Shown here: piece after piece, positions 1-64,000 of the stretch
Numbering within the stretch: the first letter of the stretch is position 1
Layout: the number at the start of each line of letters is the position of its first letter
From: an uncultured Pelotomaculum sp.
Lineage (GTDB): Bacteria > Bacillota > Desulfotomaculia > Desulfotomaculales > Pelotomaculaceae
DNA length: 64,000 bases
Assembly (NCBI GenBank): GCA_964543575.1
Contig: CAZIYV010000001.1
Span: 1,408 to 65,407 of the forward strand
Direction: 5' to 3'
Translations under genes and position numbers: made by a program
Notes under the pieces: model-generated
What the model was told of the DNA's origin: nothing
Seen by the model: the letters and a program-made list of their open reading frames with translations, nothing else
The model's database searches: none

Positions 1-807
1 GGTTAAGCCGTAGCCCCACCAATAGTTCCACACGTAGCGGTCCGTTGTCAGAGTCAGGTTGTTTTTAAAATGCTGGGCAATTTTGGTTACCCGGTCCAGA
101 TATTTTGCTTCACCGGTAGTCTGATAAATTTTAAGCATAGTGCGGCCCAGGCTCATATTCTGGTTGAAAGGTACACCAACCCCGTCACACCAGTACGGAG
201 AACCTTTCCTGTAAATGTACCAGCCGGTGTTGCCCGATTCCTTCCACTCATCCTCATGCACACCAATAGCGTCCTTGGCGGCCTGCACGTAGATACCAGC
301 CTTGTTATTGTAAGCGGACAGCTTGGGGTCGCTTTTCACAATCTGGGCAAACCAGGCGTAAGGGTACGAGATGGTGCCGGTATCAACCGCCACGTGAAAA
401 TATTTACCTCCCAGAATCAGCGGGTTGCTGTCGTTGGGCGAGTCGGTGTGACGCCAGGCGGGTAGGCTTAACCCCCTGTAATCAGTGACCTTTCTAACAC
501 TATCTCTCTGGTTTAGCACGCTGTCGGCGTGATTGACAAATTTATCAAGATAGCTGGTATCCTGGTAGGTTTCGTACATCAATAAATATGATTGAAGCAC
601 GTAGGCCTCTCTGAAAGCTAGAAAGCCTGAGTCATTATTATAGTTTTTGTACCAGTCGCCGCCTCTTTGATCCAGTTGGTTAAAATAAGCCCTGAGGTCC
701 TTTACCTCAGCTGCTTGTCCAGGTATAGCCGATAAAAAGAACACAGCCGCAAAGAAGACTAGAAACAGCCCAGTCCATAACCAAGTTTTCCTTTTCGATA
801 AAATCAA
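1..807 (-). CDS. Secreted (alpha/alpha)-barrel-like protein of unknown function, paralog of 3893..5110; partial, runs off the left edge
   Basis: Not in the ORF track. Manual translation from TTG at 807 (GGAGG upstream) gives MILSKRKTWLWTGLFLVFFAAVFFLSAIPGQAAEVKDLRAYFNQLDQRGGDWYKNYNNDSGFLAFREAYVLQSYLLMYETYQD, a signal peptide followed by sequence nearly collinear with 3893..5110. Confidence 0.85.
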   Translation of the reverse strand, partial: MILSKRKTWLWTGLFLVFFAAVFFLSAIPGQAAEVKDLRAYFNQLDQRGGDWYKNYNNDSGFLAFREAYVLQSYLLMYETYQDTSYLDKFVNHADSVLNQRDSVRKVTDYRGLSLPAWRHTDSPNDSNPLILGGKYFHVAVDTGTISYPYAWFAQIVKSDPKLSAYNNKAGIYVQAAKDAIGVHEDEWKESGNTGWYIYRKGSPYWCDGVGVPFNQNMSLGRTMLKIYQTTGEAKYLDRVTKIAQHFKNNLTLTTDRYVWNYWWGYGLT

Positions 808-932
808 ATCTCTATTCCTCCATTCTATTGATGTTAAATCGGAGGCACTCGACCAGGGATCCTTATAGTCACTGGTCAGTCAGTGAGTAACCCAAAACAC
901 CTCCTCGAGGTAAAAATAACAAAAGGGCCTGT

Positions 933-949
933 ATCGACAATTTTCGACA
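933..949 (-). promoter_or_regulatory. Tandem Spo0A-box-like sites
   Basis: Minus strand has TGTCGAA (943-949, exact TGNCGAA) and TGTCGAT (933-939, one mismatch), one helical turn apart, upstream of the 807 start. Confidence 0.5.
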
Positions 950-998
950 AACCAAACAGCTTCCCCTTTACTTGTAGACTGTTAATTATTTGCAAAGC

Positions 999-1027
999 AA
1001 AAGCGCCTGTGGGTTAACAGGCGCTTT
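999..1027 (-). terminator. Intrinsic terminator after the GT2 gene
   Basis: Inverted repeat AAAGCGCCTGT-gggtta-ACAGGCGCTTT with flanking A/T runs. Confidence 0.8.
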
Positions 1028-1045
1028 AAAAGGTTTTTTAACTTT

Positions 1046-2203
1046 TTATGCTCTAGTGCTCCCGGCCTTTTCCCAGTAGGCAGGAGTTCGTCCGAAAATA
1101 GTTTTTGCCAACCCGGCCATACTGGCAAAGTTAAACATGCAGAAGTAGTATGGAAGATAAAAGAGCTTTGACCTGAACTGAAAAACCGCGCTTAGAAGGG
1201 CAAAAGAGTAAAATATAATTTGAACTGGCAGAAGTATCTGATAAGTGGGTGCGGCGAGATATAAAGCAATGTTGGAGTAAAAGATCAGGACTAGCGGCAG
1301 GGGCGCCAGATAGCGCAGGAGCCTGTGGGAAATCATCTTCCAGGAGAAAAGCAGGTTTGTATGAAAAGGGCTGAATATGCCCGGTGACTTTAGTATACTG
1401 CCCCATACTCTCGCCAACATTCTTACTTTGCGTTTATACTCGTCACTTGTTTTGGTGCCCGCTTTTTCAGATGCTACAGCATCATTAACATAAACTGCTT
1501 TTTTCCCTTTTGAATTCATATAATGAGGGAATTCAAAATCGTGGCTTTGTGTATTTCCAAAATAGTGGTAATCCCTGGCACGAACGGCGTAAATTGCCCC
1601 GTTGCCGGCGGTGATAGATCCGGTGGCTGTTTCAAGCCTGCGGAGAAATATTTCATAACGCCAGTATATGCCTTCAGAGTAGCTGCTGTTTCCCTCAGTG
1701 GTGTTGATGTATCTGAGTTGACCGCAGGTGTATCCCACGCTTTCATCTGTAAAAGGGTGCACCAGCTTTTTTAGGGCTTCTTTTTCCCACAAGGAGTTGG
1801 CGTCTGAAAAAACCAGAATCTCGCCCCGTGCTTTGCCGGCTGCTTCGTTCTGGGCCCCGGTTTTCCCCAGTCTTGATGCAGTGCTTATGAGACGTACTCC
1901 CTGGCAGGCAAAATCAGAGACAATTTCATCGGTTTGGTCTGTTGAATAGTCGGAAACTACTATTATTTCAACCTTTTCCCGCGGATATTCCAGGTTCAGG
2001 CAATTTTCAATTTTTTGCTGGATTACAGCCTCTTCGTTATGGGCTGCAATAATTAAAGACACTTCCGGGAGGGGTCCGCCTTCGGAAATAGTCTTTTGTT
2101 TTATTATTTTAGCCAGGCAAGAAAGAAGTAGCGGGTAACCAATATAGATGTAAATTATGGAGATAGCTGACAGCAAAAATAATAATTCCAAGTTTATGAC
2201 CAC
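1046..2203 (-). CDS. GT2 glycosyltransferase with C-terminal TM helices (IcaA/CESA-like)
   Basis: SLIIAAHNEE, VSDYSTD, VFSDAN, GNGAIYA and RKVR motifs; hydrophobic termini. Confidence 0.9.
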   Translation of the reverse strand: MVINLELLFLLSAISIIYIYIGYPLLLSCLAKIIKQKTISEGGPLPEVSLIIAAHNEEAVIQQKIENCLNLEYPREKVEIIVVSDYSTDQTDEIVSDFACQGVRLISTASRLGKTGAQNEAAGKARGEILVFSDANSLWEKEALKKLVHPFTDESVGYTCGQLRYINTTEGNSSYSEGIYWRYEIFLRRLETATGSITAGNGAIYAVRARDYHYFGNTQSHDFEFPHYMNSKGKKAVYVNDAVASEKAGTKTSDEYKRKVRMLARVWGSILKSPGIFSPFHTNLLFSWKMISHRLLRYLAPLPLVLIFYSNIALYLAAPTYQILLPVQIIFYSFALLSAVFQFRSKLFYLPYYFCMFNFASMAGLAKTIFGRTPAYWEKAGSTRA

Positions 2204-2219
2204 CTTGGATAATATGCTT

Positions 2220-2993
2220 TTAACTTTCTTTCCGTCGGTACAGAACGGCCACCCAGTGAGGCTTACTTTTTTGGGGTAGTAGTTTGCGTAATATTGAGAG
2301 AAAGTAAGATATCAAACCCCTTCTGAGAGGACCAGAACCGGTATAGCCACACTGGGGACAGACACAGTTATCGGAAACATTCCAGTGATTTCCCAGGTTT
2401 TGTCTAAAAATAGTATCCCACCGGTACGGGCGGACGGTGAGTCCGCCAAGGTACCGGTGGTTTACATATTCGAAATGAGGGAGCAGATTTATAAGCTCTT
2501 CCAGATTAAAACTGTGCAGGTGGCGGTAGCGGTGATAGGTGCAAGAACATAAAGGGCATTTTATAAACCTATCCCTTAAAAATTCATCATTAGGAACGGT
2601 GATTAAAATATATTTTTGGGCAACCCGTTGAAGCTCCAGAAGTGATTTATTGTAAATCGGGTTGGGCAAGTGTTCTATTACTTCGGCACAGATTGCCAGG
2701 TCAAAGGACTGGTCAGGCAGGGGCAAAAGGTCCATACCGGCGACTAGCTTTTCTGACTTTACATGTTTAAGGGCTTCATTTGAAACATCAACACCCAAAA
2801 CCTTTTCGTGTTGATCCAGGAGTTGGTTAGTCAGAAGACCGTCACCGCAACCCAAGTCGATAATACTTCTGACCTCTTCCGGGATCATTTTGATGGTTTC
2901 AAGAACCCGTGACCATTCAAGCTCTGAAGGGTTATGTCTCTGCCAGACAGCGGCCTGCTCGTAATACTGTTGGTATGTGTCAATGTTTCCCAT
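2220..2993 (-). CDS. Class I SAM-dependent methyltransferase with Cys pairs
   Basis: IIDLGCGDG, GVDVS and FDLAICAEVIEHL motifs; CPLC and CPQC pairs. Confidence 0.88.
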   Translation of the reverse strand: MGNIDTYQQYYEQAAVWQRHNPSELEWSRVLETIKMIPEEVRSIIDLGCGDGLLTNQLLDQHEKVLGVDVSNEALKHVKSEKLVAGMDLLPLPDQSFDLAICAEVIEHLPNPIYNKSLLELQRVAQKYILITVPNDEFLRDRFIKCPLCSCTYHRYRHLHSFNLEELINLLPHFEYVNHRYLGGLTVRPYRWDTIFRQNLGNHWNVSDNCVCPQCGYTGSGPLRRGLISYFLSILRKLLPQKSKPHWVAVLYRRKES

Positions 2994-3098
2994 AAATACC
3001 CCACTACTGCTTCTTAATCCACTGAAACACTAGTTGATTTACAGTTGCAGCGAACACCTGGCCAAGCCGGATGCTTTCATGTTAATACCAAATGATAA

Positions 3099-3776
3099 TT
3101 ATTGCTGGGCAGCCACGGGTGTAGCGTTCGCTTCCTTCTGCACCAGGGAAATGCTTACATTGTCAAAGCATACTGTTCCTTTGCCGTGTGAAAGTAGGAA
3201 GAGTTTGGTGAATAAAGCTTTTTCCGGTACAGTGAATACTTTTTTGGGAAAGGAACTCCATTCAGTGCCGGGGTTGTGTAAATAGCTCATGCTCTCCGGC
3301 ATGATCTTATGGTCCGTGTCGTAAAACATGACGCTCATCCTGGCGGGTGACGCGGGTTCAGAACCCAGTTTTACCTTGCAGTAAATTTGGTAGGTTTCAC
3401 CCGGCTGTACCTGCAGGAACTGGTATAAACCCCAGGTGTAGCCAACCTTGATGCATTTGTTGCCGTTGTCTTCAGTTACAATAGTTCCATCCTGGGGTGA
3501 CCAACCGAAATGACCCATTTCAAACGTGGCGTTTTCCAGAATTGGTGGTAACTTTTCCGTTTTAGTTTTATCCGGGACTGTAGTTTGTGTGGTTTGTGGT
3601 GGCAACTGCTGTATTTGTTCCGGTCCAGTTTGTCCCGTTTGAGTCTGACTGGGTGGCTGTGCGCCCGAATTTCCGGTGGTTTGAGTTGCTACGCAGCCTG
3701 TTAGTGTATACACCATCACCATCAATAATGCTGCGACCAAAGCTGCTATCCAGATTTTTCCGCTCCTACCCCGCAT
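3099..3776 (-). CDS. Lipoprotein with Gln/Thr-rich linker and carbohydrate-binding (CBM4/9-like) domain
   Basis: Start refined to ATG 3776 (AGGGGG SD). Lipobox LTGC, QT-rich linker, then ENATFE...YQFLQVQPGETYQI...GTVCFDNVSI. Confidence 0.75.
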   Translation of the reverse strand: MRGRSGKIWIAALVAALLMVMVYTLTGCVATQTTGNSGAQPPSQTQTGQTGPEQIQQLPPQTTQTTVPDKTKTEKLPPILENATFEMGHFGWSPQDGTIVTEDNGNKCIKVGYTWGLYQFLQVQPGETYQIYCKVKLGSEPASPARMSVMFYDTDHKIMPESMSYLHNPGTEWSSFPKKVFTVPEKALFTKLFLLSHGKGTVCFDNVSISLVQKEANATPVAAQQ

Positions 3777-3828
3777 TTTTTTAATATACCCCCTTTTTAA
3801 TTGGAAAGAATCGCTTCCGGCTCTCTGC

Positions 3829-3855
3829 ATTATATGATGCTGGTTGAATAAATGT
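3829..3855 (-). promoter_or_regulatory. Sigma-K-type promoter
   Basis: AACA-N16-CATATAAT, i.e. AC-N17-CATANNNT, upstream of ATG 3776. Confidence 0.6.
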
Positions 3856-3892
3856 TTTTTCCGGGTAACAGAATTAAAAAATCTTTTTGATG

Positions 3893-5110
3893 TTATTCAT
3901 CAACTACAACTATGGGGGTAGAAGAATTAGTCAATTTGATTTCTCCTTCTCTGCCGGCCCAGTTTAAATATGCTGCAACCAAAAGAACGGGTGCCCCCGC
4001 GGTTTTAAGATGGCAAACCTTTTCACAGGTGATAGCAGTGAGTGCCGGTGTCAGCTTGTGGCAGCGCAGCCACATACCAATTAAGACATCATATGCGCCG
4101 CTTAAACCATCCGGGGAATCGCCGTTAACAAATTCATTAATCCCGCCATCATTTCTGATCAGGTTTTTTTCGAGTGTATTTGCGAAAAGCCGGATGTCGT
4201 CTGCGGAGAAGACCAGATCCGCCTGGTAGGCCATAATTACAAAATCAACGTCAACTGCGCCGTGGCGGAAGTCCTCGATTTTTTTGTAACCTTTGTAGGA
4301 AGGGGTGTTGGCGCTTACCCGCTGGCTTTCAACCCACCCGTTATAGCCGTCTCCCCACCAGTAATTCCAGACGTAGCGGTCGGTGTTCAGGGTAAGATTG
4401 TTTTTAAAGTGGACGGCTATTTTCGCGACCCGATCGATATACCCGGTATCCCCGGTTGCCTGATATATTTTGAGCATGGTGCGGGCAAGGCCCAGATTCT
4501 GGTTGAATGGGACACCAACACCGTCGCACCAGTAGGGAGAGCCCTTTCTGTAAATGTAATAACCTTCTTCCCCTGATTCCCGCCACTCGTCATCATGGAC
4601 GCCTACAGCGTCTTTGGCGGCCTGCACATAAACATTAGCCTTGCTCTCATAAATTGACAGATTGGGGTCGCTTCTAATAATCTGGGCAAACCAGGCGTAA
4701 GGGTACGAAATATTGCCCGTGTCAACAGCGACATGAAAGAATTTACCCCCCAGGATAAGTGGGTTGGTTTTGTCCGGCGGGTCGGTGTGCCGCCAGGCGG
4801 GAAGGCTAAGACCCCGGTAATCGGCAACACCCCGGATATTGTCCCTCTGGTTAAGTACGCTGTCGGCATGAATTACAAATTTATCGAGATAACAGGTATC
4901 CTTATAGGTTTCATACATTAACAAATACGCCTGGAGTACATACGCCTCACGGAAGGCCAGATATCCGGATTCATTGTTGTAGTCTTTATACCAACTGCCT
5001 CCTTTACGATCCAGTTGATCAAAATAGCTCCTCAGGTCCATACTGCTTTTTTCCTCCTCTGCGGCTACGTTTTGGGGATAAATGAAAACAAATAAAAAAA
5101 AATTAAGCAT
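3893..5110 (-). CDS. Secreted (alpha/alpha)-barrel-like protein (six-hairpin/C5-epimerase-like fold suspected); true start may be TTG 5151 across a frameshift
   Basis: 405-aa ORF with helical repeats such as LLMYETYKDTCYLDKF and LKIYQATGDTGYIDRV; paralog at 1..807. Confidence 0.8.
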   Translation of the reverse strand: MLNFFLFVFIYPQNVAAEEEKSSMDLRSYFDQLDRKGGSWYKDYNNESGYLAFREAYVLQAYLLMYETYKDTCYLDKFVIHADSVLNQRDNIRGVADYRGLSLPAWRHTDPPDKTNPLILGGKFFHVAVDTGNISYPYAWFAQIIRSDPNLSIYESKANVYVQAAKDAVGVHDDEWRESGEEGYYIYRKGSPYWCDGVGVPFNQNLGLARTMLKIYQATGDTGYIDRVAKIAVHFKNNLTLNTDRYVWNYWWGDGYNGWVESQRVSANTPSYKGYKKIEDFRHGAVDVDFVIMAYQADLVFSADDIRLFANTLEKNLIRNDGGINEFVNGDSPDGLSGAYDVLIGMWLRCHKLTPALTAITCEKVCHLKTAGAPVLLVAAYLNWAGREGEIKLTNSSTPIVVVDE

Positions 5111-5191
5111 AGTGCCAACCTCAGGCAGCTTGTGCTTTTAGGCCTAGGCAAGACCACCACTCCCAAAAAATCATTTTTAAATTAACACCCT

Positions 5192-5254
5192 ATTATATGA
5201 AGCGGGTAATCTAAAGGTTAAACTTTTCACAATTTCTGGATAGACACATAAAAT
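5192..5254. promoter_or_regulatory. Divergent pair of sigma-K-type promoters
   Basis: Minus strand: AACC-N16-CATATAAT (5192-5218). Plus strand: AC-N16-CATAAAAT (5229-5254), spacer one base short. Confidence 0.55.
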
Positions 5255-5296
5255 GTTTAGTAACTCAAAAAGGAAGTATTTTTTAAGAGGGTTAAT

Positions 5297-6550
5297 GTGA
5301 AAAAAAATATCGGTTTTTTTAAAAGGATGTTCGATCTTGTTTTTACCCTGGCCTTCCTGGCTTTTTTATCTCCGATTATGCTGGCAATCTCACTGTTGAT
5401 AGTGGTTGACAGCGGTTTCCCCGTTTTTTTTGTCCAGTTGAGATCTGGTGAAAATGGCCGCCAATTTCTGGTTTATAAATTCAGGACAATGTTTCAAGCA
5501 GCTGTCCCCAATAATAGTTATATAGTTGCAGGCAGTGGTGACCAACGCATAACACGTGTTGGCAGGTTGCTGCGCAGGTTAAGCCTTGATGAAATTCCCC
5601 AGTTTTTCAATGTGTTAAAAGGTGATATGAGCGTGGTGGGTCCCCGTCCCACGTTGCCCTATCAGACCGAACGTTATGATTCCCACCAGCGCAGGCGGCT
5701 TTCCGTAAAGCCTGGCATAACCGGCTGGGCGCAGGTAAACGGGCGCAACCTATTGAGTTGGCGGGAGAAGATCGAACTGGATCTGTGGTATATAGATCAT
5801 TACTCACTTTTCCTGGATATAAAAATTATTTTTAAAACCATGGCGGTAATTACTTGCAATCAGGGGGTCTATACAAGTCATTTGGATGACGACATCTTGG
5901 CTGTAGAAAAAGTAGTAATTATAGGCGCCGGGGGGCATGGGAGAGTTGTAGCGGACATAATAGCGCTCTCCAGAAAGCATGAAGCTGTTCTTGCGTTTAT
6001 AGACGATAATGCCGCCCTTTGGGGAGATAATATCGCAGGTGTACCTGTTTTTGGCGGAATTAACAGATTGAAATTGATGTGCCGGCAGTATCCCGGGATA
6101 TCGGTGATTGTTGCCGTTGGTAATAATTCCGCCAGGCAAAAGATAGTAACGGAACTGAAAGATTATGGAATTAAGTATACCAGCTGCATACATCCCCGGG
6201 CGGTTATTGCCGGGGAGGTAAAGATGGGGATGGGAGTGATGGTTATGGCCGGCGCTGTTATCAACACGGGTGCGATTATTGGCGACCACAGCATTATTAA
6301 TACAGGCGCTACGATAGACCACGACTGTATCCTGGAGGACTTTGTCCACATTTCGCCCGGGGTCAACCTGGCAGGAAAAGTGAAGGTGGATGTGAGAGCC
6401 CATGTCGGCATTGGCGCGGCTGTTTTGCCTTGTATCAAAATTGGCTGTGGTTCAATGGTTGGAGCAGGCTCTGTGGTGGTTCAGGATGTCCCCGCGGATG
6501 CGGTGGCTAAAGGCGTACCGGCACGGGTGACTCTGGACGGAGACGCCTGA
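5297..6550 (+). CDS. Bifunctional phosphoglycosyltransferase plus sugar N-acetyltransferase (Neisseria PglB-type; PglC+PglD fusion)
   Basis: N-terminal KRMFD, YKFRTM, SLDEIPQ, GDMSVVGPRP and KPGITGWAQVNGR motifs; C-terminal IIGAGGHG, AVGNN and hexapeptide repeats with IDHDC. Confidence 0.92.
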   Translation: MKKNIGFFKRMFDLVFTLAFLAFLSPIMLAISLLIVVDSGFPVFFVQLRSGENGRQFLVYKFRTMFQAAVPNNSYIVAGSGDQRITRVGRLLRRLSLDEIPQFFNVLKGDMSVVGPRPTLPYQTERYDSHQRRRLSVKPGITGWAQVNGRNLLSWREKIELDLWYIDHYSLFLDIKIIFKTMAVITCNQGVYTSHLDDDILAVEKVVIIGAGGHGRVVADIIALSRKHEAVLAFIDDNAALWGDNIAGVPVFGGINRLKLMCRQYPGISVIVAVGNNSARQKIVTELKDYGIKYTSCIHPRAVIAGEVKMGMGVMVMAGAVINTGAIIGDHSIINTGATIDHDCILEDFVHISPGVNLAGKVKVDVRAHVGIGAAVLPCIKIGCGSMVGAGSVVVQDVPADAVAKGVPARVTLDGDA

Positions 6551-6588
6551 CAAGGAAAAAATAAAAAACCATATTTGGGGGTTACCAG

Positions 6589-7524
6589 ATGAACAGGATA
6601 CGCGGACGTAGTGTGCTGGTTACAGGGGGAGCGGGTTTTCTAGGATCCAACATAGCCCGCCTGCTGTTAAGCGAGGGCGCCAAAGTTACACTGCTTGATA
6701 ACTGCGGCCCAGGCCAGGAAAAAAATATTTTGGATATCATTGAGCGTGTAGTTTTACTAAGAGGTAATATTACCGACGAGGACACGGTTAAAAAAGCGGC
6801 GCGAGGCAAGGAAGTTATTGTACATGCCGCTTTTCCTGTAATTCAGTGCGACCGTTCGCTGGAGAACCAGTATATAGCTACCGGTACCGTCGGGCTTTTT
6901 AATATCCTGAAGGCAGCGCTTGAACAGCAGGCACTGGTGATCTATGTTTCATCGATTTCAGTATATGGAAAGCAGTTGTATACTCCCATTGATGAAAAGC
7001 ATCCGGTAAACCCATCTTTGGTGTACGGCGCCACCAAGCTGGCCGGTGAATTTTACTGCAGGGTTATGGCCAGAGAATACGGGTTAAAAAATGTGATACT
7101 CAGATATTCTGACTTATATGGTCCTGGCCTGGGCAGGTCCAACGCGCCTGTGGTTTTTTTGGAGAAAGCGCTGGCCGGACTTCCTTTGTTGGTGAGGGGC
7201 GGCGGCAAGCAGGTCCGTTCCTACCTTTTTGTCACCGACGCCGCGCAAGCTGTGCTGCAGGCAATTGAAAACCCGGCTGTACAGGGAATGGTTTTCAATG
7301 TGGGCGGCGACGAAACCATAACAATTATGGACCTGGCTTTAAAAGTGAAAGAGATTACCCGCAGCAACAGCGAAATCATTGCTGAGGAAGGCTGGGTCGA
7401 TGAGAGGGAATACCGGATTGACTCAACCCTGGCCAGGTCAATACTGGGCTTTTGCCCGGGAGTAGATTTAAATGCCGGGCTTAGAAAGACACTGGCTTGG
7501 GTAAAAGGTGGGCGGCAGGCATGA
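6589..7524 (+). CDS. NAD-dependent epimerase/dehydratase (extended SDR)
   Basis: TGGAGFLGS and YGATK motifs. Confidence 0.9.
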   Translation: MNRIRGRSVLVTGGAGFLGSNIARLLLSEGAKVTLLDNCGPGQEKNILDIIERVVLLRGNITDEDTVKKAARGKEVIVHAAFPVIQCDRSLENQYIATGTVGLFNILKAALEQQALVIYVSSISVYGKQLYTPIDEKHPVNPSLVYGATKLAGEFYCRVMAREYGLKNVILRYSDLYGPGLGRSNAPVVFLEKALAGLPLLVRGGGKQVRSYLFVTDAAQAVLQAIENPAVQGMVFNVGGDETITIMDLALKVKEITRSNSEIIAEEGWVDEREYRIDSTLARSILGFCPGVDLNAGLRKTLAWVKGGRQA

Positions 7525-8219
7525 CCGTTGTTGCCATTCACCAGCCAAATTTCCTGCCCTGGCAGGGTTATTTTCATAAGCTGCTGAGCAGTGACATCTT
7601 CATTTTTCTGGACGATGCTCAATTTCCCAGGGGCAAAAGCTATACATCACGGGTGTCCATAAAGTCGTCAAGCGGACCTTTATGGCTGACGGTGCCGGTA
7701 AAAGGCAAGGGAGATCTGCTGCCCATAAAAGACATCGTTATGGTTGATACGCCGGATTGGCGAAGGAAGCACCTGAAAACCATTGAAAATTGTTATGCCA
7801 GAGCGCCCTTCTTTAAAGAATGCTTTCCTCTAATCAAAGAACTCTATCAGACGGATGATCAGAACCTTTGTAATTTTAATATCAAATTGATCAACAACCT
7901 GGCGCAGGCCTTAGCTTCTTCCACCTGTACAGTCAGGGCTTCAGAAATAGATGTAGATTGCAGCAGCCAGCTGGACCATCTGATCAAGCTGGTAAAGCAG
8001 GCAGGAGGCACCAAATATCTCACCGGGACAGGGAAGGGCTCTGCCCGTTATCTGGACGAGGAAGCTTTCAGACGGGAAGGCATAGAGGTCTTATACCAGT
8101 CTTTTGAGCACCTCTCATACCCGCAGCTCTGGGGGGAGTTTATTCCCAACCTGTCTATAATAGACCTGCTTTTTAACTGCGGGCCGGTTGCAGGCAAGAA
8201 ATATCTGTCAGCTGGTTAA
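7521..8219 (+). CDS. WbqC-family protein
   Basis: Start refined to ATG 7521. VAIHQPNFLPWQGYFHK, WLTVPV and YPQLWGEFIPNLSIIDLLFN motifs. Confidence 0.9.
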   Translation: MTVVAIHQPNFLPWQGYFHKLLSSDIFIFLDDAQFPRGKSYTSRVSIKSSSGPLWLTVPVKGKGDLLPIKDIVMVDTPDWRRKHLKTIENCYARAPFFKECFPLIKELYQTDDQNLCNFNIKLINNLAQALASSTCTVRASEIDVDCSSQLDHLIKLVKQAGGTKYLTGTGKGSARYLDEEAFRREGIEVLYQSFEHLSYPQLWGEFIPNLSIIDLLFNCGPVAGKKYLSAG

Positions 8220-8247
8220 TTTAACAATAAATTATGTCGGGGGTGCA

Positions 8248-8997
8248 GTGAAAATAAATCACATCAGCAAGTCAGCAAAATTGGGCCTGGGTTGCCAGGT
8301 AGGTTTTTTTTCCGTAATCAGCGAGAATGTACAGCTTGGTGAAAATGTATATATCGGTAATAGTGTCACAGTGTACCCGGGTGTAATTATTGGCAGCGAG
8401 GTTAGCGTAGGTGACAATTCAGTGGTTGGCAAGCAGCCTCACCCCGCCAAAACCAGTACGGTAAAATATGAAAAACCTTTGCCGCCTTTAAAAATCTGTG
8501 ATGGTACCATCGTCGGAGCGGGAGCAGTATTATACGCCGGTTCATACATTGGGGAAAATGTACTGGTTGGTGATCTGGCCTCAATCCGGGAAGAAAGTTT
8601 CATAGGTGACAGTACCATAGTCGGCCGGGGCGTGGCGGTTGAAAATAAGGTAAAGATAGGCAGTCAGGTCAAGATTCAAACCAACGCATACATTACCGCT
8701 TACACCACTGTGGCCGACCATGTTTTTATCGCTCCGTGTGTAATAACTACCAATGACAACAAAATGGGAAGAACAGAAACCAGGTTTGCTCATAAAAAAG
8801 GTTCGCGTATAGAAAGAGGAGCTCGAGTAGGGGCAGGGTCCATAATCCTGCCTGGTATAACAGTCGCAGAGGAAACATTCGTTGCCGCCGGTTCTCTGGT
8901 TACTAAGGATACTCCTGACGGCAAACCGATAATGGGTCATCCCGCAAGGGTTCACAGGGATGTTTCTGAGGAGGAGTTTTTAAAGAACGATTTATGA
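8248..8997 (+). CDS. Left-handed beta-helix sugar N-acyltransferase (WbpD/WlbB-like)
   Basis: Start refined to GTG 8248. Hexapeptide repeats and VFIAPCVITTND motif. Confidence 0.85.
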   Translation: MKINHISKSAKLGLGCQVGFFSVISENVQLGENVYIGNSVTVYPGVIIGSEVSVGDNSVVGKQPHPAKTSTVKYEKPLPPLKICDGTIVGAGAVLYAGSYIGENVLVGDLASIREESFIGDSTIVGRGVAVENKVKIGSQVKIQTNAYITAYTTVADHVFIAPCVITTNDNKMGRTETRFAHKKGSRIERGARVGAGSIILPGITVAEETFVAAGSLVTKDTPDGKPIMGHPARVHRDVSEEEFLKNDL

Positions 8998-9061
8998 ACA
9001 ATAGTATAAACGAGGCATTTCACAAGATATTTTTGTTATAGGTATTCTAAAGAATTGTTTT

Positions 9062-9089
9062 AGGGGCAGGTCGCTGACCCCCTTTATTT
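9062..9089 (+). terminator. Probable intrinsic terminator
   Basis: AGGGG-CAG-gtcg-CTG-a-CCCCT followed by TTATTT. Confidence 0.55.
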
Positions 9090-9219
9090 GTTAGCAACTG
9101 GCAACTTCTGTATAATCGATAACACGTACGCGATTAATAAAACAAGCCTCTTAATCTCTCAGTATTGTAGGTTAAACCACATTACGCTGCATATGGTAAT
9201 CAATTCATCCTGCCATAAT

Positions 9220-10386
9220 TTAATTATTGAAATTAGCCAGCCATAACCCAAACTCACCCAATTTTTCTGATAGTTTTGAAGGATGATCTATATCCCCGTA
9301 TTTTAATATTAGAGAACGTAAAATGGGACGGTTAAGGCCTCGGAGGACAAAATCTGTCTGGGAGTCTGAAAAATTGCTAAAAACCTTTCTGTACCGGAGA
9401 CCGATTTTTATTTCACTACCAATTTCTTTTTCCCATAGGTTTTGGTATAGAGCAAGTTTTTCTTCGGAAAAATTTTTCTGCTTTAGTGAACTTATAGCGA
9501 CAGTCGCGCAGTGCCTCGCGCACAGGAGACCAAAATAAAGGCCACCCCCGGATATAGGTTTAACCTGGCAGGCAGCATCGCCAACAACCATTGCGTTCTG
9601 ACCATAAGTTTTTTTTGGAAAGCCTAAAGGGACAATACCCCCTGTTTGCTGTTTTATTTTCATGTTTTTGAAGAATTCAGGGTATTTAGCCGCAAGCTGT
9701 TGAAAGCAAAGAAGAGGACTTATTTTATTATCGAATACACCTGCTCCTACCCGTGCGCTTTGTTTGTCCAGAGGAATAATCCAACCGAACCAACCAGGAG
9801 AGACCGGTTTTCCAAGGAAAATTTTTACCAATTCACTTTCTTTACTTGGCAGTTCCACTTCTGCCGCAAATAATTTAACTTTTACTTTTGGCGAAGGCAT
9901 GCCGATAAATTGTGCTACCAGAGAGTTTACTCCTTCAGCGCCGATTATTAAGGGTGCTCTAAACAATCTATGCTGATCACCGGAGGTTGTTTTAACAACA
10001 ATTTCAGATCCGCTCCTTTCAAGGCCGGTTGCGCGGGTTGAAACCAGTACCTCCGCTCCGGCGTTGACCACCTGCAAATACAACTGGCGATCAAGTGAAG
10101 GCCTATCTATAGCAAGGGCATATACTCTATTGCCTGTAAGCGGCATAACCACCCCGGAAGGTGAGTAGACCAGTGCGCCTTTAAGCTCGTTAATAACTAT
10201 ATCATTATTAACGCCTGCCAGCTCAAGTACGCCGGGGCTGACCAGCCCGGAGCACTGCAGCGGTTTCCCGATATCAGGATGTTCCTCAAGCACAAGAACG
10301 CTGAATCCACCAAGGGCTATATCCCTCGCGACCGACAGGCCTGCCGGCCCCCCGCCGAGCACAACCACGTCATAATCCATTAGCAT
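9220..10386 (-). CDS. Geranylgeranyl reductase family flavoprotein (archaeal DGGGPL-reductase-like)
   Basis: VVVLGGGPAG, PLQCSG, IDRPSLD, PGWFGWIIP and GDAACQVKPISGGG motifs. Confidence 0.88.
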   Translation of the reverse strand: MLMDYDVVVLGGGPAGLSVARDIALGGFSVLVLEEHPDIGKPLQCSGLVSPGVLELAGVNNDIVINELKGALVYSPSGVVMPLTGNRVYALAIDRPSLDRQLYLQVVNAGAEVLVSTRATGLERSGSEIVVKTTSGDQHRLFRAPLIIGAEGVNSLVAQFIGMPSPKVKVKLFAAEVELPSKESELVKIFLGKPVSPGWFGWIIPLDKQSARVGAGVFDNKISPLLCFQQLAAKYPEFFKNMKIKQQTGGIVPLGFPKKTYGQNAMVVGDAACQVKPISGGGLYFGLLCARHCATVAISSLKQKNFSEEKLALYQNLWEKEIGSEIKIGLRYRKVFSNFSDSQTDFVLRGLNRPILRSLILKYGDIDHPSKLSEKLGEFGLWLANFNN

Positions 10387-10433
10387 ATACCATCCTTTGC
10401 CAGAGTTCCAGTTAATTTAGAATTCTAATTAAT

Positions 10434-10565
10434 ATCATATGTGATTTGACAGGCTATAGTTACCATATTTAGCCGTATGGAATCATGTCCCAAAACAAAT
10501 TTGTTTTTCATTACATTAAATGTTTATATTTCTATCGAACTATTTTTAGTGCCTTTGAATAATAT
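10434..10565. promoter_or_regulatory. Divergent pair of sigma-K-type promoters
   Basis: Minus strand: AC-N17-CATATGAT (10434-10460) for the reductase. Plus strand: AC-N17-AATAATAT (10539-10565) for DUF1616. Confidence 0.55.
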
Positions 10566-10624
10566 AGATGAGCCAATAAATTGAATGTGGTTAAATTACT
10601 CAATAGAGGAAGTGGAGAACCGGC

Positions 10625-11086
10625 TTGAAGTGGCTGGATAAAATTATTTCGATAGTGTTGGTAGGCGCTATTTTTTTTGTTGTTGGCAGCATTTACTACG
10701 TGAGTACCGCAGCCAAGACAGGGGAGATGTTTACAGAGTTCTATATCCTGGGTTCCGGTGGCAAAGCCGAAGGTTACCCCCGGGAGATGGTACAGGGCGA
10801 GGAAAAAGAAGTAATCATAGGCATCGTTAACCACGAGTACCGGACCGTAACCTACTGTATAGAGGTGCGCATGGGTGATTACCTGAAAAATTACAAGCGT
10901 TCTTTAAAAATAGAGCATGAGCAGAAGTGGGAAGAATCGGTGTCCTTTAGTTCTGAAGAGCCCCATGAAAACCTTAAGGTGGAATTCCTGCTGTTTAAAG
11001 AGGAGGATAATGAGCCCTACCGCTCGCTGCATTTATGGGTGAATATACGTCAAAAAACCCCCGCCCTGTTAGATGGGGATTATTGA
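10625..11086 (+). CDS. DUF1616-domain membrane protein (C-terminal part only)
   Basis: One TM helix, then FTEFYILGSGGKAEGYP, IGIVNHEY and PYRSLHLWV, which are characteristic of DUF1616. Confidence 0.82.
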   Translation: MKWLDKIISIVLVGAIFFVVGSIYYVSTAAKTGEMFTEFYILGSGGKAEGYPREMVQGEEKEVIIGIVNHEYRTVTYCIEVRMGDYLKNYKRSLKIEHEQKWEESVSFSSEEPHENLKVEFLLFKEEDNEPYRSLHLWVNIRQKTPALLDGDY

Positions 11087-11850
11087 AATCCGTAATTATA
11101 GATAAACACTGCATTTACCTGTGGGTGTACGTTTTAGCCATCAGTGCGGCGGAACTGGTGACCACTTACGTCAACCCCATGTATGGCATCATCTGCCACG
11201 TGCTCCTTCTCATCGGGTTGCTGACGCACGCTGCCCTGACTTTCCGGGAAAAAGTCAATGTCGTATATTCGGCCCTGGGTCTGGTGCCGCTGATCCGGAT
11301 TATGAGTCTGACCATGCCTCTTGTGCGGGTACCCCCTATCTACTGGTACCTGGTGATCAGTGTTCCCTTGTTCGCCGCCACGGCTTCAGTGGTCCGGCTG
11401 GCCAGTTTTAAGTCCCGTGATATCGGCCTGATCGTGGGTAACCTACCCCTGCAAATGACAATAGGTTTACTAGGAGTGCCGCTCAGCTTCATGGAGTACC
11501 AGATCTTGAAGCCAAGTCCTCTTGTAGGTGAAATGACTATTCAGCAACTCTGGCTTCCCGCGCTGGTCCTGCTGCTAAGCACCGGTTTTTTAGAGGAGCT
11601 AATCTTCCGGGGTGTGATATTCCGGGCTGTAGTCATTGCATATGGCAGTTTTTTTGCAACCCTCTATACGTCTTTTATCTTTGCTATACTACACACCTTT
11701 CACCGCTCTTTTGAGGATTTAGTTTTTGTCTTCGTTGTTGCTTTAATCTTCTCTGTAATAGTAGACTCCTCCCGGTCAATTTTGGGGGTGTCCCTGGCTC
11801 ACGGTCTCACCAATATAGGATTGTATCTGATTTGGCCTTTTTTGTCGTGA
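11083..11850 (+). CDS. CPBP-family (Abi/CAAX type II) intramembrane glutamic protease
   Basis: Start refined to TTG 11083, overlapping the DUF1616 stop. EELIFRG, FAILH and HGLTN motifs; multiple TM helices. Confidence 0.9.
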   Translation: MKSVIIDKHCIYLWVYVLAISAAELVTTYVNPMYGIICHVLLLIGLLTHAALTFREKVNVVYSALGLVPLIRIMSLTMPLVRVPPIYWYLVISVPLFAATASVVRLASFKSRDIGLIVGNLPLQMTIGLLGVPLSFMEYQILKPSPLVGEMTIQQLWLPALVLLLSTGFLEELIFRGVIFRAVVIAYGSFFATLYTSFIFAILHTFHRSFEDLVFVFVVALIFSVIVDSSRSILGVSLAHGLTNIGLYLIWPFLS

Positions 11851-11904
11851 TATTTGGGAATGTGACAATAGGTAATAATATTAAAGAAAGGAGGAATCAG
11901 GGAA

Positions 11905-12180
11905 GTGATTTCCACGGTTACCACGATTACTACTACCACTACTACTGCCAGCACCGTCACCATGGCCACAGCTTTTACAGCCGTGCTGGGGTTGCTTGCT
12001 GCTATCACCCTCATTGTCTTGCTTATCGTCAAAGAACTGGCAGGAGCCGCGTCAGAGTCCTCGTCTACCCCTGAATTCACCCTTCAAGGGGCGCTTGACA
12101 GGGTTTTGAATGTAGGCATCGTTCCCCTGCTGATAGTTTTTGCCTTCATTGTCGTAGTAAAGGTTATGGATATTCTATAA
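11905..12180 (+). CDS. Small Thr-rich two-TM membrane protein
   Basis: Strong SD AAAGGAGG before GTG. 13 Thr and 2 Ser in the first 25 aa, followed by two hydrophobic helices. Confidence 0.85.
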   Translation: MISTVTTITTTTTTASTVTMATAFTAVLGLLAAITLIVLLIVKELAGAASESSSTPEFTLQGALDRVLNVGIVPLLIVFAFIVVVKVMDIL

Positions 12181-12346
12181 CTATTAAGTCATAAGTTTAT
12201 GAATTAAGGGTGCCATCCGGTTTTGCACTGAAGGGGCGCCTTTTCTTCTTATGGCGTGGGACAAAATCCATATATATTTAAGCTTAACTGTGAAGCCATT
12301 AATTAAAAAGATATCTTCATATTGCCATATTGTTAGTTATACAGTA

Positions 12347-12377
12347 ACGAATTCTTTTCTTTTTCATAAACTATAAT
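12347..12377 (+). promoter_or_regulatory. Candidate promoter for the main glycan operon (sigma-K-like, with an overlapping TATAAT)
   Basis: AC-N16-CATAAACT; TATAAT at 12372-12377. Confidence 0.4.
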
Positions 12378-12399
12378 ATGTGGCTGGAGGTGGATATTT

Positions 12400-13032
12400 T
12401 TGAAGCCTAAGCTTGAACAGATTCCATTAATACCGCAAGATATTTTAAGCGCTCAACAAAAACAAATTTATAAACTATACTGTCAGGGGCTTTCCAACAA
12501 AAAGATTTCAGAAGAGTTAAATCTGGAACAAAGATCAGTTGCAACCCAGCTATCGCGTATTAGAAAGAAAGCAGCAAACCTCGGTTTCACATACAAAATC
12601 GAACAAGGGGCGGAGTATGCTCAATATCAGGTGCAGCAAGATTCTCCGGCTGACGAATTTAAAAAGAAAATCCAGAATGATCCGGGATTTTTTAAATTAA
12701 TGTTTAACAGATACGGCAAGAACGAAAATTCTCAAAAAGAAAATAGCTACAGGCTTGCTTCCACCGGCCAGGACACGGCGCTACTTTTAACCGTAAGAGC
12801 AAAACAGGTAAAAACTATGGTAGTATCCAGCAAAGGTTCAAGCCTTGGTAAAATAGCGGTAAAAATGGGGAAAGATGCTCGGAAGGTGCTGGGAGACTAT
12901 CTATATAAACAAAAAATCAAACCATTGCAGACTTATTGGGATGACGGCAGCGCGGTTTATCTGGTTACACCCGTTGATTTTAAAAAAATGCAACAACAGT
13001 ATAACCAGGAGTGCAATAATCAAATCCTGTAG
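12400..13032 (+). CDS. LuxR/GerE-type HTH protein with unknown C-terminal domain
   Basis: LSAQQKQIYKLYCQGLSNKKISEELNLEQRSVATQLSRIRKK fits the LuxR C-terminal HTH; GGAGGTGG SD. Confidence 0.75.
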   Translation: MKPKLEQIPLIPQDILSAQQKQIYKLYCQGLSNKKISEELNLEQRSVATQLSRIRKKAANLGFTYKIEQGAEYAQYQVQQDSPADEFKKKIQNDPGFFKLMFNRYGKNENSQKENSYRLASTGQDTALLLTVRAKQVKTMVVSSKGSSLGKIAVKMGKDARKVLGDYLYKQKIKPLQTYWDDGSAVYLVTPVDFKKMQQQYNQECNNQIL

Positions 13033-13055
13033 TTATTTACTATGGGGGGGTATCT

Positions 13056-13778
13056 ATGAATTACCATTACCAAAAAGAGAATATGCAAGGGAAAAGGCTC
13101 GTTTCTTTTGTTATACCAGCGTTAAACGAAGCGGAAGCAATTCAGGATGTAGTAAAAGCCATACCCAAAGAAATGATGGCGGAACTTGGATACAAAACTC
13201 AGATACTTGTAATTGACAATGGCTCTACAGACGGTACCGGCGAACTGGCGAAACAGGCTGGAGCAGATGTGGTGCTTGAAGAGCGAAGGGGTTATGGCCG
13301 GGCATATAAAACAGGATTTGAGATGGCAAAAGGTCAGATAATAGTAACGGCTGATGCTGATTTAACTTATCCAGTAGAAATTTCCCCCGAACTTGTAAAG
13401 TTACTTGAGGAACAAGAATTAGACTTTATTACGACAAATAGATTTTCAAAAATGGAAAAGACTGCTATGTCAATCCGTAATAAAATCGGGAATAGAATTC
13501 TTAATCTGACAACGAGGTTGCTTTTTTTTGTCGATTTAGAAGACTCCCAATCAGGAATGTGGTGTTTTAGAAAAGATATTCTAAGTCAAATAAAACTCAT
13601 ATCTGATCATATGCCCTTTTCACAGGAATTAAAAATAAAAGCTATAGGTAGTAAAAAGCTTAAGTGGCTCGAGGTGCCTATTGAGTATAGATGTCGGGTA
13701 GGTCAAGTAAAGTTAAGCGGGTGGAAGGACGGCTTTTTAAATTTCCTGCACCTTCTAAAGCTCCGGTTGGATATTTAA
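13056..13778 (+). CDS. DPM1-like polyprenol-phosphate glycosyltransferase (GT2)
   Basis: VIPALNEA, IDNGSTDGT, RGYGRA, TADADLTYP, DSQSG and EVPIEYR motifs. Confidence 0.88.
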   Translation: MNYHYQKENMQGKRLVSFVIPALNEAEAIQDVVKAIPKEMMAELGYKTQILVIDNGSTDGTGELAKQAGADVVLEERRGYGRAYKTGFEMAKGQIIVTADADLTYPVEISPELVKLLEEQELDFITTNRFSKMEKTAMSIRNKIGNRILNLTTRLLFFVDLEDSQSGMWCFRKDILSQIKLISDHMPFSQELKIKAIGSKKLKWLEVPIEYRCRVGQVKLSGWKDGFLNFLHLLKLRLDI

Positions 13779-13810
13779 CACCACATGGGATACCGGAAAT
13801 AGGACATAGG

Positions 13811-14785
13811 ATGTTGACGATGATGAAGATAAAAGTTTCCATAGTTATTCCCACCTTGAATTGCGCTGAAGTATTGGAGCAATGCTTAATCTCCATACGC
13901 CGGAATATTTGCAAATATGATTATGAAATAATCATTGTTGACGGCTCGAGCCGGGACGATACTGTTGCTGTCGCCGGCAAGTACGCCGACAGGATACTGA
14001 TTGAAGAGACATTTTTCAGGGGTGTTAACCGGAATAAGGGAGTGAAAGCTGCCGCCGGGGAAGTAATTTGCTTTACCGATAGCGATTGTGTTGTTCCCGA
14101 AAACTGGATAAACACTTTAGTGGACTGGTTGATTGAGCTAAACAAAAAAGATTCCAAAATAGTTGGCGTTGGAGGGGGTAATTTACCCTTTGTTCCCCCA
14201 AACGCTGATACCAAAGAATTGGCCATATCCTGCACATTAAGAACGCCCCTTGCTTCCTTCGGCGCAAGAAATATGGTGGAAAAATATGATAAACCGGTGG
14301 AAGTAGACCATAACCCACCAGTGAACTCCGCCTTATTCAAAGAAAAAATCCTGGAAGTTAGGGGTTTTTGCGAAAAAAACAATATCGGCGAGGATTTGAT
14401 CCTTGATGCCAGATTAAGAGCGAAAGACTATAAATTGTATGCTGTGCCAGGCTGCGAGGTTATGCACAAACATAGATCCGGCTTTGAAAAACTGATTAAA
14501 CAAATGTTTGCTTTCGGGCAGGCAAGGGTGAGGACCGGCAGAATATACCCATCGTTTTTCTCGTGGTACCATTGGGGTCCGGCCATTCTTTCGTTATTGA
14601 CTTTAAGTCCCTTAATAGTTATCCCATTTTTGCTTAGTTTAACGAATGGAGCGTATGTAATATATAAAAACAAAAGGCCCCCTCTTTTTTTTTACGCTTT
14701 TGGTGTAACCTGGAGCACTTATTTTTTTTATGGGCTGGGCGAAATTATTGAATTTATTAGGAGAAAAAATAATGCCAATTGTTAG
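13811..14785 (+). CDS. GT2 glycosyltransferase with C-terminal TM helices
   Basis: VSIVIPTLN, VDGSSRD, FTDSD and GED motifs. Confidence 0.88.
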   Translation: MLTMMKIKVSIVIPTLNCAEVLEQCLISIRRNICKYDYEIIIVDGSSRDDTVAVAGKYADRILIEETFFRGVNRNKGVKAAAGEVICFTDSDCVVPENWINTLVDWLIELNKKDSKIVGVGGGNLPFVPPNADTKELAISCTLRTPLASFGARNMVEKYDKPVEVDHNPPVNSALFKEKILEVRGFCEKNNIGEDLILDARLRAKDYKLYAVPGCEVMHKHRSGFEKLIKQMFAFGQARVRTGRIYPSFFSWYHWGPAILSLLTLSPLIVIPFLLSLTNGAYVIYKNKRPPLFFYAFGVTWSTYFFYGLGEIIEFIRRKNNANC

Positions 14786-16268
14786 AGTTCTTTTTCTTAA
14801 TCCTCCGTCAATTTCAAAATTAGATACAGCAGGTGCGAGATTTCAAGCCAGGAGAAAGGCCAATACATTGTGGTACCCTATCTGGCTGGCATATGCCGCC
14901 GGGGTTTTGGAAAATGAATTCGAGTCCTTTTTAATCGACTGTCCCGCTGAGGGAATTAAATTGCCTGATTTGACCGGCAAACTGGCTCAAATAAGGCCTC
15001 AGGTAATAGCGGTATATACAAGCACTCCCGGTATTCAAAATGATATCAGCATATGCCGGGAGATACACAATCACCTTGGAGATGTTAAAATTGTTCTGCT
15101 CGGCCCTCATGTTACAGTGTTGCCTGAAGAGACCTTGCTGCTTTCAGAGGCAGTGTGGGGTGCGGCCAGGGGGGAATTTGAATATACCATCTTGGAGTTG
15201 GCCAGGTCGGTGCGGCAAGGAGACGGTTATGAAAATATCTTGGGACTGAGCTGGAAAAATGGCGTCGATATAATCCACAATCCACCAAGGCCCCTGCTTG
15301 AGAACCTGAACGGCCTTCCTTTTGTTGCAAAGATTTATAAGAAGCATCTCAATATATCAAATTATTATTTGTCCTTCGCTCTTCATCCTTATGTATCCAT
15401 ATATGCCAGCAGGGGCTGTCCTTCCCATTGCACATTCTGTCTCTGGCCCCAGACCATAAGCGGTAACAAGCCCCGCTTGAGGACCCCCGAAAATGTAGTG
15501 GCTGAGATGGAGTATGTGTTGCAAGAGCTACCCGGCGTTAAAGAAATATTCTTTGACGACGATACCTTTACCGCACACCTGGACAGAGTTCATCAGATAT
15601 GTGACTTGATCAAAGAGCGGAATATAAATATCAGCTGGTCGGCAAACGCCAGGGCAAATGTGGATTTGCCCACCTTGCAGAAAATGAAAAGCGCAGGGTG
15701 CCGGTTGCTGGTTGTAGGTTATGAGAGTGCAAACCAGGAGATTTTAACAGCCATTAAAAAGGGCGTAACCTTAAGCCAGATGGAGGTGTTTACAGAAAAT
15801 GCCAGGAAAGCGGGCATTATGCTGCATGGAGCATTCATCATAGGATTGCCCGGTGAAACTAAATATACGATCAATAACACCATTGAGTTTGCTAAAAGAA
15901 TGCAGCTGGCAAGCGCACAGTTTTCCATAGCCACTCCTTTGCCCGGAACCGGCTTCTATCAATGGTGCCGTGACAATAATTTCCTGAAAAATGAACAATA
16001 TGACGCGCTGCTGGATAAAGCGGGGTATCAAAATTGTGTGGTGGAATACCCAGGGCTGAGTGCGGAAGAGATAAGCGAGGCTGTGGACCGCGCAACCGAA
16101 ATTTTCTATTTCAGACCACGCTACTTATTGACCATGCTGAAGCAAGTGGTTCAGGATTACCGGGAATTGAAAAGAATACTGCTTGGTGGGCTGGGATTTG
16201 TAAGTTATTGTATTCAACGCCGGTGGAAGAAATACATAAAGACCACACCGGAGGATGACGCGACTTGA
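14772..16268 (+). CDS. B12-binding radical SAM protein (HpnJ-like)
   Basis: GARFQARRK..LWYPIWLAYAA N-terminus, GPHVT, SRGCPSHCTFC (CxxxCxxC) and FFDDDTF. Confidence 0.88.
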   Translation: MPIVRVLFLNPPSISKLDTAGARFQARRKANTLWYPIWLAYAAGVLENEFESFLIDCPAEGIKLPDLTGKLAQIRPQVIAVYTSTPGIQNDISICREIHNHLGDVKIVLLGPHVTVLPEETLLLSEAVWGAARGEFEYTILELARSVRQGDGYENILGLSWKNGVDIIHNPPRPLLENLNGLPFVAKIYKKHLNISNYYLSFALHPYVSIYASRGCPSHCTFCLWPQTISGNKPRLRTPENVVAEMEYVLQELPGVKEIFFDDDTFTAHLDRVHQICDLIKERNINISWSANARANVDLPTLQKMKSAGCRLLVVGYESANQEILTAIKKGVTLSQMEVFTENARKAGIMLHGAFIIGLPGETKYTINNTIEFAKRMQLASAQFSIATPLPGTGFYQWCRDNNFLKNEQYDALLDKAGYQNCVVEYPGLSAEEISEAVDRATEIFYFRPRYLLTMLKQVVQDYRELKRILLGGLGFVSYCIQRRWKKYIKTTPEDDAT

Positions 16269-17539
16269 ATATATGCGTAATATGTCCTGAAATCGGAAAT
16301 CATCAAGGCAATGCTTTTATAGGTGGAGGGGTGAATAACGCCGTTCGATTAGCAAAAGGATTGACGGCCAGGGGGCACCGGATTACCATTATCACCACCA
16401 GCCACCGTCACCCGGGGGAGCAGCCCGCCAGTCCTAAGGACGGGGCCGAAGTTCACTGCCTGCTGGTCTGCGGCAGGTATTTATCGTTTGTCTACGGTTT
16501 TCTGTTTGCCGTAATGGCGCTTTTAAAGGTAAGAGCGCTTCACCATACAAAAAATTTCGATATTGTCCATGTTCATTCAGGCTATGCCGTTATGGGCCTG
16601 CTCACTGCTATGCTTAAAAAAATCACCGGCATTCCTGCCGTCCATACGCTTTATTGCGCGCCCGGCAGGATATGTGATACCCGGAAAAGGCAAGCAGCGG
16701 CACTGCTTTCCCTTTCATGTTTGGCCAGGATATATTTGAGGAGCATAGATAGAATTATAGCGATCAGTAATAATATTTACAACTCTTTGCTCAGTATAGG
16801 CTTGCCGGTAAACAATCTGGCCTTGATATCCCCAGGCATAGATATTAATATTTATAATCCCTGGATTAAAACCGGAATAAGAGACCAGTTCATGTTTGCG
16901 CCTGAGGATCCGGTAGTGCTGTATATAGGCAATTTAAGTGAGAAAAAAGGTTTGCGTATACTCATAGAATCGCTCTTTATAGTGAAACAGTACTATCCTG
17001 GCGTAAAACTTCTCATGGTGTTAAACATACCAGTTAATATGTACCACGGGTTGAATTGTTGCCGCAAAGAAGATGATTGGGCTAACCTCAAAGAGATAAA
17101 AGAAAGAATCATGGAGTACGGCTTGAACGAACAGGTGATTCCTATCGGCTTTATACCTAATATGAATGAAATCATGTCGGCCAGTGATGTTTTGGTCCTT
17201 CCCTTCCTGGATATCTCCGGTATAGCTGATTACCCCATCTCGGCCATTGAGGCCATGGCCTGCGGAAAACCGCTGATAGCAACCAGAATCGGCGGAATCC
17301 ATGAGATAGTAATTCACCGGGAGAACGGTTTGCTTGTGAATCCCGGGGATGTTTGCGAGCTTACCGATGCAATTCTATATTTACTGAGTAATAAACAGGT
17401 GGCACAGAAAATGGGGGCGCGGGCTTTTGAACTGGCTTCCAAAAGATTTCGCCTGGAAACCATATTGAATCAGTATGAAAGTATTTACAGGGAGGTTGGC
17501 GGATTACATCATCATGATTGTGGCGATTGTCGGGATTGA
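16265..17539 (+). CDS. GT4 glycosyltransferase
   Basis: DIVHVHS, KKG and IEAMACGKPLIATRIGGIHEIV motifs. Confidence 0.9.
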   Translation: MNICVICPEIGNHQGNAFIGGGVNNAVRLAKGLTARGHRITIITTSHRHPGEQPASPKDGAEVHCLLVCGRYLSFVYGFLFAVMALLKVRALHHTKNFDIVHVHSGYAVMGLLTAMLKKITGIPAVHTLYCAPGRICDTRKRQAAALLSLSCLARIYLRSIDRIIAISNNIYNSLLSIGLPVNNLALISPGIDINIYNPWIKTGIRDQFMFAPEDPVVLYIGNLSEKKGLRILIESLFIVKQYYPGVKLLMVLNIPVNMYHGLNCCRKEDDWANLKEIKERIMEYGLNEQVIPIGFIPNMNEIMSASDVLVLPFLDISGIADYPISAIEAMACGKPLIATRIGGIHEIVIHRENGLLVNPGDVCELTDAILYLLSNKQVAQKMGARAFELASKRFRLETILNQYESIYREVGGLHHHDCGDCRD

Positions 17540-18131
17540 TGGATGCGGTAAAACAACCCAGGCGCAAATGCTGGTGGAGAGACTCAAATGTACCGGCTAC
17601 GACGCGGTATATGTCCGGCCTGTGTACGCAATATTGCGTTGCCTTACCGGCGGGCAAAATTTGCATGCGCTACCGGTCAGCCCCAGAAAGATACGTGTGT
17701 CCAGAGCAAGTTCAGGGTTTGGCAAGCTGCTCTTGCCGGCTTTGGGTGTCGCCGGCTATTTTTATGCCTTCGCATCGTATATTTTTATTAAATATTTATT
17801 GGGCCGGAACAAAATTGTTGTTTGCGACAGGTACTTCTACCAGTTTTTCTACGATAACTTTGGCGGTTTAAGCAAAACCATGGCCGGGCTGCTTCCCAGA
17901 CCCGGTGTTATATTCTACCTTAATAGTGAAATAAACGTTTTGCAGGCGAGAATGACCAGTTCTTTTGATGTTGAGGTTGTCCAAAGCTATTACAGGTCTG
18001 TGATTGAAATGTTGAATGCTCTGTCGGTAAGACACGGCTTTGTTGAAATCAATGCGCAATTAAACAAAGAACAGATTAGTGATGAAATATTCAACTACCT
18101 GTGTAAAAAATTAAATTTTGGGGAGCGATAG
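17514..18131 (+). CDS. Thymidylate-kinase-like P-loop kinase
   Basis: GIDGCGKTT and VCDRYFY motifs, with an internal hydrophobic insert. Confidence 0.8.
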   Translation: MIVAIVGIDGCGKTTQAQMLVERLKCTGYDAVYVRPVYAILRCLTGGQNLHALPVSPRKIRVSRASSGFGKLLLPALGVAGYFYAFASYIFIKYLLGRNKIVVCDRYFYQFFYDNFGGLSKTMAGLLPRPGVIFYLNSEINVLQARMTSSFDVEVVQSYYRSVIEMLNALSVRHGFVEINAQLNKEQISDEIFNYLCKKLNFGER

Positions 18132-18132
18132 G

Positions 18133-19209
18133 ATGGACTATCCAAGTCCGCTGCAAATAGTGCTGACTGTTGTTGATCCTGATTATGCCAAAGCAAGAAC
18201 AATTAACATCAGCAAAGTCAAAGCCAAGGTCAAAGCCAATAAGAGCTTATTTAAGTCAGCAGTGGCATTAGCCAAAAGAAACGGTCTATACTACTGTTTG
18301 ATCAGTAAGCTTGAGGAGCTTCCAGGGGAATTGCCTTTTCTGAATAAAAAATGCTGGCAGGATGAAAACAGAAGACGTAAAGAATTCACCAGAACCGTTG
18401 AGCTGTTGAACAACACATCCGTTAAATATCAGTTGAATTATATTTTATTTAAACACTGCAATACATATCCTCATATTCCAAGGGATGTCGATATTTTTGT
18501 GAATAAGGATGCTCAGCTTAATATGCTGAGCGCCCTTGAAACTGCCGGCATGAAATATGAGCAATTGAACAGTATTGAAACTTCCATAGAGAAAAAAGGC
18601 TTCCTGAAGGTGGATGTCTATACGCAGGTCAGCTATTTTGCAGTGGAGTTTATTGACGGTGATTATTTCCGGCGGCATCAGGCCACCGGCGCCATATTCG
18701 GCATACAGTACCCCGGACTGGATATGGAAGCAAACCTTCTGCTGGCTCTGGTGCACAGCTTGTTTGGCCACAGAAGCATATCGCTGCTGGATTTTTTACA
18801 CATCAAACACTTAAGGCGGCATATGGCGGACTTTGCTTCTTGCAGGGCTTACGCCTGCCAAAAAGGATGGGGACCTTCATTTGACTTGATAATGACAGAG
18901 TTAGACAACCTCATGGAAAGAGTCTACGAAAAGGGCGAGACAATCAAATTTCCTTACATATTCAGCAAACAATTGATACTGGCCTGTGTTTCAACGGTGG
19001 ATGGTTTGCATATAAAAAACAAGCTTGCTTTTTCTCTATCCCTTGCTCTGGATAGAATACGCGAGTCACAACGAAATTCATTTATATACAATTTGCTGAA
19101 GAAATTCAAGCCGTCAAGGGTATTTCTTAATCAACTGATAACATTTGTCAGAATGGCCAGGGGTGACGGCAAGGCGGTAGCCGGTGGTGACAGGCGGCAA
19201 GGGCAGTGA
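18133..19209 (+). CDS. Uncharacterised nucleotidyltransferase (pol-beta superfamily-like)
   Basis: YILFK...PRDVDIFV...KVDVY acidic motif pattern. Confidence 0.65.
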   Translation: MDYPSPLQIVLTVVDPDYAKARTINISKVKAKVKANKSLFKSAVALAKRNGLYYCLISKLEELPGELPFLNKKCWQDENRRRKEFTRTVELLNNTSVKYQLNYILFKHCNTYPHIPRDVDIFVNKDAQLNMLSALETAGMKYEQLNSIETSIEKKGFLKVDVYTQVSYFAVEFIDGDYFRRHQATGAIFGIQYPGLDMEANLLLALVHSLFGHRSISLLDFLHIKHLRRHMADFASCRAYACQKGWGPSFDLIMTELDNLMERVYEKGETIKFPYIFSKQLILACVSTVDGLHIKNKLAFSLSLALDRIRESQRNSFIYNLLKKFKPSRVFLNQLITFVRMARGDGKAVAGGDRRQGQ

Positions 19210-20032
19210 CAGAAGAGTGAAATTAATAATAAAGCCCGGGTGTGGCCGGCAAATGATAAATTTCAAAGAGTTGCTGGAATACCGAGACTTATTGTATTTT
19301 CTTGTTGCCCGTGACCTGAAGGTGCGCTATAAGCAAACAGTGCTGGGGGGCTTGTGGGCTATTATCCAGCCGCTGTTTTCGATGGCTGTGTTCACCGTCT
19401 TCTTCGGCAAGCTGGCTAAAATGCCTTCTGATGGTATTCCTTATCCGGTTTTCAACTTTGCCGCCATGGTTGCCTGGACCTACCTGGCCAATGCTGTGAC
19501 CGGCGCCGGCAACAGCCTGATCACAGATGTGAATTTAATATCCAAGGTGTACTTTCCGCGCTTGATGATACCCCTGGCGCCTGCTATAGCAGGCATACTG
19601 GACTTTACTATTGCCTCCGTGGTATTAGCCGGCATGCTGCTGTATTATCACATTTATCCCACGGTAATGATCTTGCTTTTGCCGTTTTTGTTGCTCATGA
19701 TGATATTTACCGCCTGTGGCGCCGGTATTTTTCTGGCCGCCTTAAACGCTAAGTACCGGGATATCAGATATACCATTCCATTTATGGTGCAGCTGTGGAT
19801 GTTTGCTTCACCTATTGTTTACCCTTCGTCAATAGTGCCCGCAAAATATCAGTACATCTATGCCTTAAACCCCATGGTCGGCATTATTGAGGGGATGCGG
19901 TCCATATTATTGGGAACTGTTCCATTACCCACGCAAAACATATTAATATCAGCGTTGGTCAGTTCGCTGCTGTTCATAGGCGGTATCTTTTATTTTAAGC
20001 AGGTCGAGAGGTATTTTGCTGATATTATCTAA
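19184..20032 (+). CDS. wzm: ABC-2 glycan export permease
   Basis: RDLKVRYKQTVLG, SKVYFPR, YRD, SPIVYP and NPM motifs. Confidence 0.92.
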   Translation: MVTGGKGSDRRVKLIIKPGCGRQMINFKELLEYRDLLYFLVARDLKVRYKQTVLGGLWAIIQPLFSMAVFTVFFGKLAKMPSDGIPYPVFNFAAMVAWTYLANAVTGAGNSLITDVNLISKVYFPRLMIPLAPAIAGILDFTIASVVLAGMLLYYHIYPTVMILLLPFLLLMMIFTACGAGIFLAALNAKYRDIRYTIPFMVQLWMFASPIVYPSSIVPAKYQYIYALNPMVGIIEGMRSILLGTVPLPTQNILISALVSSLLFIGGIFYFKQVERYFADII

Positions 20033-20045
20033 GGCGGGTGCGGCC

Positions 20046-21326
20046 ATGTCAAAAGCAGTAATCAAGGCTGGCGGCTTATCCAAGCGCTATCGGATAGGTG
20101 CTGCTGTAAAAGGCTATAAGACCTTCAGTGAGGCGCTGGTGGAGAGTATAACAGCGCCGGCTAAAAACCTGGCTAAGCTAAAAAGCATGACCAGGTTCAA
20201 AGACACTCCGGAGGAAAACAGCATCTTGGTGCTCAACGACGTTTCCTTTGAGGTTGACGAGGGGGAGGTCCTGGGCATCATCGGCGGTAATGGGGCAGGC
20301 AAAACCACTCTATTGAAAATACTGTCCAGGATCACCTGGCCCACCGGCGGTCAGGTGGAAATATACGGCAGAATATCAAGCCTGTTGGAGGTCGGCACAG
20401 GGTTCCACCCAGAGCTTACAGGCAGGGAAAATATTTTTTTAAACGGCGCCATATTAGGCATGAGAAAGCGTGAAATCGAGAAGAGGTTTGATGAAATAGT
20501 CGACTTCGCCGGATTGGAAAAGTTTTTGGACACACCTGTAAAGCGATATTCCAGCGGCATGTATGTCAGGCTGGCCTTTTCCGTGGCGGCGCATCTTGAG
20601 CCGGAAATACTGCTGGTGGATGAAGTGCTGGCCGTAGGTGATCTGGCCTTTCGGAAAAAATGCCTGGGCAAGATGGGTGACATATCCCAAAGCGGACGCA
20701 CAGTTCTTTTCGTGAGCCACGATATGGGGGCCGTCAGAAATTTATGCGGCTCCGCCATCTGGCTGGATAGTGGAAAAATGATGAAAAGGGGCGCTCCTCC
20801 TGAAATAATCAGGCTGTATCAGGAAAGCCAGCTACAGCTCTATGGTAATACCTCCTGCGTTGTAGAAAGAAGTTATGAAAATATAAAAAACAAGAGCTTG
20901 TATTTTAGCCGTGTCGAAATATGTAACGTAAAAGGTGAGTACGCCAACACATTTAAGTATGGTGAGCAGGTAATTCTCCTGGTCAACCTGGATGGCGGCA
21001 TAACTTCAGGAGATTACAGCCCAGAATTCTATATTTACAATGAACTGGGGCAACTGGTTTCCGTGGGGGCCTCAGGTCCCTACCACGGCCAGTACTTTGG
21101 GGCAAAAGTTAAAAGGCTGCGCATTGAAATCGGGCCTTTGATTCTCACCAGCGGACAATACGCCATTTCTCTAAGTGTGATATATAAAATGTCACGCGCC
21201 GATACCTGGGAGAATGCTGTTGGTTTTAATATTACCAAATGTCAGCCCTTTGCGGCAGAATGTGATATCCCCACCTTCAGGGAAGGGGTTTGTGTTTTAA
21301 ACCAGTCCTTTGCGCGAGCAGATTGA
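20046..21326 (+). CDS. wzt: ABC glycan export ATPase with C-terminal Wzt_C domain
   Basis: GGNGAGKTT, GTGFHPELTGREN, YSSGMYVRLAF and LLVDE motifs; about 170-aa C-terminal extension. Confidence 0.92.
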   Translation: MSKAVIKAGGLSKRYRIGAAVKGYKTFSEALVESITAPAKNLAKLKSMTRFKDTPEENSILVLNDVSFEVDEGEVLGIIGGNGAGKTTLLKILSRITWPTGGQVEIYGRISSLLEVGTGFHPELTGRENIFLNGAILGMRKREIEKRFDEIVDFAGLEKFLDTPVKRYSSGMYVRLAFSVAAHLEPEILLVDEVLAVGDLAFRKKCLGKMGDISQSGRTVLFVSHDMGAVRNLCGSAIWLDSGKMMKRGAPPEIIRLYQESQLQLYGNTSCVVERSYENIKNKSLYFSRVEICNVKGEYANTFKYGEQVILLVNLDGGITSGDYSPEFYIYNELGQLVSVGASGPYHGQYFGAKVKRLRIEIGPLILTSGQYAISLSVIYKMSRADTWENAVGFNITKCQPFAAECDIPTFREGVCVLNQSFARAD

Positions 21327-21358
21327 TATAAACATGTAGTCCAATGAGTGAGGTTAAT

Positions 21359-22789
21359 ATGGAGGAAAAAATTAACAAAGTATTGTATCCCGGTAATCTT
21401 CCTGTATTTGGCGCTCCCGGCTACCACCCGCAATTCGAGCATCTCAATAATCCCCCGGAAGGCTACAAGTTTATTCACGCAAGCGCCGGCAGGTTATCCA
21501 AATTATTGCGCCTGCTTATTATAATAATAAACTGGTTCTTTTCTCCCGGAGGAATCAAGGTAAAATTAGAGGCTGTATTGAGGTTCATCAGAAGAAAGAG
21601 CTACAGAACTGAATTGCAGCGCTTTTACAATCACAAAAACACTTCACCTGATCGTGAATATGTCCACATAAGAAGCCTGGAATATTTTAAAATAACTAGA
21701 TGCCTTTTTGCCACTGCAGTCAAATTATTAATTAATGCCAAAAGAAAAGGCGCAAAACTAAGGGGAGCCGTTGGATTTTTACTGACAAGGGATATATTAT
21801 CGCAACTAATGATGCCGGTTAATGTTAAACTGGCATTTTTACCTTCTTTTCCTTGCATTCTCGGACAGATACCCTGGGTTGTGGAAATCGAGGATCCTCT
21901 GACTTTATTCATACCTTTTGTGCACACCGGCTTTACGAGCGGTGTAAAAATACATGACATCTCCTGTTACTCCTATGTTAAGGCGCTTATTGAAGATGAA
22001 AGCTGCAGAGGCATCATTTGTCACGTTAAATCAACAGCAGAGGCACTGCCGGTCCTTTTTGACAATGATGAACTGAAGAAAAAAATATTTTATATACCTA
22101 TCGGCGTCAGCCTGCCGTCAGCGTCCAGTCAGGTTGAGAGGCGAAGTGAAAAGGAAACCATAATATTGTTTACAAACTCGTGGCACCAGAGCGCGGGCGG
22201 CTTTTACATGAGGGGAGGTCTTGATCTCCTCGAGGCATTCTCTATCCTCGCTTCAAAATACACTAATATAAAAATGATTCTCAGGACTGCCCTACCCGGC
22301 AATTTAGACGAACGCTATCTAAATATGATCAAGAACAACAACATTGAAGTCATAGATTATTTTCTTCCTGCCGGCGCTATGGAAGATCTTTTATCGGGAG
22401 CGGATATTTACGCCTTGCCCGCGGCCCGGCTCCACGTGGTATCCACACTGAAAGCGATGGCCCATGGCCTGGCGGTGCTGGTTTCAGACGGCTGGGGCTT
22501 TGAAGATTATATTGAGCACGGGCGCAACGGTTTGACGGCAAAGGGAAGGTACGGAAAGTGTTCATGGATGGACCGGTACGGGATGCTCAGGGAAGATTAC
22601 AAGCCGCTGTTTGAGAGTGATCCCGTGGTGGCAGACAGCATAGCTGATAATTTATCCCTGCTCATCGAAAACCCGGTATTAAGAAAAAAACTGGGCGATG
22701 CCGCGAGAAGAGACGTTGAGACCAGGTTTTCAATAGATAACTGGAATAAGAGTCTTTCTGAGGTGTTTTGTAAGTCCATGACATCATAG
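21359..22789 (+). CDS. Divergent GT4 glycosyltransferase
   Basis: RGGLDLLEAF, ADIYALP and LKAMAHGLAVLVSD..GFEDYIEHGRNG motifs. Confidence 0.8.
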   Translation: MEEKINKVLYPGNLPVFGAPGYHPQFEHLNNPPEGYKFIHASAGRLSKLLRLLIIIINWFFSPGGIKVKLEAVLRFIRRKSYRTELQRFYNHKNTSPDREYVHIRSLEYFKITRCLFATAVKLLINAKRKGAKLRGAVGFLLTRDILSQLMMPVNVKLAFLPSFPCILGQIPWVVEIEDPLTLFIPFVHTGFTSGVKIHDISCYSYVKALIEDESCRGIICHVKSTAEALPVLFDNDELKKKIFYIPIGVSLPSASSQVERRSEKETIILFTNSWHQSAGGFYMRGGLDLLEAFSILASKYTNIKMILRTALPGNLDERYLNMIKNNNIEVIDYFLPAGAMEDLLSGADIYALPAARLHVVSTLKAMAHGLAVLVSDGWGFEDYIEHGRNGLTAKGRYGKCSWMDRYGMLREDYKPLFESDPVVADSIADNLSLLIENPVLRKKLGDAARRDVETRFSIDNWNKSLSEVFCKSMTS

Positions 22790-22828
22790 GTATAAAATAC
22801 TAACAATTCCCTGGAAAAGGATGATAAA

Positions 22829-24178
22829 GTGAAAGTTTTATTATTTAATTCATGTTTCATATCAAAAAGAAAAGATCAGATTGAAATTACAACTCCGCAC
22901 ATAAGAATAGGAATAAGCAGTATAGCTTCTTACTTGAGGGAAAAAGGAATAGATGTGCGCCTGGTTGATCCCGAAATAGATAAACTAAACCTGCAAAATA
23001 TCAAAAGAATAATCCTTGATTATTCTTTTGATATGGTAGGGTTGCCCGCATATACGGAAGAGATCAGTGACGCGTCAACAATTGCAGCGACTGTTAAAGA
23101 CACTAATCCTTGTATCATAACCGTTGTGGGAGGGCCGCATGTTTCCGCGTTACCTGAAGAAACATTAACAGAATTCAGTTCATTTGATGTGGGTGTTATA
23201 GGAGAAGGGGAACAGGCATTTTTAGAATTGGCAGAGGGAAAAGAAATAAAAGATGTTAATGGAATAGTATACCGGGCTGGTAATAATAATATTGTTCGGA
23301 ATCCACCCGGGAAACTAATTAGCTCTTTAGATAAGCTTCCGCTTCCGGCATGGGATTTATATGATATTAAGAAATATGGGGACACCCTGCCCATAGAACC
23401 TTTAAGAGGATGTCCATTTTCTTGTGTTTTTTGCTTCAGAACCTTAGGACGTAAGGTAAGATACAAAAGCCCGGAAAGAATAGCTGATGAAATAGAAAAC
23501 AACATCGTGAAGTACGGCATAAGGTCATTTCAGTTTCTAGCCGGTACATTCCCAATTAGTAAACAACATGCGATTGCGGTATTTGATGAGATAATAAAAA
23601 GGGACTTAAAAATAAAGTGGGGCAGCAGTGTCAGGGTAGATACAGTCAATGAAGAATTACTAATAAAGATGAAAGAAGCTTCATGTGAAAGGCTGCAGTT
23701 TGGAGTTGAATCCGGAGATCCCGATCTGCTTAATCTGTGCGGGAAAGGCACCAAACTGGAGGATATAAAAAGTATTTTTAAAGTTTGTTCAGACATCGGA
23801 ATAAAAGCTGGAATGAATTTTATATTGGGTTTGCCTTACGAAAGTGAAGAATCAATTTCCCGAACTATAAGATTTGCTTCAGAGTTGAGAGAGCATTCCA
23901 GCAGCGCCAATTTTGCCATTTTGGTTCCATTTCCCGGGACCAAAGTATATGATATGGCAATAAGGAACGAGGCCGGGTTGGAATTGTGCACCAGGGATTG
24001 GGTTAATTATGGCAAGCAGGCCGGTCTGGCTTTAAGGCATCAACATTTCCCCGGTACCAGGCTCAATAAAATTCAAACAAAACTTTATTTCTCTTATTAC
24101 ATGCAAAAAAATCCACTTAAACTGTTAAAATATTTTTCACGGAAGAGGATATCACAGCTAATAAAAGGATACATTTGA
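22829..24178 (+). CDS. B12-binding radical SAM protein
   Basis: GGPHVS, GEGE, RGCPFSCVFC and GVESG motifs. Confidence 0.88.
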   Translation: MKVLLFNSCFISKRKDQIEITTPHIRIGISSIASYLREKGIDVRLVDPEIDKLNLQNIKRIILDYSFDMVGLPAYTEEISDASTIAATVKDTNPCIITVVGGPHVSALPEETLTEFSSFDVGVIGEGEQAFLELAEGKEIKDVNGIVYRAGNNNIVRNPPGKLISSLDKLPLPAWDLYDIKKYGDTLPIEPLRGCPFSCVFCFRTLGRKVRYKSPERIADEIENNIVKYGIRSFQFLAGTFPISKQHAIAVFDEIIKRDLKIKWGSSVRVDTVNEELLIKMKEASCERLQFGVESGDPDLLNLCGKGTKLEDIKSIFKVCSDIGIKAGMNFILGLPYESEESISRTIRFASELREHSSSANFAILVPFPGTKVYDMAIRNEAGLELCTRDWVNYGKQAGLALRHQHFPGTRLNKIQTKLYFSYYMQKNPLKLLKYFSRKRISQLIKGYI

Positions 24179-24254
24179 CATTATTAAGTAGTAAACATTT
24201 TATTGGCGATTTGTTTGTTAAAGTAAGAATATTTTAGGAGACTTAATAGATAAA

Positions 24255-25148
24255 ATGGTATTTAATAATATTACTATTGATGACAAAGAAGAATTAGTAT
24301 GTAATTATCCAATGGTTAGTGTCATAACCCCTGTTCTAAATGGTGTTAAATACTTGGAGAGCTGTATTGATAGTGTTTTAAACCAGAGTTATTATAATGT
24401 TGAGCATATTTTTGTTGATGGTGGCTCAGACGATGGTACCTTGAATGTAATTAAGAATTACATTTCTAAATTTCCTTATAGAATTAGACTACTATCAGAG
24501 CCCGATAAAGGTGTTGGTGATGCTTTAAATAAAGGCATTAAAATGGCAAACGGAGAAATTATAGGATGGTTAGATTCAGATAGTTATTTTGAAAAAAATA
24601 CAATTAATATAGTTGCAAATTATTTCAAAAACAATCCAGGCGCTTATGTTGTCTTTGGAGAATGCTGTCTTGTAAATGAAAACAATGAAATCATTGGGAA
24701 ATACCCAATTAAGGATTTTGATCTAAAAGAAGCAATAACAAATAGATGTTGTATTCCATTTCAATCTACCTTTTACAAAAAAAAGTTGTTTGAAAGAGTT
24801 GGTTTATTTAATGATTTGGGGAATTGTCAGGAGTTCTGGATTAGAACTGGTAAGTGCTTTACGTTTTATAGAATTCAATCGGTTCTTTCCAATAATAGAT
24901 TAGATGAGGAAGGAATTTTTTTTTCAAAGGACGTTGATAAAAGAAAAGTATTAAAAAACAGATTGCGTGAAGATTGTAATATGTGTATACAACACGGTGG
25001 TTCATTTTTAGCGCCACGGGTTAGAAGATATTATATTTTTATGTTATTTGACAAATTGGGTCTTTATAGCATTATTGCCAGTGTAATTTTAAAAAACAGG
25101 TATCGATATTGTCTGATAGATAAGATATTAAGAGCGCTAAAAATTTAA
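24255..25148 (+). CDS. GT2 glycosyltransferase (WfgS-like)
   Basis: VSVITPVLN, VDGGSDDGT, EPDKG and GWLDSD motifs. Confidence 0.88.
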   Translation: MVFNNITIDDKEELVCNYPMVSVITPVLNGVKYLESCIDSVLNQSYYNVEHIFVDGGSDDGTLNVIKNYISKFPYRIRLLSEPDKGVGDALNKGIKMANGEIIGWLDSDSYFEKNTINIVANYFKNNPGAYVVFGECCLVNENNEIIGKYPIKDFDLKEAITNRCCIPFQSTFYKKKLFERVGLFNDLGNCQEFWIRTGKCFTFYRIQSVLSNNRLDEEGIFFSKDVDKRKVLKNRLREDCNMCIQHGGSFLAPRVRRYYIFMLFDKLGLYSIIASVILKNRYRYCLIDKILRALKI

Positions 25149-25184
25149 ATTCTGGCAACTAGATTTTCAAAAGGATTAATTATT

Positions 25185-27428
25185 ATGGTAAAAAGCTTAA
25201 AAATAATATCTTTTGTTTTGCTGATATTAATACACTTTTTAGTATGGTATAGTATAAAGTTGGAAGTTCCATATTTTAGGCAATTAATTTGCTTTATATA
25301 TCTTATATTAGTGCCCGGAAGTATTTTAATAAAATTATTCCAGCTAAAAAATATGTGCTTTTTTGAAAGATTGGTTTACACCATTGGTTTAAGCATATCA
25401 TTTGTCATTATTATTGGATTAATAATCAATACAGCATATTTGCTTTTAAAAATATTAGAGCCAATATCTGTTGTACCATTAATGACTGCAATTAATATTG
25501 CAGTCATTATTCTCTATATCATATACGTAACAAGAGAATGGGAATGCCCAGAATTATGTTGCGACAGGTTTATTAAATGCATTAAAACGAATTTTTCCAG
25601 TTCGGCATTTTTATGCTACTTGCTTCCTGTCTTAAGCATCATTGGAGCCAGTGCGGTTAATTATTATAATAATAATGTGGTTTTTTTTGCTTTAATAATT
25701 ATAGAGGTTATAATTATTGTCTTGATTGGCTTTGATTTATTTAACAACAAAAGCCTTTATCCTTTGGCTATTTTTTCAATTGCGCTCTCATTAGTGTTTT
25801 ATAGAACAATGATCACAACGTTTATTTCCGGTACGGATATACATCAGGAATACTATGTGACGAATTTAGTAATCAGAAATGCTACCTGGGATTTTAGCTT
25901 TTCAAATAATTACAACAGTGTGCTTTCTGTTGCTATATTTGTACCGGTTATTTCAGTTTTATGTAATATTGGCTTGGGTTGGGTTTTAAAAATTTGTTGT
26001 GGTTTAATCCTATCCATGGTGCCTTTATGCATATACTTTTTTTGTCTAAAACAATCCAACGGGAAATTGGCTATCTTTTCGAGTTTTTTGTTTGTGGGAG
26101 GTTCATATTTTTATACAAATTTGCCGGTTATGGTGAAGCAGCAGATCAGTATGCTGTTTTTTGTTTTACTAATATTACTCATGGTTGACCGGCAGATCGG
26201 CAAAGTAGTCAAGACGGTTATGCTGATTATATTTGGTTTTTCATTGTCAACTACTCATTATGGGTTAACATATATTTATGTTTTATTTATTGCGGCAGGC
26301 GCACTGGCAAAAAAACTAAATAGTTCTTATAAATCAAAAAAAGCTTGCGCTATTGATACTCCTTCCAGAATTGCCGAAAGAGACAGTGTAATTACAACTA
26401 CCTTTATTTTTTTTATGATTGTAGTCTCTTTATCATGGTACATGTATATTGCCAAATCCTCTTCATTTGATGCGATTGCGCGGTTCGGCATGCACGTTAT
26501 CGACAGTGTTGTCAATGATTTTTCAGCAACAACATCTGTCGCGGAGAAATTAAATGAGGCAAAGCAGGTGACTATATCCTTAACAATAATAAACTTAATT
26601 AATATTATTATAAATTATTTCATAAGATTATGTGTAATTGTTGGTTTTGTATCGGCATTATTAAAGCCTGAGAATTATAAGTTCAATAGAGAATACATAG
26701 CATTTTCTATTCCTGCTTTTCTTGCTTATTTAAGTTGCATCGCTCCTCCCTTCATTTCCCCTTTACTGTCGGGGAGTATGGATTTATCGCGTGTCGTAAA
26801 TATATTATTTCTAGTTTTATCGCCTTATTGTGTTCTTGGAATTATTATTCTAATAAGAGTAATGCTGCGTATATTTAAAGCTCAAAGAGAAAAATATGTT
26901 ATTGGAAAAGCACACTATGTGCTGATATCATTAGTACTCAGCCTGTATTTTATATTTCAAACCGGTTTTGTTTTTGAGTTGGCATGGAATGGCAGTTCAA
27001 ATTCAGTTTCCATAGGTCAGGAGGGTATAAGAAAAAATGGTACATTAGAACAAAGGATAACTTTGTATGACGTGCTTACTCTTAAGCAGGATGTCTTAAG
27101 CGCTGAATGGTTGGGAAAATATAGAGAACCACTCGAAAAGATATATGCTACATACAATGACATAAGAGTTCACACGCTAACAAGTTATGGCATGATTCCG
27201 GTGCAAGATGTGTCAAAAATATCGGAAAATGCTTATGTAAAAATTGAAAATGGAGCTTATGTCTACCTGCAGCCCCTCAATATCATTGAGGGGTGGGGAA
27301 CAGAATTTGACGCCGGCGCTCCTCGTGGCATGAGGCACACTTATTTTCGAATGGACGATATGTATTATCATTTGTCAGGCGAAAAATCCAAAATATATTC
27401 AAATGGGGGAAGTGAAATATATAAGTAG
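25185..27428 (+). CDS. DUF2206-family polytopic membrane protein (probable GT-C fold)
   Basis: Many TM helices; GTDIHQEYY..NLV, YNSVLSV, KQQI, THYG and KIYSNG motifs recalled from archaeal DUF2206 proteins. Confidence 0.75.
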   Translation: MVKSLKIISFVLLILIHFLVWYSIKLEVPYFRQLICFIYLILVPGSILIKLFQLKNMCFFERLVYTIGLSISFVIIIGLIINTAYLLLKILEPISVVPLMTAINIAVIILYIIYVTREWECPELCCDRFIKCIKTNFSSSAFLCYLLPVLSIIGASAVNYYNNNVVFFALIIIEVIIIVLIGFDLFNNKSLYPLAIFSIALSLVFYRTMITTFISGTDIHQEYYVTNLVIRNATWDFSFSNNYNSVLSVAIFVPVISVLCNIGLGWVLKICCGLILSMVPLCIYFFCLKQSNGKLAIFSSFLFVGGSYFYTNLPVMVKQQISMLFFVLLILLMVDRQIGKVVKTVMLIIFGFSLSTTHYGLTYIYVLFIAAGALAKKLNSSYKSKKACAIDTPSRIAERDSVITTTFIFFMIVVSLSWYMYIAKSSSFDAIARFGMHVIDSVVNDFSATTSVAEKLNEAKQVTISLTIINLINIIINYFIRLCVIVGFVSALLKPENYKFNREYIAFSIPAFLAYLSCIAPPFISPLLSGSMDLSRVVNILFLVLSPYCVLGIIILIRVMLRIFKAQREKYVIGKAHYVLISLVLSLYFIFQTGFVFELAWNGSSNSVSIGQEGIRKNGTLEQRITLYDVLTLKQDVLSAEWLGKYREPLEKIYATYNDIRVHTLTSYGMIPVQDVSKISENAYVKIENGAYVYLQPLNIIEGWGTEFDAGAPRGMRHTYFRMDDMYYHLSGEKSKIYSNGGSEIYK

Positions 27429-27548
27429 ACCAAAGATAGTATGAATGTTGTCATAAATACAGGTGACGAAGTGTTGGAATGAATTATTGATATGAATTAT
27501 TGGAGTGCTGTTATGCAAAAGAAGGTACACGGTAAAATGCAGGTAAAT

Positions 27549-28136
27549 ATGAACGACAAAGTGATGCGAGCAAGTGAATTGTATATAGAAGCTTTGAATT
27601 CAATTAAAATAATGAGCAATGCGAATTTATTCTTGAACATAGAGAAAGTTGTCGATTTATTATTGGAATGCTTCAGGAATTCCGGTAAAGTCCTCATTTT
27701 CGGCAACGGAGGCTCGGCTGCCGACGCTCAACACATATGCGGCGAGCTTGTGGGGCGTTTTTCCATAGAAAGAGCGCCTTTAAGCGCGCTTGCCCTGACC
27801 ACCGATACATCGGTGCTTACAGCCTGGGGCAATGACTACGATTTTGAGACCATCTTTCTGCGCCAGGTCGAGGCGCACGGTCATCCCAGGGATGTAGCCT
27901 GGGGAATTTCCACCAGCGGAAATTCTCGCAACGTGCTGAGAGCCCTGGCGCGGGCGCGCGAATTGGGGTTGAAAACCGTAGGGCTTTTGGGGAACGGCGG
28001 CGGAAAAGCTTTGGCCTTATGTGACGGCGCCGTTGCCGTCGAAGAAACGCAAACCCCCCGTATTCAGGAGGTCCACGTTATCATCTACCACATCATCTGC
28101 GCCCTGGTTGAAGAGAGAATGTTCGCACATGCTTGA
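27549..28136 (+). CDS. gmhA: D-sedoheptulose-7-phosphate isomerase
   Basis: GNGGSAADAQH, GNDY, STSGNS and IQEVH motifs. Confidence 0.93.
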   Translation: MNDKVMRASELYIEALNSIKIMSNANLFLNIEKVVDLLLECFRNSGKVLIFGNGGSAADAQHICGELVGRFSIERAPLSALALTTDTSVLTAWGNDYDFETIFLRQVEAHGHPRDVAWGISTSGNSRNVLRALARARELGLKTVGLLGNGGGKALALCDGAVAVEETQTPRIQEVHVIIYHIICALVEERMFAHA

Positions 28137-28791
28137 GGGCATCTACAAGAACGGGGCGCTTTTGGGCATATACGCGCGCTGGTATGCCGGCTGCCCCATG
28201 GGTTTCGCCGGAAGGCCCGCCCTGTTTATCGACCGTGACGGCGTACTGGTCGAAGAAACAAACTACCTGTGCCGCCCGGAAGATGTGTCGCTTATACCTG
28301 GAGCCGGCCCGGCTATAACGAAGTTAAACCGGGCCGGCTTACCTGTTGTTATAGTTACCAATCAGTCCGGTATCGGGCGAAGGTTTTACGCCTGGGAAGA
28401 TTTTATTGAAGTGCAGCGCTGTATCTACCAAAAGCTTAAAGAAGACGGCGCGCATATTGACGCGTGCATAGCCTGTCCTTATCATCCGGATGCCCGGGAG
28501 CCTTACCGCTACGACGGGCATTTTTTCCGCAAACCCAATCCCGGCATGATACTATGGGCCGCCGGAACTGCGGGCATAAACCTTGAGCTTTCCTGGATCG
28601 TGGGCGATACGCTGGCGGACCTGCAAGCCGGAGAAAAGGCCGGCCTGGGCGGTTTGGCGCATGTAATGACAGGGTACGGTAAATATCAGCGACCGGCAGT
28701 GCTGGCATGGTCCAAAGGAAGGGAGAATTTCAAGCCGTTTCAGGACTTGGGCCAAGCCGTCGAAGCTTTTTTATTACTCAGGAAAGGATGA
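28129..28791 (+). CDS. gmhB: Heptose-1,7-bisphosphate phosphatase (HAD IIIA)
   Basis: FIDRDGVL, VTNQSGIGR, RKPNPGM and VGD motifs. Confidence 0.9.
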   Translation: MLEGIYKNGALLGIYARWYAGCPMGFAGRPALFIDRDGVLVEETNYLCRPEDVSLIPGAGPAITKLNRAGLPVVIVTNQSGIGRRFYAWEDFIEVQRCIYQKLKEDGAHIDACIACPYHPDAREPYRYDGHFFRKPNPGMILWAAGTAGINLELSWIVGDTLADLQAGEKAGLGGLAHVMTGYGKYQRPAVLAWSKGRENFKPFQDLGQAVEAFLLLRKG

Positions 28792-28794
28792 GCG

Positions 28795-29817
28795 GTGATC
28801 AGACCCTGGACAAAACCCACTGCAGATAGTCCAAAACCGGTAGACTGCCTGTCTCCTGCCCAGGCGCTGGAACTCTACCGCGTAATGTGCCTGATCCGCC
28901 AGGTACAACTAAAAATAGAGGAACTCTACCATCTGGATGAAATGAAGACGCCGGTACACTTAAGCATCGGTCAGGAAGCCATTGCCGCCGGGGTGTGTTT
29001 TGCCCTGCAGCCCGATGATTACATATTAAGCAACCACCGCGGGCATGCCCATTACCTGGCCAAGGGCGGTGACCCGAAGGCTATGATTGCCGAATTATAC
29101 TGCCGGGAGACGGGATGTTCCGGGGGACGGGGCGGGTCGATGCATCTGGTGGATACGTCGGTCGGCCTGATGGGGTCTTCGTCCATTGTGGCCGGCGGTA
29201 TTCCATTGGCTGTCGGGGCTGCTCTTAGCAGTAAATTAAGCGGCATCAATCGTGTAGCTGTGGCTTTTTTCGGCGATGGCGCTGTGGATGAGGGTGTTTT
29301 ATATGAAAGCGTTAATTTCGCGCTTTTGCGAAAGCTGCCGGTTCTTTTTGTTTGCGAAAACAACTTTTATTCGGTTTGTTCTCCGACAAAGAACCGGCAC
29401 AGCGCAGATAATATTTATCAAAGATTTTCCGGGATGGGACTTCCCGGTTACCGTGTAGACGGCACGGATGTGGTGGCTGTTTATCAATTAACAAAAAAAC
29501 TTGTTCAAGCTGCGCGAATAGGGGGAGGGCCCGCATTCATGGAATGCCGTGCCTACCGCTGGCGCGGCCACGCAGGAGCGGGATCGGATGTAAAAATTGG
29601 ATATCGTGCTCAAGAAGAAATAGATCAGTGGTTAAAACTTTGCCCCTTAGATAGCTATGAAAAACGCTTGACTTGTTCTGGAATGATAAATCAGAAACAA
29701 ATTGATGATGTAAATAGACAAATCCGGAATCAGGTTGAGGAAGCTTTTCGTTATGCCCGGGAGAGCCCGCTGCCGGAGGGAAAAACTATCATGAAATGGC
29801 TGTTTAGCCAGGAATAG
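28795..29817 (+). CDS. ThDP-dependent E1-alpha-like subunit
   Basis: HLSIGQEA, GGRGGSMH and GDGA..EG...NN ThDP motifs. Confidence 0.9.
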   Translation: MIRPWTKPTADSPKPVDCLSPAQALELYRVMCLIRQVQLKIEELYHLDEMKTPVHLSIGQEAIAAGVCFALQPDDYILSNHRGHAHYLAKGGDPKAMIAELYCRETGCSGGRGGSMHLVDTSVGLMGSSSIVAGGIPLAVGAALSSKLSGINRVAVAFFGDGAVDEGVLYESVNFALLRKLPVLFVCENNFYSVCSPTKNRHSADNIYQRFSGMGLPGYRVDGTDVVAVYQLTKKLVQAARIGGGPAFMECRAYRWRGHAGAGSDVKIGYRAQEEIDQWLKLCPLDSYEKRLTCSGMINQKQIDDVNRQIRNQVEEAFRYARESPLPEGKTIMKWLFSQE

Positions 29818-29827
29818 GAATGATATT

Positions 29828-30871
29828 ATGCCCTGGACAAAAGTTATTATTGAACGGCAAGAGCAGGTTCTTGACGAGAACACAGGTGAGGGAAAACGAA
29901 TATTAAGCTATCCTGAGAGCATACGCGAGGCCTTTACCCAGGCCCTGGAGAATGATCCCGCCACTTATCTGATGGGTCAGGGAGTCGATGACCCGTCAGG
30001 GATGTTTGGGACAACTGTTGGCCTGCAGCAAAGATTCGGAAATGACCGGGTATTTGACACGCCGCTTTCTGAAAACGGTCTAATGGGTATTGCTGTCGGT
30101 TCCGCCATCACCGGGATGCGGCCCATTTACCTTCATAACCGGCCGGACTTCCTGCTGCTGGCCATGGATCAGATTGTCAATCATGCCTCCAAGTGGCGCT
30201 ATATGTTTGGGGGGCATGGCAGAGTTCCACTGGTAGTCTGGTCTGTTATCGCTCGTGGATGGGGGTCGGCGGCTCAGCATTCCCAGACCCTGCAAGGTCT
30301 TTTCATGCACATTCCCGGACTGCGGCTTTTGATGCCGAGTAATCCATATGACGCCAAGGGTTTGCTTCTGGAAAGCGTAGCTGATGACAACCCGGTCATT
30401 ATTTTTGAGCACAGGTGGCTTTTTAAACGCAGAGGATATGTGCCTGAAAAAATGTACCGGTTGCCTTTTGGTAAGGGAGCGATATGCCGGCATGGGAGGG
30501 ATGTTACTATTGCCGGTGTTTCCCATATGATCATTGAAGCGCAGGTTGCCGCCGATGAATTGGCTAAGGAAGGGATAGAGGCAGAAGTATTGGACTTTAG
30601 GACCCTAAAGCCTTTGGACAAGAGTCTCCTTCTGGAATCTGTGAGTAGGACCGGACATCTTGTCCTGGTGGATAACGGCTGGAAATGCGGAGGCATTACC
30701 GCAGAAATAGCAGCAATAGTTGCGGAGGAGGGATTTGATTTGCTTCGCGCTCCTGTTCGCAGGGTGGCCTGTCCTGATGTGCCGACTCCGGCGGGTTATA
30801 CTCTCGAGGCGGCATTTTATCCCGGAACGGCACAAATAAAGGATGCGGTTAAAGATGTACTTAAGTACTAA
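29828..30871 (+). CDS. ThDP-dependent E1-beta-like subunit
   Basis: FDTPLSE, AQHSQ, DAKGLL and NPVIIFEH motifs. Confidence 0.9.
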   Translation: MPWTKVIIERQEQVLDENTGEGKRILSYPESIREAFTQALENDPATYLMGQGVDDPSGMFGTTVGLQQRFGNDRVFDTPLSENGLMGIAVGSAITGMRPIYLHNRPDFLLLAMDQIVNHASKWRYMFGGHGRVPLVVWSVIARGWGSAAQHSQTLQGLFMHIPGLRLLMPSNPYDAKGLLLESVADDNPVIIFEHRWLFKRRGYVPEKMYRLPFGKGAICRHGRDVTIAGVSHMIIEAQVAADELAKEGIEAEVLDFRTLKPLDKSLLLESVSRTGHLVLVDNGWKCGGITAEIAAIVAEEGFDLLRAPVRRVACPDVPTPAGYTLEAAFYPGTAQIKDAVKDVLKY

Positions 30872-31835
30872 TTTAAAAATATTGGTTTCACACGGGAAGC
30901 AGCCTTTAGACCGTGATAAGCCGATTTACTTGGCGGGACACAGGGGTATGCTTGGGACGGCTCTTCTCAAGCTTCTAAAAGAAAAAGGTTTTAATAACAT
31001 CTTGGCCAGAACGTCAAGAGAGCTTGATTTGACTGACAGCAGGGCAGTTACTGAGTTTTTTAAAAAAGAACGTCCCGCTTATGTAATTCTTGCTGCAGCC
31101 TTGGTAGGGGGTATCGTTGCGAATATCAACAGGCCTGCTGAATTTATTCAAGTGAATTTGGCTATTCAGAATAACGTCATTCATGGTTCTCATCTTACAG
31201 GTGTTCGAAAGTTAATGTTTTTTGGCAGTTCCTGTATGTATCCTGTAAACTCTAAACAACCATACAAAGAAAGTAGTTTTTTTAAAGGACCGCCTGAATT
31301 GACCAGCCTTCCGTATGCAGTTGCAAAAATTGCAGGAGTGGTTCAGTGTGCAGCGTACAGGTCACAATACGGTCTGAACTCCATTGTCGCTGTACCCGCA
31401 AGTTTATACGGGCCGGGTGATAATTTTGATCCCGAGAACAGCCACGTGCTCGCCGCGCTTCTGCGAAGAATTCATGCGGCCAAAGTTTCAGGGGAAAATA
31501 ATGTTGTGATGTGGGGAAATGGAACCCCGAAAAGAGAGTTCCTTTTTGTAGACGATGCTGCAGATGCGGTCATATATCTAATGGACCATTATGATGCGGA
31601 AGAGCCGATCAATATAGGTTCAGGCCAGGAAATATCCATTAGTGAATTAGTGGAGGTTATTTGTGATATAGTGGGATTCCGCGGAGAGATAGTGTTTGAC
31701 ACATCAAAACCTAACGGAGTTCCTCGTAAAGTGCTTGATAATTCGCGAGTTTGCCAACTCGGTTGGAAGCCCAAGGTTTCTCTTCGAGAGGGTATTGAAA
31801 GGACATACATGTGGTTTTTAAAACATAGTTGTTAA
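30843..31835 (+). CDS. fcl: GDP-L-fucose synthase-like epimerase/reductase
   Basis: AGHRGMLG, AALVGGIVAN, GSSCMYP, YAVAK and WGNGTPKREFL motifs. Confidence 0.88.
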   Translation: MRLKMYLSTNLKILVSHGKQPLDRDKPIYLAGHRGMLGTALLKLLKEKGFNNILARTSRELDLTDSRAVTEFFKKERPAYVILAAALVGGIVANINRPAEFIQVNLAIQNNVIHGSHLTGVRKLMFFGSSCMYPVNSKQPYKESSFFKGPPELTSLPYAVAKIAGVVQCAAYRSQYGLNSIVAVPASLYGPGDNFDPENSHVLAALLRRIHAAKVSGENNVVMWGNGTPKREFLFVDDAADAVIYLMDHYDAEEPINIGSGQEISISELVEVICDIVGFRGEIVFDTSKPNGVPRKVLDNSRVCQLGWKPKVSLREGIERTYMWFLKHSC

Positions 31836-31869
31836 AAATAACTTAATTAAATTATGGGTTTAAATTTTC

Positions 31870-31897
31870 TCTCGGGTATTTAGCCCCGGGTTTTTTT
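31870..31897 (+). terminator. Intra-cluster intrinsic terminator
   Basis: CTCGGG..CCCGGG stem followed by T7. Confidence 0.55.
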
Positions 31898-31936
31898 ATA
31901 TAACATCACATTTTCTTTATAGGGGGTCTACATATT

Positions 31937-32869
31937 ATGAATATCTTTGTCACCGGCGCTGCGGGTTATCTTGGTTCGGTTTTGGTTCCTGAACTTTTAC
32001 AGCGCGGCTATAAGGTAACTGCCCTGGATAATTTCCTCTTTAATCAAAACTCTTTGCTTGATTGTTGCCGCCATAAAGATTTTAAAATAATAAGGGGGGA
32101 TGCCAGGGACAAGGAGACTGTAAAAGTTTGTTTAAAAGACGCAGACTATATTATACCCCTTGCTTGTATGACCGGCGCCCCTTTATGTAATAAGGATCCG
32201 TTCGCCGCCAGGTCGGTGAATTGCGATGCGATAAAATTAATTCTTGAACTGAGAAGCCTGGAACAGCGCATCATTTTTCCCACCACGAACAGCGGATACG
32301 GAGTTGGGGAGCAAGGGATTTATTGCAATGAGGAGACCCCACTGCGGCCGGTATCACTTTACGGCAAATTAAAAGTCGAAATTGAAAAAGAGCTGCTGGA
32401 TGCTGGAAACTGTATAACTTACCGTCTGGCTACGGTGTTTGGCGTCAGTCCGAGGATGCGGCTGGATTTGCTGGTGAACAACTTTACCTACAGAGCTGTC
32501 TTTGACCGTTTCATCGTTCTTTTTGAATCTCACTTCAAACGCAATTATATTCATGTCCGCGATGTGGTAAAAGCCTTTTTGCATGCCATCGACAATTTTG
32601 AAAAGATGAAAGATCAGCCATATAATGTTGGCCTTACAGAAGCGAATCTGAGTAAGTGGGAACTATGCGAAGAGATAAAGAAGCAGGCTCCTGATTTTTA
32701 TTTTGTTGAGGCCAAGGTGGGCAAGGACCCTGACCAGCGGAACTATATTGTATCGAATGAGAAGATTGAGGCAACCGGATGGAGACCGGATAATTCCATC
32801 AAGGACGGCATTAATGAACTGATTAAGTGTTACCAAATTATTAAAGTCAATCAATACGCCAATATTTAA
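31937..32869 (+). CDS. GDP-D-glycero-D-manno-heptose 4-dehydrogenase (Cj1427-like SDR)
   Basis: GAPLC, TNSGYG, RLATVFGVSPRMRLDLLVN, RNYIHVRDV and DPDQRNYIVSN closely match the recalled C. jejuni Cj1427 sequence. Confidence 0.8.
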   Translation: MNIFVTGAAGYLGSVLVPELLQRGYKVTALDNFLFNQNSLLDCCRHKDFKIIRGDARDKETVKVCLKDADYIIPLACMTGAPLCNKDPFAARSVNCDAIKLILELRSLEQRIIFPTTNSGYGVGEQGIYCNEETPLRPVSLYGKLKVEIEKELLDAGNCITYRLATVFGVSPRMRLDLLVNNFTYRAVFDRFIVLFESHFKRNYIHVRDVVKAFLHAIDNFEKMKDQPYNVGLTEANLSKWELCEEIKKQAPDFYFVEAKVGKDPDQRNYIVSNEKIEATGWRPDNSIKDGINELIKCYQIIKVNQYANI

Positions 32870-32882
32870 GGGAGAGTTCTCC

Positions 32883-33914
32883 ATGATCATCAGCCAGACG
32901 CCTTTCAGGATTTCCTTTTTTGGTGGTGGAACAGACTACCCCGCCTATTATCAAGAGCGTGCAGGAGTTGTATTATCAACAACTATTGATAAGTATTGCT
33001 ATATAACCTGCCGTTATTTACCAAAGTTTTTTGAACACAAAAGCCGGATAGCATACTCCAAGACGGAATTAGTGAATAGCGTAGACCAAATAAAACACCC
33101 TTCCGTTAGGGAATGTCTCAGATTTATGCAGATTACTGAAGGTGTCGAAATCCATCATGACGCGGACCTTCCTGCGCGCTCAGGGTTAGGGTCCAGTTCA
33201 TCTTTTACTGTTGGCCTCCTCCACACCTTGTATGCTTTAAGAGGCCAGATGCCTTCAAAAATGACCCTTGCTCATAACGCAATCCATGTTGAACAGGATT
33301 TGATAGGTGAGAATGTTGGCTCACAGGATCAGTGCAGCGCCGCTTTTGGTGGATTTAACCGTATTTCATTTAATGGAAATCATGATATTAATGTGCAACC
33401 CATTATAATTCCCAATGACAAGTTAAAAATGCTTCGGGATCGCCTGGTCCTGTTTTATACCGGTATCACCCGTTTAGCGTCCCAAGTTGCCGATGAACAA
33501 ATCAAAAAGACACCTGAGCGGCATAAGGAATTAAAAATGATTGGTGAAATGGTGGATTACTCCATAGATATTTTGAAAAGCCCTGTAGGCAGGATGGACG
33601 ACTTCGGCAGGCTTCTCCATGAGGGTTGGATGTTGAAACGCTCTTTAACAAGCAAGATTTCCAACGAGCGCATCGACCAGTTATATGAGCTTGCACGCAA
33701 AACCGGGGCACTCGGCGGGAAGTTGCTTGGAGCAGGTTCCGGTGGATTCATGCTTTTTTATGTCAGGCCGGAGAACAAAAACAAGTTAATTGAAGCTCTA
33801 AAAGACCTTTTATATGTGCCTTTCCGCTTTGAATTCTTAGGCAGCCGTATAATCTACTACAGGCCGCGAGAAGAGGTTGGTTATAGGGATGCAAACAAGA
33901 TTAGACCCTGTTGA
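32883..33914 (+). CDS. hddA: D-glycero-D-manno-heptose-7-phosphate kinase (GHMP family)
   Basis: PFRISFFGGGTD, PARSGLGSSS, GSQDQ and GGKLLGAGSGG motifs. Confidence 0.9.
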   Translation: MIISQTPFRISFFGGGTDYPAYYQERAGVVLSTTIDKYCYITCRYLPKFFEHKSRIAYSKTELVNSVDQIKHPSVRECLRFMQITEGVEIHHDADLPARSGLGSSSSFTVGLLHTLYALRGQMPSKMTLAHNAIHVEQDLIGENVGSQDQCSAAFGGFNRISFNGNHDINVQPIIIPNDKLKMLRDRLVLFYTGITRLASQVADEQIKKTPERHKELKMIGEMVDYSIDILKSPVGRMDDFGRLLHEGWMLKRSLTSKISNERIDQLYELARKTGALGGKLLGAGSGGFMLFYVRPENKNKLIEALKDLLYVPFRFEFLGSRIIYYRPREEVGYRDANKIRPC

Positions 33915-34629
33915 TATAGACGCTGTTATACTTTGCGGCGGGAAAGGGGAACGGTTGCGGAGTGTAGTAAGTGACAGGCCAAAACCGCTGGCGGAAGTTG
34001 GCGGACGTCCTTTCTTGGATATTCTAATCGATTACGCGGCGGGATACGGGCTTCGCAGATTTGTATTGCTGGCCGGGTATATGGGAGACTTGGTAAAAGA
34101 ATATGCCTGCCAAAAAGCTCGATCAACATCCTTGGAGATTGCATGTGTGCTTGAAAAAAAGCCTTTAGGCACCGGTGGAGCCATAAAGAACGCCGAACAG
34201 CTTTTAAACAGCTCGCGGATTCTGGTATTTAACGGGGATACTTTTTGCCCGGCTAATCTTTTATATTTTTTCATGTTTCACAGCAAAAAGGGCGGATTGG
34301 CCACTATGATGCTTTCCAGGGTGGAACACGCGAAGGATTGCGGACAGGTTTTAATTGATAGTGATGGGCGCATTGTCACATTTCAGGAGAAAACAGACAT
34401 CACTTATGCCGCATTAGCTAATGCGGGGGTATATCTCTTAGAGAGAGCCATACTTGACATTTTTTCCTCAGGCAGTCCCTGTTCTCTGGAACGCGATATT
34501 TTCCCTAAAATAGCCGGTGGGGATTTTTTTGGCTATGTGGTAAAAGATCCCCATCTTGATATTGGTACGCCCGAGCGTTACTTTAAGGCACTGAGTATTT
34601 TGCCGGTGCTTTGTAAAAGAGGTTGGTAA
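33889..34629 (+). CDS. hddC: Heptose-1-phosphate guanylyltransferase
   Basis: LCGGKGERLRSVVSDRPKPL, PLGTGGA, NGDT and DIGTPE motifs. Confidence 0.87.
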   Translation: MQTRLDPVDIDAVILCGGKGERLRSVVSDRPKPLAEVGGRPFLDILIDYAAGYGLRRFVLLAGYMGDLVKEYACQKARSTSLEIACVLEKKPLGTGGAIKNAEQLLNSSRILVFNGDTFCPANLLYFFMFHSKKGGLATMMLSRVEHAKDCGQVLIDSDGRIVTFQEKTDITYAALANAGVYLLERAILDIFSSGSPCSLERDIFPKIAGGDFFGYVVKDPHLDIGTPERYFKALSILPVLCKRGW

Positions 34630-34707
34630 GCGGAATCTGTGCCGGGTGCAGACAAGCTGTTCTTCTGGTATCCGGCCGCTTTTTGTTTTTTGAGAGGGGA
34701 TTTAGTC

Positions 34708-35928
34708 ATGAAAGAAGTGGAGAAAAAGATTCCATTTGGAACTATTACCATTACAGATAAGGCAAAGAAATTGGTTATTGAGGCACTTGAAAATAAAAGG
34801 ATATCAAGCGGAAAATTAGTGCGGGAGTTTGAGAAAAAGTTTGCTGAACTTTACGGGGTTAGAGAAGCTGTCGCTGTTAGTTCCGGTACGGATGCTGACG
34901 CCTTGGCCCTTGCGGTGTTGTATGATTACGGGGCGGAGCGTGGTGATGAGGTAATAGTACCGGCCTTGAGTTTTGTCGCCACGGGCAATGCGGTGCTACA
35001 TGCCGGCTTTACGCCGGTGTTCGTGGATATTGAGCGTGAAACCTTAAATATAAATCCTTATCTTATTGAGAGGGCTATCACGGAACGCACACGGGCCATA
35101 ATGCCGGTTCACCTGATGGGTAAACCTGCGGATATGGATCGTATTAATGACATAGCAAACCGCTGTAACCTGTTTGTTATTGAGGACGCCGCGGAAGCTT
35201 ACGGCGCCGAATATAAGGGAAGAAAAATAGGTTCCTTGGGACATATGGCTGCTTTTAGTCTATATATCGCTCATATCATTACTACCGGCGAGGGAGGCAT
35301 TGTTATTACAAACGACGAGGAGAAAGCGGGGATTCTACGCTCTTTGCGCTCCCACGGACGTGCCTGCAAGTGTGAAACCTGCGTTTCCAATACAACTTCA
35401 GGATACTGCGCCAAGCGTTTTGATAACCCTTTAAAAACTGATATTCGCTTTGTGTTTGAAAGACACGGCTTCTCTTCTAAAATGAACGAAATGGAAGCGG
35501 CCATTGGTCTGGGGAGTTTAGATAATTACTATGAAATTGTACAAAAAAGGCGCAATAATCTTTACGCTATGACAGAGCTTATTCAGAAATATTCTGAGTT
35601 TATGTACACAATACATGAAGAAGAGCAAGAAAAGATCGGTCCGCATGCCTTTCCGGTAATTTTGAAGGAGTCCGCTCCGTTCAAACGCGATATCTTTGTG
35701 GACTATTTGGAAAGGAACGGGATAGACAGCAGGAATCTTTTCCAGTCCATGCCCACCCAGTGCGCCGGCTTTAAGTTCCTGGGGCACATGCCCGGCGAAT
35801 TCCCGGAGGCGGAATATGTGGCGGACCACGGGCTGCACATCGGAGTGCACCAGGACATTAATGATGACCAGATTGAATATCTGGACCGGGTTATAAATAA
35901 CTTCATTAAAAATCTTAAACAACCTTAA
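34708..35928 (+). CDS. DegT/DnrJ-family PLP enzyme, His-type (RfbH/ColD-like C3-dehydrase)
   Basis: IEDAAEA; SLYIAHIITTGEGG has His where aminotransferases have the Schiff-base Lys; Cys cluster CKCETC..C. Confidence 0.78.
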   Translation: MKEVEKKIPFGTITITDKAKKLVIEALENKRISSGKLVREFEKKFAELYGVREAVAVSSGTDADALALAVLYDYGAERGDEVIVPALSFVATGNAVLHAGFTPVFVDIERETLNINPYLIERAITERTRAIMPVHLMGKPADMDRINDIANRCNLFVIEDAAEAYGAEYKGRKIGSLGHMAAFSLYIAHIITTGEGGIVITNDEEKAGILRSLRSHGRACKCETCVSNTTSGYCAKRFDNPLKTDIRFVFERHGFSSKMNEMEAAIGLGSLDNYYEIVQKRRNNLYAMTELIQKYSEFMYTIHEEEQEKIGPHAFPVILKESAPFKRDIFVDYLERNGIDSRNLFQSMPTQCAGFKFLGHMPGEFPEAEYVADHGLHIGVHQDINDDQIEYLDRVINNFIKNLKQP

Positions 35929-36049
35929 TTTTTGATTAAATTTATGTTTGAATAACCATCAGTGCATGGCCCGGTTCGTCCGGTGTGTCGACAGCACTTC
36001 GGCTCGCCTCGGGCGAAATGACACTAGTAAGGTCAGGAGGCCAATTTTT

Positions 36050-37519
36050 ATGAATAAAGTAGATTTGTTGCTTATCAAGCCCGGAAAACAGGAACTTCTT
36101 TATGGTGACTTAAGTTCGTCCTTACATGCCGTTGAGCCCCCTCTCTGGGCCGGCTTGTTGGCCGGATATATCAGAAAACACGGTTTTTCCGTTCAAATTA
36201 TTGATTCAGAGGCTGAAAATCTAAGTCCGGAAGAGACTGCCGCAAAGGTAGCGGAATTGAATCCATTACTGGCGGGAGTAGTGGTATCAGGCACAAACCC
36301 CTCTGCCTCAACCATGAACATGGCTGGCGCAACCGAAATACTTATTGCTATTAGACGCAAAGCTTTAAATGTAAAAATGATTATTGCTGGTCTTCATCCG
36401 TCGGCTTTGCCGGAAAAGACTCTTGCCGAGACAGATGTCGATTTTCTCTGCCAGGGGGAAGGATTTTATACATTTCATTCATTATTGAATGAAATTAAAT
36501 CAGGCAACAAAAAACATGATCTGAATATTGAAGGGCTTTGGTATAAAATAAATGAGAGGATAGTTTCAAATCCGCGGGCGCCTCTGGTAAAAAACCTTGA
36601 CGAAGAATTGCCTTTCGTCGCATGGGATCTTTTGCCCATGGACAAGTACCGTGCCCACAACTGGCACTGTTTTAATGATGTTGGAAAGAGACAACCATAT
36701 GCAGTAATCTATACCAGCCTTGGTTGTCCTTTTAAATGTTACTTTTGTTGTATTAACACATTATTTGGCGCCCCTGGAATTAGACACCGCAGCCCTAAGA
36801 GCGTGGTTGAAGAAATTGACCTGCTTGTGAAAAATTACAGAATGAAAAACATTAAAATAATCGACGAGCTTTTTGTTTCCAGGGAAAGCCATGTTATTGA
36901 AATTTGTGATTTAATTATTGAGCGCGGTTACGATCTCAATATGTGGGCCTATGCGCGAATCGACACCGTTAACGAGAAACTGGTCAGAAAGATGAAGAGA
37001 GCGGGGATCAATTGGCTCGCTTTTGGTATAGAATCGGGTGCTGCCAGGGTCAGGGAGGGTGTCGCCAAGAAATTTAACCAGGATAAAATCAAAAAGGCCG
37101 TGGAGATGGCCCGGGCCGCAGGCATTTACGTACTGGGGAACTTTATTTTCGGCCTTCCTGATGATGACTTTGAAACCATGGGGGAAACTCTAAAAATGGC
37201 CATGGAGTTTAATTTTGAATATGCTAACTTTTACGTGGCCATGGCCTATCCGGGCTCAAAGCTATATGAAGACGCAGTAGCGCGAGGGTTAAAGTTGCCG
37301 GACACCTGGCAAGGTTATTCCCAGTTTAGTGAAGACTGTCTTCCTCTACCAACAAAGTATTTAACTGCTGCTGAAGTTTTGAGTTTCCGGGACGAGGCAT
37401 TTATAAAATATCACTTGAATACCAGATATTTAGAGATGATGGAGAACACTTTCGGAAAAGAAACTGCAGACCATATAAGGGACATGTGTAAAATCAAACT
37501 CAGGAGAAAATACGCCTAA
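36050..37519 (+). CDS. B12-binding radical SAM protein
   Basis: Start refined to ATG 36050 (AGGAGG). EPPLW, GLHPSALP, GEG, GCPFKCYFC and GIES motifs. Confidence 0.9.
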   Translation: MNKVDLLLIKPGKQELLYGDLSSSLHAVEPPLWAGLLAGYIRKHGFSVQIIDSEAENLSPEETAAKVAELNPLLAGVVVSGTNPSASTMNMAGATEILIAIRRKALNVKMIIAGLHPSALPEKTLAETDVDFLCQGEGFYTFHSLLNEIKSGNKKHDLNIEGLWYKINERIVSNPRAPLVKNLDEELPFVAWDLLPMDKYRAHNWHCFNDVGKRQPYAVIYTSLGCPFKCYFCCINTLFGAPGIRHRSPKSVVEEIDLLVKNYRMKNIKIIDELFVSRESHVIEICDLIIERGYDLNMWAYARIDTVNEKLVRKMKRAGINWLAFGIESGAARVREGVAKKFNQDKIKKAVEMARAAGIYVLGNFIFGLPDDDFETMGETLKMAMEFNFEYANFYVAMAYPGSKLYEDAVARGLKLPDTWQGYSQFSEDCLPLPTKYLTAAEVLSFRDEAFIKYHLNTRYLEMMENTFGKETADHIRDMCKIKLRRKYA

Positions 37520-37571
37520 ATATATTTTATTAGTTATGCAGTGCAATATATATAACCAAGAGGTAAGAAAA

Positions 37572-38129
37572 GTGTTACTTTTAGCTCATATGGGAATTAC
37601 GCTTGCGGTAACCAGGAATCTGGAAAAAGCGATGGTAGGCCGGGGGATGCGGAAAATTCAAAATTTGATAGACTACAGGCTTGTCTTGGTAGGATCTATG
37701 CTGCCGGATATTATTGATAAACCGCTGGGTGGTTTTGTTTTAAGGGAAACGCTTGGAAATGGGCGTATTTATAGCCATACTCTTCTGTTTCTGATTTTTC
37801 TTTTTGGTATAGGAATGTTCTTCTGGTATAAATTTAATTATTCATCTTTCCTGGTGCTTGCTGGCGGCAGTTTTTTTCACCATATATTGGACGGCATGTG
37901 GCTTTTCCGTGGAACTTTCCTGTGGCCGGCGCATGGCTGGGGTTTCCCGGAGGGAACTTCAGAAAATTGGTTATCGCACTGGATGCAAAGCCTCTTAACT
38001 GACCCATATGTTTATGTGCCGGAGATAATCGGAGGAATAGTCATCATATTTTTTGCACTGGAATTAGCTTTACAGAAGAAGCTGCTTGAATTTTTTATTA
38101 CAGGGAAATTTGGTAGGGGTTTGTCATAA
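37572..38129 (+). CDS. Membrane-bound metal-dependent hydrolase (YdjM/DUF457-like)
   Basis: AHMG, LPDIIDKP, SHTLLF and HHILD motifs. Confidence 0.82.
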   Translation: MLLLAHMGITLAVTRNLEKAMVGRGMRKIQNLIDYRLVLVGSMLPDIIDKPLGGFVLRETLGNGRIYSHTLLFLIFLFGIGMFFWYKFNYSSFLVLAGGSFFHHILDGMWLFRGTFLWPAHGWGFPEGTSENWLSHWMQSLLTDPYVYVPEIIGGIVIIFFALELALQKKLLEFFITGKFGRGLS

Positions 38130-38260
38130 AAAAAGGTTAAGATTAGAATTAAAGAACCGGTCCAGGAAATAGAAAAGTGTGGTACAAGCTTTAATGGACA
38201 AGGGGTCCGATGTTGTGCTTTGATCAGAACAGTTGAGATGGCTTTAGTAAAATAATAAAA

Positions 38261-38285
38261 ACCAACTGGAAGCCTGCCAGTTGGT
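38261..38285 (-). terminator. Terminator between convergent genes
   Basis: ACCAACTGG-aagcctg-CCAGTTGGT with an upstream A-run. Confidence 0.7.
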
Positions 38286-38312
38286 CATATCACACAGAAT
38301 TTTATTCATGTA

Positions 38313-38552
38313 TCACTTGGGTTGTCTTCTTATATAACCCTTATCAAACAATGCTATTAGCAGCCACGTTACGCTGGTTGTAATAGCTGCATAAAAGGCG
38401 TATTTCCCATAATAATAAATGACCCATGCGCCTGCATTTTGTAGTGTTGGCAATTGTTGATAGAGTCGCAATGCCGCCTGAAAGAAAAGCATGAAAATTA
38501 CCGATAAAACTAGTACCGCAACTACTATAATGGCTTGTCGAATTGCTAACAT
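38313..38552 (-). CDS. Small two-TM membrane protein
   Basis: ATG 38552 with AAGGGGGG SD; two hydrophobic segments. Confidence 0.6.
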   Translation of the reverse strand: MLAIRQAIIVVAVLVLSVIFMLFFQAALRLYQQLPTLQNAGAWVIYYYGKYAFYAAITTSVTWLLIALFDKGYIRRQPK

Positions 38553-38829
38553 TGCCCTGCCCCCCTTTTTGACTGGCAATAATACCAGTTAATGGTTCCT
38601 GCTCTATATTATGCATAGCCCGTTAAATTGACACTTACGGTGTTATGTCCAGTCATAAGATACTCTCCATATTTTTACAGCTTGGGTACTTCTTCATCAA
38701 CTTCTCCATATCAGTATCGTATAACCTACCGCCGCTTCTGACTAAAATAATAGTTGTGAATAGTAGTAATTCGAACCTTATCTGCTTCCCTTATTCTACT
38801 GGTGTGGGAAGGAGCATACCCTATCCCGG

Positions 38830-39888
38830 TCAACTTGTAATCGCGGTATAAGCGTCAACAAGACCCGCTCCCTGTAAATCCGGTGCAAAGTTCATATCCT
38901 GTGATGTTTCTTTCAGGTGGTTAAGAAGAAGATCCGGGCTCATTATACCTTTAGTTGCCAATACCAATGCGGCGGCACCCGCGACATGGGGAGCGGCCAT
39001 GGAAGTACCGCTAAGTTTCCGGTATGACTTGTTCCGGTATGTTGAGTAGATATTCACTCCCGGGGCGACAAGGTCCACTTCAGGACCGCGGCTGCTAAAA
39101 AAAGCAATCTGATCAAACTGACTTGAAGCTGCTACCGCGGCAACTTCCGGATATTTGGCGGGGTAAGCGATAGTATTATCTTTGGGCCCGCTGTTTCCGG
39201 CTGCGGCGACGATGAATATGCCAGCGTTGTACGCATGTATTATGGCTTCGTGAAACAGATCTTCTTCTTCGGCTGTTCCTAAACTCATATTTATGACCTG
39301 GATATTATTACTGATACACCAATCCAGTCCTTCAATTATATCGGAAAGATTACCCGAACCATCGGCGCCCAGAACTTTTACCGAGTAAACCATGGCATCG
39401 TGGGCAACTCCTATGACACCCACCCTGTTGTTCAAGGCTGCAATTGTGCCGGCCACATGAGTTCCGTGACCGTTATCATCTTTGTAGCTTTTCTCTTTGT
39501 TGATAGTGTTAATCCCGCCGTTAACTTTTAAGTCCGGATGACTGGTGTCTATACCCGTGTCGATAACCGCGACCTTCACCTGGTTACCGGTACTTTCAAC
39601 CCATACTTTTTCAGCGTCAATCCGGTCAACTCCCCACGGCAGCACCTGAAGTGGCATTGATGCCTCTGCAAGAGTTTCCAGGGCGTAAACTTTAATATCA
39701 TCAATGACTTTATTTACCCTTGTATGTCTAATTAATTCCGCATTTGTTAATGAAGGATCACAAAATACTGCCGCCGCCTTAACTAAAGGCAGATATTTAA
39801 TAACTTTGCCACCTATAGACGTCATTAAACTTTGTTCAATTTCAGCGCGCTCCATTTCTGCCTGAAAAACGAAAATCTTTCTGTTCAT
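38830..39888 (-). CDS. Subtilisin-like S8 serine protease without signal peptide
   Basis: VAVIDTG, HGTHVAG, AAGN and GTSMAAPHVAG motifs; N-terminal propeptide; GAGGAG SD before ATG 39888. Confidence 0.93.
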   Translation of the reverse strand: MNRKIFVFQAEMERAEIEQSLMTSIGGKVIKYLPLVKAAAVFCDPSLTNAELIRHTRVNKVIDDIKVYALETLAEASMPLQVLPWGVDRIDAEKVWVESTGNQVKVAVIDTGIDTSHPDLKVNGGINTINKEKSYKDDNGHGTHVAGTIAALNNRVGVIGVAHDAMVYSVKVLGADGSGNLSDIIEGLDWCISNNIQVINMSLGTAEEEDLFHEAIIHAYNAGIFIVAAAGNSGPKDNTIAYPAKYPEVAAVAASSQFDQIAFFSSRGPEVDLVAPGVNIYSTYRNKSYRKLSGTSMAAPHVAGAAALVLATKGIMSPDLLLNHLKETSQDMNFAPDLQGAGLVDAYTAITS

Positions 39889-40458
39889 GTCATTCTCCTC
39901 TTTATTTTTCAATACAGCAGCAAACTGCTTAATCTATTATATGGAAAATTATCCTTCTTGCTACGCTGTATTTATTCTCTTAAAAAAGCTGCCAGGCAGC
40001 ATTTTAATTGATTAATGGGGATGGTTGTGATTTGCCAGAGGGATGAGTGTAAAATGTGATGCGTAAGTAGTAACTAATCATCCCATTCATGACTCATAAT
40101 AAAGAATGCAGTGCTACATTATTGTATAAAATACGGGTAAAATAATAATTGACAATTAATTATGATAATGATAAAATCCTTTCAAAACTCAATATACTAG
40201 CAATGGCGCTCGTAAAACGTATTGTGGTTTTTGCTTGACTTGGGCGTCATTTTGTATGTATGCGATGTCCATAGAATGACAATGCAGCATGGCATATGCA
40301 TGATGACGTTTGGCATTATCGTTAAAAGGGCAAGCCGACTGCATTATCTTTTTATGAGACTACATATTTAATGCATATTTACATCATCTATTAATTGACT
40401 GGCTGACAAAAGGAATAGTTTTCGCAAAGAATTATTTTGTAAATTCCGGAGGTAAACG

Positions 40459-42195
40459 ATGCTGAATGCTTTTTACGGAAAACTTTTAAGAGTGGACCTT
40501 ACCGGCAAAACATACAGGGAAGAAAGTATTCCTCAGGAAACATTGAAACGCTATCTTGGCGGTAAGGGTTTGGGTACATATTTGCTTTTGAACAATGTGC
40601 CACAAGGCGCCGATCCTCTGGGCGCGGAAAACAAGATTATCTTCACCGTGGGTCCCGCCACAGGCACAGTTATGCCCGGGTCAAGCCGCCACGGCTTATA
40701 CAGCAAATCCCCTCAGACCGGAGGCTACGCTGAATCTTACGCGGGCGGCAAGGTTGCGCCGCAAATAAAAGCCACCGGTTATGACGCCATTATTTTAGAA
40801 GGCAGGTCAGAAAAACCAGCCTTTTTAGAGGTTTCAGACAAAGGAGTCAGATTTCATCAGGCAGATGACCTGTGGGGTATGGAAACTTACATAACTGAGG
40901 ATAAAGTAAAAGAAAGAGTGGGAATATTAAGTGCCCAGGCTGTGGTAATAGGCCCTGCCGGTGAAAACCTGGTCCGTTTGGCCTGTGTGGAAAACAATTA
41001 CTGGCGTTCATCTGGCCGTGGTGGATTAGGGGCGGTTTTTGGCAGCAAAAACTTAAAAGCTGTTGTGTTTCACGGCTCCCAAAAGCCTTCTTACGCGGAT
41101 GAAAAAATGCTGAAAGGCTTTGTGAAAAATCTAATTGCCAATTCAAAAGATTTGCCAGGGGTTAAAAACTACAAAAAATACGGCACACCTCAGATGGTGG
41201 CTCTCTTAAACAGCGCCAAAGCCTTCCCAACCCGTTACTGGTCCAAGGGTGTTCTTGAAGGCTGGGAGAAAATCAGCGGTGAAGCTTTGATTAATAACTT
41301 TCAGGTCAAACCAAAGACCTGTCCAGGCTGTTTTATGGCCTGCGGCGACCTGACTACTGTAACGTCAGGGCCACGCGCGGGACTGACCATAGAGGGGCCT
41401 GAATATGAGACTATTTACGCCTTTGGAGGGCTGTGCTGTATTGATCGCATGGAAGATATCATCTACTTTAATGACCTCTGCGACCGTTATGGTATAGATA
41501 CAATTTCAGCCGGCAACCTGGTGGCACTGGCCATGGAAGCGCGTACCAGAGGAATAAACAGGGATTTCCCTGATTACGGGGATACCGAAGGAGCAGCCAA
41601 GCTGTTAGAGGATATTGCTTACAGGAGAGGGCCTGGGGCGGTACTGTCAGACGGAATTGTACAGGCTGCCAGAGCTTTAAACCTTGAGGACACAGCCATA
41701 CACGTAAAAGGCATGGAACCACCGGGATACGATCCCCGTGTTTTGAAGGGTGTCGGCCTGGGTTACGCTACTTCCGCCCGCGGCGCCTGTCACTTGCGGG
41801 CCACTTTTTATAAACCGGAATTGTCAGGGATGATTTCTCCATCAGCGGTTGAGGGTAAAGCTGCGCTTTACATAGAATTCGAAGACCGGCTGACTATCTT
41901 CAACACATTGATTAATTGTACTTTTTACAGGGACCTGCTTCAGTGGGATGAACTGCAGACCATTGTCAAAGCCCTGACCGGGTGGGACTATTCTGTGGAA
42001 GAAATGCGCCGTATGGCCAACGAGATCGTTACCATGTCACATGATTTTAACCTGCGGGAAGGGCTGGGCAGAGCAAGCGATAACCTGCCCAAGCGGTTTT
42101 ACCAGCAAAAATTGCCTGAAACCGGAGCTTCTATTACCAGGGAAGAAATGGATTACATGCTGGGTGACTATTATTCAATTCGGGGCTGGTCATAG
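40459..42195 (+). CDS. aor: Aldehyde:ferredoxin oxidoreductase (tungstopterin family)
   Basis: YLGGKG, KSPQTG, GPAGEN, GRGGLGAV.GSKNLKA, CPGCFMAC, EYET and RGACH motifs. Confidence 0.93.
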   Translation: MLNAFYGKLLRVDLTGKTYREESIPQETLKRYLGGKGLGTYLLLNNVPQGADPLGAENKIIFTVGPATGTVMPGSSRHGLYSKSPQTGGYAESYAGGKVAPQIKATGYDAIILEGRSEKPAFLEVSDKGVRFHQADDLWGMETYITEDKVKERVGILSAQAVVIGPAGENLVRLACVENNYWRSSGRGGLGAVFGSKNLKAVVFHGSQKPSYADEKMLKGFVKNLIANSKDLPGVKNYKKYGTPQMVALLNSAKAFPTRYWSKGVLEGWEKISGEALINNFQVKPKTCPGCFMACGDLTTVTSGPRAGLTIEGPEYETIYAFGGLCCIDRMEDIIYFNDLCDRYGIDTISAGNLVALAMEARTRGINRDFPDYGDTEGAAKLLEDIAYRRGPGAVLSDGIVQAARALNLEDTAIHVKGMEPPGYDPRVLKGVGLGYATSARGACHLRATFYKPELSGMISPSAVEGKAALYIEFEDRLTIFNTLINCTFYRDLLQWDELQTIVKALTGWDYSVEEMRRMANEIVTMSHDFNLREGLGRASDNLPKRFYQQKLPETGASITREEMDYMLGDYYSIRGWS

Positions 42196-42374
42196 ACAGG
42201 AGAATTTTAAGTTTCATCAACTGATGGAAATTAGGACATAATCAAGAAAAGCATTAATCAAAAAAAGCATTTAATCAGGAGAGGAGCTGGGAGCAAGCGG
42301 GCTTTTTTCTGGAGAAAAACCAGAATAATGCAAAAGTTTATTTATATTAACAGACAGGAGGTTTAATAAAAAGC

Positions 42375-43361
42375 ATGGATCAAAAAAATTATGATGTCAT
42401 TTTGGACAAACTACCCGAAGCTGAATCAAGGCCGGAGGTCTTGTTCCGGCAGGCGGGTGACGGATTTTTACAAGTGGAATACGGCGCCGTACCGCGCTTT
42501 AACCTGGTTGACTCTTTCCGGGTGTTAACTGTCAACGGAGCGGTGAAGGCAAAAAACATTAAGGGACTTTATGAGACTGTGCCTGGGATTAGAACAAATA
42601 TGTTTCACTTTGACCCCGAAGTACTTCCTGTTAAAAAACTGATAGATGAGATTGAGGAAGAAGAAAACAAGTTAGAAAACGTTGAAGACATAGTATTTGA
42701 ATCACGCCTGATTTCCCTGCCAATAGCTTTTGAAGATTCCGAGACTAAAAAAGCGGTCGCAAAATATGTTAAAGAGGTAAGGCCGGGCGCTCCTAACGTT
42801 ATTGACGATTACAACATTGAGTATATGGCCATGTGCAACGGTTGTTCAGTGCAGGAAATTAAAGATATGGTTTGTGCGACAGAATGGTACAACAGCGGCA
42901 ACGGCTTCTGGCCAGGCGGCGGTTTCTTCTGGCCGCTGGATCCCAGCAACGCTATAGTTGTTCCCAAATACAACCCGCCCAGGACCTGGACCCCCGAGGG
43001 AACGGTTGGCATCGGCGGACCCTGCCTGTATGTGTATCCCACTCCCACCGGCGGCGGCTACCAGCTTTTTGGCCGGACCATTCCTATCTTCCAGTTTGCC
43101 CAGAAGCACCCTCTCTTCAAAGATGGCCCGACTTTCTTCAAGGCCGGTGACAGGTTGAAATTCCACGAGGTCACCGAGGATGAAATCCTTTACATTTATA
43201 AGCATGTCCACGAGGATACCGACTACGTATATGATATCAAAAATGATATGTTTAAGGTAAAAGACTGGCTTGAGTTTTACAATTCGCCTAAAACCCAAAA
43301 AGGGGTTAAAGAGCTTCTGGCCAGGCAGGAGGCCGGTACAAAAGCCGCGCCGAGCGTTTAG
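42375..43361 (+). CDS. Carboxyltransferase C/D domain protein (urea carboxylase/PxpB-like)
   Basis: FRQAGD..LQVEYG, KYNPPRTWTPEGTVGIGG and GGYQLFGRT motifs. Confidence 0.87.
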   Translation: MDQKNYDVILDKLPEAESRPEVLFRQAGDGFLQVEYGAVPRFNLVDSFRVLTVNGAVKAKNIKGLYETVPGIRTNMFHFDPEVLPVKKLIDEIEEEENKLENVEDIVFESRLISLPIAFEDSETKKAVAKYVKEVRPGAPNVIDDYNIEYMAMCNGCSVQEIKDMVCATEWYNSGNGFWPGGGFFWPLDPSNAIVVPKYNPPRTWTPEGTVGIGGPCLYVYPTPTGGGYQLFGRTIPIFQFAQKHPLFKDGPTFFKAGDRLKFHEVTEDEILYIYKHVHEDTDYVYDIKNDMFKVKDWLEFYNSPKTQKGVKELLARQEAGTKAAPSV

Positions 43362-43390
43362 TCCAATATTAACATAAGGAGGGAAAATGC

Positions 43391-44374
43391 ATGCTGAAAA
43401 TAATCAACGGAGGAATTGAAACTGTCGTTGAGGACTGGCCGGGCAGGATAGGCTACCTGGATAACGGAATGTCCTCTTCCGGCGCCTTTGATAATGTTGC
43501 CCTGGGTCTTGCCAATGTTCTGGTGGGCAACCAACCCGGTGAAGCAGGTATAGAGATTGCGGGCGGGTATTTCCAGGCTGAATTTGAAGCAGATGCTGTT
43601 ATCGGTATCACAGGCACTGATATGAAGCCCACCTTGAATAATGAGCCTATTCCCCTTTGGGAGTCAATCAAGGTTAACAAGGGTGATGTTATAAAATTTT
43701 CTCACTTTGCTGAGTTTGGCTTCAGAACATATATCGGCGTGGCGGGTGGCATAGATGTTCCGCCGGTGCTGGGGAGCAAGTCAACCTGCTTGTTTGGGAG
43801 TTACGGCGGTTATGAAGGCAGAAAGCTGCAAAAAGACGATGTTTTAAAATTTGGCAAGCCTGCAAAGGACTTAGACAGCCTCAAGGGGAGAAAAATTAAA
43901 GAGGAAGCCATCCCGAAGTATTCCAGGGAGTGGGTTTTAAGGGCCATGCCCGGTCCCAATACGTCCCCGGACTACCTGACCAAAGAAGGAATGGACTACT
44001 TATTTGCTAATTCACACAAGGTAACGCTCAACTCCAACCGCTCCGCGGTAAGGCTCGCCGAGGCCAGTGAACTATCGTTTGCCAGGCCCGACGGTGGAGC
44101 GGCAGGCAGCCACCCGTCAAACGTTCTCGACCACGCCTACGCTATTCGCGGCTCGTTAAATATCTGCGGCAACACACCGATCCTTCTTATCGCCGACGGG
44201 CCGACTCTGGGCGGCTATATGAACGCAATACACGTAATTAACGCTGATTTGTGGAAAATTGGCCAGGGCACACCCGGCAGGGATTTCATTAAATTCGAGT
44301 ACTGCACTCAGGAAGAAGCTGTAGAGGCACGCAAACAACAGAGGGAATGGCTGAGTGAAAAGTCTTTAGCTTAA
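43391..44374 (+). CDS. Carboxyltransferase A/B domain protein (PxpC-like)
   Basis: VEDWPGR.GY, SGAFD..ALGLAN.LVGN, GSKST, NSNR and DGPTLGGY motifs. Confidence 0.87.
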   Translation: MLKIINGGIETVVEDWPGRIGYLDNGMSSSGAFDNVALGLANVLVGNQPGEAGIEIAGGYFQAEFEADAVIGITGTDMKPTLNNEPIPLWESIKVNKGDVIKFSHFAEFGFRTYIGVAGGIDVPPVLGSKSTCLFGSYGGYEGRKLQKDDVLKFGKPAKDLDSLKGRKIKEEAIPKYSREWVLRAMPGPNTSPDYLTKEGMDYLFANSHKVTLNSNRSAVRLAEASELSFARPDGGAAGSHPSNVLDHAYAIRGSLNICGNTPILLIADGPTLGGYMNAIHVINADLWKIGQGTPGRDFIKFEYCTQEEAVEARKQQREWLSEKSLA

Positions 44375-44410
44375 AAACACCAGCTCAGGTGAAAAAGGGG
44401 TGATAATTTA

Positions 44411-45160
44411 ATGGACCTCAACGTTGATATGGGTGAAAGCTTTGGCAGGTACAAACTGGGTAATGATGAAGAGGTTATGAAATATATTACCTCGGCTAAT
44501 GTCGCCTGTGGTTTTCATGCCAGTGACCCTCTGGTGATGTTTGAGACAGTCCGGTTGGCCAGGAAGTACGGGGTTGCCGTCGGAGCGCATACCGGCCTGG
44601 AAGACAAAAGAGGTTTTGGCAGAAGGCGCATGGACATTACTCCGGAGGAGTTGAAAAGCGATACCCTCTACCAGTTGGGAGCGCTGGACGCGTTTTTAAA
44701 AATTAACGGCATGAAAATGCAGCATGTTAAACCGCATGGAATACTATACCGGATGGTCTCGGATGAAGAGAAATACGCCGAGGCTTACCTCGATGCCATT
44801 AAGCTGTTGGACCCCGAATTATTCATAATGATTCCCAGGGGAACCCTGATCTGGCAGCGTGGTACCAATATGGGCCTGAAAATGGCTGCCGAGATATTGA
44901 TCGATCTCAGCTACGACGACGATGGCAACTGGGTCCTGGAGCGTACCAAGAAAGCCCGCTCTCCGGAGGAAGTAACCCAGAGAGCAGTGCTGGTCGCGGT
45001 AGATAAAAAAATCAACACAATTAGCGGCAAGTTGATCGACGCCGAAGCGGATACAGTTTGCTGTCATGGCGATTCGCCCAACGCTGCTGAAGTGGTAAGA
45101 AAAATCAAAGAGGAATATGAGCGGCTTGGGATTCCGCTAAAAAGTCTTGTCAATAATTAG
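44411..45160 (+). CDS. pxpA: LamB/YcsF family protein (5-oxoprolinase subunit A-like)
   Basis: DLNVDMGESFG, ANVACGFHA, GAH, HVKPHG and CHGD motifs. Confidence 0.9.
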   Translation: MDLNVDMGESFGRYKLGNDEEVMKYITSANVACGFHASDPLVMFETVRLARKYGVAVGAHTGLEDKRGFGRRRMDITPEELKSDTLYQLGALDAFLKINGMKMQHVKPHGILYRMVSDEEKYAEAYLDAIKLLDPELFIMIPRGTLIWQRGTNMGLKMAAEILIDLSYDDDGNWVLERTKKARSPEEVTQRAVLVAVDKKINTISGKLIDAEADTVCCHGDSPNAAEVVRKIKEEYERLGIPLKSLVNN

Positions 45161-45189
45161 CAGGCTTTAGCAAAAAAGGAGGAACTGAA

Positions 45190-45408
45190 ATGGAAATTAC
45201 AGTAAAAGCGCACATGCCGGGTCTGGTTGCGCGTGTGGTTGTCAACGAAGGGGATAAAGTAACCGCCGGGCAGGAAGTCGCGGTTATTAACTGTATGAAA
45301 ACCGAGATTCAGGTTTTTGCTGAAAATGACGGCACAGTTAAAAGCATTCTGGTTAAAGAATGGGATGAGATGGAGATAGGCAGCCCCATGATAATTCTTG
45401 AAGCATAG
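45190..45408 (+). CDS. Biotin carboxyl carrier protein
   Basis: AHMPG, EGDKV.AGQ and NCMKTE (biotinyl-Lys) motifs. Confidence 0.85.
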   Translation: MEITVKAHMPGLVARVVVNEGDKVTAGQEVAVINCMKTEIQVFAENDGTVKSILVKEWDEMEIGSPMIILEA

Positions 45409-45431
45409 GGAAAACGAGGGAAGATGTAACA

Positions 45432-46814
45432 GTGATTAAGAAACTACTTATCGCCAACAGAGGAGAAATTGTAACCAGGGTAATGAAGGCCTGTCGGGAA
45501 ATGGGCATCAAGACGGTTGTTGTTTATTCCGACGCCGACAAAAATATGTTTTATCTGAAGCAGGCCGATGAGGCATACAACATCGGACCTGCCAACCCCA
45601 TTAAGAGCTACCTCAACATAGAATCAATCATCGACGCTTTAAAAAAATCGGGGGCTGACGCCGTCCATCCGGGATATGGCTTCCTGTCGGAAAACGCTTC
45701 ATTTGCTGAAGCGGTTTCCGCCTGCGGGGCAACCTGGGTGGGCCCGCCTACCAGCGTGCTGAATTCCATCGATTCCAAGTGCTTCTGCCGCTCCATCGCC
45801 ACGGATGCGGGAGTACCGGTTGTGCCAGGCACCATCAACATAATTAAGACCGTTGATGAGATTTACTGGTTTACCGCTGAACACGGATATCCGATCGTCT
45901 TAAAATTAGACAAAGGAGGTGGCGGGAAAGGCATCGAGCTGGTCAAGGAGGAAGGACAGGTCAAGGAAGCTTTCGAAAGAATTTCCAGAATCGGCATGTT
46001 AGCTTTTGGCCACCCCGAGTGCTACATTGAAAAAGAGATTATCAATCCCAGGCATATTGAAATCCAGTTTCTGGCTGACGGTTTGGGCGGCTGTATCTGT
46101 CTCGGTGAGAGAGAGTGTTCAATACAGAGGCGTTATCAAAAAATCATAGAAGAATCACCCTCTCCGGTGGTTTCCGGGGAAGACCGGAAAACACTCTTTG
46201 AACATACCCGCAAACTGGCCCTGGCCATGGGTTATCAGGGAGCAGGCACTATGGAGTATCTCAGGTCTGAAGACGGCAGCTATTATTTTATGGAAGTAAA
46301 CGCCAGGCTGCAGGTGGAACATCCGGTCACAGAGTTTCTGACAGGGATCGATATAGTGCAAAAACAGCTGACCATTGCTTCCGGCCAGGGATTGGAGATA
46401 GGGCAAGAGGATGTTGAGATGAAAGGCCATGCCATAGAAGCCAGGGTTTATGCCGAAGATCCCGTTTCATTCTGCCCTTCACCGGGTATCATTACGAAAC
46501 TCGATTTCCCCTTACTGGATGCCAAAACTCTACGGATCGATCACGCAATAGAGGAAGGCGGCACGGTTCCCCCTTACTACGATCCCCTGCTGGCTAAAGT
46601 CATAGCCTGGGGTCCAACACGCCTTGAGGCTATCGATCAGTTGAGAAACGGTTTAACAGATTTTAGAATCGAGGGCATAAAAACTACCATTCCCGTGAAC
46701 CTGTTGATTCTCAGCAGTGAAAGATTTGCCAAAGGAGACCTGAATACCGGCTTTATAGAGGCCCTCTTTACTAAAGCAAGAGGGGATGTAAAACCATTAT
46801 GGCCCAATATGTAG
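45432..46814 (+). CDS. Biotin carboxylase
   Basis: LIANRGE, HPGYGFLSEN, GGGGKG, ERECSIQRR and EVNARLQVEH motifs. Confidence 0.93.
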   Translation: MIKKLLIANRGEIVTRVMKACREMGIKTVVVYSDADKNMFYLKQADEAYNIGPANPIKSYLNIESIIDALKKSGADAVHPGYGFLSENASFAEAVSACGATWVGPPTSVLNSIDSKCFCRSIATDAGVPVVPGTINIIKTVDEIYWFTAEHGYPIVLKLDKGGGGKGIELVKEEGQVKEAFERISRIGMLAFGHPECYIEKEIINPRHIEIQFLADGLGGCICLGERECSIQRRYQKIIEESPSPVVSGEDRKTLFEHTRKLALAMGYQGAGTMEYLRSEDGSYYFMEVNARLQVEHPVTEFLTGIDIVQKQLTIASGQGLEIGQEDVEMKGHAIEARVYAEDPVSFCPSPGIITKLDFPLLDAKTLRIDHAIEEGGTVPPYYDPLLAKVIAWGPTRLEAIDQLRNGLTDFRIEGIKTTIPVNLLILSSERFAKGDLNTGFIEALFTKARGDVKPLWPNM

Positions 46815-46855
46815 CAATTGTCCGGTTAAATAATTAACTAAAGGAGGTTAGTTTT

Positions 46856-47437
46856 ATGTCTGAAAACAATGTTAAAATAGCAGACGCCGGTGCGGCTGGC
46901 TGGATTGCCTATGCTATAGCCACCTGGATGGCCTGGGCGCTTTTATGCGGGTATGTCAATAATAACGCTCTCATTTATATGGCTGCCATCTCTTTGGCCT
47001 GCACCATACCGTACCTGGGGGCGGCTATCACTCAGCTGAAGCTCGGTAACCTGGCCGGCGGTGTGACCTGGTTGTATTTTGGCTCGTTTTTCGCTTTTGC
47101 CTCAGCCTTTAATTATGCCATAGGTTATTTTGCTGTCATAAACAATTGGGCGCTGGATGCCCGTATCCTTGGTTTTGAGTGGCTTATACTGGGTATAGTC
47201 CTTATACTAACAACACCTATTTTTATGAAGTATGCGCCGTGGACAGCCGCTGTTTCAGTGATTGGCGCCGATGTGGGCATCATCTGCCTGGCCCTGGTCT
47301 ACTGGGGATTTCCTCTGGCCGCGATCAGCGGTTGGGGATTCTTTGTGGCAGGTTTGTTCGGCATTGTCATGGCTGCCGGGGGAATCCTTGAGGGCGCCGG
47401 GATGAAGTTTCCTATGGGCAAGCCAATGATTAAATAA
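46856..47437 (+). CDS. Six-TM small-solute channel (SatP/GPR1/FUN34 or AmiS/UreI-like)
   Basis: N-terminal IADAGAAG resembles SatP ANPAPLG; about six TM helices. Confidence 0.6.
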   Translation: MSENNVKIADAGAAGWIAYAIATWMAWALLCGYVNNNALIYMAAISLACTIPYLGAAITQLKLGNLAGGVTWLYFGSFFAFASAFNYAIGYFAVINNWALDARILGFEWLILGIVLILTTPIFMKYAPWTAAVSVIGADVGIICLALVYWGFPLAAISGWGFFVAGLFGIVMAAGGILEGAGMKFPMGKPMIK

Positions 47438-47458
47438 TAAGATTGACAAAAAAACATT

Positions 47459-47497
47459 AAAATGAGACCTTGCAAAAAAGGTGTGAGGTCTCATTTT
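47459..47497 (+). terminator. Terminator after the catabolic operon
   Basis: AAAATGAGACCT...AGGTCTCATTTT 12-bp inverted repeat. Confidence 0.75.
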
Positions 47498-47568
47498 GTC
47501 TAATAATAAGATATTGTATGACACATTTTTTAAAGCTATAAACAACCGAATTTAAGGAGCTGGGTTGC

Positions 47569-49275
47569 TTGCTGTGGCAAAAGATTTTTAATTTACTGCC
47601 GGTCGGCGGCATTGTTTATGATCACAATGATAATATTATAGAAACAAACCAACTGGCCAGTCAGATCATCGACAGTGATAATTCAATAGCGGATAAGGTT
47701 AAAAACGCCACAGCAGCGATGAAAATTACTTCTGGTGAAAAAACATATGTTGTGGAGCGTTTTGATATCGCAGCCAAACCAGCCAAATCGGTTGTGTTTC
47801 TGGTTGATATTACAGGCTGGGATTTTTATTGGGAAGAACTGAACGAGCAAAAAGAGTTGATTAAAGAACTCGAAGACACTTTTAATTCCTCATATGATGA
47901 AATATATGTGATTGACGGAAACGGTGTCACCAAGCGAATAAATACAGCAGGGGAAACTAACTACGGGGTCCCGGTTGAGAACCTGCTTGGGAAAAACATT
48001 GCTGATTTGGAAAAGGAAGGTTACTACAACCCCTCTGTTTCAAGGCTGGTTTTCCAGGAAAAGAAACGGGTAACCATTAACCAGAAAACCATCTGCGGCA
48101 AACAGTTGATTGCCACAGGGAATCCTATTTTTAATGAGGATGGCGAGATCATCCGGATAGTAGTCAACTCTAGGGATATTTCCGAACTGCTGAACCTCCG
48201 CAAACAGCTGGAGGACACTGAGCAGCTGGTTAAAAGCTACCGGCGGCAGCTGTTAAAACTGAGCGAGGAAAAAAGCAGGAGTGCTGAATTGATAGCTCAA
48301 AGCCCGCAGATGAAACGCGTGCTGGAAATGGTGGACAAGGTGGCGCAGGTGGATTCCACTGTGCTGATTATGGGTGAGTCCGGTGTCGGAAAAGGTGTGG
48401 TGGCACTGCGCCTGCATAAGTTAAGCAAACGATCGGAAGGTCCGTATATAACCATTAACTGCGGGGCAATACCTGAACACTTACTGGAATCAGAGTTATT
48501 TGGCTGCGAGGGCGAGGCTGTTGCCGGGGCGTCCAAAGAAGGAAAAAAAGGATTTCTGGAACTGGCCAGCGGCGGTACGGTTTTCCTGGACGAAATAACA
48601 GAGCTTCCTTTAAGCCTCCAGGTGAAACTTTTGAAGGTGATCCAGGATAAAAATCTGAGCCGTGTTGGTGGAAGTAAGTGCGTTGATGTTGACATACGTT
48701 TTGTAGCCGCCACGAACAGGGATGTTCAGCGGATGGTGGCGGATGGACTTTTCAGGGAAGATCTGTACTACAGGCTGAATGTCATTCCTATTATTATTCC
48801 GCCCCTGCGTTACAGGCAGGAGGATATTTCTGTCCTGATAGAATACTTTTTAGACAAACTGAACGCGAAATATGATAAAAACAAAAGATTTACCAGTGAA
48901 GCCATAGATATTTTAAGTAGCTACAACTGGCCCGGCAACGTCAGGGAACTGGAAAACCTGGTGGAAAGGCTGCTGGTTACTAAAGAAGGTGCAGAGATCG
49001 CGATTGGCCATCTGCCGGAATACATCTTTGAAGGGAAAAGCAGGTTTCCCAACCGGGTTTATGTGCTTGACATCTGCCCGATGAAAGAGGCTGTGGAAGA
49101 ACTTGAAAAGCAGTTGGTTACTATCGCTTACAACCGGCTGAAAAACACCTATAAAGTTGCGGAAGCACTGGACATAAACCAGTCAACAGTGGTGCGTAAA
49201 ATTCAAAAATATCAACTGCTGTCGTCTCCCGGCCGCAGTAAAGGCGCCAAACGGTTAAAAAACAAGAAAGATTAG
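47569..49275 (+). CDS. PAS-AAA+-HTH enhancer-binding-protein family regulator (TyrR-like, GAFTGA degenerate)
   Basis: PAS domain; GESGVGKG, INCGAIP, FLDEI, AATNR, FREDLYYRLNV and WPGNVREL motifs; C-terminal HTH. Confidence 0.9.
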   Translation: MLWQKIFNLLPVGGIVYDHNDNIIETNQLASQIIDSDNSIADKVKNATAAMKITSGEKTYVVERFDIAAKPAKSVVFLVDITGWDFYWEELNEQKELIKELEDTFNSSYDEIYVIDGNGVTKRINTAGETNYGVPVENLLGKNIADLEKEGYYNPSVSRLVFQEKKRVTINQKTICGKQLIATGNPIFNEDGEIIRIVVNSRDISELLNLRKQLEDTEQLVKSYRRQLLKLSEEKSRSAELIAQSPQMKRVLEMVDKVAQVDSTVLIMGESGVGKGVVALRLHKLSKRSEGPYITINCGAIPEHLLESELFGCEGEAVAGASKEGKKGFLELASGGTVFLDEITELPLSLQVKLLKVIQDKNLSRVGGSKCVDVDIRFVAATNRDVQRMVADGLFREDLYYRLNVIPIIIPPLRYRQEDISVLIEYFLDKLNAKYDKNKRFTSEAIDILSSYNWPGNVRELENLVERLLVTKEGAEIAIGHLPEYIFEGKSRFPNRVYVLDICPMKEAVEELEKQLVTIAYNRLKNTYKVAEALDINQSTVVRKIQKYQLLSSPGRSKGAKRLKNKKD

Positions 49276-49281
49276 AAATAA

Positions 49282-50046
49282 TCAAGGGACTTGCTTTGCT
49301 GCCCCGCAGACAGGACATTTCTGAAGACCAAGCGGAACTTCCAACCCGCAGTTTTCCATCAATTCCACATTAGTTAAAACCTCTGCTGTAGGACCATCAG
49401 ACGCTACCTTTCCATCTTTTAATACTATAGTTCTTGCACAAAGCTCCGTCACCATGTCCAGATCATGTGAAGCGATGATTTTTGTATGTGAAAAGCTCTT
49501 AAGCAGGCTTATCAGCCGTCGTCTGGATTTAGGGTCAAGACCCGATGATGGTTCATCCATGGCCAGAATGTCAGGAATCATGGAAAGAACGGTGGCGATG
49601 GACGCGGCGCGCTTTTCACCTCCCGATAGTTTGTACGGAGCACGGTCTTTCAAGTGGGCAATACCAACCTTTTCAATTGATTGGAGCACTCTTTTCTCCA
49701 CTTCCTGCTCGCTAAGGTTATAGTTGCGCGGGCCGAAAGCAACATCATCATATACCGTGTTCATAAAAAGCTGGTCGTCCGGGTCCTGGAATACCATCCC
49801 TACCCTTTGCCTGATCAGCGGCAGGGTTTTCTTCACCACCGGCATCTCTCCCACGTGGACTTCCCCTTTAGAGGGGAAAAGCACACCGACAAGCAGCATC
49901 AGCAGGGTGGACTTGCCGGCGCCGTTTGCCCCAACTATGCCTACACTTTCCCCGTGGTAAATTCGAAAGGATACGCCATTTAACGCTTCCTGTCCATCCG
50001 GATAAATATAATGCAAATCTTTCACTTCAGTAATATGATGACTCAT
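49282..50046 (-). CDS. cbiO: Co/Ni ECF transporter ATPase
   Basis: GANGAGKST, FQDPDDQLF, LSGGEK and DEP motifs. Confidence 0.9.
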   Translation of the reverse strand: MSHHITEVKDLHYIYPDGQEALNGVSFRIYHGESVGIVGANGAGKSTLLMLLVGVLFPSKGEVHVGEMPVVKKTLPLIRQRVGMVFQDPDDQLFMNTVYDDVAFGPRNYNLSEQEVEKRVLQSIEKVGIAHLKDRAPYKLSGGEKRAASIATVLSMIPDILAMDEPSSGLDPKSRRRLISLLKSFSHTKIIASHDLDMVTELCARTIVLKDGKVASDGPTAEVLTNVELMENCGLEVPLGLQKCPVCGAAKQVP

Positions 50047-50867
50047 TTGACCACTCCTGTTACCAGTGTACCCATCAGCTCCGGGATGTCGAAAAGGCGC
50101 GCCGCGGCAAAGAAGAACGTCCAGCCAATGAGATACATTATATCTGTTATGGTTATTCTCTGGGCGCTTCCAGTCTTGTATTCTCCTATAAACCCTCTTA
50201 AAACCATAGCCTGATATATATTTTGAGCCCTTTCAAAAGTTCTGATGAGCAGGTTGCCGGCCAGCGAGCCCCAGGCATCAGGCTTTACACCTTTATGCAA
50301 AGGCGCGCGCATATGATAAGCCCGCAATACCCTGGCAACTTCGGCCATCAGTACCGAAATATAGCGGTAAGTTAGTACAAGCTGGAGCACAAATACACGG
50401 GGGACATGGAGCAGGCGGAGCGCGGACGATATCCTGCCCATACCGGTTGTGGCAATGACGGTGAGGGCTGACAGGACGGTCAGGATGCTTTTAATGATAA
50501 TAGAAAAGAAGGAAACCCAGCCTCCTGTAAGCACGAACCAATCGGTTGAAAAAACGATCCTGTGATCAAAAAAAGGATTGAAAGCGCCAATGCCTACAGC
50601 GAAAGGGGCAACCAGCAGCATTCGCTTGAGGATGGGTAATAGTGGTATCTCCGCCAGCGCTATGATAACCACGGGGTAAAAGACAAGCGGCAGAAGCCCG
50701 CTTATCTCATATTTGTCAAAAGAAACTACCACTATTAGGTAAATCATAGTGGTAAGAAGCTTGGCTACTGGATGTATGTTGTGAATAACTGTTCGTTTTT
50801 CCGCAAGCTCGTCCAGAAAACGGATTTCGTATAATGACTTTATAATGCCTGCCATATTAGTAATCAA
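50043..50867 (-). CDS. cbiQ: Co/Ni ECF transporter T component
   Basis: HP..KLL, TYRYI and RA..IYQAM.LRGF motifs. Confidence 0.9.
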   Translation of the reverse strand: MITNMAGIIKSLYEIRFLDELAEKRTVIHNIHPVAKLLTTMIYLIVVVSFDKYEISGLLPLVFYPVVIIALAEIPLLPILKRMLLVAPFAVGIGAFNPFFDHRIVFSTDWFVLTGGWVSFFSIIIKSILTVLSALTVIATTGMGRISSALRLLHVPRVFVLQLVLTYRYISVLMAEVARVLRAYHMRAPLHKGVKPDAWGSLAGNLLIRTFERAQNIYQAMVLRGFIGEYKTGSAQRITITDIMYLIGWTFFFAAARLFDIPELMGTLVTGVVK

Positions 50868-50914
50868 GTCCTGTGCAAAATAATAGCGGGGGGGTTAGCC
50901 CACCCGCGTAATAA

Positions 50915-51967
50915 TCAAGCGGCGCCTACTTTTCCCCTTCTTTTGACGATGCTGATGCCAAGTCCGATAAGACAGGCAAGAGCCAGTGTAAGCGTACCCC
51001 CAATTACTCCTGAAACACTTGTACCCGCACTGACAGCCGGCCAGGCTTCCTCGCTCTCCGCGTCGCTTGGTTCCGCTTCACTTTCTGCGGCTTTGAAGCT
51101 GTAATCCGGCAGAAACGCTGTTTTTTCCTGAATTTCTCCAGCTGTCTGGTGAATTCCGTCTGAAGACTCAAGCTCCTCAACTCCGGCAGTTTTGAACATG
51201 GACCATTCCAGGCCATCGGGATGAGAGGAGGCGAACCATGATAAAATGCCCCCGGTAAACAAGGCGACAACAACAAGACCTGTCATAACTTGCTTGATCG
51301 AAATACTACCCAAAGCTTTATCTAAAGAGGCGTTTTCTATTATTTCAGGACGCGCATTCCAGACAAATCCTACAACCGCTGCGGTAACAAGACCTTCCAC
51401 CACCCCGATGGCAAGGTGAATGGGCTGCATCAACAGCACAAATGTGTTGAAAGGCAATTCTGTTTTCCCTGAAAACAGGGTTTCAAGGACCACCCCGAAC
51501 GCGCCAAGCTGTAGTCCGATAATTGCGGACAGCATGGCCGCGCCGAACATGCGGGCAGGGGTGTAACCTTTGCGCATAATCATTTTGTAAATAAGCGGGT
51601 AAGCGATGAAGCAGGTGAAAAATCCCATATTAAAAACGTTGCAGCCATAGGCTAACAAGCCGCCGTCGGCAAAAAACAATGCTTGTATGGCCAAAACAGA
51701 CGCTATCGTGAGGAACCCCGCGTAAGGCCCGAGAAGAACGGCAAGCAGCATTCCACCTCCCAAATGCCCGCTGGAGCCGGTGGCGGGTATGGAGAAGTTG
51801 ATCATTTGGGCGGCAAAAATGAACGCGCCCATAACACCCATTAACGGTATTTTCTTCTGGTCCAAGTCACTTTGAATCTTCTTGATGGAATAAGCGGCAA
51901 CCCCTGCTGACGCCGCCCACATGGTTCCACCCACGATAGGTGAAATCAGGGCATCTGCCATATGCAC
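50915..51967 (-). CDS. cbiM: Co/Ni ECF S component CbiM/NikM fused to a PDGLE domain
   Basis: GTG 51967 gives the conserved Met-His N-terminus (MHMADAL); GSSGHLGG, FADGG and ASSHPDGLEW motifs. Confidence 0.9.
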   Translation of the reverse strand: MHMADALISPIVGGTMWAASAGVAAYSIKKIQSDLDQKKIPLMGVMGAFIFAAQMINFSIPATGSSGHLGGGMLLAVLLGPYAGFLTIASVLAIQALFFADGGLLAYGCNVFNMGFFTCFIAYPLIYKMIMRKGYTPARMFGAAMLSAIIGLQLGAFGVVLETLFSGKTELPFNTFVLLMQPIHLAIGVVEGLVTAAVVGFVWNARPEIIENASLDKALGSISIKQVMTGLVVVALFTGGILSWFASSHPDGLEWSMFKTAGVEELESSDGIHQTAGEIQEKTAFLPDYSFKAAESEAEPSDAESEEAWPAVSAGTSVSGVIGGTLTLALACLIGLGISIVKRRGKVGAA

Positions 51968-52056
51968 AAATATCATCTCCTCAATAAATTATAAACTCAG
52001 AGCAGATTATGTAATCTGTCTTTTGTGATTATGCCGGCACAATAGTTACCCAAGAG

Positions 52057-52153
52057 AAACAAATAACCCACAAAGGGATCGAAAAAATGCCAGTCCCTCC
52101 ATGGGTCTTCTTTGCAACGAAAAATCTCTTGCCGCATAAGCCTTCATGGCTTA
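52057..52153 (-). promoter_or_regulatory. Candidate attenuator in the cbiM leader
   Basis: Hairpin TAAGCC-ATGAA-GGCTTA, then a 13-bp terminator ACCCATGGAGGGA/TCCCTTTGTGGGT followed by TATTTGTTT. Confidence 0.55.
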
Positions 52154-52165
52154 CATTCCGAATAG

Positions 52166-52194
52166 AATATATCATATGTTAATAACTGCGTCAA
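52166..52194 (-). promoter_or_regulatory. Sigma-A promoter for cbiMQO
   Basis: TTGACG-N17-TATATT with an extended TG. Confidence 0.65.
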
Positions 52195-52449
52195 TTATAT
52201 ATTTATGTTCAAATATATTAACAAAGCAAGCCGTTTGTACAATGGCCTGGATGCGGACCAAAAAGGCTGCGAGGCCAAGCCGGCCCAGACCGGAAACAAT
52301 GAACTTGCCCCGAACAGGTGGACGGTGGTACAGGACAACCACGTGCAGAAGGAGGGAAAGTCGGTCAGGCGGTTTGTGAAACAAGAGAAGTTAGCTAAAA
52401 CTTTACTGAATCTTATTAACAAGACTGCCAACAATTTGTCGGGTTCTTA

Positions 52450-52479
52450 TTGACACTTATACTTTTTTTATAGTAAAGT
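52450..52479 (+). promoter_or_regulatory. Sigma-A promoter for the B12 operon
   Basis: TTGACA-N18-TAAAGT. Confidence 0.5.
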
Positions 52480-52494
52480 AAGACAAAATAAATA

Positions 52495-52642
52495 ATAAAA
52501 GGACAAAACAGGGAAGCCGGATAAAAAATGCCGGCGCGGTCCCGCCACTGTATAAGGGAGCTCCTCTGTAACATGCCACTGGTTAACCCCGGGAAGGCGC
52601 AGAGTGAGCGATGAACTTGAGCCAGGATATCTGTTTGTTCTT
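52495..52642 (+). ncRNA. Cobalamin riboswitch (ends approximate)
   Basis: AGGGAAGCCGG..CCGGCGCGGTCCCGCCACTGTA, GCCACTG..GGGAAGGC and GAGCCAGGA (B12 box). Confidence 0.92.
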
Positions 52643-52710
52643 GTTATCCGCCATTACCCACGAGAGATGGGAAGGAATAACGGCCTTGCATCATGTCCTA
52701 ATAAAGGCAA

Positions 52711-52748
52711 TAACCTCCGCATCTAACGTGCGGAGGTTTTTATTTTTG
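52711..52748 (+). terminator. Riboswitch expression-platform terminator
   Basis: AACCTCCGCA-tctaacg-TGCGGAGGTT followed by TTTATTTTT. Confidence 0.85.
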
Positions 52749-52776
52749 AACTGCCGGCCGGGGAGGTGAGTGTCAG

Positions 52777-53616
52777 ATTATCGAACTTAGGCAGCTGGCT
52801 AAAAATTATGGCAGTATACAGGCTGTCGCCGGGCTGGATCTGGAGATAGGCAGAGGTGAGGTTTTCGGTTTGCTGGGTCCGAACGGCGCCGGTAAAACAA
52901 CGACTTTCCGCATGCTGACCATGCTTACCAAACCCTCCGGCGGCAGCGCGTCAATCAACGGTTGCGAGGTAACCCGTGATTTGCGGAAGGTTAAAAAGGA
53001 GATCGGTGTTGTTCCCCAGCACATGAACCTTGACCAGGAACTGACGGCACGGGAAAACCTGGAGCTGCACGGGCGGCTGCATAAAATGCCAGGGGATCAG
53101 AGGCGGCAGAGGACAGAGGAACTACTCGCCTATGTGGAACTGGCCGACCGGGCCCATGACCTGGCGGGCAAATTTTCAGGCGGCATGAAGCGGCGGCTGA
53201 TGATCGCCCGGGCACTGATGCACCTACCCGGTGTATTGTTTCTTGACGAGCCGACAGCCGGGCTTGATCCCCAGGCGCGGCGCAATATCTGGGACCTGAT
53301 CAGGAGAATGAACAGCGAAGGGATGACTGTCCTGCTGACCACCCATTACATTGAAGAGGCGGAAGTGCTGTGCCGCCGGGTCGGGATTATGGATCACGGA
53401 CGGCTGATTGCCCTCGGCACGCCGGCAGAGCTGAAAAACAAGGTAGGGGAGATCGTCGTTGAGGCGCTCAATCACGGCGATACTGAATACCGGTTTTTCG
53501 CCGGACGGGAACAGGCAATGCATTATGCCGGGAGTCTGGCGGACAATGTGCTGATCCGGGAAGCCAATTTGGAAGACGTTTTTGTTGAATTAACCGGGCG
53601 CAAGGTAGGTGACTGA
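52777..53616 (+). CDS. ABC-2/NodI-like exporter ATPase; probable ATT start at 52777
   Basis: The frame extends upstream of the called TTG as (I)IELRQLAKNYGSIQAVAGLDLEIGRGEVFGLLGPNGAGKTT; FSGGMKRR and FLDEPT motifs. Confidence 0.88.
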   Translation: MIELRQLAKNYGSIQAVAGLDLEIGRGEVFGLLGPNGAGKTTTFRMLTMLTKPSGGSASINGCEVTRDLRKVKKEIGVVPQHMNLDQELTARENLELHGRLHKMPGDQRRQRTEELLAYVELADRAHDLAGKFSGGMKRRLMIARALMHLPGVLFLDEPTAGLDPQARRNIWDLIRRMNSEGMTVLLTTHYIEEAEVLCRRVGIMDHGRLIALGTPAELKNKVGEIVVEALNHGDTEYRFFAGREQAMHYAGSLADNVLIREANLEDVFVELTGRKVGD

Positions 53617-53618
53617 AG

Positions 53619-54350
53619 ATCGATTTCTATACCGTGTTCTGGCGGGAAATGGTTGTCTTAAGGCGCAGCTTCGGCAAGTTCTTTTCATCCCGCCTGGTCG
53701 GGCCCCTGCTTTACCTGGTGGCCTTCGGCTGGGGGCTGGGGCGGAGCATCCAGGTTGACGGAGGCAATTACCTGGAGTTCATTGTGCCGGGCATCATCGC
53801 GCTGGGTGCCATGAACACCAGTTTCAACGCTGTGGGCGTCAACCTCAATATCAGTCGGCTCTACTACAAGACTCTGGACGAATACCTGATCGCGCCGATC
53901 AGCGCCGCCGCCTTTGTGTCGGGCAAGGTGCTGGCCGGGAGCGTGCGCGGGCTGATCGATGCCCTGGTTATCCTGGCGCTGGCCTTCCTGTTCGGGGCGC
54001 ACCTGGCTGTAAGCGGCTGGTTCTTCCTGGTGGTGCTGCTGACCTGCTTTGTTTTTTCCGCCCTGGGGGTGGTGGCCGCTATGGTTGTCAATTCGCACGA
54101 AGACATGGCCAATTTCTCCACGTTCGTAATTTTGCCGATGTCTTTTTTGTGCGGCACCTTTTTTTTACCGGACCGTCTGCCGAAAGTATTTGGCTATATT
54201 ATCGACGTCCTGCCCCTGACCCACGCCAGCTACCTGTTGCGGTCTCTCGCCTCCGGCCAGGGACTCATACCGTTATCCCTGGCTGTGCTTGCTTTCTATG
54301 CCGTGATTTTATTTGCGGTAGGTGCGGCGGTTGTGCGCACGGTCAGGTAG
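53619..54350 (+). CDS. ABC-2 permease (NodJ-like); probable ATC start at 53619
   Basis: YLEFIVPGI, PMSFLCGTFF and LPLTH motifs; six TM helices. Confidence 0.88.
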   Translation: MDFYTVFWREMVVLRRSFGKFFSSRLVGPLLYLVAFGWGLGRSIQVDGGNYLEFIVPGIIALGAMNTSFNAVGVNLNISRLYYKTLDEYLIAPISAAAFVSGKVLAGSVRGLIDALVILALAFLFGAHLAVSGWFFLVVLLTCFVFSALGVVAAMVVNSHEDMANFSTFVILPMSFLCGTFFLPDRLPKVFGYIIDVLPLTHASYLLRSLASGQGLIPLSLAVLAFYAVILFAVGAAVVRTVR

Positions 54351-54489
54351 TCATTTGGGAAAGTCCTTTTTTGTTTAAAGTGTGAAGGGATAGGGGGTGG
54401 TTGAATTACTGCACGATAGGGATGTTTTTATCGTATGCAATTACTCGGTTACAGGGCAATTTAATCTAAAGAGAGGTGCTTTTGAGACT

Positions 54490-56106
54490 ATGAAAACGAG
54501 AATTATTAACCGGCGCCTGGTTATTTTGACAATAATGGTTTGTTTTTTAACTGTCCTGCCGGTGTTGTTCTTATTTGACCGGGCGGAGGCGGCAGAACCG
54601 CAGTTGTTGGACAGGGCAGTACAGTACCTCCGCAATGAATATGCGGAAAACGGCATTATTAATTCAGACATGGGTGTTGGATCTCAATCTTTTTACATAT
54701 TGAACCAGGCAGGCGCGGATGTCAGCTCCTGGAGGCATGATGGGATCAGCCTTAGTGACGCGGTAATGAGCGCGATCAATAGTGATATAGCAAATGCTGA
54801 CCAAATTTCCGCGAAACTCCTGGCCCAGGACCTGGCGGCGGCGAAGGCGCTCGGTCAGGAAAGCCTGGCTGGGCAACTGCTCCTGATCCTGAGAAACAGG
54901 CAGGACAGCGAAGGATTTGATGACATGGGGCCGCTGAGCATATACAGCAATGTGCCGGCCTTTGAAATTTTGAGCAGGGTTGGCCTGATCGACCAGATTG
55001 ATGCCGGTTTGGCAAGGAGTTACATCCTGGGGGCGCAGTACACCGGGGCGGGAGAGAAACATTACGGCAGCTGGGGCTCTACAGACAATGGCAAGTTCTA
55101 TGCAGATTTCATCGCTGTTACGGGAGCGGTGCGGATGCTGCACCGCCTAGATCCTGGCGGCACTGACAATGCAATCCAGGCGGCTATTAAAAACGGCCTG
55201 GGCTGGATCAAAAGCCAGCAAAAGGCCGGCGGCAACTTTGTAGCCGGTATGGACGACACGCTGATAGACACCTGTGATGTGATTATAACCCTGAAGGAAC
55301 TGGGGATGGATCCTGGCGCCTGGGTGAGCAGCGAGGGCAAGAGCGCCGTCGATTATTTGAGGAGCGAGGCGCTGAATCCTGACGGGAGCTTTGGCCAGTC
55401 ACAGAACGTCATGGACGTAACCTGGGTGCTTTGGGCTTACCTGGAGTTGGAGGAAGAGGAAGCGGGTGTGGAGCCGCAGGCTCCACTGGAACCGCAATCT
55501 CAAATGGAACCGCAAGTGCAGCCTGCGTCGCAAGTTTTTAAAGACACGGTGGACCATTGGGCGAAAAATGCTATCACCGATTTGGCCGGAAAAGGTATTA
55601 CAGCGGGTTATGCTGACGGCACTTTCAAACCCGAGGCGCAGGTGACACGCAGCGAAATAGCCGCCATGATGGTGCGGCTTCTGCAGCCGGAACCAGCATC
55701 GACGCTTGACCTGCAGGCAATAGGTGAAAAGTTTAAAGATTCCGGTGATATTCCCAAGTGGGCGCTGGATTCAGCAGCCGCTGCGCTGAGGGAGGGGCTT
55801 ATCTCGGGCAGTCCCCAGCCGGACGGAACTTTTAGTTTTGAAGGGAATAGGCAAGTGAGCCGCGCTGAGTTGTCTGTCATCATGGCCCGGGTTATCGAGA
55901 TGAAGTTGGGGCAGACGGCGCCCGGAAATTTAGATTTTGCCGATAATGACCTGATTCCGGATTGGGCCAGGGAAGCTATTGGCATAGTGTACGCCAAAGG
56001 AATTGCCGGCGGGTATCCCGACCGGACATACCGGGCGGAAAATCCGGTGACCAGGGCGGAAGCTGCTTTTATGATTATGCGCCTGGCGGAACAGATTGAG
56101 AAATGA
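54490..56106 (+). CDS. Secreted alpha/alpha-barrel (prenyltransferase-repeat-like) protein with three SLH domains
   Basis: Signal peptide ending AEA; WIKSQQKAGGNF and LNPDGSFG repeats; FKDTVDHWA, GYADGTFKP..VTRSE and VTRAEAA SLH motifs. Confidence 0.85.
   Translation: MKTRIINRRLVILTIMVCFLTVLPVLFLFDRAEAAEPQLLDRAVQYLRNEYAENGIINSDMGVGSQSFYILNQAGADVSSWRHDGISLSDAVMSAINSDIANADQISAKLLAQDLAAAKALGQESLAGQLLLILRNRQDSEGFDDMGPLSIYSNVPAFEILSRVGLIDQIDAGLARSYILGAQYTGAGEKHYGSWGSTDNGKFYADFIAVTGAVRMLHRLDPGGTDNAIQAAIKNGLGWIKSQQKAGGNFVAGMDDTLIDTCDVIITLKELGMDPGAWVSSEGKSAVDYLRSEALNPDGSFGQSQNVMDVTWVLWAYLELEEEEAGVEPQAPLEPQSQMEPQVQPASQVFKDTVDHWAKNAITDLAGKGITAGYADGTFKPEAQVTRSEIAAMMVRLLQPEPASTLDLQAIGEKFKDSGDIPKWALDSAAAALREGLISGSPQPDGTFSFEGNRQVSRAELSVIMARVIEMKLGQTAPGNLDFADNDLIPDWAREAIGIVYAKGIAGGYPDRTYRAENPVTRAEAAFMIMRLAEQIEK
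55470..55521 (+). repeat. Three imperfect 18-bp repeats (EPQxxx linker)
   Basis: GAGCCGCAG / GAACCGCAA / GAACCGCAA at an 18-bp period. Confidence 0.6.
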
Positions 56107-56127
56107 TGAAAACAGGGGGAATGAAAT

Positions 56128-58908
56128 TTGTCCAGGGGTATTAAAGGAATTATTAGAAAGTTAAGCCTGCTGCTGGTCGTTATAATGGTTGCGGCGGGGC
56201 TGTTCGCGGCGCCTGGCATTAATGCAGCCAGGGCGGCAGGCTCATCGGCAGCCAGCGCCGTGCAGTTTCTCCAGAACGATTACACGGCTAACGGGCTGAA
56301 CAACGCCGACGGCGGGGTGGGCTCCTATGCCCTTTATGTGCTGAATCAGGCGGGAGTTGATGTCAGCGCCTGGAAGTATAATGGAACCAGTCTCGAAGAC
56401 GCGGTAGTAAGCGCGATAAATGTTGATTTATTAAACTCAGGAGCATCCGCCAAGCTTCTGGTCCAGGACCTGGCGGCGGCAAAGTCGCTGGGGAGAGACA
56501 GCCTGTCTGCCCAGCTGGCGCAGGTACTGCAGGGCAGACAGAGCAACACGGGATTCGACAGCAACTCTTACAGCGACATACCGGCCTATGACCTTTTGGG
56601 CCGGGCAGGCGCAATTAGTGAGATAAATGCTGACTTTGGGAAGGGCTGCATTTTAGCGGCGCAGAACACAACAGTCGGCGACGCTGCCTACGGCAGCTTT
56701 GGCGGTGAATACGACGGAATATTTTATCCCGACTTCATGACCACGGCCGAAGCAGTGCGGGCGCTTAATTACTTGGACACTGCCAAGAGCGATGCCCAGG
56801 TACAGACAGCCATCAATAACGGCCTGGACTGGATCCAGAAACAGCAGCAGGACGACGGCAGCTTCACGGGGTCGGCATGGGATGACCCGGTTGTTGACAC
56901 TTCAGAAGTAATTATTACCTTAGATGTGCTGGGTATGGATCTCGCCGGCTGGGAAAGCAGCGCCGGCAATACTGCCGTTGACTACATGATGAACGAGGCC
57001 CTTAACGATGACGGGAGCTTCGGAACGTCAAAGAACGTTATGGATGCCACCTGGGCGCTCTGCGCATATAATATGATGGATGCCCAGTTTTACCTGGATC
57101 CCTCCAGCGTGGACTTAAAGGTTGGCGGCACGGCGCAGCTGTCGGCGTCATGGCAAAATAATGAAGGGACAACTGATGTAACGCAGGCAGCCCAGTGGAC
57201 TGCGGCCGACAGCAGCATTGCTTCGGTCGACAGCAGTGGCCTGGTCACCGCTCTCAAAGAAGGCGAAACGGAAGTCTATGCAGTTTATGGCGGGCTGACG
57301 GCAACGGCTGCTGTGACCGTGAGTTCCTCAACTAACGGCGGAGGGGGTGACGGGTCAGAAGTAATGGTTAGTCTGGCCGTGGTGGGATCGAACAAGGTTC
57401 TTTTATATGGCCCCTCAACTGTCTCTGTGAATGAGACAAATAAATGGGGGCTCACCGCATTGGGCGCACTGGACGCCTCCGGCATTTCCTACACGACCTC
57501 CTCGTGGTCATACGGCGATCTGGTGAATTCAATCAAAGGGCTGGCCAACAGCGGCCTGTCCGGCTGGATGTATACCGTTAACGGTTCAAATCCGGGTGTC
57601 GGAGCTGATAAATATAAAATTAAAAACAAAAACAAGATTATTTTTTATTACAGCGAAAGCATGGATCAGAAGCCTCCCCAATGGGACGAGCTGGAAGGTT
57701 TTTCTGCCGGCGGTGGTGGTGTTGTTGCCGCTTCTGACGATCTGCCTGACCCTGTGACCGACACTGACTTAAAAGCTGCTCTCAGGAATGCCGGCAGTGC
57801 CGGCCAGGTTGCCCTGCAGGCGGCTGATGATGAAACCTCACTGGCACTTTCCAGCGATCAGATAACTGAAGTATTGAGTAAAGACAAACCGCTGGCTGTT
57901 ACCATTCAGGGTGTGCAGATCATCCTGTCGCCGGAAAGCCTGGAAGTACCGGAGCTGAAAGATGAGGATGCGGCTTTCTTACAGTTCAAAGTCGAGAAAT
58001 TAAGCAGCGAGGATGTCCAAAGCCTGGCAAATCCCTCTGCTGTCATGTTGAAGCTGGCCGGCGATGTTTACGAACTAACCATCCAGGTTGTAAATGAAGA
58101 AGGCACGCTGCAGGAAATTGAGGAGTTCCCTACCTGCACTGTACTGCTGCCTGTACCGGCAGGTCTGGAAGATGCGGCTGCCGCCGGCAGTTTAATGGCT
58201 TATTTATACAATGAGGATAGTGAAGCGTGGGAAAAAGCCGGCGGCACATATGACGCGGCCGGCGCTGCCATCGGCTTTAATGTCAGTCACTTCAGCAAGT
58301 ATGCCCTGCTGGAAACTGTTCCCCAGCCTGTGGAGAAGGTTGCTTTCAATGATATCGTTGGACACTGGGCGCAGGAGGAAATTGAGTATATGGCAGCGAA
58401 AGGTTACGTGGCTGGTGTAGGCAGCAGTGAATTCGCGCCGGATGCCGGGATTACACGGGCTGAATTCTCCGCCATCCTGGCCCGCATGGCCGGCCTGATG
58501 GACGATGCCGCTGCCGCTGCGCGCTTCAGCGACGTGCCGGCCGGCGCCTGGTACCAGGGCACGGTGGGCGCCGCGACCACCGCCGGCTTGGTGTACGGAA
58601 CGTCTGAAAACAGCTTTATGCCAGGTGAGCCGGTCACCCGCGAGCAGATGGCGGCTATGATAGTACGATTTATGTCTAAGAATAGCGCAGATATGGCTGT
58701 CGGTGATACCGGTGCAGCTGAACTGCTGGCAGGATTCAGCGACAGTGCGGATATTTCACCCTGGGCCTGTTCGCCAGTGGCCCTGGCGGTCAGGGAGGGG
58801 CTGATGGCCGGACGGGAAAGCGGTATGTTTGTGCCGCGCGGCAGCGCTACCAGGGCGGAGGCGACCGTGGTGCTGTACCGGGTGATGCAGAAAGAAACAA
58901 TTGAGTAA
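56128..58908 (+). CDS. S-layer-anchored protein: alpha/alpha barrel + Ig-like (Big_2) + DUF4430 + three SLH domains
   Basis: Signal peptide; barrel paralogous to 54490; WTAADSSIASVDSSGLVTALKEGET (Big_2); VNSIKGLANSGLSGWMYTVNG..KIIFYY (DUF4430); C-terminal SLH repeats. Confidence 0.85.
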   Translation: MSRGIKGIIRKLSLLLVVIMVAAGLFAAPGINAARAAGSSAASAVQFLQNDYTANGLNNADGGVGSYALYVLNQAGVDVSAWKYNGTSLEDAVVSAINVDLLNSGASAKLLVQDLAAAKSLGRDSLSAQLAQVLQGRQSNTGFDSNSYSDIPAYDLLGRAGAISEINADFGKGCILAAQNTTVGDAAYGSFGGEYDGIFYPDFMTTAEAVRALNYLDTAKSDAQVQTAINNGLDWIQKQQQDDGSFTGSAWDDPVVDTSEVIITLDVLGMDLAGWESSAGNTAVDYMMNEALNDDGSFGTSKNVMDATWALCAYNMMDAQFYLDPSSVDLKVGGTAQLSASWQNNEGTTDVTQAAQWTAADSSIASVDSSGLVTALKEGETEVYAVYGGLTATAAVTVSSSTNGGGGDGSEVMVSLAVVGSNKVLLYGPSTVSVNETNKWGLTALGALDASGISYTTSSWSYGDLVNSIKGLANSGLSGWMYTVNGSNPGVGADKYKIKNKNKIIFYYSESMDQKPPQWDELEGFSAGGGGVVAASDDLPDPVTDTDLKAALRNAGSAGQVALQAADDETSLALSSDQITEVLSKDKPLAVTIQGVQIILSPESLEVPELKDEDAAFLQFKVEKLSSEDVQSLANPSAVMLKLAGDVYELTIQVVNEEGTLQEIEEFPTCTVLLPVPAGLEDAAAAGSLMAYLYNEDSEAWEKAGGTYDAAGAAIGFNVSHFSKYALLETVPQPVEKVAFNDIVGHWAQEEIEYMAAKGYVAGVGSSEFAPDAGITRAEFSAILARMAGLMDDAAAAARFSDVPAGAWYQGTVGAATTAGLVYGTSENSFMPGEPVTREQMAAMIVRFMSKNSADMAVGDTGAAELLAGFSDSADISPWACSPVALAVREGLMAGRESGMFVPRGSATRAEATVVLYRVMQKETIE

Positions 58909-58917
58909 ACTAGTTTT

Positions 58918-58951
58918 AACACGGGAGCGGGTGTGATCCTGCTCCTGTGTT
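58918..58951 (+). terminator. Intra-operon stem-loop (weak terminator or mRNA stabiliser)
   Basis: AACACGGGAGCGGG-tgtgat-CCTGCTCCTGTGTT, with no strong U-tract. Confidence 0.5.
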
Positions 58952-58979
58952 ATGCTGTATCTGACAACGAGGTGATTTT

Positions 58980-59636
58980 ATGAAGCGCAAGCTCATTTAT
59001 GTTATTGCTTTTCTTGTTATTCTGGGCGTGGTAATTGGGCCGGCCCTTTACATGCAAAAGGTATTTAGCTCCGACCAGCAAAATAAACAGGTGGAGAGTA
59101 CCGGCGCCAATAGCGGAGTAAGTGCCGGAGCAGCCGACAAGGAACAGCCTGCCGCTGAAACAAAACAGGTCGTGACGACGCCGGCGCAGCAGGCGGCCGC
59201 ACCGGACAGCGTTTCCCGGGAAGATGCGGCGACTGCCCGGATTCCGGGAGATACCGCGTCGGCGCCGCCGCCTGCGGCGTCGGCGCCTGAGAGCGGCTGC
59301 ATGGTGGGGATCGCCATAGTGGGCAAAAACGGCGAACAGCTTTTCCATGCCGGTCAGGTCCTTGTGAAAAAGGACAATAAGTGGGGAATTACCGCTCTGG
59401 GCGCCCTTGACGCCAGCGGTGTTTCTTATACCACGTCCCCGACCTGGCCCGATTTTGTTTACTCTATCAGCGGACAGGCCAACAGCGGTGTGTCAGGCTG
59501 GATGTATTCAGTGAACGGTGATGTCCCCATGCATATGGCCGACAAGCACCCGGTGAAAGCGGGGGACAGGGTGATCTGGTGGTACAGCAACAGCATGGAA
59601 CAGCCACAGCCGCTGTGGGATGATCTGACTAAATAA
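58980..59636 (+). CDS. Membrane-anchored DUF4430 protein
   Basis: N-terminal TM helix, Ala/Pro-rich linker, then NKWGITALGALDASG..SGWMYSVNG..VIWWYS, close to the DUF4430 segment of 56128. Confidence 0.85.
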   Translation: MKRKLIYVIAFLVILGVVIGPALYMQKVFSSDQQNKQVESTGANSGVSAGAADKEQPAAETKQVVTTPAQQAAAPDSVSREDAATARIPGDTASAPPPAASAPESGCMVGIAIVGKNGEQLFHAGQVLVKKDNKWGITALGALDASGVSYTTSPTWPDFVYSISGQANSGVSGWMYSVNGDVPMHMADKHPVKAGDRVIWWYSNSMEQPQPLWDDLTK

Positions 59637-59656
59637 TTAACAAAGGGGCGGCAGAT

Positions 59657-60586
59657 TTGTTCGACGAGCTATACTACCAGGGAAAAGGACTATTTTTGCA
59701 GAGCTTCCACCCGGCTGCGGTCCTGGTATACCTTTTTGTACTCCTTGTGCTCAGCCTGCTTTACGACAATCCCCTTTACCTCCTGTCTCTGCTGCTCCTG
59801 CTGGCCCTCTTAATTAAAGGAGTGGACGGCATGGAAGCCTGGGAGGGTTTTTTAAAAGCGGGTGTCTTTTTGATGCTTATGGTCATGGTTATCAACCCGC
59901 TGGTGATCAGGGCCGGATCCACAATTATCTGGCACGGACCTGTTTTGCCTTTTCTGGGCCGGCTGGACATATCAATGGAAGCCATTTATTTTGGGGCTGT
60001 CTCCGGCCTCAGGCTGCTGGTGATCATGAGCATCTTCTGTCTTTACAACCTGATGGTCAATCCGGATAATGTGCTGAACCTCTTTTCAAAAGCAGCCGGC
60101 AAATCGGTGCTGATGATCGCCCTGGCCACGCGGATGTTTCCCACGATGGTCAGGGACCTGAAGCGGATCAGGGAAGTGCTGCAGTTCCGCGGCGTCGATT
60201 TCGACGAGGGTAATTTGTGGCAAAGGGCGAAGAAGTATTCAGGCCTTTACAATGTCATGCTGCTGTCCTCTCTGGAGGATTCCATGGAGATAGCCGAATC
60301 TATGCAGGCCAGGGCTTATGGCAGCGGCAGGCGCTCGGTTTACAGCCGGAGCCTGCTGCGACCCAGGGATTACCTCAGCGCCGGCGGCAGCCTGCTGGCT
60401 CTGTTAGCCGCGATCTGGGGCCTGCAATACGGGTGCGGCCAGTACGCCTTTTACCCGGCGGCCGACGTCCTGATCAAAGGCAGATCGACTCTCGTTGCCC
60501 TGGCTGCTGTGCTTTTTTACCTGTCTGTGCCGCTTATTTTGAGTGAGGGGTGGAAGAATTGCCGCTTTTTGAAGTCGAAAATCTAA
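59657..60586 (+). CDS. ECF transporter T component
   Basis: HPA, RMFP, QFRG and AESMQARAYG motifs. Confidence 0.9.
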   Translation: MFDELYYQGKGLFLQSFHPAAVLVYLFVLLVLSLLYDNPLYLLSLLLLLALLIKGVDGMEAWEGFLKAGVFLMLMVMVINPLVIRAGSTIIWHGPVLPFLGRLDISMEAIYFGAVSGLRLLVIMSIFCLYNLMVNPDNVLNLFSKAAGKSVLMIALATRMFPTMVRDLKRIREVLQFRGVDFDEGNLWQRAKKYSGLYNVMLLSSLEDSMEIAESMQARAYGSGRRSVYSRSLLRPRDYLSAGGSLLALLAAIWGLQYGCGQYAFYPAADVLIKGRSTLVALAAVLFYLSVPLILSEGWKNCRFLKSKI

Positions 60587-62262
60587 CCTATTTTTATTCT
60601 GAAACTGAAAAAGCCGCGCTGGACGATATCAGCCTGGAAATTGGCGATGGTGAGTTCGTCCTGGTGGCGGGCGGCTCCGGCTCGGGTAAGTCCTCGCTGG
60701 CCAGGGCGCTGGCGGGGTTGATCCCCGATTTTTACGGCGGCCGGATCGGCGGCAGGGTGCTTTTTAGAGGGCGGGACTTCAGGGCGATGGACCGCAGAAA
60801 GCTGGCCAGGGAAGTGGGCATGGTCTTCCAGGACCCGGAAAAGCAGATCGTGCAGACCCATGTCGAGGCGGAAATTGCCTTTGGCCTGGAGAACCTGGGG
60901 TTGGATAATGAAGAGATGCTGCGCCGGGTGGCCGAGGTGATCTGCTTCACGAACCTGGAGCAGATCAGGGATGCCTTTACGGCCAACCTGTCCGGCGGCC
61001 AGAAGCAGAAGCTGGCGCTGGCCTCCGTCCTGGCCATGCAGCCGCACGTGCTGGTCCTTGATGAGCCAACTTCGCAGCTGGATCCCGTCTCGGCGGAAGA
61101 GATCCTCAACCTGGTTAAGCGGCTTAACGAGGAAATGGGTTTTACGGTGATCATGATCGAGCAGCGGCTGGAGCGGTGCTACCACCTGGCGGACCGGGTC
61201 CTGCTAATGGAAAAAGGCAGAATTACCTGTGACGGGACTGCCCGGGAGGTGGCCCGTAAAACTATTAAAGGATGCACGCCTTTCGTGCCGCCGGTGGCCA
61301 GGTTTTTTGCCGGTCTGGACGTCCCGTCGGTGCCACTGACGGTCAAGGAGGGCAGGAAACTGCTGCGGTCCTGTCTAAAAGATATTAAGCCTGCACTGGA
61401 TAGGCAGCCCGGCTTACACCTAAGTGGTATCCGCGGCGCCGACCAGGCGGTATGTAGTAGCGCTGTCACCCTGAAAAACCTGTGGTTTACCTACCCGGGC
61501 GGGCAGGAGGTTTTAAAGGACGTCAGCATAGATATTAAGGAAGGGGAATTTGTAGCTGTCCTGGGCGAAAACGGCGCGGGTAAGTCGACAATGCTCAGGC
61601 AGTTAACCGGCATGCTCAAACCGGACCGGGGCAGTGTCGAGGTGCTGGGGAGAGACATGAGCAGGAACGGGTTCAAGGAGATCAGGAGGCATACCGCGTA
61701 CCTGTCCCAGAACCCCAATGACTATCTTTTTCAGGACACCGTGGAGGACGAGCTTCTATTCACTCTGAAGAATTTCGGCTTAAAAAATTTATATATTGTC
61801 GATGAGATGCTGGAAAAATTTCATCTGTCACAGTATCGCAAGACCAATCCGCGGGACCTCAGTAGCGGTGAGAGGCAGCGGGTTGCTTTAGCCTCGGTAC
61901 TGGTCACCGGGCCCAAGCTGATCATCCTGGACGAGCCGACCAGGGGGATTGATTTCCGCCTGAAGGCGGAACTGGGCAGACTGCTGCAGCAGGAGGCGGA
62001 AAGAGGCTGCACGGTGATCGTGGTGACCCACGACGTGGAGTTTGCCGCCGAGTACGCTGCCCGGGCGGTGATGATGTTTGCGGGTAGGATTGTCAGCGAC
62101 GGGGAAAAGCATGATGTGCTGGGCAAATCAGTGTTTTATTCTCCCCAGATGGGCAAGATGTGCCGGGGCATCTGTGACGGGGTGCTCACTTTTGCCGAGG
62201 CGAAAGAGAGGATCTACCCCTTGCCGGCAGCGGGGCGGAACGACTTGATAGCACAGGAGTGA
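60550..62262 (+). CDS. ECF transporter fused double ATPase (A-A')
   Basis: Two Walker A motifs (GSGSGKS, GENGAGKST); LSGGQKQ and LSSGERQ. Confidence 0.92.
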   Translation: MEELPLFEVENLTYFYSETEKAALDDISLEIGDGEFVLVAGGSGSGKSSLARALAGLIPDFYGGRIGGRVLFRGRDFRAMDRRKLAREVGMVFQDPEKQIVQTHVEAEIAFGLENLGLDNEEMLRRVAEVICFTNLEQIRDAFTANLSGGQKQKLALASVLAMQPHVLVLDEPTSQLDPVSAEEILNLVKRLNEEMGFTVIMIEQRLERCYHLADRVLLMEKGRITCDGTAREVARKTIKGCTPFVPPVARFFAGLDVPSVPLTVKEGRKLLRSCLKDIKPALDRQPGLHLSGIRGADQAVCSSAVTLKNLWFTYPGGQEVLKDVSIDIKEGEFVAVLGENGAGKSTMLRQLTGMLKPDRGSVEVLGRDMSRNGFKEIRRHTAYLSQNPNDYLFQDTVEDELLFTLKNFGLKNLYIVDEMLEKFHLSQYRKTNPRDLSSGERQRVALASVLVTGPKLIILDEPTRGIDFRLKAELGRLLQQEAERGCTVIVVTHDVEFAAEYAARAVMMFAGRIVSDGEKHDVLGKSVFYSPQMGKMCRGICDGVLTFAEAKERIYPLPAAGRNDLIAQE

Positions 62263-62266
62263 AAAT

Positions 62267-62896
62267 GTGATGGGTAGCAACTGGGGACTTTACATAACAA
62301 TGGGCGGCATTTTCGCCGTCGCCCTGCTCATGCTCGGCATGGAGAAAAAGGCAGGACTTAACGCGCGGCAGGTATCGCTCATTGCCATGCTGGCCGCATT
62401 GTGCGCTGCGGGCAGGGCGGTGACCGGCGTTGCGCTACTCTTTCTGCAGCCTACCATGTTCCTGGTCCAGGTGACGGGGTTTGTCTTTGGCGCGCGGACC
62501 GGCTTCTTTGTGGGGGCGATGACGCCTTTGATTTCCAACTTCTTTATCGGCCAGGGCCCTTGGACCCCCTGGCAGATGATCTGCTGGGGGCTGGTGGGCA
62601 TTTCCGGCGCGGCGGTCAGGGTTCTGTTTCCCGGGGCGGGTAATAAAACCATGATCGCGCTGTGCTTTTTCTGGGGCTACCTTTACGGCGCCGTTATGGA
62701 CATCTGGCAGTGGAGCGTCTTTCTCAGCCCGTTGACGTTTAAGTCTTATTTTCTACTCTGGCTGGCGGGCTTCAGCTTTGATTCCCTGCGCGCTGTCGGC
62801 AACCTGTTCTTTTGCGCCGCCCTGGGCAGCCAGTCGGTTAAAATACTGCGGTACTTCCATAAAAAGATGGATGTCCGCTACCTGGATAATTTATAA
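62267..62896 (+). CDS. ECF S component (CbrT-like, probably corrinoid-specific)
   Basis: AALCAAGR, QP, SNFFIGQGPWTPWQM..WG and FD..RA.GN motifs; B12 riboswitch operon. Confidence 0.82.
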   Translation: MMGSNWGLYITMGGIFAVALLMLGMEKKAGLNARQVSLIAMLAALCAAGRAVTGVALLFLQPTMFLVQVTGFVFGARTGFFVGAMTPLISNFFIGQGPWTPWQMICWGLVGISGAAVRVLFPGAGNKTMIALCFFWGYLYGAVMDIWQWSVFLSPLTFKSYFLLWLAGFSFDSLRAVGNLFFCAALGSQSVKILRYFHKKMDVRYLDNL

Positions 62897-62917
62897 GGGG
62901 GTTTAGTTTATTTGAAG

Positions 62918-64000
62918 ATGAAAAAGGGCCTGCTGTTAATATTTATCTCGCTGCTCTTCTGCGCCGCTACGCCGGGAGCGCTTATTACCGGGGAGGCGGC
63001 TGCGGTTACGCCGCCCGAGGTGGAGTGGTCCTACACCTTTGAAGAGGGGGAGGGTCACTTTGTGGAGCAGACAAAGGACGGGGGCCTTATTTTGACCGGC
63101 TGGATTGAGTCAGGCGGGGCCGGCTCCGACGTTTTCCTCGCTAAGTACGACGGCGGCGGTAGCAGGTTATGGTTCAACACTCACAGGGGCAATGGTTACA
63201 GTGACAGCCACTGTGTCAGGGAGGTCAGCGGCGGCGGTTTCATTATTGTTGGCGAAACGAAGTCCAGGGACGCGTATGACCATGATGTGTACGTGGTGCG
63301 CACGGACGGGAAGGGCGGGCTGCTGTGGGAAAAAACATTCGGCGGGGTGCGCTGTGACTATGCCTGGTCCGTCCAGCAGACAAAAGACGGTGGCTTTATC
63401 ATTGCTGGAGGGACGGAGTCCTTCGGCGCCGGGATATATGATGTCTACTTGATTAAACTGGACGCTTCCGGCAACGAGATCTGGGAAAAAACATACGGCG
63501 GGGCCGGTTCCGACTGTGGCTACGCCGTGCTGCAGCTTGACGACGGGGGGTACCTCATCGCAGGGAACGCGGAGTCTTATGGCACGGGCAATCCTGATGT
63601 GTATCTCCTGAAGACGGACAGCGATGGAAATATGGCCTGGCAGAAGACATACGGCGGCAGCGGTTCGGAATACGGCTGGTCCCTGTTGGAAGCAGTTGAT
63701 AACGGGTATGTAATTGCCGGGGAGAAGGAAATTGCCGGTGACCAGGGTGGCGTATTTGCGGCTTACCTACTGAAAGTCGACACTGATGGCAATGAACTCT
63801 GGGAAAATACGTACGGTAGCGGGAAAGGCAGTTCGTTCTACGGCGCCTGCCTGGCGGGAGACGGCTATGTCTTGACGGGCAAGAGAGAGTCCGCTGGCGG
63901 CTACGACCTTTACGTGGTTAAAACTGATCAGGAAGGCAGCCCGGGCTGGGAGAAAACGGTGGATGGCGCCGGCTCCAACAGCGCTTACGCCGCTGCGCAG
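62918..64000 (+). CDS. Secreted beta-propeller repeat protein; partial, runs off the right edge
   Basis: Not in the ORF track. Starts MKKGLLLIFISLLFCAATPGA, then repeated WEKTYGG...QT.DGG(F/Y)IIAG..ES.G.G..DVYL.K.D..GN units. Confidence 0.82.
   Translation, partial: MKKGLLLIFISLLFCAATPGALITGEAAAVTPPEVEWSYTFEEGEGHFVEQTKDGGLILTGWIESGGAGSDVFLAKYDGGGSRLWFNTHRGNGYSDSHCVREVSGGGFIIVGETKSRDAYDHDVYVVRTDGKGGLLWEKTFGGVRCDYAWSVQQTKDGGFIIAGGTESFGAGIYDVYLIKLDASGNEIWEKTYGGAGSDCGYAVLQLDDGGYLIAGNAESYGTGNPDVYLLKTDSDGNMAWQKTYGGSGSEYGWSLLEAVDNGYVIAGEKEIAGDQGGVFAAYLLKVDTDGNELWENTYGSGKGSSFYGACLAGDGYVLTGKRESAGGYDLYVVKTDQEGSPGWEKTVDGAGSNSAYAAAQ

Follow-up and report, generated by a model that had tools for sequence, protein, structure and literature searches.

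Gene content of the locus

The window analysed here is a stretch of 64,000 nucleotides from an uncultured Pelotomaculum sp. (contig CAZIYV010000001.1). The six genes named in the initial annotation of this DNA are all real and lie where it had placed them; one of them, an ORF of 91 amino acids, matches no Pfam or NCBIfam family (Table 1).

Table 1 Features of the locus in window coordinates
Feature	Position	Strand	Evidence
GGR-family flavoprotein	9220..10386	-	TIGR02032, 204.5 bits (cut-off 158.8); divergent
DUF1616, short form	10625..11086	+	PF07760, 132.8 bits
CPBP (Rce1-like) glutamic intramembrane peptidase	11083..11850 (ORF open from 11035)	+	PF02517, 55 bits
91-aa microprotein	11905..12180	+	ORF; 96 homologues; 1,340 clusters at 50% identity
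Inverted repeat and T-rich run, possible terminator	12205..12248	+	Read by eye
HTH regulator (sigma70 region 4 / LuxR-like)	12400..13032	+	PF08281, PF00196
DPM1/AglJ/GtrB-like GT2	13056..13778	+	Best models AglJ TIGR04182 (134 bits) and NF041391 (104.5 bits), both under cut-off
Variable glycan assembly/export block	13691..25148	+	Pfam
DUF2206 GT-C-fold membrane glycosyltransferase, exchangeable part	25185..27428	+	PF09971, 169.7 bits
Nucleotide-sugar supply genes	27492..38129	+	Pfam

DUF1616, CPBP and the microprotein had been described as one tight unit in which the first two genes overlap. The linkage stands, but the 52-nt overlap is probably an artefact of choosing the first ATG. At 11083 there is an in-frame TTG that shares bases with the DUF1616 stop codon (TTGA) and lies 3' of GGGGA, and CPBP homologues align only from residue 14-17 on; judging from these features, the gene probably starts there (CPBP residue numbers are nevertheless counted from 11035). 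It is the sole PF02517 match in the genome. The DUF1616 protein covers positions 150-307 of the 307 of its model and consists of one helix and an Ig-like domain that faces outward, and lacks the N-terminal membrane module; a full-length copy is present on contig C32. A strong AAGGAGG precedes the microprotein ORF, and the repeat that follows it was not called by the terminator scan.

The GT2 and DUF2206 genes reported downstream are both present, but an HTH gene, a homologue of which accompanies GT2 and GGR at another locus (L125), separates the microprotein from GT2, and 13.0 kb with ten other genes lie between the microprotein and DUF2206. The assembly/export block comprises a GT2, two GT4, two B12 radical-SAM enzymes, a kinase, a nucleotidyltransferase, a Wzm/Wzt ABC exporter and a further GT2. 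The DUF2206 segment has a GC content of 0.30-0.33, against 0.48 for the genome. The supply genes include heptose-type genes, which from their domain set we take to be GmhA-, GmhB-, HddA- and HddC-like, an E1 alpha/beta pair, epimerases, an aminotransferase, a third B12 radical-SAM gene and a YdjM-like gene.

Conservation of the protease and the microprotein

Conserved co-occurrence, set beforehand as a test of the proposed association, was found in Bacillota, Chloroflexota and methanogens. The microprotein is present in 27/27 carriers of the CPBP clade in the class of the source genome (139 genomes), 20/20 in Chloroflexota (201 genomes) and 71/72 in Methanobacteriota (151 genomes); these counts include related genomes and are not independent samples. 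Of 80 related loci, 63 have CPBP at most 6 kb from the microprotein and 41 have it at most 500 bp away, and the adjacency is kept through rearrangements (tandem, convergent or insert-separated). DUF1616 occurs in all 27 CPBP carriers of the class, and the linkage of the three genes is far beyond chance.

The idea of one fixed six-gene module fared less well. DUF2206 is missing from 20 of the 27 CPBP carriers of the class (its seven occurrences there are all in such carriers) and was not found in any of the 23 Chloroflexota genomes tested, just 6 of the 20 Chloroflexota carriers have GGR, and other membrane transferases occupy the place of DUF2206 at some loci. DUF2206 is an exchangeable part, and the conserved core is narrower than six genes: the microprotein and one CPBP clade, usually with DUF1616. 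The label "archaeal-type", understood as a recent import, is not upheld either, as the CPBP tree sets archaeal rows apart from bacterial ones and contains a Bacillota group; according to a quick tree, DUF2206 alone appears to have been exchanged with methanogens.

The microprotein has no Pfam, NCBIfam or PDB match. It is made up of a Thr-rich tail (MISTVTT), helix 1, a KEL motif, a loop that is net positive in 94/120, and helix 2, in which Pro74 and Phe79 are invariant. The tail is uncharged, with about 10 Ser/Thr per 18 residues and nearly no N-sequons; its register is fixed at residue 1, its length varies freely via Thr runs, and its junction with helix 1 is enriched in Ala, Gly and Ser. Positions 1-7 are the most conserved, above the junction, although tail conservation is inflated because the homologue searches were seeded with the tail. 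Tail and protease vary together: hairpins from CPBP-less genomes lack MISTVTT (L123, L124, L126, L127, L140, L141, L162, L163), and three divergent CPBPs (L139, L143, L146) cluster in the tree and have partner microproteins with another tail. In five genomes, a paralogous CPBP adjoins a 240-aa protein with the same hairpin at its end. CPBP and the microprotein are very probably a cognate pair.

The CPBP residues E187, E188, R192, H220, H256 and N260 are invariant in 69/69, so the catalytic motifs are intact, unlike those of non-catalytic CPBPs such as LnsB, in which motif positions are altered (PMC13559823). Fusions to LysM at the C-terminus and TPR at the N-terminus fit an N-in/C-out topology. 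Many CPBPs work by binding rather than by catalysis (PMC13559823), and the microprotein could be a stoichiometric subunit or a pro-peptide-like inhibitor of CPBP, neither substrate nor glycan acceptor, while DUF2206 decorates a lipid-linked polymer with side sugars or other Thr-rich proteins with glycans. The stable predicted interface described below would suit a permanent partner, the genome encodes ten further Thr-rich membrane or exported proteins as possible GT-C acceptors, and hairpin homologues remain with DUF1616 and a GT-C where CPBP is missing (with DUF2206 and no adjacent CPBP at L162, L163, L166, L170 and L171). Yet the invariance of the catalytic residues, the failure of the neighbour clusters to yield any other conserved candidate substrate that tracks CPBP across lineages, and a Ser/Thr content exceeding the need for binding via residues 1-5 make this an unlikely explanation. 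One complete genome (G171) has an intact microprotein and no CPBP, DUF1616 or GGR match.

Predicted complex

The proposal that CPBP acts on the microprotein gains support from a predicted complex. The model scored 0.83, against 0.00 for the best of three controls; among solved complexes, 116 of 157 attain this score, as do 2 of 215 mismatched pairs, counts that are only approximate here, with our own alignments. Runs share at least 70% of contacts, and partner pLDDT is at least 67. On the tail side, residues 1-5 are listed at the interface, and on the CPBP side T183, E187, H220 and N260, whereas E188, R192 and H256 are absent from it. The placement of the tip in the active site derives from these residue lists: the microprotein partners of E187, H220 and N260 are not itemised by the complex tool, and helix 2 accounts for all of the 25 best residue pairs. 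Residues 21-35 of helix 1 make contact with CPBP as well, and no confident contact between DUF1616 and the microprotein was predicted. It seems likely that CPBP proteolyses the microprotein.

The site of cleavage admits several scenarios. The hairpin may be a disposable handle, the glycosylated tail being cut at the helix-1 junction or within helix 1 to free a peptide-primed exopolysaccharide or glycopeptide. The helix 1 contacts, the small residues at the junction and the variable tail length would agree with this, as would the release of a peptide from its membrane-bound leader by the CPBP MroQ, as described in bioRxiv 2021.12.29.473670. Nevertheless, conservation peaks at positions 1-7 and not at the junction, and the catalytic residues listed at the interface would lie on the outer side, so that such shedding has a low probability. 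Alternatively, the free N-terminus could act as a nucleophile to which CPBP joins cargo or another tail, giving an anchored protein or a Thr-rich glycofilament. The fixed register and a natural fusion of an Ig domain to the hairpin, with its own CPBP, are in line with this, and a secreted protein whose C-terminus bears a conserved P-x-L-C motif lies 3' of the microprotein in Methanobacteriota (15/80 loci). Yet this protein is limited to methanogens and does not resemble the fusion protein in a profile comparison (hhalign probability 0.2), and the accessible part of the Haft preprint (bioRxiv 2023.06.07.544157) presents CPBP enzymes as lacking the means for one-step transpeptidation, which leaves ligation very improbable.

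Glycan genes, transferases and lipid carrier

Glycan genes are present in 59/80 loci; 33/80 have a candidate membrane transferase, many loci being incomplete. The pair has no transferase neighbours at L135-L138 and L155-L157, and at the latter it is adjoined by sugar-nucleotide genes only, with neither DUF1616 nor GT-C. Since DUF1616 (arCOG02884) is a predicted secretion-system part (PMC5898192), the pair and DUF1616 might be a module of that kind, serving in secretion or surface assembly, with glycan genes as mere neighbours. The arCOG02884/COG4743/DUF1616 proteins there are of the same family, with an outward Ig-like domain and short one-helix forms, but their context is arCOG01314, MoxR ATPase and vWA, and the accessible material of that study describes no CPBP or Thr-rich microprotein with them (0/7 "CAAX" rows in the arCOG01314/02884 sheet of Supplementary Table 3). 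Here, the annotated members of the 60 commonest neighbour clusters include no MoxR ATPase, vWA or DUF4350 family, and the DUF1616 membrane module is related to the N-terminal module of DUF2206 (E 1.8e-6); we regard this scenario as highly unlikely. In the reading favored below, DUF1616 is a non-catalytic accessory. HVO_2173, of the DUF1616 family, is itself reported as N-glycosylated (PMC8241124).

The GT-C fold expected of DUF2206 is borne out by its AlphaFold model (pLDDT 89.6), residues 183-747 of which match STT3/Pmt/AglB/PglB/DPY19 (Z 16.4-17.2). Within the superfamily (Pmt1/Pmt2, STT3/AglB/PglB, DPY19, ALG, ArnT, Aft), rmsd is 4.4-5.5 Å over 358-450 residues. The acidic residues of the first outer loop are shared (D218 kept in 104/104 homologues, E222 in 103/104), but identity is 8-11%, the N-terminal membrane module is extra, and the WWDYG motif is absent from 105 homologues. 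The acceptor class is unreadable from the fold because the top five matches are tied. GT-C enzymes also work on lipid-linked glycans and wall polymers, and ALG, ArnT and Aft are among the fold matches. DUF2206 is the sole 14-helix candidate transferase within the first 39.5 kb. The neighbouring GT2 matches PDB 5MLZ (E 2e-14), and 16 of the 20 genomes with matches to it at 1e-20 are CPBP carriers; it would be a polyprenol-phosphate sugar synthase.

GGR belongs to the same GG-red-SF family as archaeal geranylgeranyl reductases (PMC10821996), its closest solved structure being 3OZ2 (Thermoplasma DGGR, E 8.8e-32), but it falls under the cut-offs of three DGGGPL-reductase equivalogs. With no PcrB/GGGP-synthase match above cut-off in the genome, GGR is unlikely to act on archaeal ether lipids. 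It is found in 26/27 CPBP carriers and 33/36 microprotein carriers of the class, and would be a lineage-linked accessory reducing the polyprenol carrier, a role with roughly even odds. The dolichol-like carrier suggested previously is not supported: GGR need not make dolichol, since alpha-position saturation of dolichol phosphate persists in a Haloferax GGR deletion, as cited in a review (PMC10821996).

A possible route to surface glycans

We favor, with a probability of about 0.45, a reading in which the CPBP-bound microprotein is O-glycosylated on its tail, trimmed at its tip and becomes a membrane-anchored glycopeptide carrying a surface glycan. Helix 2 (Pro74, Phe79) and helix 1 are predicted to dock on clade-specific N-terminal helices of CPBP (residues 48-122); the tail would face outward, its residues 1-5 reaching the active site from the outer side, and maturation would involve the loss of one to three N-terminal residues. 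GT2 would place a sugar on polyprenol phosphate, Wzm/Wzt would export the lipid-linked chain, and a GT-C (here DUF2206) would move it onto tail Thr/Ser, while GGR would saturate isoprene units of the carrier in this class. Glycosylation of the tail is reasonably likely, and the assignment of DUF2206 to this step is tentative. If this is true, the pair represents an undescribed route for cell-surface glycans spanning methanogens and several bacterial phyla; no described system with microprotein and CPBP was found in the literature.

A Bacillota precedent exists in the streptococcal Pgf and GtrB/PgtC2 systems, in which a GT-A polyprenol-phosphate sugar synthase, of the kind proposed here, and an outside GT-C glycosylate Ser/Thr-rich outer regions of membrane proteins (bioRxiv 2024.05.05.592596). 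There, the GT-C is YfhO-type and the accessible part of the source mentions no dedicated microprotein acceptor, protease or GGR; the PgfS model gives 45.8 bits at this locus, with a cut-off of 500. The myxosortases (MrtX, MrtJ, MrtS, MrtA, MrtC, MrtP; MYXO-, JDVT-, Synerg- and CGP-CTERM signals) are likewise dedicated CPBP subfamilies with intact EExxxR, FxxxH and HxxxN motifs that both co-occur and cluster with a short membrane-anchored target (bioRxiv 2023.06.07.544157, as far as available). In contrast, the target here is a stand-alone two-helix microprotein with putative N-terminal recognition and no conserved Cys or C-terminal tag, all Mrt models are under cut-off, and the pair is linked to glycan loci. 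MroQ/AgrD of Staphylococcus aureus also involves an active CPBP, a property predicted here, maturing a small ribosomal peptide at the membrane (bioRxiv 2021.12.29.473670, in its accessible part), but our loci have neither thiolactone nor conserved receptor. Only one subgroup (7 loci, two of them the same contig) has an agr cassette inserted beside CPBP.

Genomic setting of the locus

The six genes singled out by the initial annotation are all present in the window, where and as it described them (see the table). According to the Pfam annotation, they are set in a 38-kb glycan cluster that comprises an initiating sugar transferase, several GT2 and GT4 enzymes, a Wzm/Wzt exporter, nucleotide-sugar genes and three B12 radical-SAM enzymes. 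The DUF1616 gene is a short form made up of one helix and an Ig-like domain. The reported overlap between this gene and the CPBP protease gene exists, but it probably spans only four bases, from a TTG start codon to the DUF1616 stop. DUF2206 is found 13.0 kb downstream, and its GC content (0.33) and that of the GT2 gene just before it (0.30) differ from the genome value (0.48). A promoter and terminator scan gave a result at chance level, and no tRNA genes were found in the window.

Coordinates of the features discussed in the window and in related loci (L-numbers) of other contigs
Feature	Location	Position	Strand	Remarks
Lipoprotein-like protein	window	3099-3830	-	Gln/Thr-rich linker and CBM4/9 domain; divergent glycan arm
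Exported protein, 405 aa	window	3893-5110	-	no family assignment; divergent glycan arm
Epimerase and WbqC genes	window	5297-8997
GGR	window	9220-10386	-	geranylgeranyl reductase
DUF1616	window	10625-11086
CPBP (PF02517)	window	from 11083		probable TTG start; residues numbered from 11035
Microprotein	window	11905-12180	+	91-aa two-helix hairpin; Thr-rich N-terminal tail (MISTVTT)
GT2, DPM1/AglJ-like	window	13056-13778
NTP_transf_5-like gene	window	18118-19209		adjoins a kinase gene
DUF2206	window	25185-27428	+	747-aa membrane protein
YdjM-like membrane gene	window	37536-38129		end of the glycan cluster
Higher-GC block	window	54397-64000		GC 0.53-0.57
Lone microprotein gene	L131	10229-10534	-	complete genome; intact
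Paralogous set	L117	10861-13078
Second glycan locus	L114	8572-9486	-	same genome as the window, contig C32; also L134
agr-like cassette	L129	4547-8764
Secreted protein, P-x-L-C motif	L155	9633-10256	-	Methanobacteriota
Transglut_core3 and NTP_transf_5 genes	L030	7386-7790

Conservation of the microprotein and its protease

The conserved core of the locus consists of the microprotein and one clade of CPBP proteases. The best 80 of 104 confirmed loci with the microprotein come from Bacillota, Chloroflexota, Methanobacteriaceae, Bathyarchaeota and single delta- and gammaproteobacterial bins. Within these 80, our own profiles found CPBP in 63 loci, always at most 6 kb away and in 41 cases within 500 bp; there are 48 loci with DUF1616, 18 with GGR and two with DUF2206. 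Many of these loci are cut off by the end of a short contig, a limit that whole-genome searches avoid. Among the 139 genomes of the class Desulfotomaculia sampled (at least 85% complete), profile matches were obtained for the microprotein in 36, CPBP in 27, DUF1616 in 38, GGR in 37 and DUF2206 in 7. The microprotein and DUF1616 accompany CPBP in each of its 27 carriers, GGR does so in 26, and all seven DUF2206 carriers belong to the same 27; the microprotein, CPBP, DUF1616 and GGR are jointly absent from 95 of the 139. The 201 Chloroflexota sampled comprise 23 microprotein and 20 CPBP carriers, all 20 in common, and the 151 Methanobacteriota comprise 75 (one of these matches contains stops) and 72, with 71 in common. 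The expected co-occurrence across Bacillota, Chloroflexota and methanogens was borne out, the microprotein being present in 27/27 CPBP carriers of Desulfotomaculia, 20/20 of Chloroflexota and 71/72 of Methanobacteriota, in counts from related, non-independent genomes, some of which contributed rows to the search profiles. Since the carriers include named organisms such as a Methanothermobacter sp., Methanobacterium oryzae, Desulfoscipio gibsoniae and Pelotomaculum thermopropionicum, the question is directly testable.

As judged from the sequences, the tail and the protease vary together. The microprotein profile match begins at position 1-4 in 26 of the 27 CPBP carriers of the class, and the remaining one lies at a contig end. 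The nine microprotein-bearing genomes of the class devoid of a window-type CPBP show hairpins with unrelated N-termini (two genomes), a fusion of the hairpin with a GpsB/DivIVA-like coiled coil (two), an Ig-hairpin protein accompanied by a paralogous CPBP (two), a match without the tail part (two, at least one of them cut by a contig end) and an intact orphan microprotein (one). Three divergent Chloroflexota CPBPs form one group (98, with long branches), and the tails encoded beside them end in a Tyr-Asp-x-x-Ser-Thr-Thr-Ala-Gly motif. The pairwise distances of CPBP and microprotein are correlated (rho 0.63, permuted maximum 0.19), which is explained by shared ancestry.

A paralogous set was found in five genomes (L116-L120), consisting of a gene for one helix and an Ig domain that resembles DUF1616 (hhalign 82%), a CPBP from a second clade and a 240-aa protein with an Ig part and a C-terminal hairpin (hhalign 94%). 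The lone microprotein gene of L131 is found in a complete genome that has no matches to CPBP, DUF1616 or GGR. In the genome of the window, the operon on contig C32 starts with a GpsB/DivIVA-like coiled coil-hairpin fusion; its other products include a GT-C-like protein of 591 aa, DUF1616 in full length and a protein of 618 aa with Thr repeats. Another contig (C52) carries a second GGR within a housekeeping region. Two genomes of the same genus have the coiled-coil fusion and GGR without CPBP, one of them together with DUF1616.

The microprotein family

The microprotein belongs to a large family without a name. A word-seeded search returned 96 homologues. HMMER, run without filters, found 1,340 clusters (50% identity), of which 373 have E-values of 1e-10 or better; Pfam, NCBIfam and PDB gave no matches. 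Nearly all members are stand-alone proteins of 76-105 aa, and neither alignment shows any variation at Glu44, Pro74 and Phe79. Of the 143 top representatives that were new in the HMMER search, 134 start with Met and have at most 105 residues; their tail has Ile/Val/Leu at position 2 (120/134), Ser/Thr at position 3 (112/134), Thr at position 4 (116/134), Val/Ile at position 5 (118/134) and Thr at position 6 (121/134), counts that are biased upward by the presence of the motif in the search profile itself. The mean tail is uncharged, has 18 residues including 10 Ser/Thr and nearly lacks Asn sequons; no clear helical or beta register was found in it. The tail would face the outside, since Lys/Arg outnumber Asp/Glu in the interhelix loop of 94 of 120 proteins. 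No description of the microprotein or of the function of DUF2206 was found in a literature search that covered few subscription papers and the main texts of bioRxiv preprints.

The RNA runs containing locus L155 are assembled contigs throughout. In six of seven runs, the contigs that fully or partly cover the microprotein and the next gene are deeper than those of CPBP (about 1,760 against 21 in run X2), and in the seventh a single contig spans all the genes; high expression of the microprotein was not counted as a result, because contig depth cannot rank genes.

The protease and its predicted complex

CPBP matches PF02517 with 55 bits (cut-off 22.4) and is the only match to this family in its genome. 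Residues E187, E188, R192, H220, H256 and N260 of the motifs EExxxR, FxxxH and HxxxN are invariant in all 69 members of the clade, as is F191, and the N-terminal helices hold further invariant residues. The nine helices of CPBP and the N-terminal TPR and C-terminal LysM fusions of its relatives fit an N-in, C-out topology. In a set of loci comprising L012, L025, L030, L075 and L155, LysM fusions occur on both CPBP and DUF1616 in Chloroflexota, the N-terminal TPR on CPBP in methanogens, and DUF1616 is tandemly repeated in some methanogens.

CPBP, DUF1616 and the microprotein were predicted together as three chains from their own alignments (63, 55 and 63 rows). The complex scored 0.83 in three runs and the best control 0.00; in the calibration of the tool, roughly valid here, a score this high was attained by 116 of the 157 complexes with a solved structure and by 2 of the 215 pairs that were mismatched. 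The runs share at least 70% of contacts, with partner pLDDT of at least 67. Sequence searches of the PDB with CPBP, microprotein and DUF2206 profiles gave no match, and the lack of a solved relative of CPBP or of the microprotein by sequence makes it less likely that the model merely reproduces a known structure. The best contacts in the model join helix 2 of the microprotein (69-78) to CPBP residues 63, 83-86 and 110-119, and the interface list also includes microprotein residues 1-5 and CPBP T183, E187, H220 and N260. From these residue lists, rather than from individual contact pairs, we infer that the tip of the tail enters the active site from the outside. Taken with the invariant motifs, the model makes CPBP look like an active protease cognate to the microprotein. 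Shedding through a cut at the tail junction is an alternative that we regard as unlikely. The model contains no confident contact between DUF1616 and the microprotein, which is no evidence either way.

DUF2206 and the other transferases

DUF2206 has the GT-C fold that had been proposed for it, according to a model built from 105 aligned sequences (pLDDT 89.6, pTM 0.92); a single-sequence AlphaFold model was discarded (pLDDT 41). Foldseek gave 11 hits with E-values of 0.001 or better, each of them a chain of an oligosaccharyltransferase complex (TM 0.36-0.40). A broad structural comparison gave 20 rows with Z of at least 8, every one a GT-C-fold protein, and the first unrelated row has 6.9. The matches comprise Pmt1/Pmt2 (Z 17.2, rmsd 5.3, 358 aligned), AglB (16.7, 4.4, 430), STT3B (16.7, 5.0, 446), PglB (16.5, 5.1, 442) and DPY19 (16.4, 5.5, 450). 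Pmt1/Pmt2 ties for the best structural match, while DUF2206 has no PMT Pfam hit. D218 (104/104) and E222 (103/104) are conserved in the first outer loop, just past the first core helix, and may be equivalent to the known GT-C catalytic acid. Since WWDYG is absent from all 105 homologues, DUF2206 is not an N-oligosaccharyltransferase; no PF02516 (STT3) match was found in the genome. The first 125 residues of DUF2206 match the DUF1616 membrane module (E 1.8e-6), as do 14 DUF2206 proteins with E 0.001 or better. A search of the ESM Atlas returned just DUF2206 or unnamed clusters.

DUF2206 is an exchangeable part of the system. In the 50 of 79 microprotein-carrying genomes that were checked, it is present in 13, namely 10 of 12 archaeal genomes, 3 of 13 Bacillota, 0 of 23 Chloroflexota and 0 of 2 others. 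Other loci encode distant DUF2206-like proteins (hhalign 72, 95 and 97%), and WaaL-like ligases and LCP proteins occur in 15 and 9 of the best 80 of 104 loci. In quick trees with long branches, the six Bacillota DUF2206 sequences are scattered over five positions between methanogen sequences; the CPBP tree, by contrast, separates archaea from bacteria (96) and unites the Bacillota (99). These contrasting topologies indicate that the core is old in the lineage of the window and that the transferase appears to have been swapped together with the glycan.

The reductase and the carrier lipid

GGR scores 204.5 bits against TIGR02032 (cut-off 158.8) and, aligned to 3OZ2, has the FAD and Cys/aromatic active-site motifs, with Cys45 and PGWFGWIIP. 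It falls below the cut-offs of the archaeal DGGGPL-reductase equivalogs (116.9/580, 115.1/780 and 75.7/700 bits). An archaeal ether-lipid role was rejected, because no match over cut-off to GGGP synthase (PF01884) was found in the genome (89.8% complete), which has one cis-prenyltransferase gene. In the class, 33 of 37 GGR carriers also have the hairpin and DUF1616, and the gene next to GGR is often a DPM-like GT2. In Chloroflexota, GGR is matched at 1e-40 in 6 of 20 CPBP carriers and in 8 further genomes without the module. It is plausible that GGR acts on the polyprenol carrier in a lineage-limited manner. As to the dolichol-like carrier first proposed, it is reported in an excerpt of PMC10821996 that deletion of the Haloferax GGR abolishes the saturated dolichol phosphate and keeps the alpha-position saturation, so that reduced polyprenol is the safer term. 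GT2 scores below the cut-offs of the AglJ and dolichyl-phosphate hexose transferase equivalogs (134/325 and 104.5/375 bits); by analogy with its match 5MLZ, it may work like a dolichyl-phosphate hexose transferase, without being filed as one.

Possible function of the system

Several scenarios may explain these data. In the one that we favor, with a probability of roughly 45%, the microprotein is both the substrate of CPBP and a glycan acceptor. GT2 and the Wzm/Wzt pathway would supply a lipid-linked sugar, which a GT-C enzyme would move to Thr/Ser of the tail on the outside of the cell; CPBP would grip the hairpin and remove the N-terminal tip, leaving a membrane-anchored glycopeptide. The glycosylation half resembles the streptococcal modification of Ser/Thr-rich regions by GT-A and GT-C enzymes, as outlined in part of bioRxiv 2024.05.05.592596. 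Three observations count against this reading: a transferase is absent beside the pair in L135-L138 and L155-L157, some hairpin-DUF1616-DUF2206 loci have no adjacent CPBP, and the genome has ten further ORFs for Thr-rich proteins, exported or in the membrane, that could be acceptors. A microprotein that is a subunit or inhibitor of CPBP, with DUF2206 acting elsewhere, is an alternative that we think improbable.

Myxosortase systems, as far as covered by an extract of bioRxiv 2023.06.07.544157, similarly pair a dedicated CPBP with a co-occurring cognate target. Unlike them, the CPBP studied here lies under the Mrt cut-offs (MrtJ 34.4/75, MrtS 26.1/130, Mrt_core 18.4/100 bits), and the microprotein has neither Cys nor a C-terminal tag, whereas myxosortase targets have a C-terminal sorting domain with an invariant Cys and diverse cargo; no conserved Cys column is found in the microprotein alignments. 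Ligation of the microprotein by CPBP seems to us very unlikely. In the portions consulted of the respective papers, DUF1616 is described solely as a predicted secretion component (PMC5898192, a prediction repeated in PMC6393860) and as a Haloferax N-glycoprotein (PMC8241124). A secretion module unrelated to glycans, an explanation to which we give very little weight, would agree with the former description. DUF4350, MoxR ATPase and vWA proteins of the arCOG01314/arCOG02884 system were not found among the annotated window genes and annotated neighbour clusters. CryoSeek glycofibrils (excerpt of bioRxiv 2025.09.30.679562) were set aside because their repeat units differ, as was PMC12820599, which in the part considered covers epimerases alone.

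A wider scheme, which we hold to be rather doubtful, is a cross-domain 'mini-proteoglycan' pathway. An abundant two-helix microprotein would be a dedicated primer for polysaccharide at the cell surface, its Thr tail loaded by interchangeable transferases (DUF2206-type GT-C, other GT-C, WaaL-like or LCP enzymes), and CPBP, as an N-terminal counterpart of Rce1, would mature, shed or ligate the glycopeptide. If so, it would be a new way to anchor surface glycans that methanogens have in common with their bacterial partners.

Three results are new in the present analysis, namely the GT-C fold, the model of the complex and the counts across genomes. With them, a CPBP clade that has no name gains a candidate substrate and a docking model; the clade occurs in about half of the sampled Methanobacteriota (72/151), a fifth of Desulfotomaculia (27/139) and a tenth of Chloroflexota (20/201). 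DUF2206 receives a first fold assignment, and DUF1616 is tied to glycosylation via the shared membrane module. There is a real chance that the system represents a novel type of glycan anchor. Should the tail serve as a glycan primer, these anaerobes would anchor surface polysaccharide on a peptide and not on lipid or wall, which may matter for the way granules and biofilms form in methanogenic communities.

Neighboring genes

In one subgroup (L129, L001, L002, L008, L132, L133), an agr-like cassette (histidine kinase, AgrB, a 46-aa AgrD-like peptide and a LytTR regulator) and a secreted protein lie between CPBP and the microprotein; since the cassette is confined to this subgroup, an MroQ-like part in agr signalling was dismissed as what CPBP does in general. 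In Methanobacteriota, the microprotein is followed by an N-sequon-rich secreted protein that bears a conserved P-x-L-C motif at its C-terminus and in some cases has a lipobox (L155, L036, L041, L158, L159, L168 and others), often with a second unnamed secreted family next. The first of these proteins has no Pfam, NCBIfam or PDB matches, and a link to the Ig-hairpin fusion was unsupported when compared.

YdjM-like homologues are found near the module also in L012, L014, L049, L154 and L116, in the last case next to the paralogous set. Transglut_core3 and NTP_transf_5 genes, of a kind known from lasso-peptide clusters, lie near the module in L030 and six other methanogen loci. The higher-GC block at the end of the window presumably encodes two SLH proteins with prenyltransferase-like repeats, a DUF4430-like protein and an ECF transporter, the latter probably for cobalamin uptake. 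Finally, the second locus on C32 contains almost identical copies of the epimerase and WbqC genes found in the window, which suggests a recent duplication between the two clusters.

What the first reader, a model, noticed from the sequence alone, without database searches (positions are those of the whole stretch)
54490..64000. B12-riboswitch-controlled surface capture system built from transcobalamin-like domains in whole and split forms
Seen: three consecutive genes encode (i) alpha-barrel + SLH, (ii) the paralogous alpha-barrel + Ig + DUF4430 + SLH and (iii) a membrane-tethered DUF4430 alone. They are followed by ECF T, AA' and S components and a secreted beta-propeller. Known: animal transcobalamin and intrinsic factor clamp B12 between an alpha6/alpha6 barrel and a small beta-domain, and DUF4430 is related to that beta-domain. 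Inference: (ii) is a bacterial transcobalamin-like protein, while (i) and (iii) are complementary halves. Together they could relay corrinoids from the S-layer to the ECF S component, analogous to Isd haem relay.
Basis: partly seen in the sequence, partly recalled or inferred. Interest (0 to 1): 0.85.

Follow-up and report, generated by a model that had tools for sequence, protein, structure and literature searches.

The report
Vitamin B12 capture proteins feeding importer
A vitamin-B12 riboswitch heads an operon for a B12-type membrane importer and three surface proteins built from the two domains of animal B12 carriers, one whole and two as single halves, which likely catch B12-like cofactors outside the cell; this kind of system is already predicted in print, and binding here is untested.

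Summary
A cobalamin riboswitch precedes barrel+SLH (i), barrel+Ig+DUF4430+SLH (ii), membrane-anchored DUF4430 (iii), ECF T/AA'/S and a propeller. The model of (ii) hits transcobalamin, haptocorrin and intrinsic factor first, the S component is a CbrT homologue, the barrels lack the cyclase DxDD motif, and 20 of 20 related loci carry the riboswitch.

The idea is largely in print: whole forms were predicted in 2007 (PMC1796856), and a split alpha/beta pair feeding an ECF was proposed for L. sakei, there for haem (10.1101/864751). This scan noted it before on other DNA.

The split reading gets real but indirect support. Lone barrels of separate lineages recur beside a lone DUF4430 or the S component (24 of 24), once fused to S. 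But (iii) occurs without (i), models do not close in the holo-transcobalamin geometry, and no complex prediction was available. New here: (iii) carries a His-Met motif that tracks with the propeller. Verdict: new variant of a predicted kind, interest 0.42.

The parts
52450..52479 (+). sigma-70-type promoter-like site (TTGACA, 18 nt, TAAAGT)
   Evidence: consensus match 10 of 12; not proof of function
52469..52652 (+). cobalamin riboswitch aptamer
   Evidence: RF00174, 81 bits, E 2.2e-18, full length
52712..52748 (+). intrinsic terminator (11-pair stem, T tail), likely the expression platform of the riboswitch
   Evidence: role inferred from position
52777..53616 (+). ABC-2 (DrrA-like) ATPase; likely starts at ATT behind a strong Shine-Dalgarno site
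   Evidence: TIGR01188 above cut-off; start inferred
53613..54350 (+). ABC-2 permease (start 53613 or 53634); role in the operon unexplained
   Evidence: ABC2_membrane E 6.6e-26
54490..56106 (+). gene (i): signal-like N-terminus, alpha6/alpha6 barrel (about residues 36-322), three SLH repeats; no DUF4430
   Evidence: conserved orthologue group
56128..58908 (+). gene (ii): signal-like N-terminus, barrel (35-321), Big_2 (321-397), DUF4430 beta-grasp (about 411-525), unassigned region, three SLH repeats
   Evidence: (pLDDT 92.3 for residues 35-525)
58917..58952 (+). 15-pair hairpin without a U tract between (ii) and (iii); might set the ratio of wall proteins to membrane proteins
   Evidence: function inferred
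58980..59636 (+). gene (iii): N-terminal membrane segment, Ala/Pro linker, lone DUF4430 with Met184-His185-Met186
   Evidence: anchor from hydropathy only
59657..60586 (+). ECF T component
   Evidence: CbiQ family E 4.1e-15
60550..62262 (+). fused ECF ATPase AA'
   Evidence: ECF_ATPase_1 and _2 above cut-off
62267..62896 (+). ECF S component, CbrT homologue
   Evidence: only PDB match at E up to 1 is 6FNP chain A, E 2.8e-9; 6FNP is named as ECF-CbrT in earlier finding e1-2335008, the call itself labels it 'Membrane protein'
62912..64000 (+). beta-propeller-repeat protein, 428 aa, continues to 64198 beyond the window, C-terminal hydrophobic anchor; a BtuR/CobA gene follows at 64260-64799
   Evidence: not folded here

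Best explanation
This is a cobalamin-riboswitch-led operon for a CbrT-like ECF importer whose three transcobalamin-like surface proteins likely capture corrinoids outside the membrane and would pass them to the S component. Steps. (1) Low B12 lets transcription pass the terminator at 52712 (elements shown, switching inferred). (2) Protein (ii), held on the wall by SLH repeats, would bind a corrinoid first on its DUF4430 domain and then close its own barrel on it, as transcobalamin does (fold shown in a model, binding inferred). (3) Protein (iii), tethered in the membrane on a flexible linker, would take the corrinoid on its lone DUF4430, capped in trans by a barrel, most simply that of (i) (inferred from gene neighbourhoods). 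(4) The S component imports it and BtuR adenosylates it (homology). The surface proteins would raise capture at low concentration rather than be required for transport.
For: Riboswitch upstream in the same orientation in 20 of 20 family loci scanned with Rfam (20 of the 21 relatives with a barrel match were fetched). All Foldseek rows listed at ranks 1-15 for the model of (ii) are transcobalamin, haptocorrin or intrinsic factor (best E 3.2e-9); the isolated human beta domain 5NP4 matches at TM 0.75, rmsd 2.9 A. S component matches 6FNP. The genome has riboswitch-led salvage genes CobU, CobQ, CbiB, CobS and CobT families and methylmalonyl-CoA mutase, while CbiD and CbiC were not found (89.8% complete). 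In the family the barrel is in 16 of 20 genomes without CbiD and 6 of 16 with it (kin not independent). For pairing in trans: in 40 phylum loci, 23 have a lone barrel, and all 24 such genes lie next to a lone DUF4430 (15), next to the S gene (8) or fused to S (1, L123). Lone barrels come from separate lineages, and the (i) type and the stalk type never share a locus (13 and 23 of 60 loci, both in 0). L039 places (i), (iii), S and propeller in a row, apart from (ii). Barrel (i) keeps the polar residues at the starts of the alternate helices that (ii) conserves. Separated transcobalamin domains assemble only with cobalamin, and the beta domain binds it alone (PMC5599065).
Against: Neither model closes as holo-transcobalamin does: rmsd 21-24 A over both domains, with the Ig spacer and in a natural homologue without it; an open apo state would explain this, so it is neutral at best. 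The barrel alone is closer to class II terpene cyclases (Z 21.4, rmsd 3.5, 256 aligned) than to the intrinsic-factor alpha domain (Z 18.7, rmsd 3.0, 232 aligned). No sequence match to transcobalamin in the PDB at E up to 10. 17 of 40 phylum loci and 23 of 60 closer loci show no lone barrel (some of the latter are cut by contig ends); L024, L079 and L127 have a lone DUF4430 with ECF genes and no barrel in the locus. In this window (i) is not adjacent to (iii). The only genetic test found on a split system showed haem uptake (10.1101/864751). Purified ECF-CbrT transports B12 without accessory proteins (PMC5997447).
Confidence: 0.55

Rival explanations
1. Same substrate, no split pair. Protein (iii) binds corrinoid on its beta domain alone, or works with the anchored propeller, and (i) is a dispensable extra barrel that binds weakly on its own or caps the DUF4430 of (ii), like the second barrel of double-barrel forms of (ii).
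For: The His-Met motif of (iii) is in 18 of 60 loci; 16 of these 18 have the propeller, the other two end at a contig edge, and no propeller locus lacks the motif. Only 13 of the 18 show (i); two with the upstream DNA in view lack it. (i) is a clade nested among the barrels of whole proteins. Double-barrel (ii) proteins coexist with (i) (L005, L006, L009, L011), so barrel and DUF4430 counts do not balance. The transcobalamin beta domain binds cobalamin alone (PMC5599065).
Against: It does not explain why lone barrels of separate lineages sit beside the lone DUF4430 or the S gene in 24 of 24 cases, nor the S-barrel fusion.
Confidence: 0.28
2. The barrels are enzymes (relics of class II terpene cyclase or prenyltransferase chemistry, or an unknown activity that frees corrinoid from protein) or purely structural wall domains, and only the DUF4430 domains bind.
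For: Best structural neighbours of the barrel alone are terpene cyclases; best sequence match is squalene-hopene cyclase, E 1.3e-6. Several acidic residues are invariant (D202, D253, E260 in (ii)).
Against: The cyclase DVDD aligns to DFMT in (ii). A DxDD string occurs in 0 of 56 (i)-type rows and 3 of 87 (ii)-type rows anywhere in the first 340 residues. The proteins are predicted to be exported, are fused to DUF4430 and are riboswitch-led.
Confidence: 0.1
3. The system imports haem or another tetrapyrrole, as reported for the L. sakei split system; the His-Met motif would ligate iron.
For: Deleting lsa1836-1840 lowered haem uptake (10.1101/864751). His and Met are common haem ligands (recalled).
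Against: Cobalamin riboswitch in 20 of 20 loci, BtuR in the operon, CbiJ in relatives, enrichment in genomes without CbiD; hemin did not compete at L. delbrueckii CbrT (PMC5997447).
Confidence: 0.07

Closest known systems
Bacterial transcobalamin-like SLBB proteins (Burroughs et al. 2007, PMC1796856; read parts 1-3 of 6 and a term search)
   Same: Toroid fused N-terminally to the SLBB domain (example from Desulfotomaculum), Ig fusions (Moorella), a second paralogous SLBB gene in the operon, CbiO/CbiQ-like neighbours, hosts that usually lack B12 synthesis, B12 scavenging predicted.
   Different: The word riboswitch does not occur in that paper; in the parts read it describes no lone barrel gene, no S component, no SLH anchor, no His-Met subtype or linked propeller gene. 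Prediction only.
[quoted passage not shown]
   Same: ECF S, AA', T plus separately encoded beta-like (Lsa1839) and alpha-like (Lsa1840) transcobalamin halves, modelled as a heterodimer and proposed to hand ligand to the S component.
   Different: Proposed and tested (whole-operon deletion) for haem; the passages read mention no whole protein, SLH anchor or riboswitch, and show no direct binding.
ECF-CbrT of Lactobacillus delbrueckii (PDB 6FNP; PMC5997447; read passages)
   Same: Homologous S component (E 2.8e-9); gene cluster with an adenosyltransferase; transports cobalamin and cobinamide.
   Different: Group II (shared module) there, dedicated T and AA' in the operon here; the neighbouring cbrS gene is named but not studied in the passages read.
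Animal transcobalamin, haptocorrin and intrinsic factor
   Same: alpha6/alpha6 barrel followed by a beta-grasp domain; top Foldseek hits.
   Different: 11-20% identity, no sequence-level match; Ig spacer and SLH anchor; closed clamp geometry not reproduced in the models; contact residues could not be mapped.
Bacteroides BtuJ/BtuH/BtuG extracellular cobamide relay (review PMC13616437; read passages)
   Same: Riboswitch-controlled surface capture proteins upstream of a transporter, including a B12-binding seven-bladed propeller (BtuG).
   Different: Outer-membrane TonB-dependent system with other proteins; no homology between this propeller and BtuG was tested by fold, and the Atlas hits for a homologue name none.

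Membership tests
Bacterial transcobalamin-like (SLBB) clade | DUF4430 / transcobalamin beta-grasp domain | tested here: met
   Pfam above cut-off in (ii) and (iii); 5NP4 TM 0.75, rmsd 2.9 A for the model of (ii)
Bacterial transcobalamin-like (SLBB) clade | alpha/alpha toroid fused to the beta-grasp domain | tested here: met
   12 helices in residues 6-282 of the model; toroid matches at Z 17-21
Bacterial transcobalamin-like (SLBB) clade | Export signal, second paralogue and CbiO/CbiQ-like genes in the operon | tested here: met
   hydropathy (no signal-peptide predictor run)
Animal transcobalamin family | Barrel closer to the transcobalamin alpha domain than to other toroids | tested here: inconclusive
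   Terpene cyclases Z 19-21, intrinsic-factor alpha domain Z 18.7-19.1
Animal transcobalamin family | Two domains clamp one corrinoid | tested here: inconclusive
   Models open, rmsd 21-24 A to holo structures; no B12 ligand can be modelled; apo domains are known not to associate (PMC5599065)
Animal transcobalamin family | Corrinoid binding | not testable with these tools
   needs ITC or UV-vis
CbrT-type ECF transporter | CbrT-like S component with T and A components | tested here: met
CbrT-type ECF transporter | B12 regulon context | tested here: met
   riboswitch and terminator, 20 of 20 relatives, BtuR; co-transcription itself not tested
Split alpha/beta system of the L. sakei type | Separately encoded alpha-only and beta-only exported proteins with ECF genes | tested here: met
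   genes (i) and (iii)
Split alpha/beta system of the L. sakei type | The two halves form a complex | not tested
Class II terpene cyclase | Catalytic DxDD motif | tested here: not met
   DVDD of 1GSZ aligns to DFMT; 0 of 56 and 3 of 87 rows hold any DxDD
Isd-like directional relay | Affinity gradient and direct transfer between wall and membrane proteins | not testable with these tools
   needs transfer kinetics

The most novel reading that the evidence does not exclude
Bacillota run a wall-to-membrane corrinoid relay on mix-and-match transcobalamin halves: a whole SLH-anchored carrier loads a membrane-tethered beta half, which is capped in trans by a lone barrel that has been recruited more than once and is sometimes fused to the S component. 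In this lineage His185 of (iii) would replace the missing base of cobinamide or base-off cobamides, and the anchored propeller would be a further B12 binder, a Gram-positive counterpart of BtuG. It would be a living model of the ancestor of animal B12 carriers.
Probability: 0.25. Interest if true: 0.72.

Novelty: new variant of a known kind. Interest (0 to 1): 0.42.

Why it matters
DUF4430 genes were found in 89 of 301 sampled genomes of this phylum, mostly as a large and a small protein side by side, yet ten literature searches showed no direct binding data for a bacterial member. If they bind corrinoids, this is a main route by which Gram-positive anaerobes, including relatives of syntrophic propionate oxidisers, compete for B12, and it tests the 2007 proposal that animal B12 carriers came from these bacteria. 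This locus holds the whole and both half forms, over 50% identical to each other, so clamp, trans-complementation and transfer can be tested with one set of proteins. The basic idea is not new.

Tried and rejected
Sequence searches of the PDB with barrel, (ii), (iii) and DUF-only profiles found no transcobalamin at E up to 10, so contact residues could not be mapped. Folding a natural barrel-DUF4430 homologue without the Ig spacer did not give the closed clamp. One-to-one barrel:DUF4430 stoichiometry was rejected (ratios from 0:1 to 3:2). The idea that (i) is a recent strain-specific duplicate was rejected: it is a clade of 14 rows across several families (quick tree, the careful search did not finish; barrels under 200 aa, with X, or duplicated were left out). 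The idea that His185 marks partnership with (i) was rejected: it persists where (i) is absent. A whole-genome check for whole proteins in five genomes with split-only loci was swamped by SLH hits; two of the five (G119, G059) have a large DUF4430 protein elsewhere, so 'split only' holds for the 20 kb loci, not for genomes. Sequencing runs: no RNA holder listed. The Atlas search for the propeller, run with a homologue, gave generic propeller clusters only. The Dehalobacter corrinoid-starvation paper (PMC4285132, passages) does not cover this system. Rodionov et al. 2009 and the intrinsic-factor structure paper were not held under the ids tried; CbrS/CbrT predictions are known here only through PMC5997447. 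No supplements were read; Additional file 1 and Figure 2 of PMC1796856 may show lone-toroid genes.
Full report
Observation. Gene (i) is a barrel plus three SLH repeats, gene (ii) a barrel, Big_2, DUF4430 and three SLH repeats, gene (iii) a hydrophobic N-terminal segment, a linker and DUF4430. The barrels share 52% identity and the DUF4430 domains 54%; the genome has no other copy of either. The unit starts earlier than stated: a promoter-like site, a cobalamin riboswitch at 52469-52652 and a terminator at 52712 precede an ABC-2 ATPase and permease, then (i). Gaps between genes are 139 bases or less. Past the window edge the propeller ends in a hydrophobic anchor and is followed by a BtuR/CobA gene. 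Co-transcription is inferred, not shown.

Host context. Close protein relatives carry Pelotomaculum and Desulfofundulus names. The genome has six cobalamin riboswitches; two lead CobU, CobQ, CbiB, CobS and CobT family genes. Methylmalonyl-CoA mutase is present. CbiD and CbiC were not found in this 89.8% complete genome, though all three same-genus genomes have CbiD. In the family, the barrel occurs in 16 of 20 genomes without CbiD and 6 of 16 with it (Fisher p 0.016, overstated because kin are not independent). This fits scavenging.

Structure. The model of (ii) residues 35-525 is confident (pLDDT 92.3, pTM 0.73). All Foldseek rows listed at ranks 1-15 are transcobalamin, haptocorrin or intrinsic factor, and the human beta domain matches at TM 0.75. 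That ranking reflects both domains being present in order; rmsd over both is 21-24 A, so the clamp is not closed. A natural homologue without the Ig spacer gave the same open result. Separated transcobalamin halves assemble only with cobalamin (PMC5599065, parts 1-2 of 4 read; PMC11107200, passages), so this neither supports nor refutes. The barrel alone scores Z 21.4 with class II terpene cyclases and 18.7 with the intrinsic-factor alpha domain: a generic toroid. The cyclase DVDD motif aligns to DFMT, and DxDD is in 0 of 56 and 3 of 87 homologues. Both barrel types conserve the same polar residues near the starts of alternate helices, which suggests one shared ligand face (inference). The S component's only PDB match is 6FNP.

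Close relatives. All 20 family loci scanned have a cobalamin riboswitch upstream. Gene (i) is an orthologue group in 10 of 36 family genomes, directly upstream of (ii) in the 9 where the contig shows it, but two relatives keep (ii) and (iii) without it. In 60 further loci, the best of 463 matches, 37 have a lone barrel: 13 of the (i) type, 23 of a type first seen with a stalk domain and mostly placed right after the lone DUF4430, 2 of a third type; the first two never co-occur. A quick tree makes (i) a clade (SH-aLRT 96) nested among barrels of whole proteins, far from the stalk type. These sets overlap, so their counts must not be added.

Phylum. DUF4430 was found in 89 of 301 sampled genomes. 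I fetched 40 loci chosen by hand from the strongest hits, one per genome, so they are not a random sample. 32 have a whole protein, 39 a lone DUF4430, 23 a lone barrel, 33 a riboswitch-like hit by my own profile. All 24 lone-barrel genes lie beside a lone DUF4430 (15), beside the S gene (8) or fused to S (L123). L096 has riboswitch, barrel, DUF4430, T, AA', S as its own unit. This is the best evidence that lone barrels act at the membrane step; operons are short, so some adjacency is expected by chance and I ran no shuffle control. Against an obligatory pair: 17 of 40 loci lack a lone barrel, and L024, L079 and L127 have none of any kind in view.

A subtype. Protein (iii) carries Met184-His185-Met186 in the loop between the last two strands, the connector that PMC1796856 lists among B12-contacting elements (placement inferred from the model of (ii)). 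The His is at least 90% conserved in 102 homologues of (iii) and absent at that place from all rows of the (ii) alignment that the pattern could read (80 of 87). The motif is in 18 of 60 loci, and 16 of them have the propeller, the two others ending at a contig edge; every propeller locus has the motif. It could be shared ancestry alone. Cobinamide took a His ligand in crystals of the transcobalamin beta domain, which the authors call non-specific (PMC5599065), so axial ligation of base-free corrinoids is a lead only.

What is known. PMC1796856 predicted toroid-SLBB fusions in this very group as B12 scavengers with a second paralogue and CbiO/CbiQ-like genes. 10.1101/864751 proposed a split alpha/beta pair handing ligand to an ECF S component in L. 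sakei and showed lower haem uptake on deleting the operon. PMC5997447 showed that ECF-CbrT alone moves cobalamin and cobinamide and that hemin does not compete. Earlier findings of this scan report the same system, and S-barrel fusions, in other genomes; I took the lead to the 2007 paper from them. My ten searches found no binding data for a bacterial member; subscription journals are mostly not covered.

Verdict. It works most likely as a corrinoid capture layer for a CbrT-like ECF importer. That corrinoids are the substrate is likely (about 0.85); capping in trans by a barrel is the leading but unproven mechanism (0.55); that (i) and (iii) are the specific pair and that transfer is directional are each less than even. 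It is a variant of a predicted, partly studied kind. Interest 0.42.

Noticed in passing
window 52777-54350: An ABC-2 (exporter-type) ATPase and permease sit directly under the cobalamin riboswitch and travel with the operon in some relatives, before or after it. Role unexplained. The ATPase seems to start at ATT, as in L004, L010 and L078.
   Followed up: partly
L123:3613-5826 (-): ECF S component fused to a barrel and SLH repeats (737 aa) in a one-contig genome of the same phylum, in an operon that also has a whole protein and a lone DUF4430.
   Followed up: partly
window 58917-58952: Strong hairpin without a U tract after (ii); 25 of 44 loci have a hairpin at z below -2 in this gap against 10 mononucleotide shuffles each, a weak control.
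   Followed up: partly
window 49282-51976 (-): CbiM-PDGLE, CbiQ and CbiO-like genes of a cobalt/nickel-type ECF transporter run divergently from the riboswitch, although ring-synthesis genes CbiD and CbiC were not found.
   Followed up: no
L087 (G000:C1:66296-66489 and 67104-67814): A second cobalamin riboswitch just past btuR leads a DUF3793 gene.
   Followed up: no
L086 (G000:C73:3400-6100, -): A cobalamin riboswitch leads a zinc alcohol-dehydrogenase-family gene and a Glycos_transf_3-family gene; possibly lower-ligand synthesis (guess).
   Followed up: no
L004:3784-4548 and equivalents in L003, L006, L009, L011, L012: Relatives carry a CbiJ gene as first gene of this operon, several in genomes where CbiD was not found; the window's operon lacks it.
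   Followed up: no
L088, L089, L096, L098, L102: Whole proteins with several DUF4430 domains and one or two barrels (up to 1769 aa), suggesting multivalent capture.
   Followed up: no
window 57750-58320: About 200 residues of (ii) between DUF4430 and SLH have no Pfam match here; some homologues carry PF00791 in the precomputed list.
   Followed up: no
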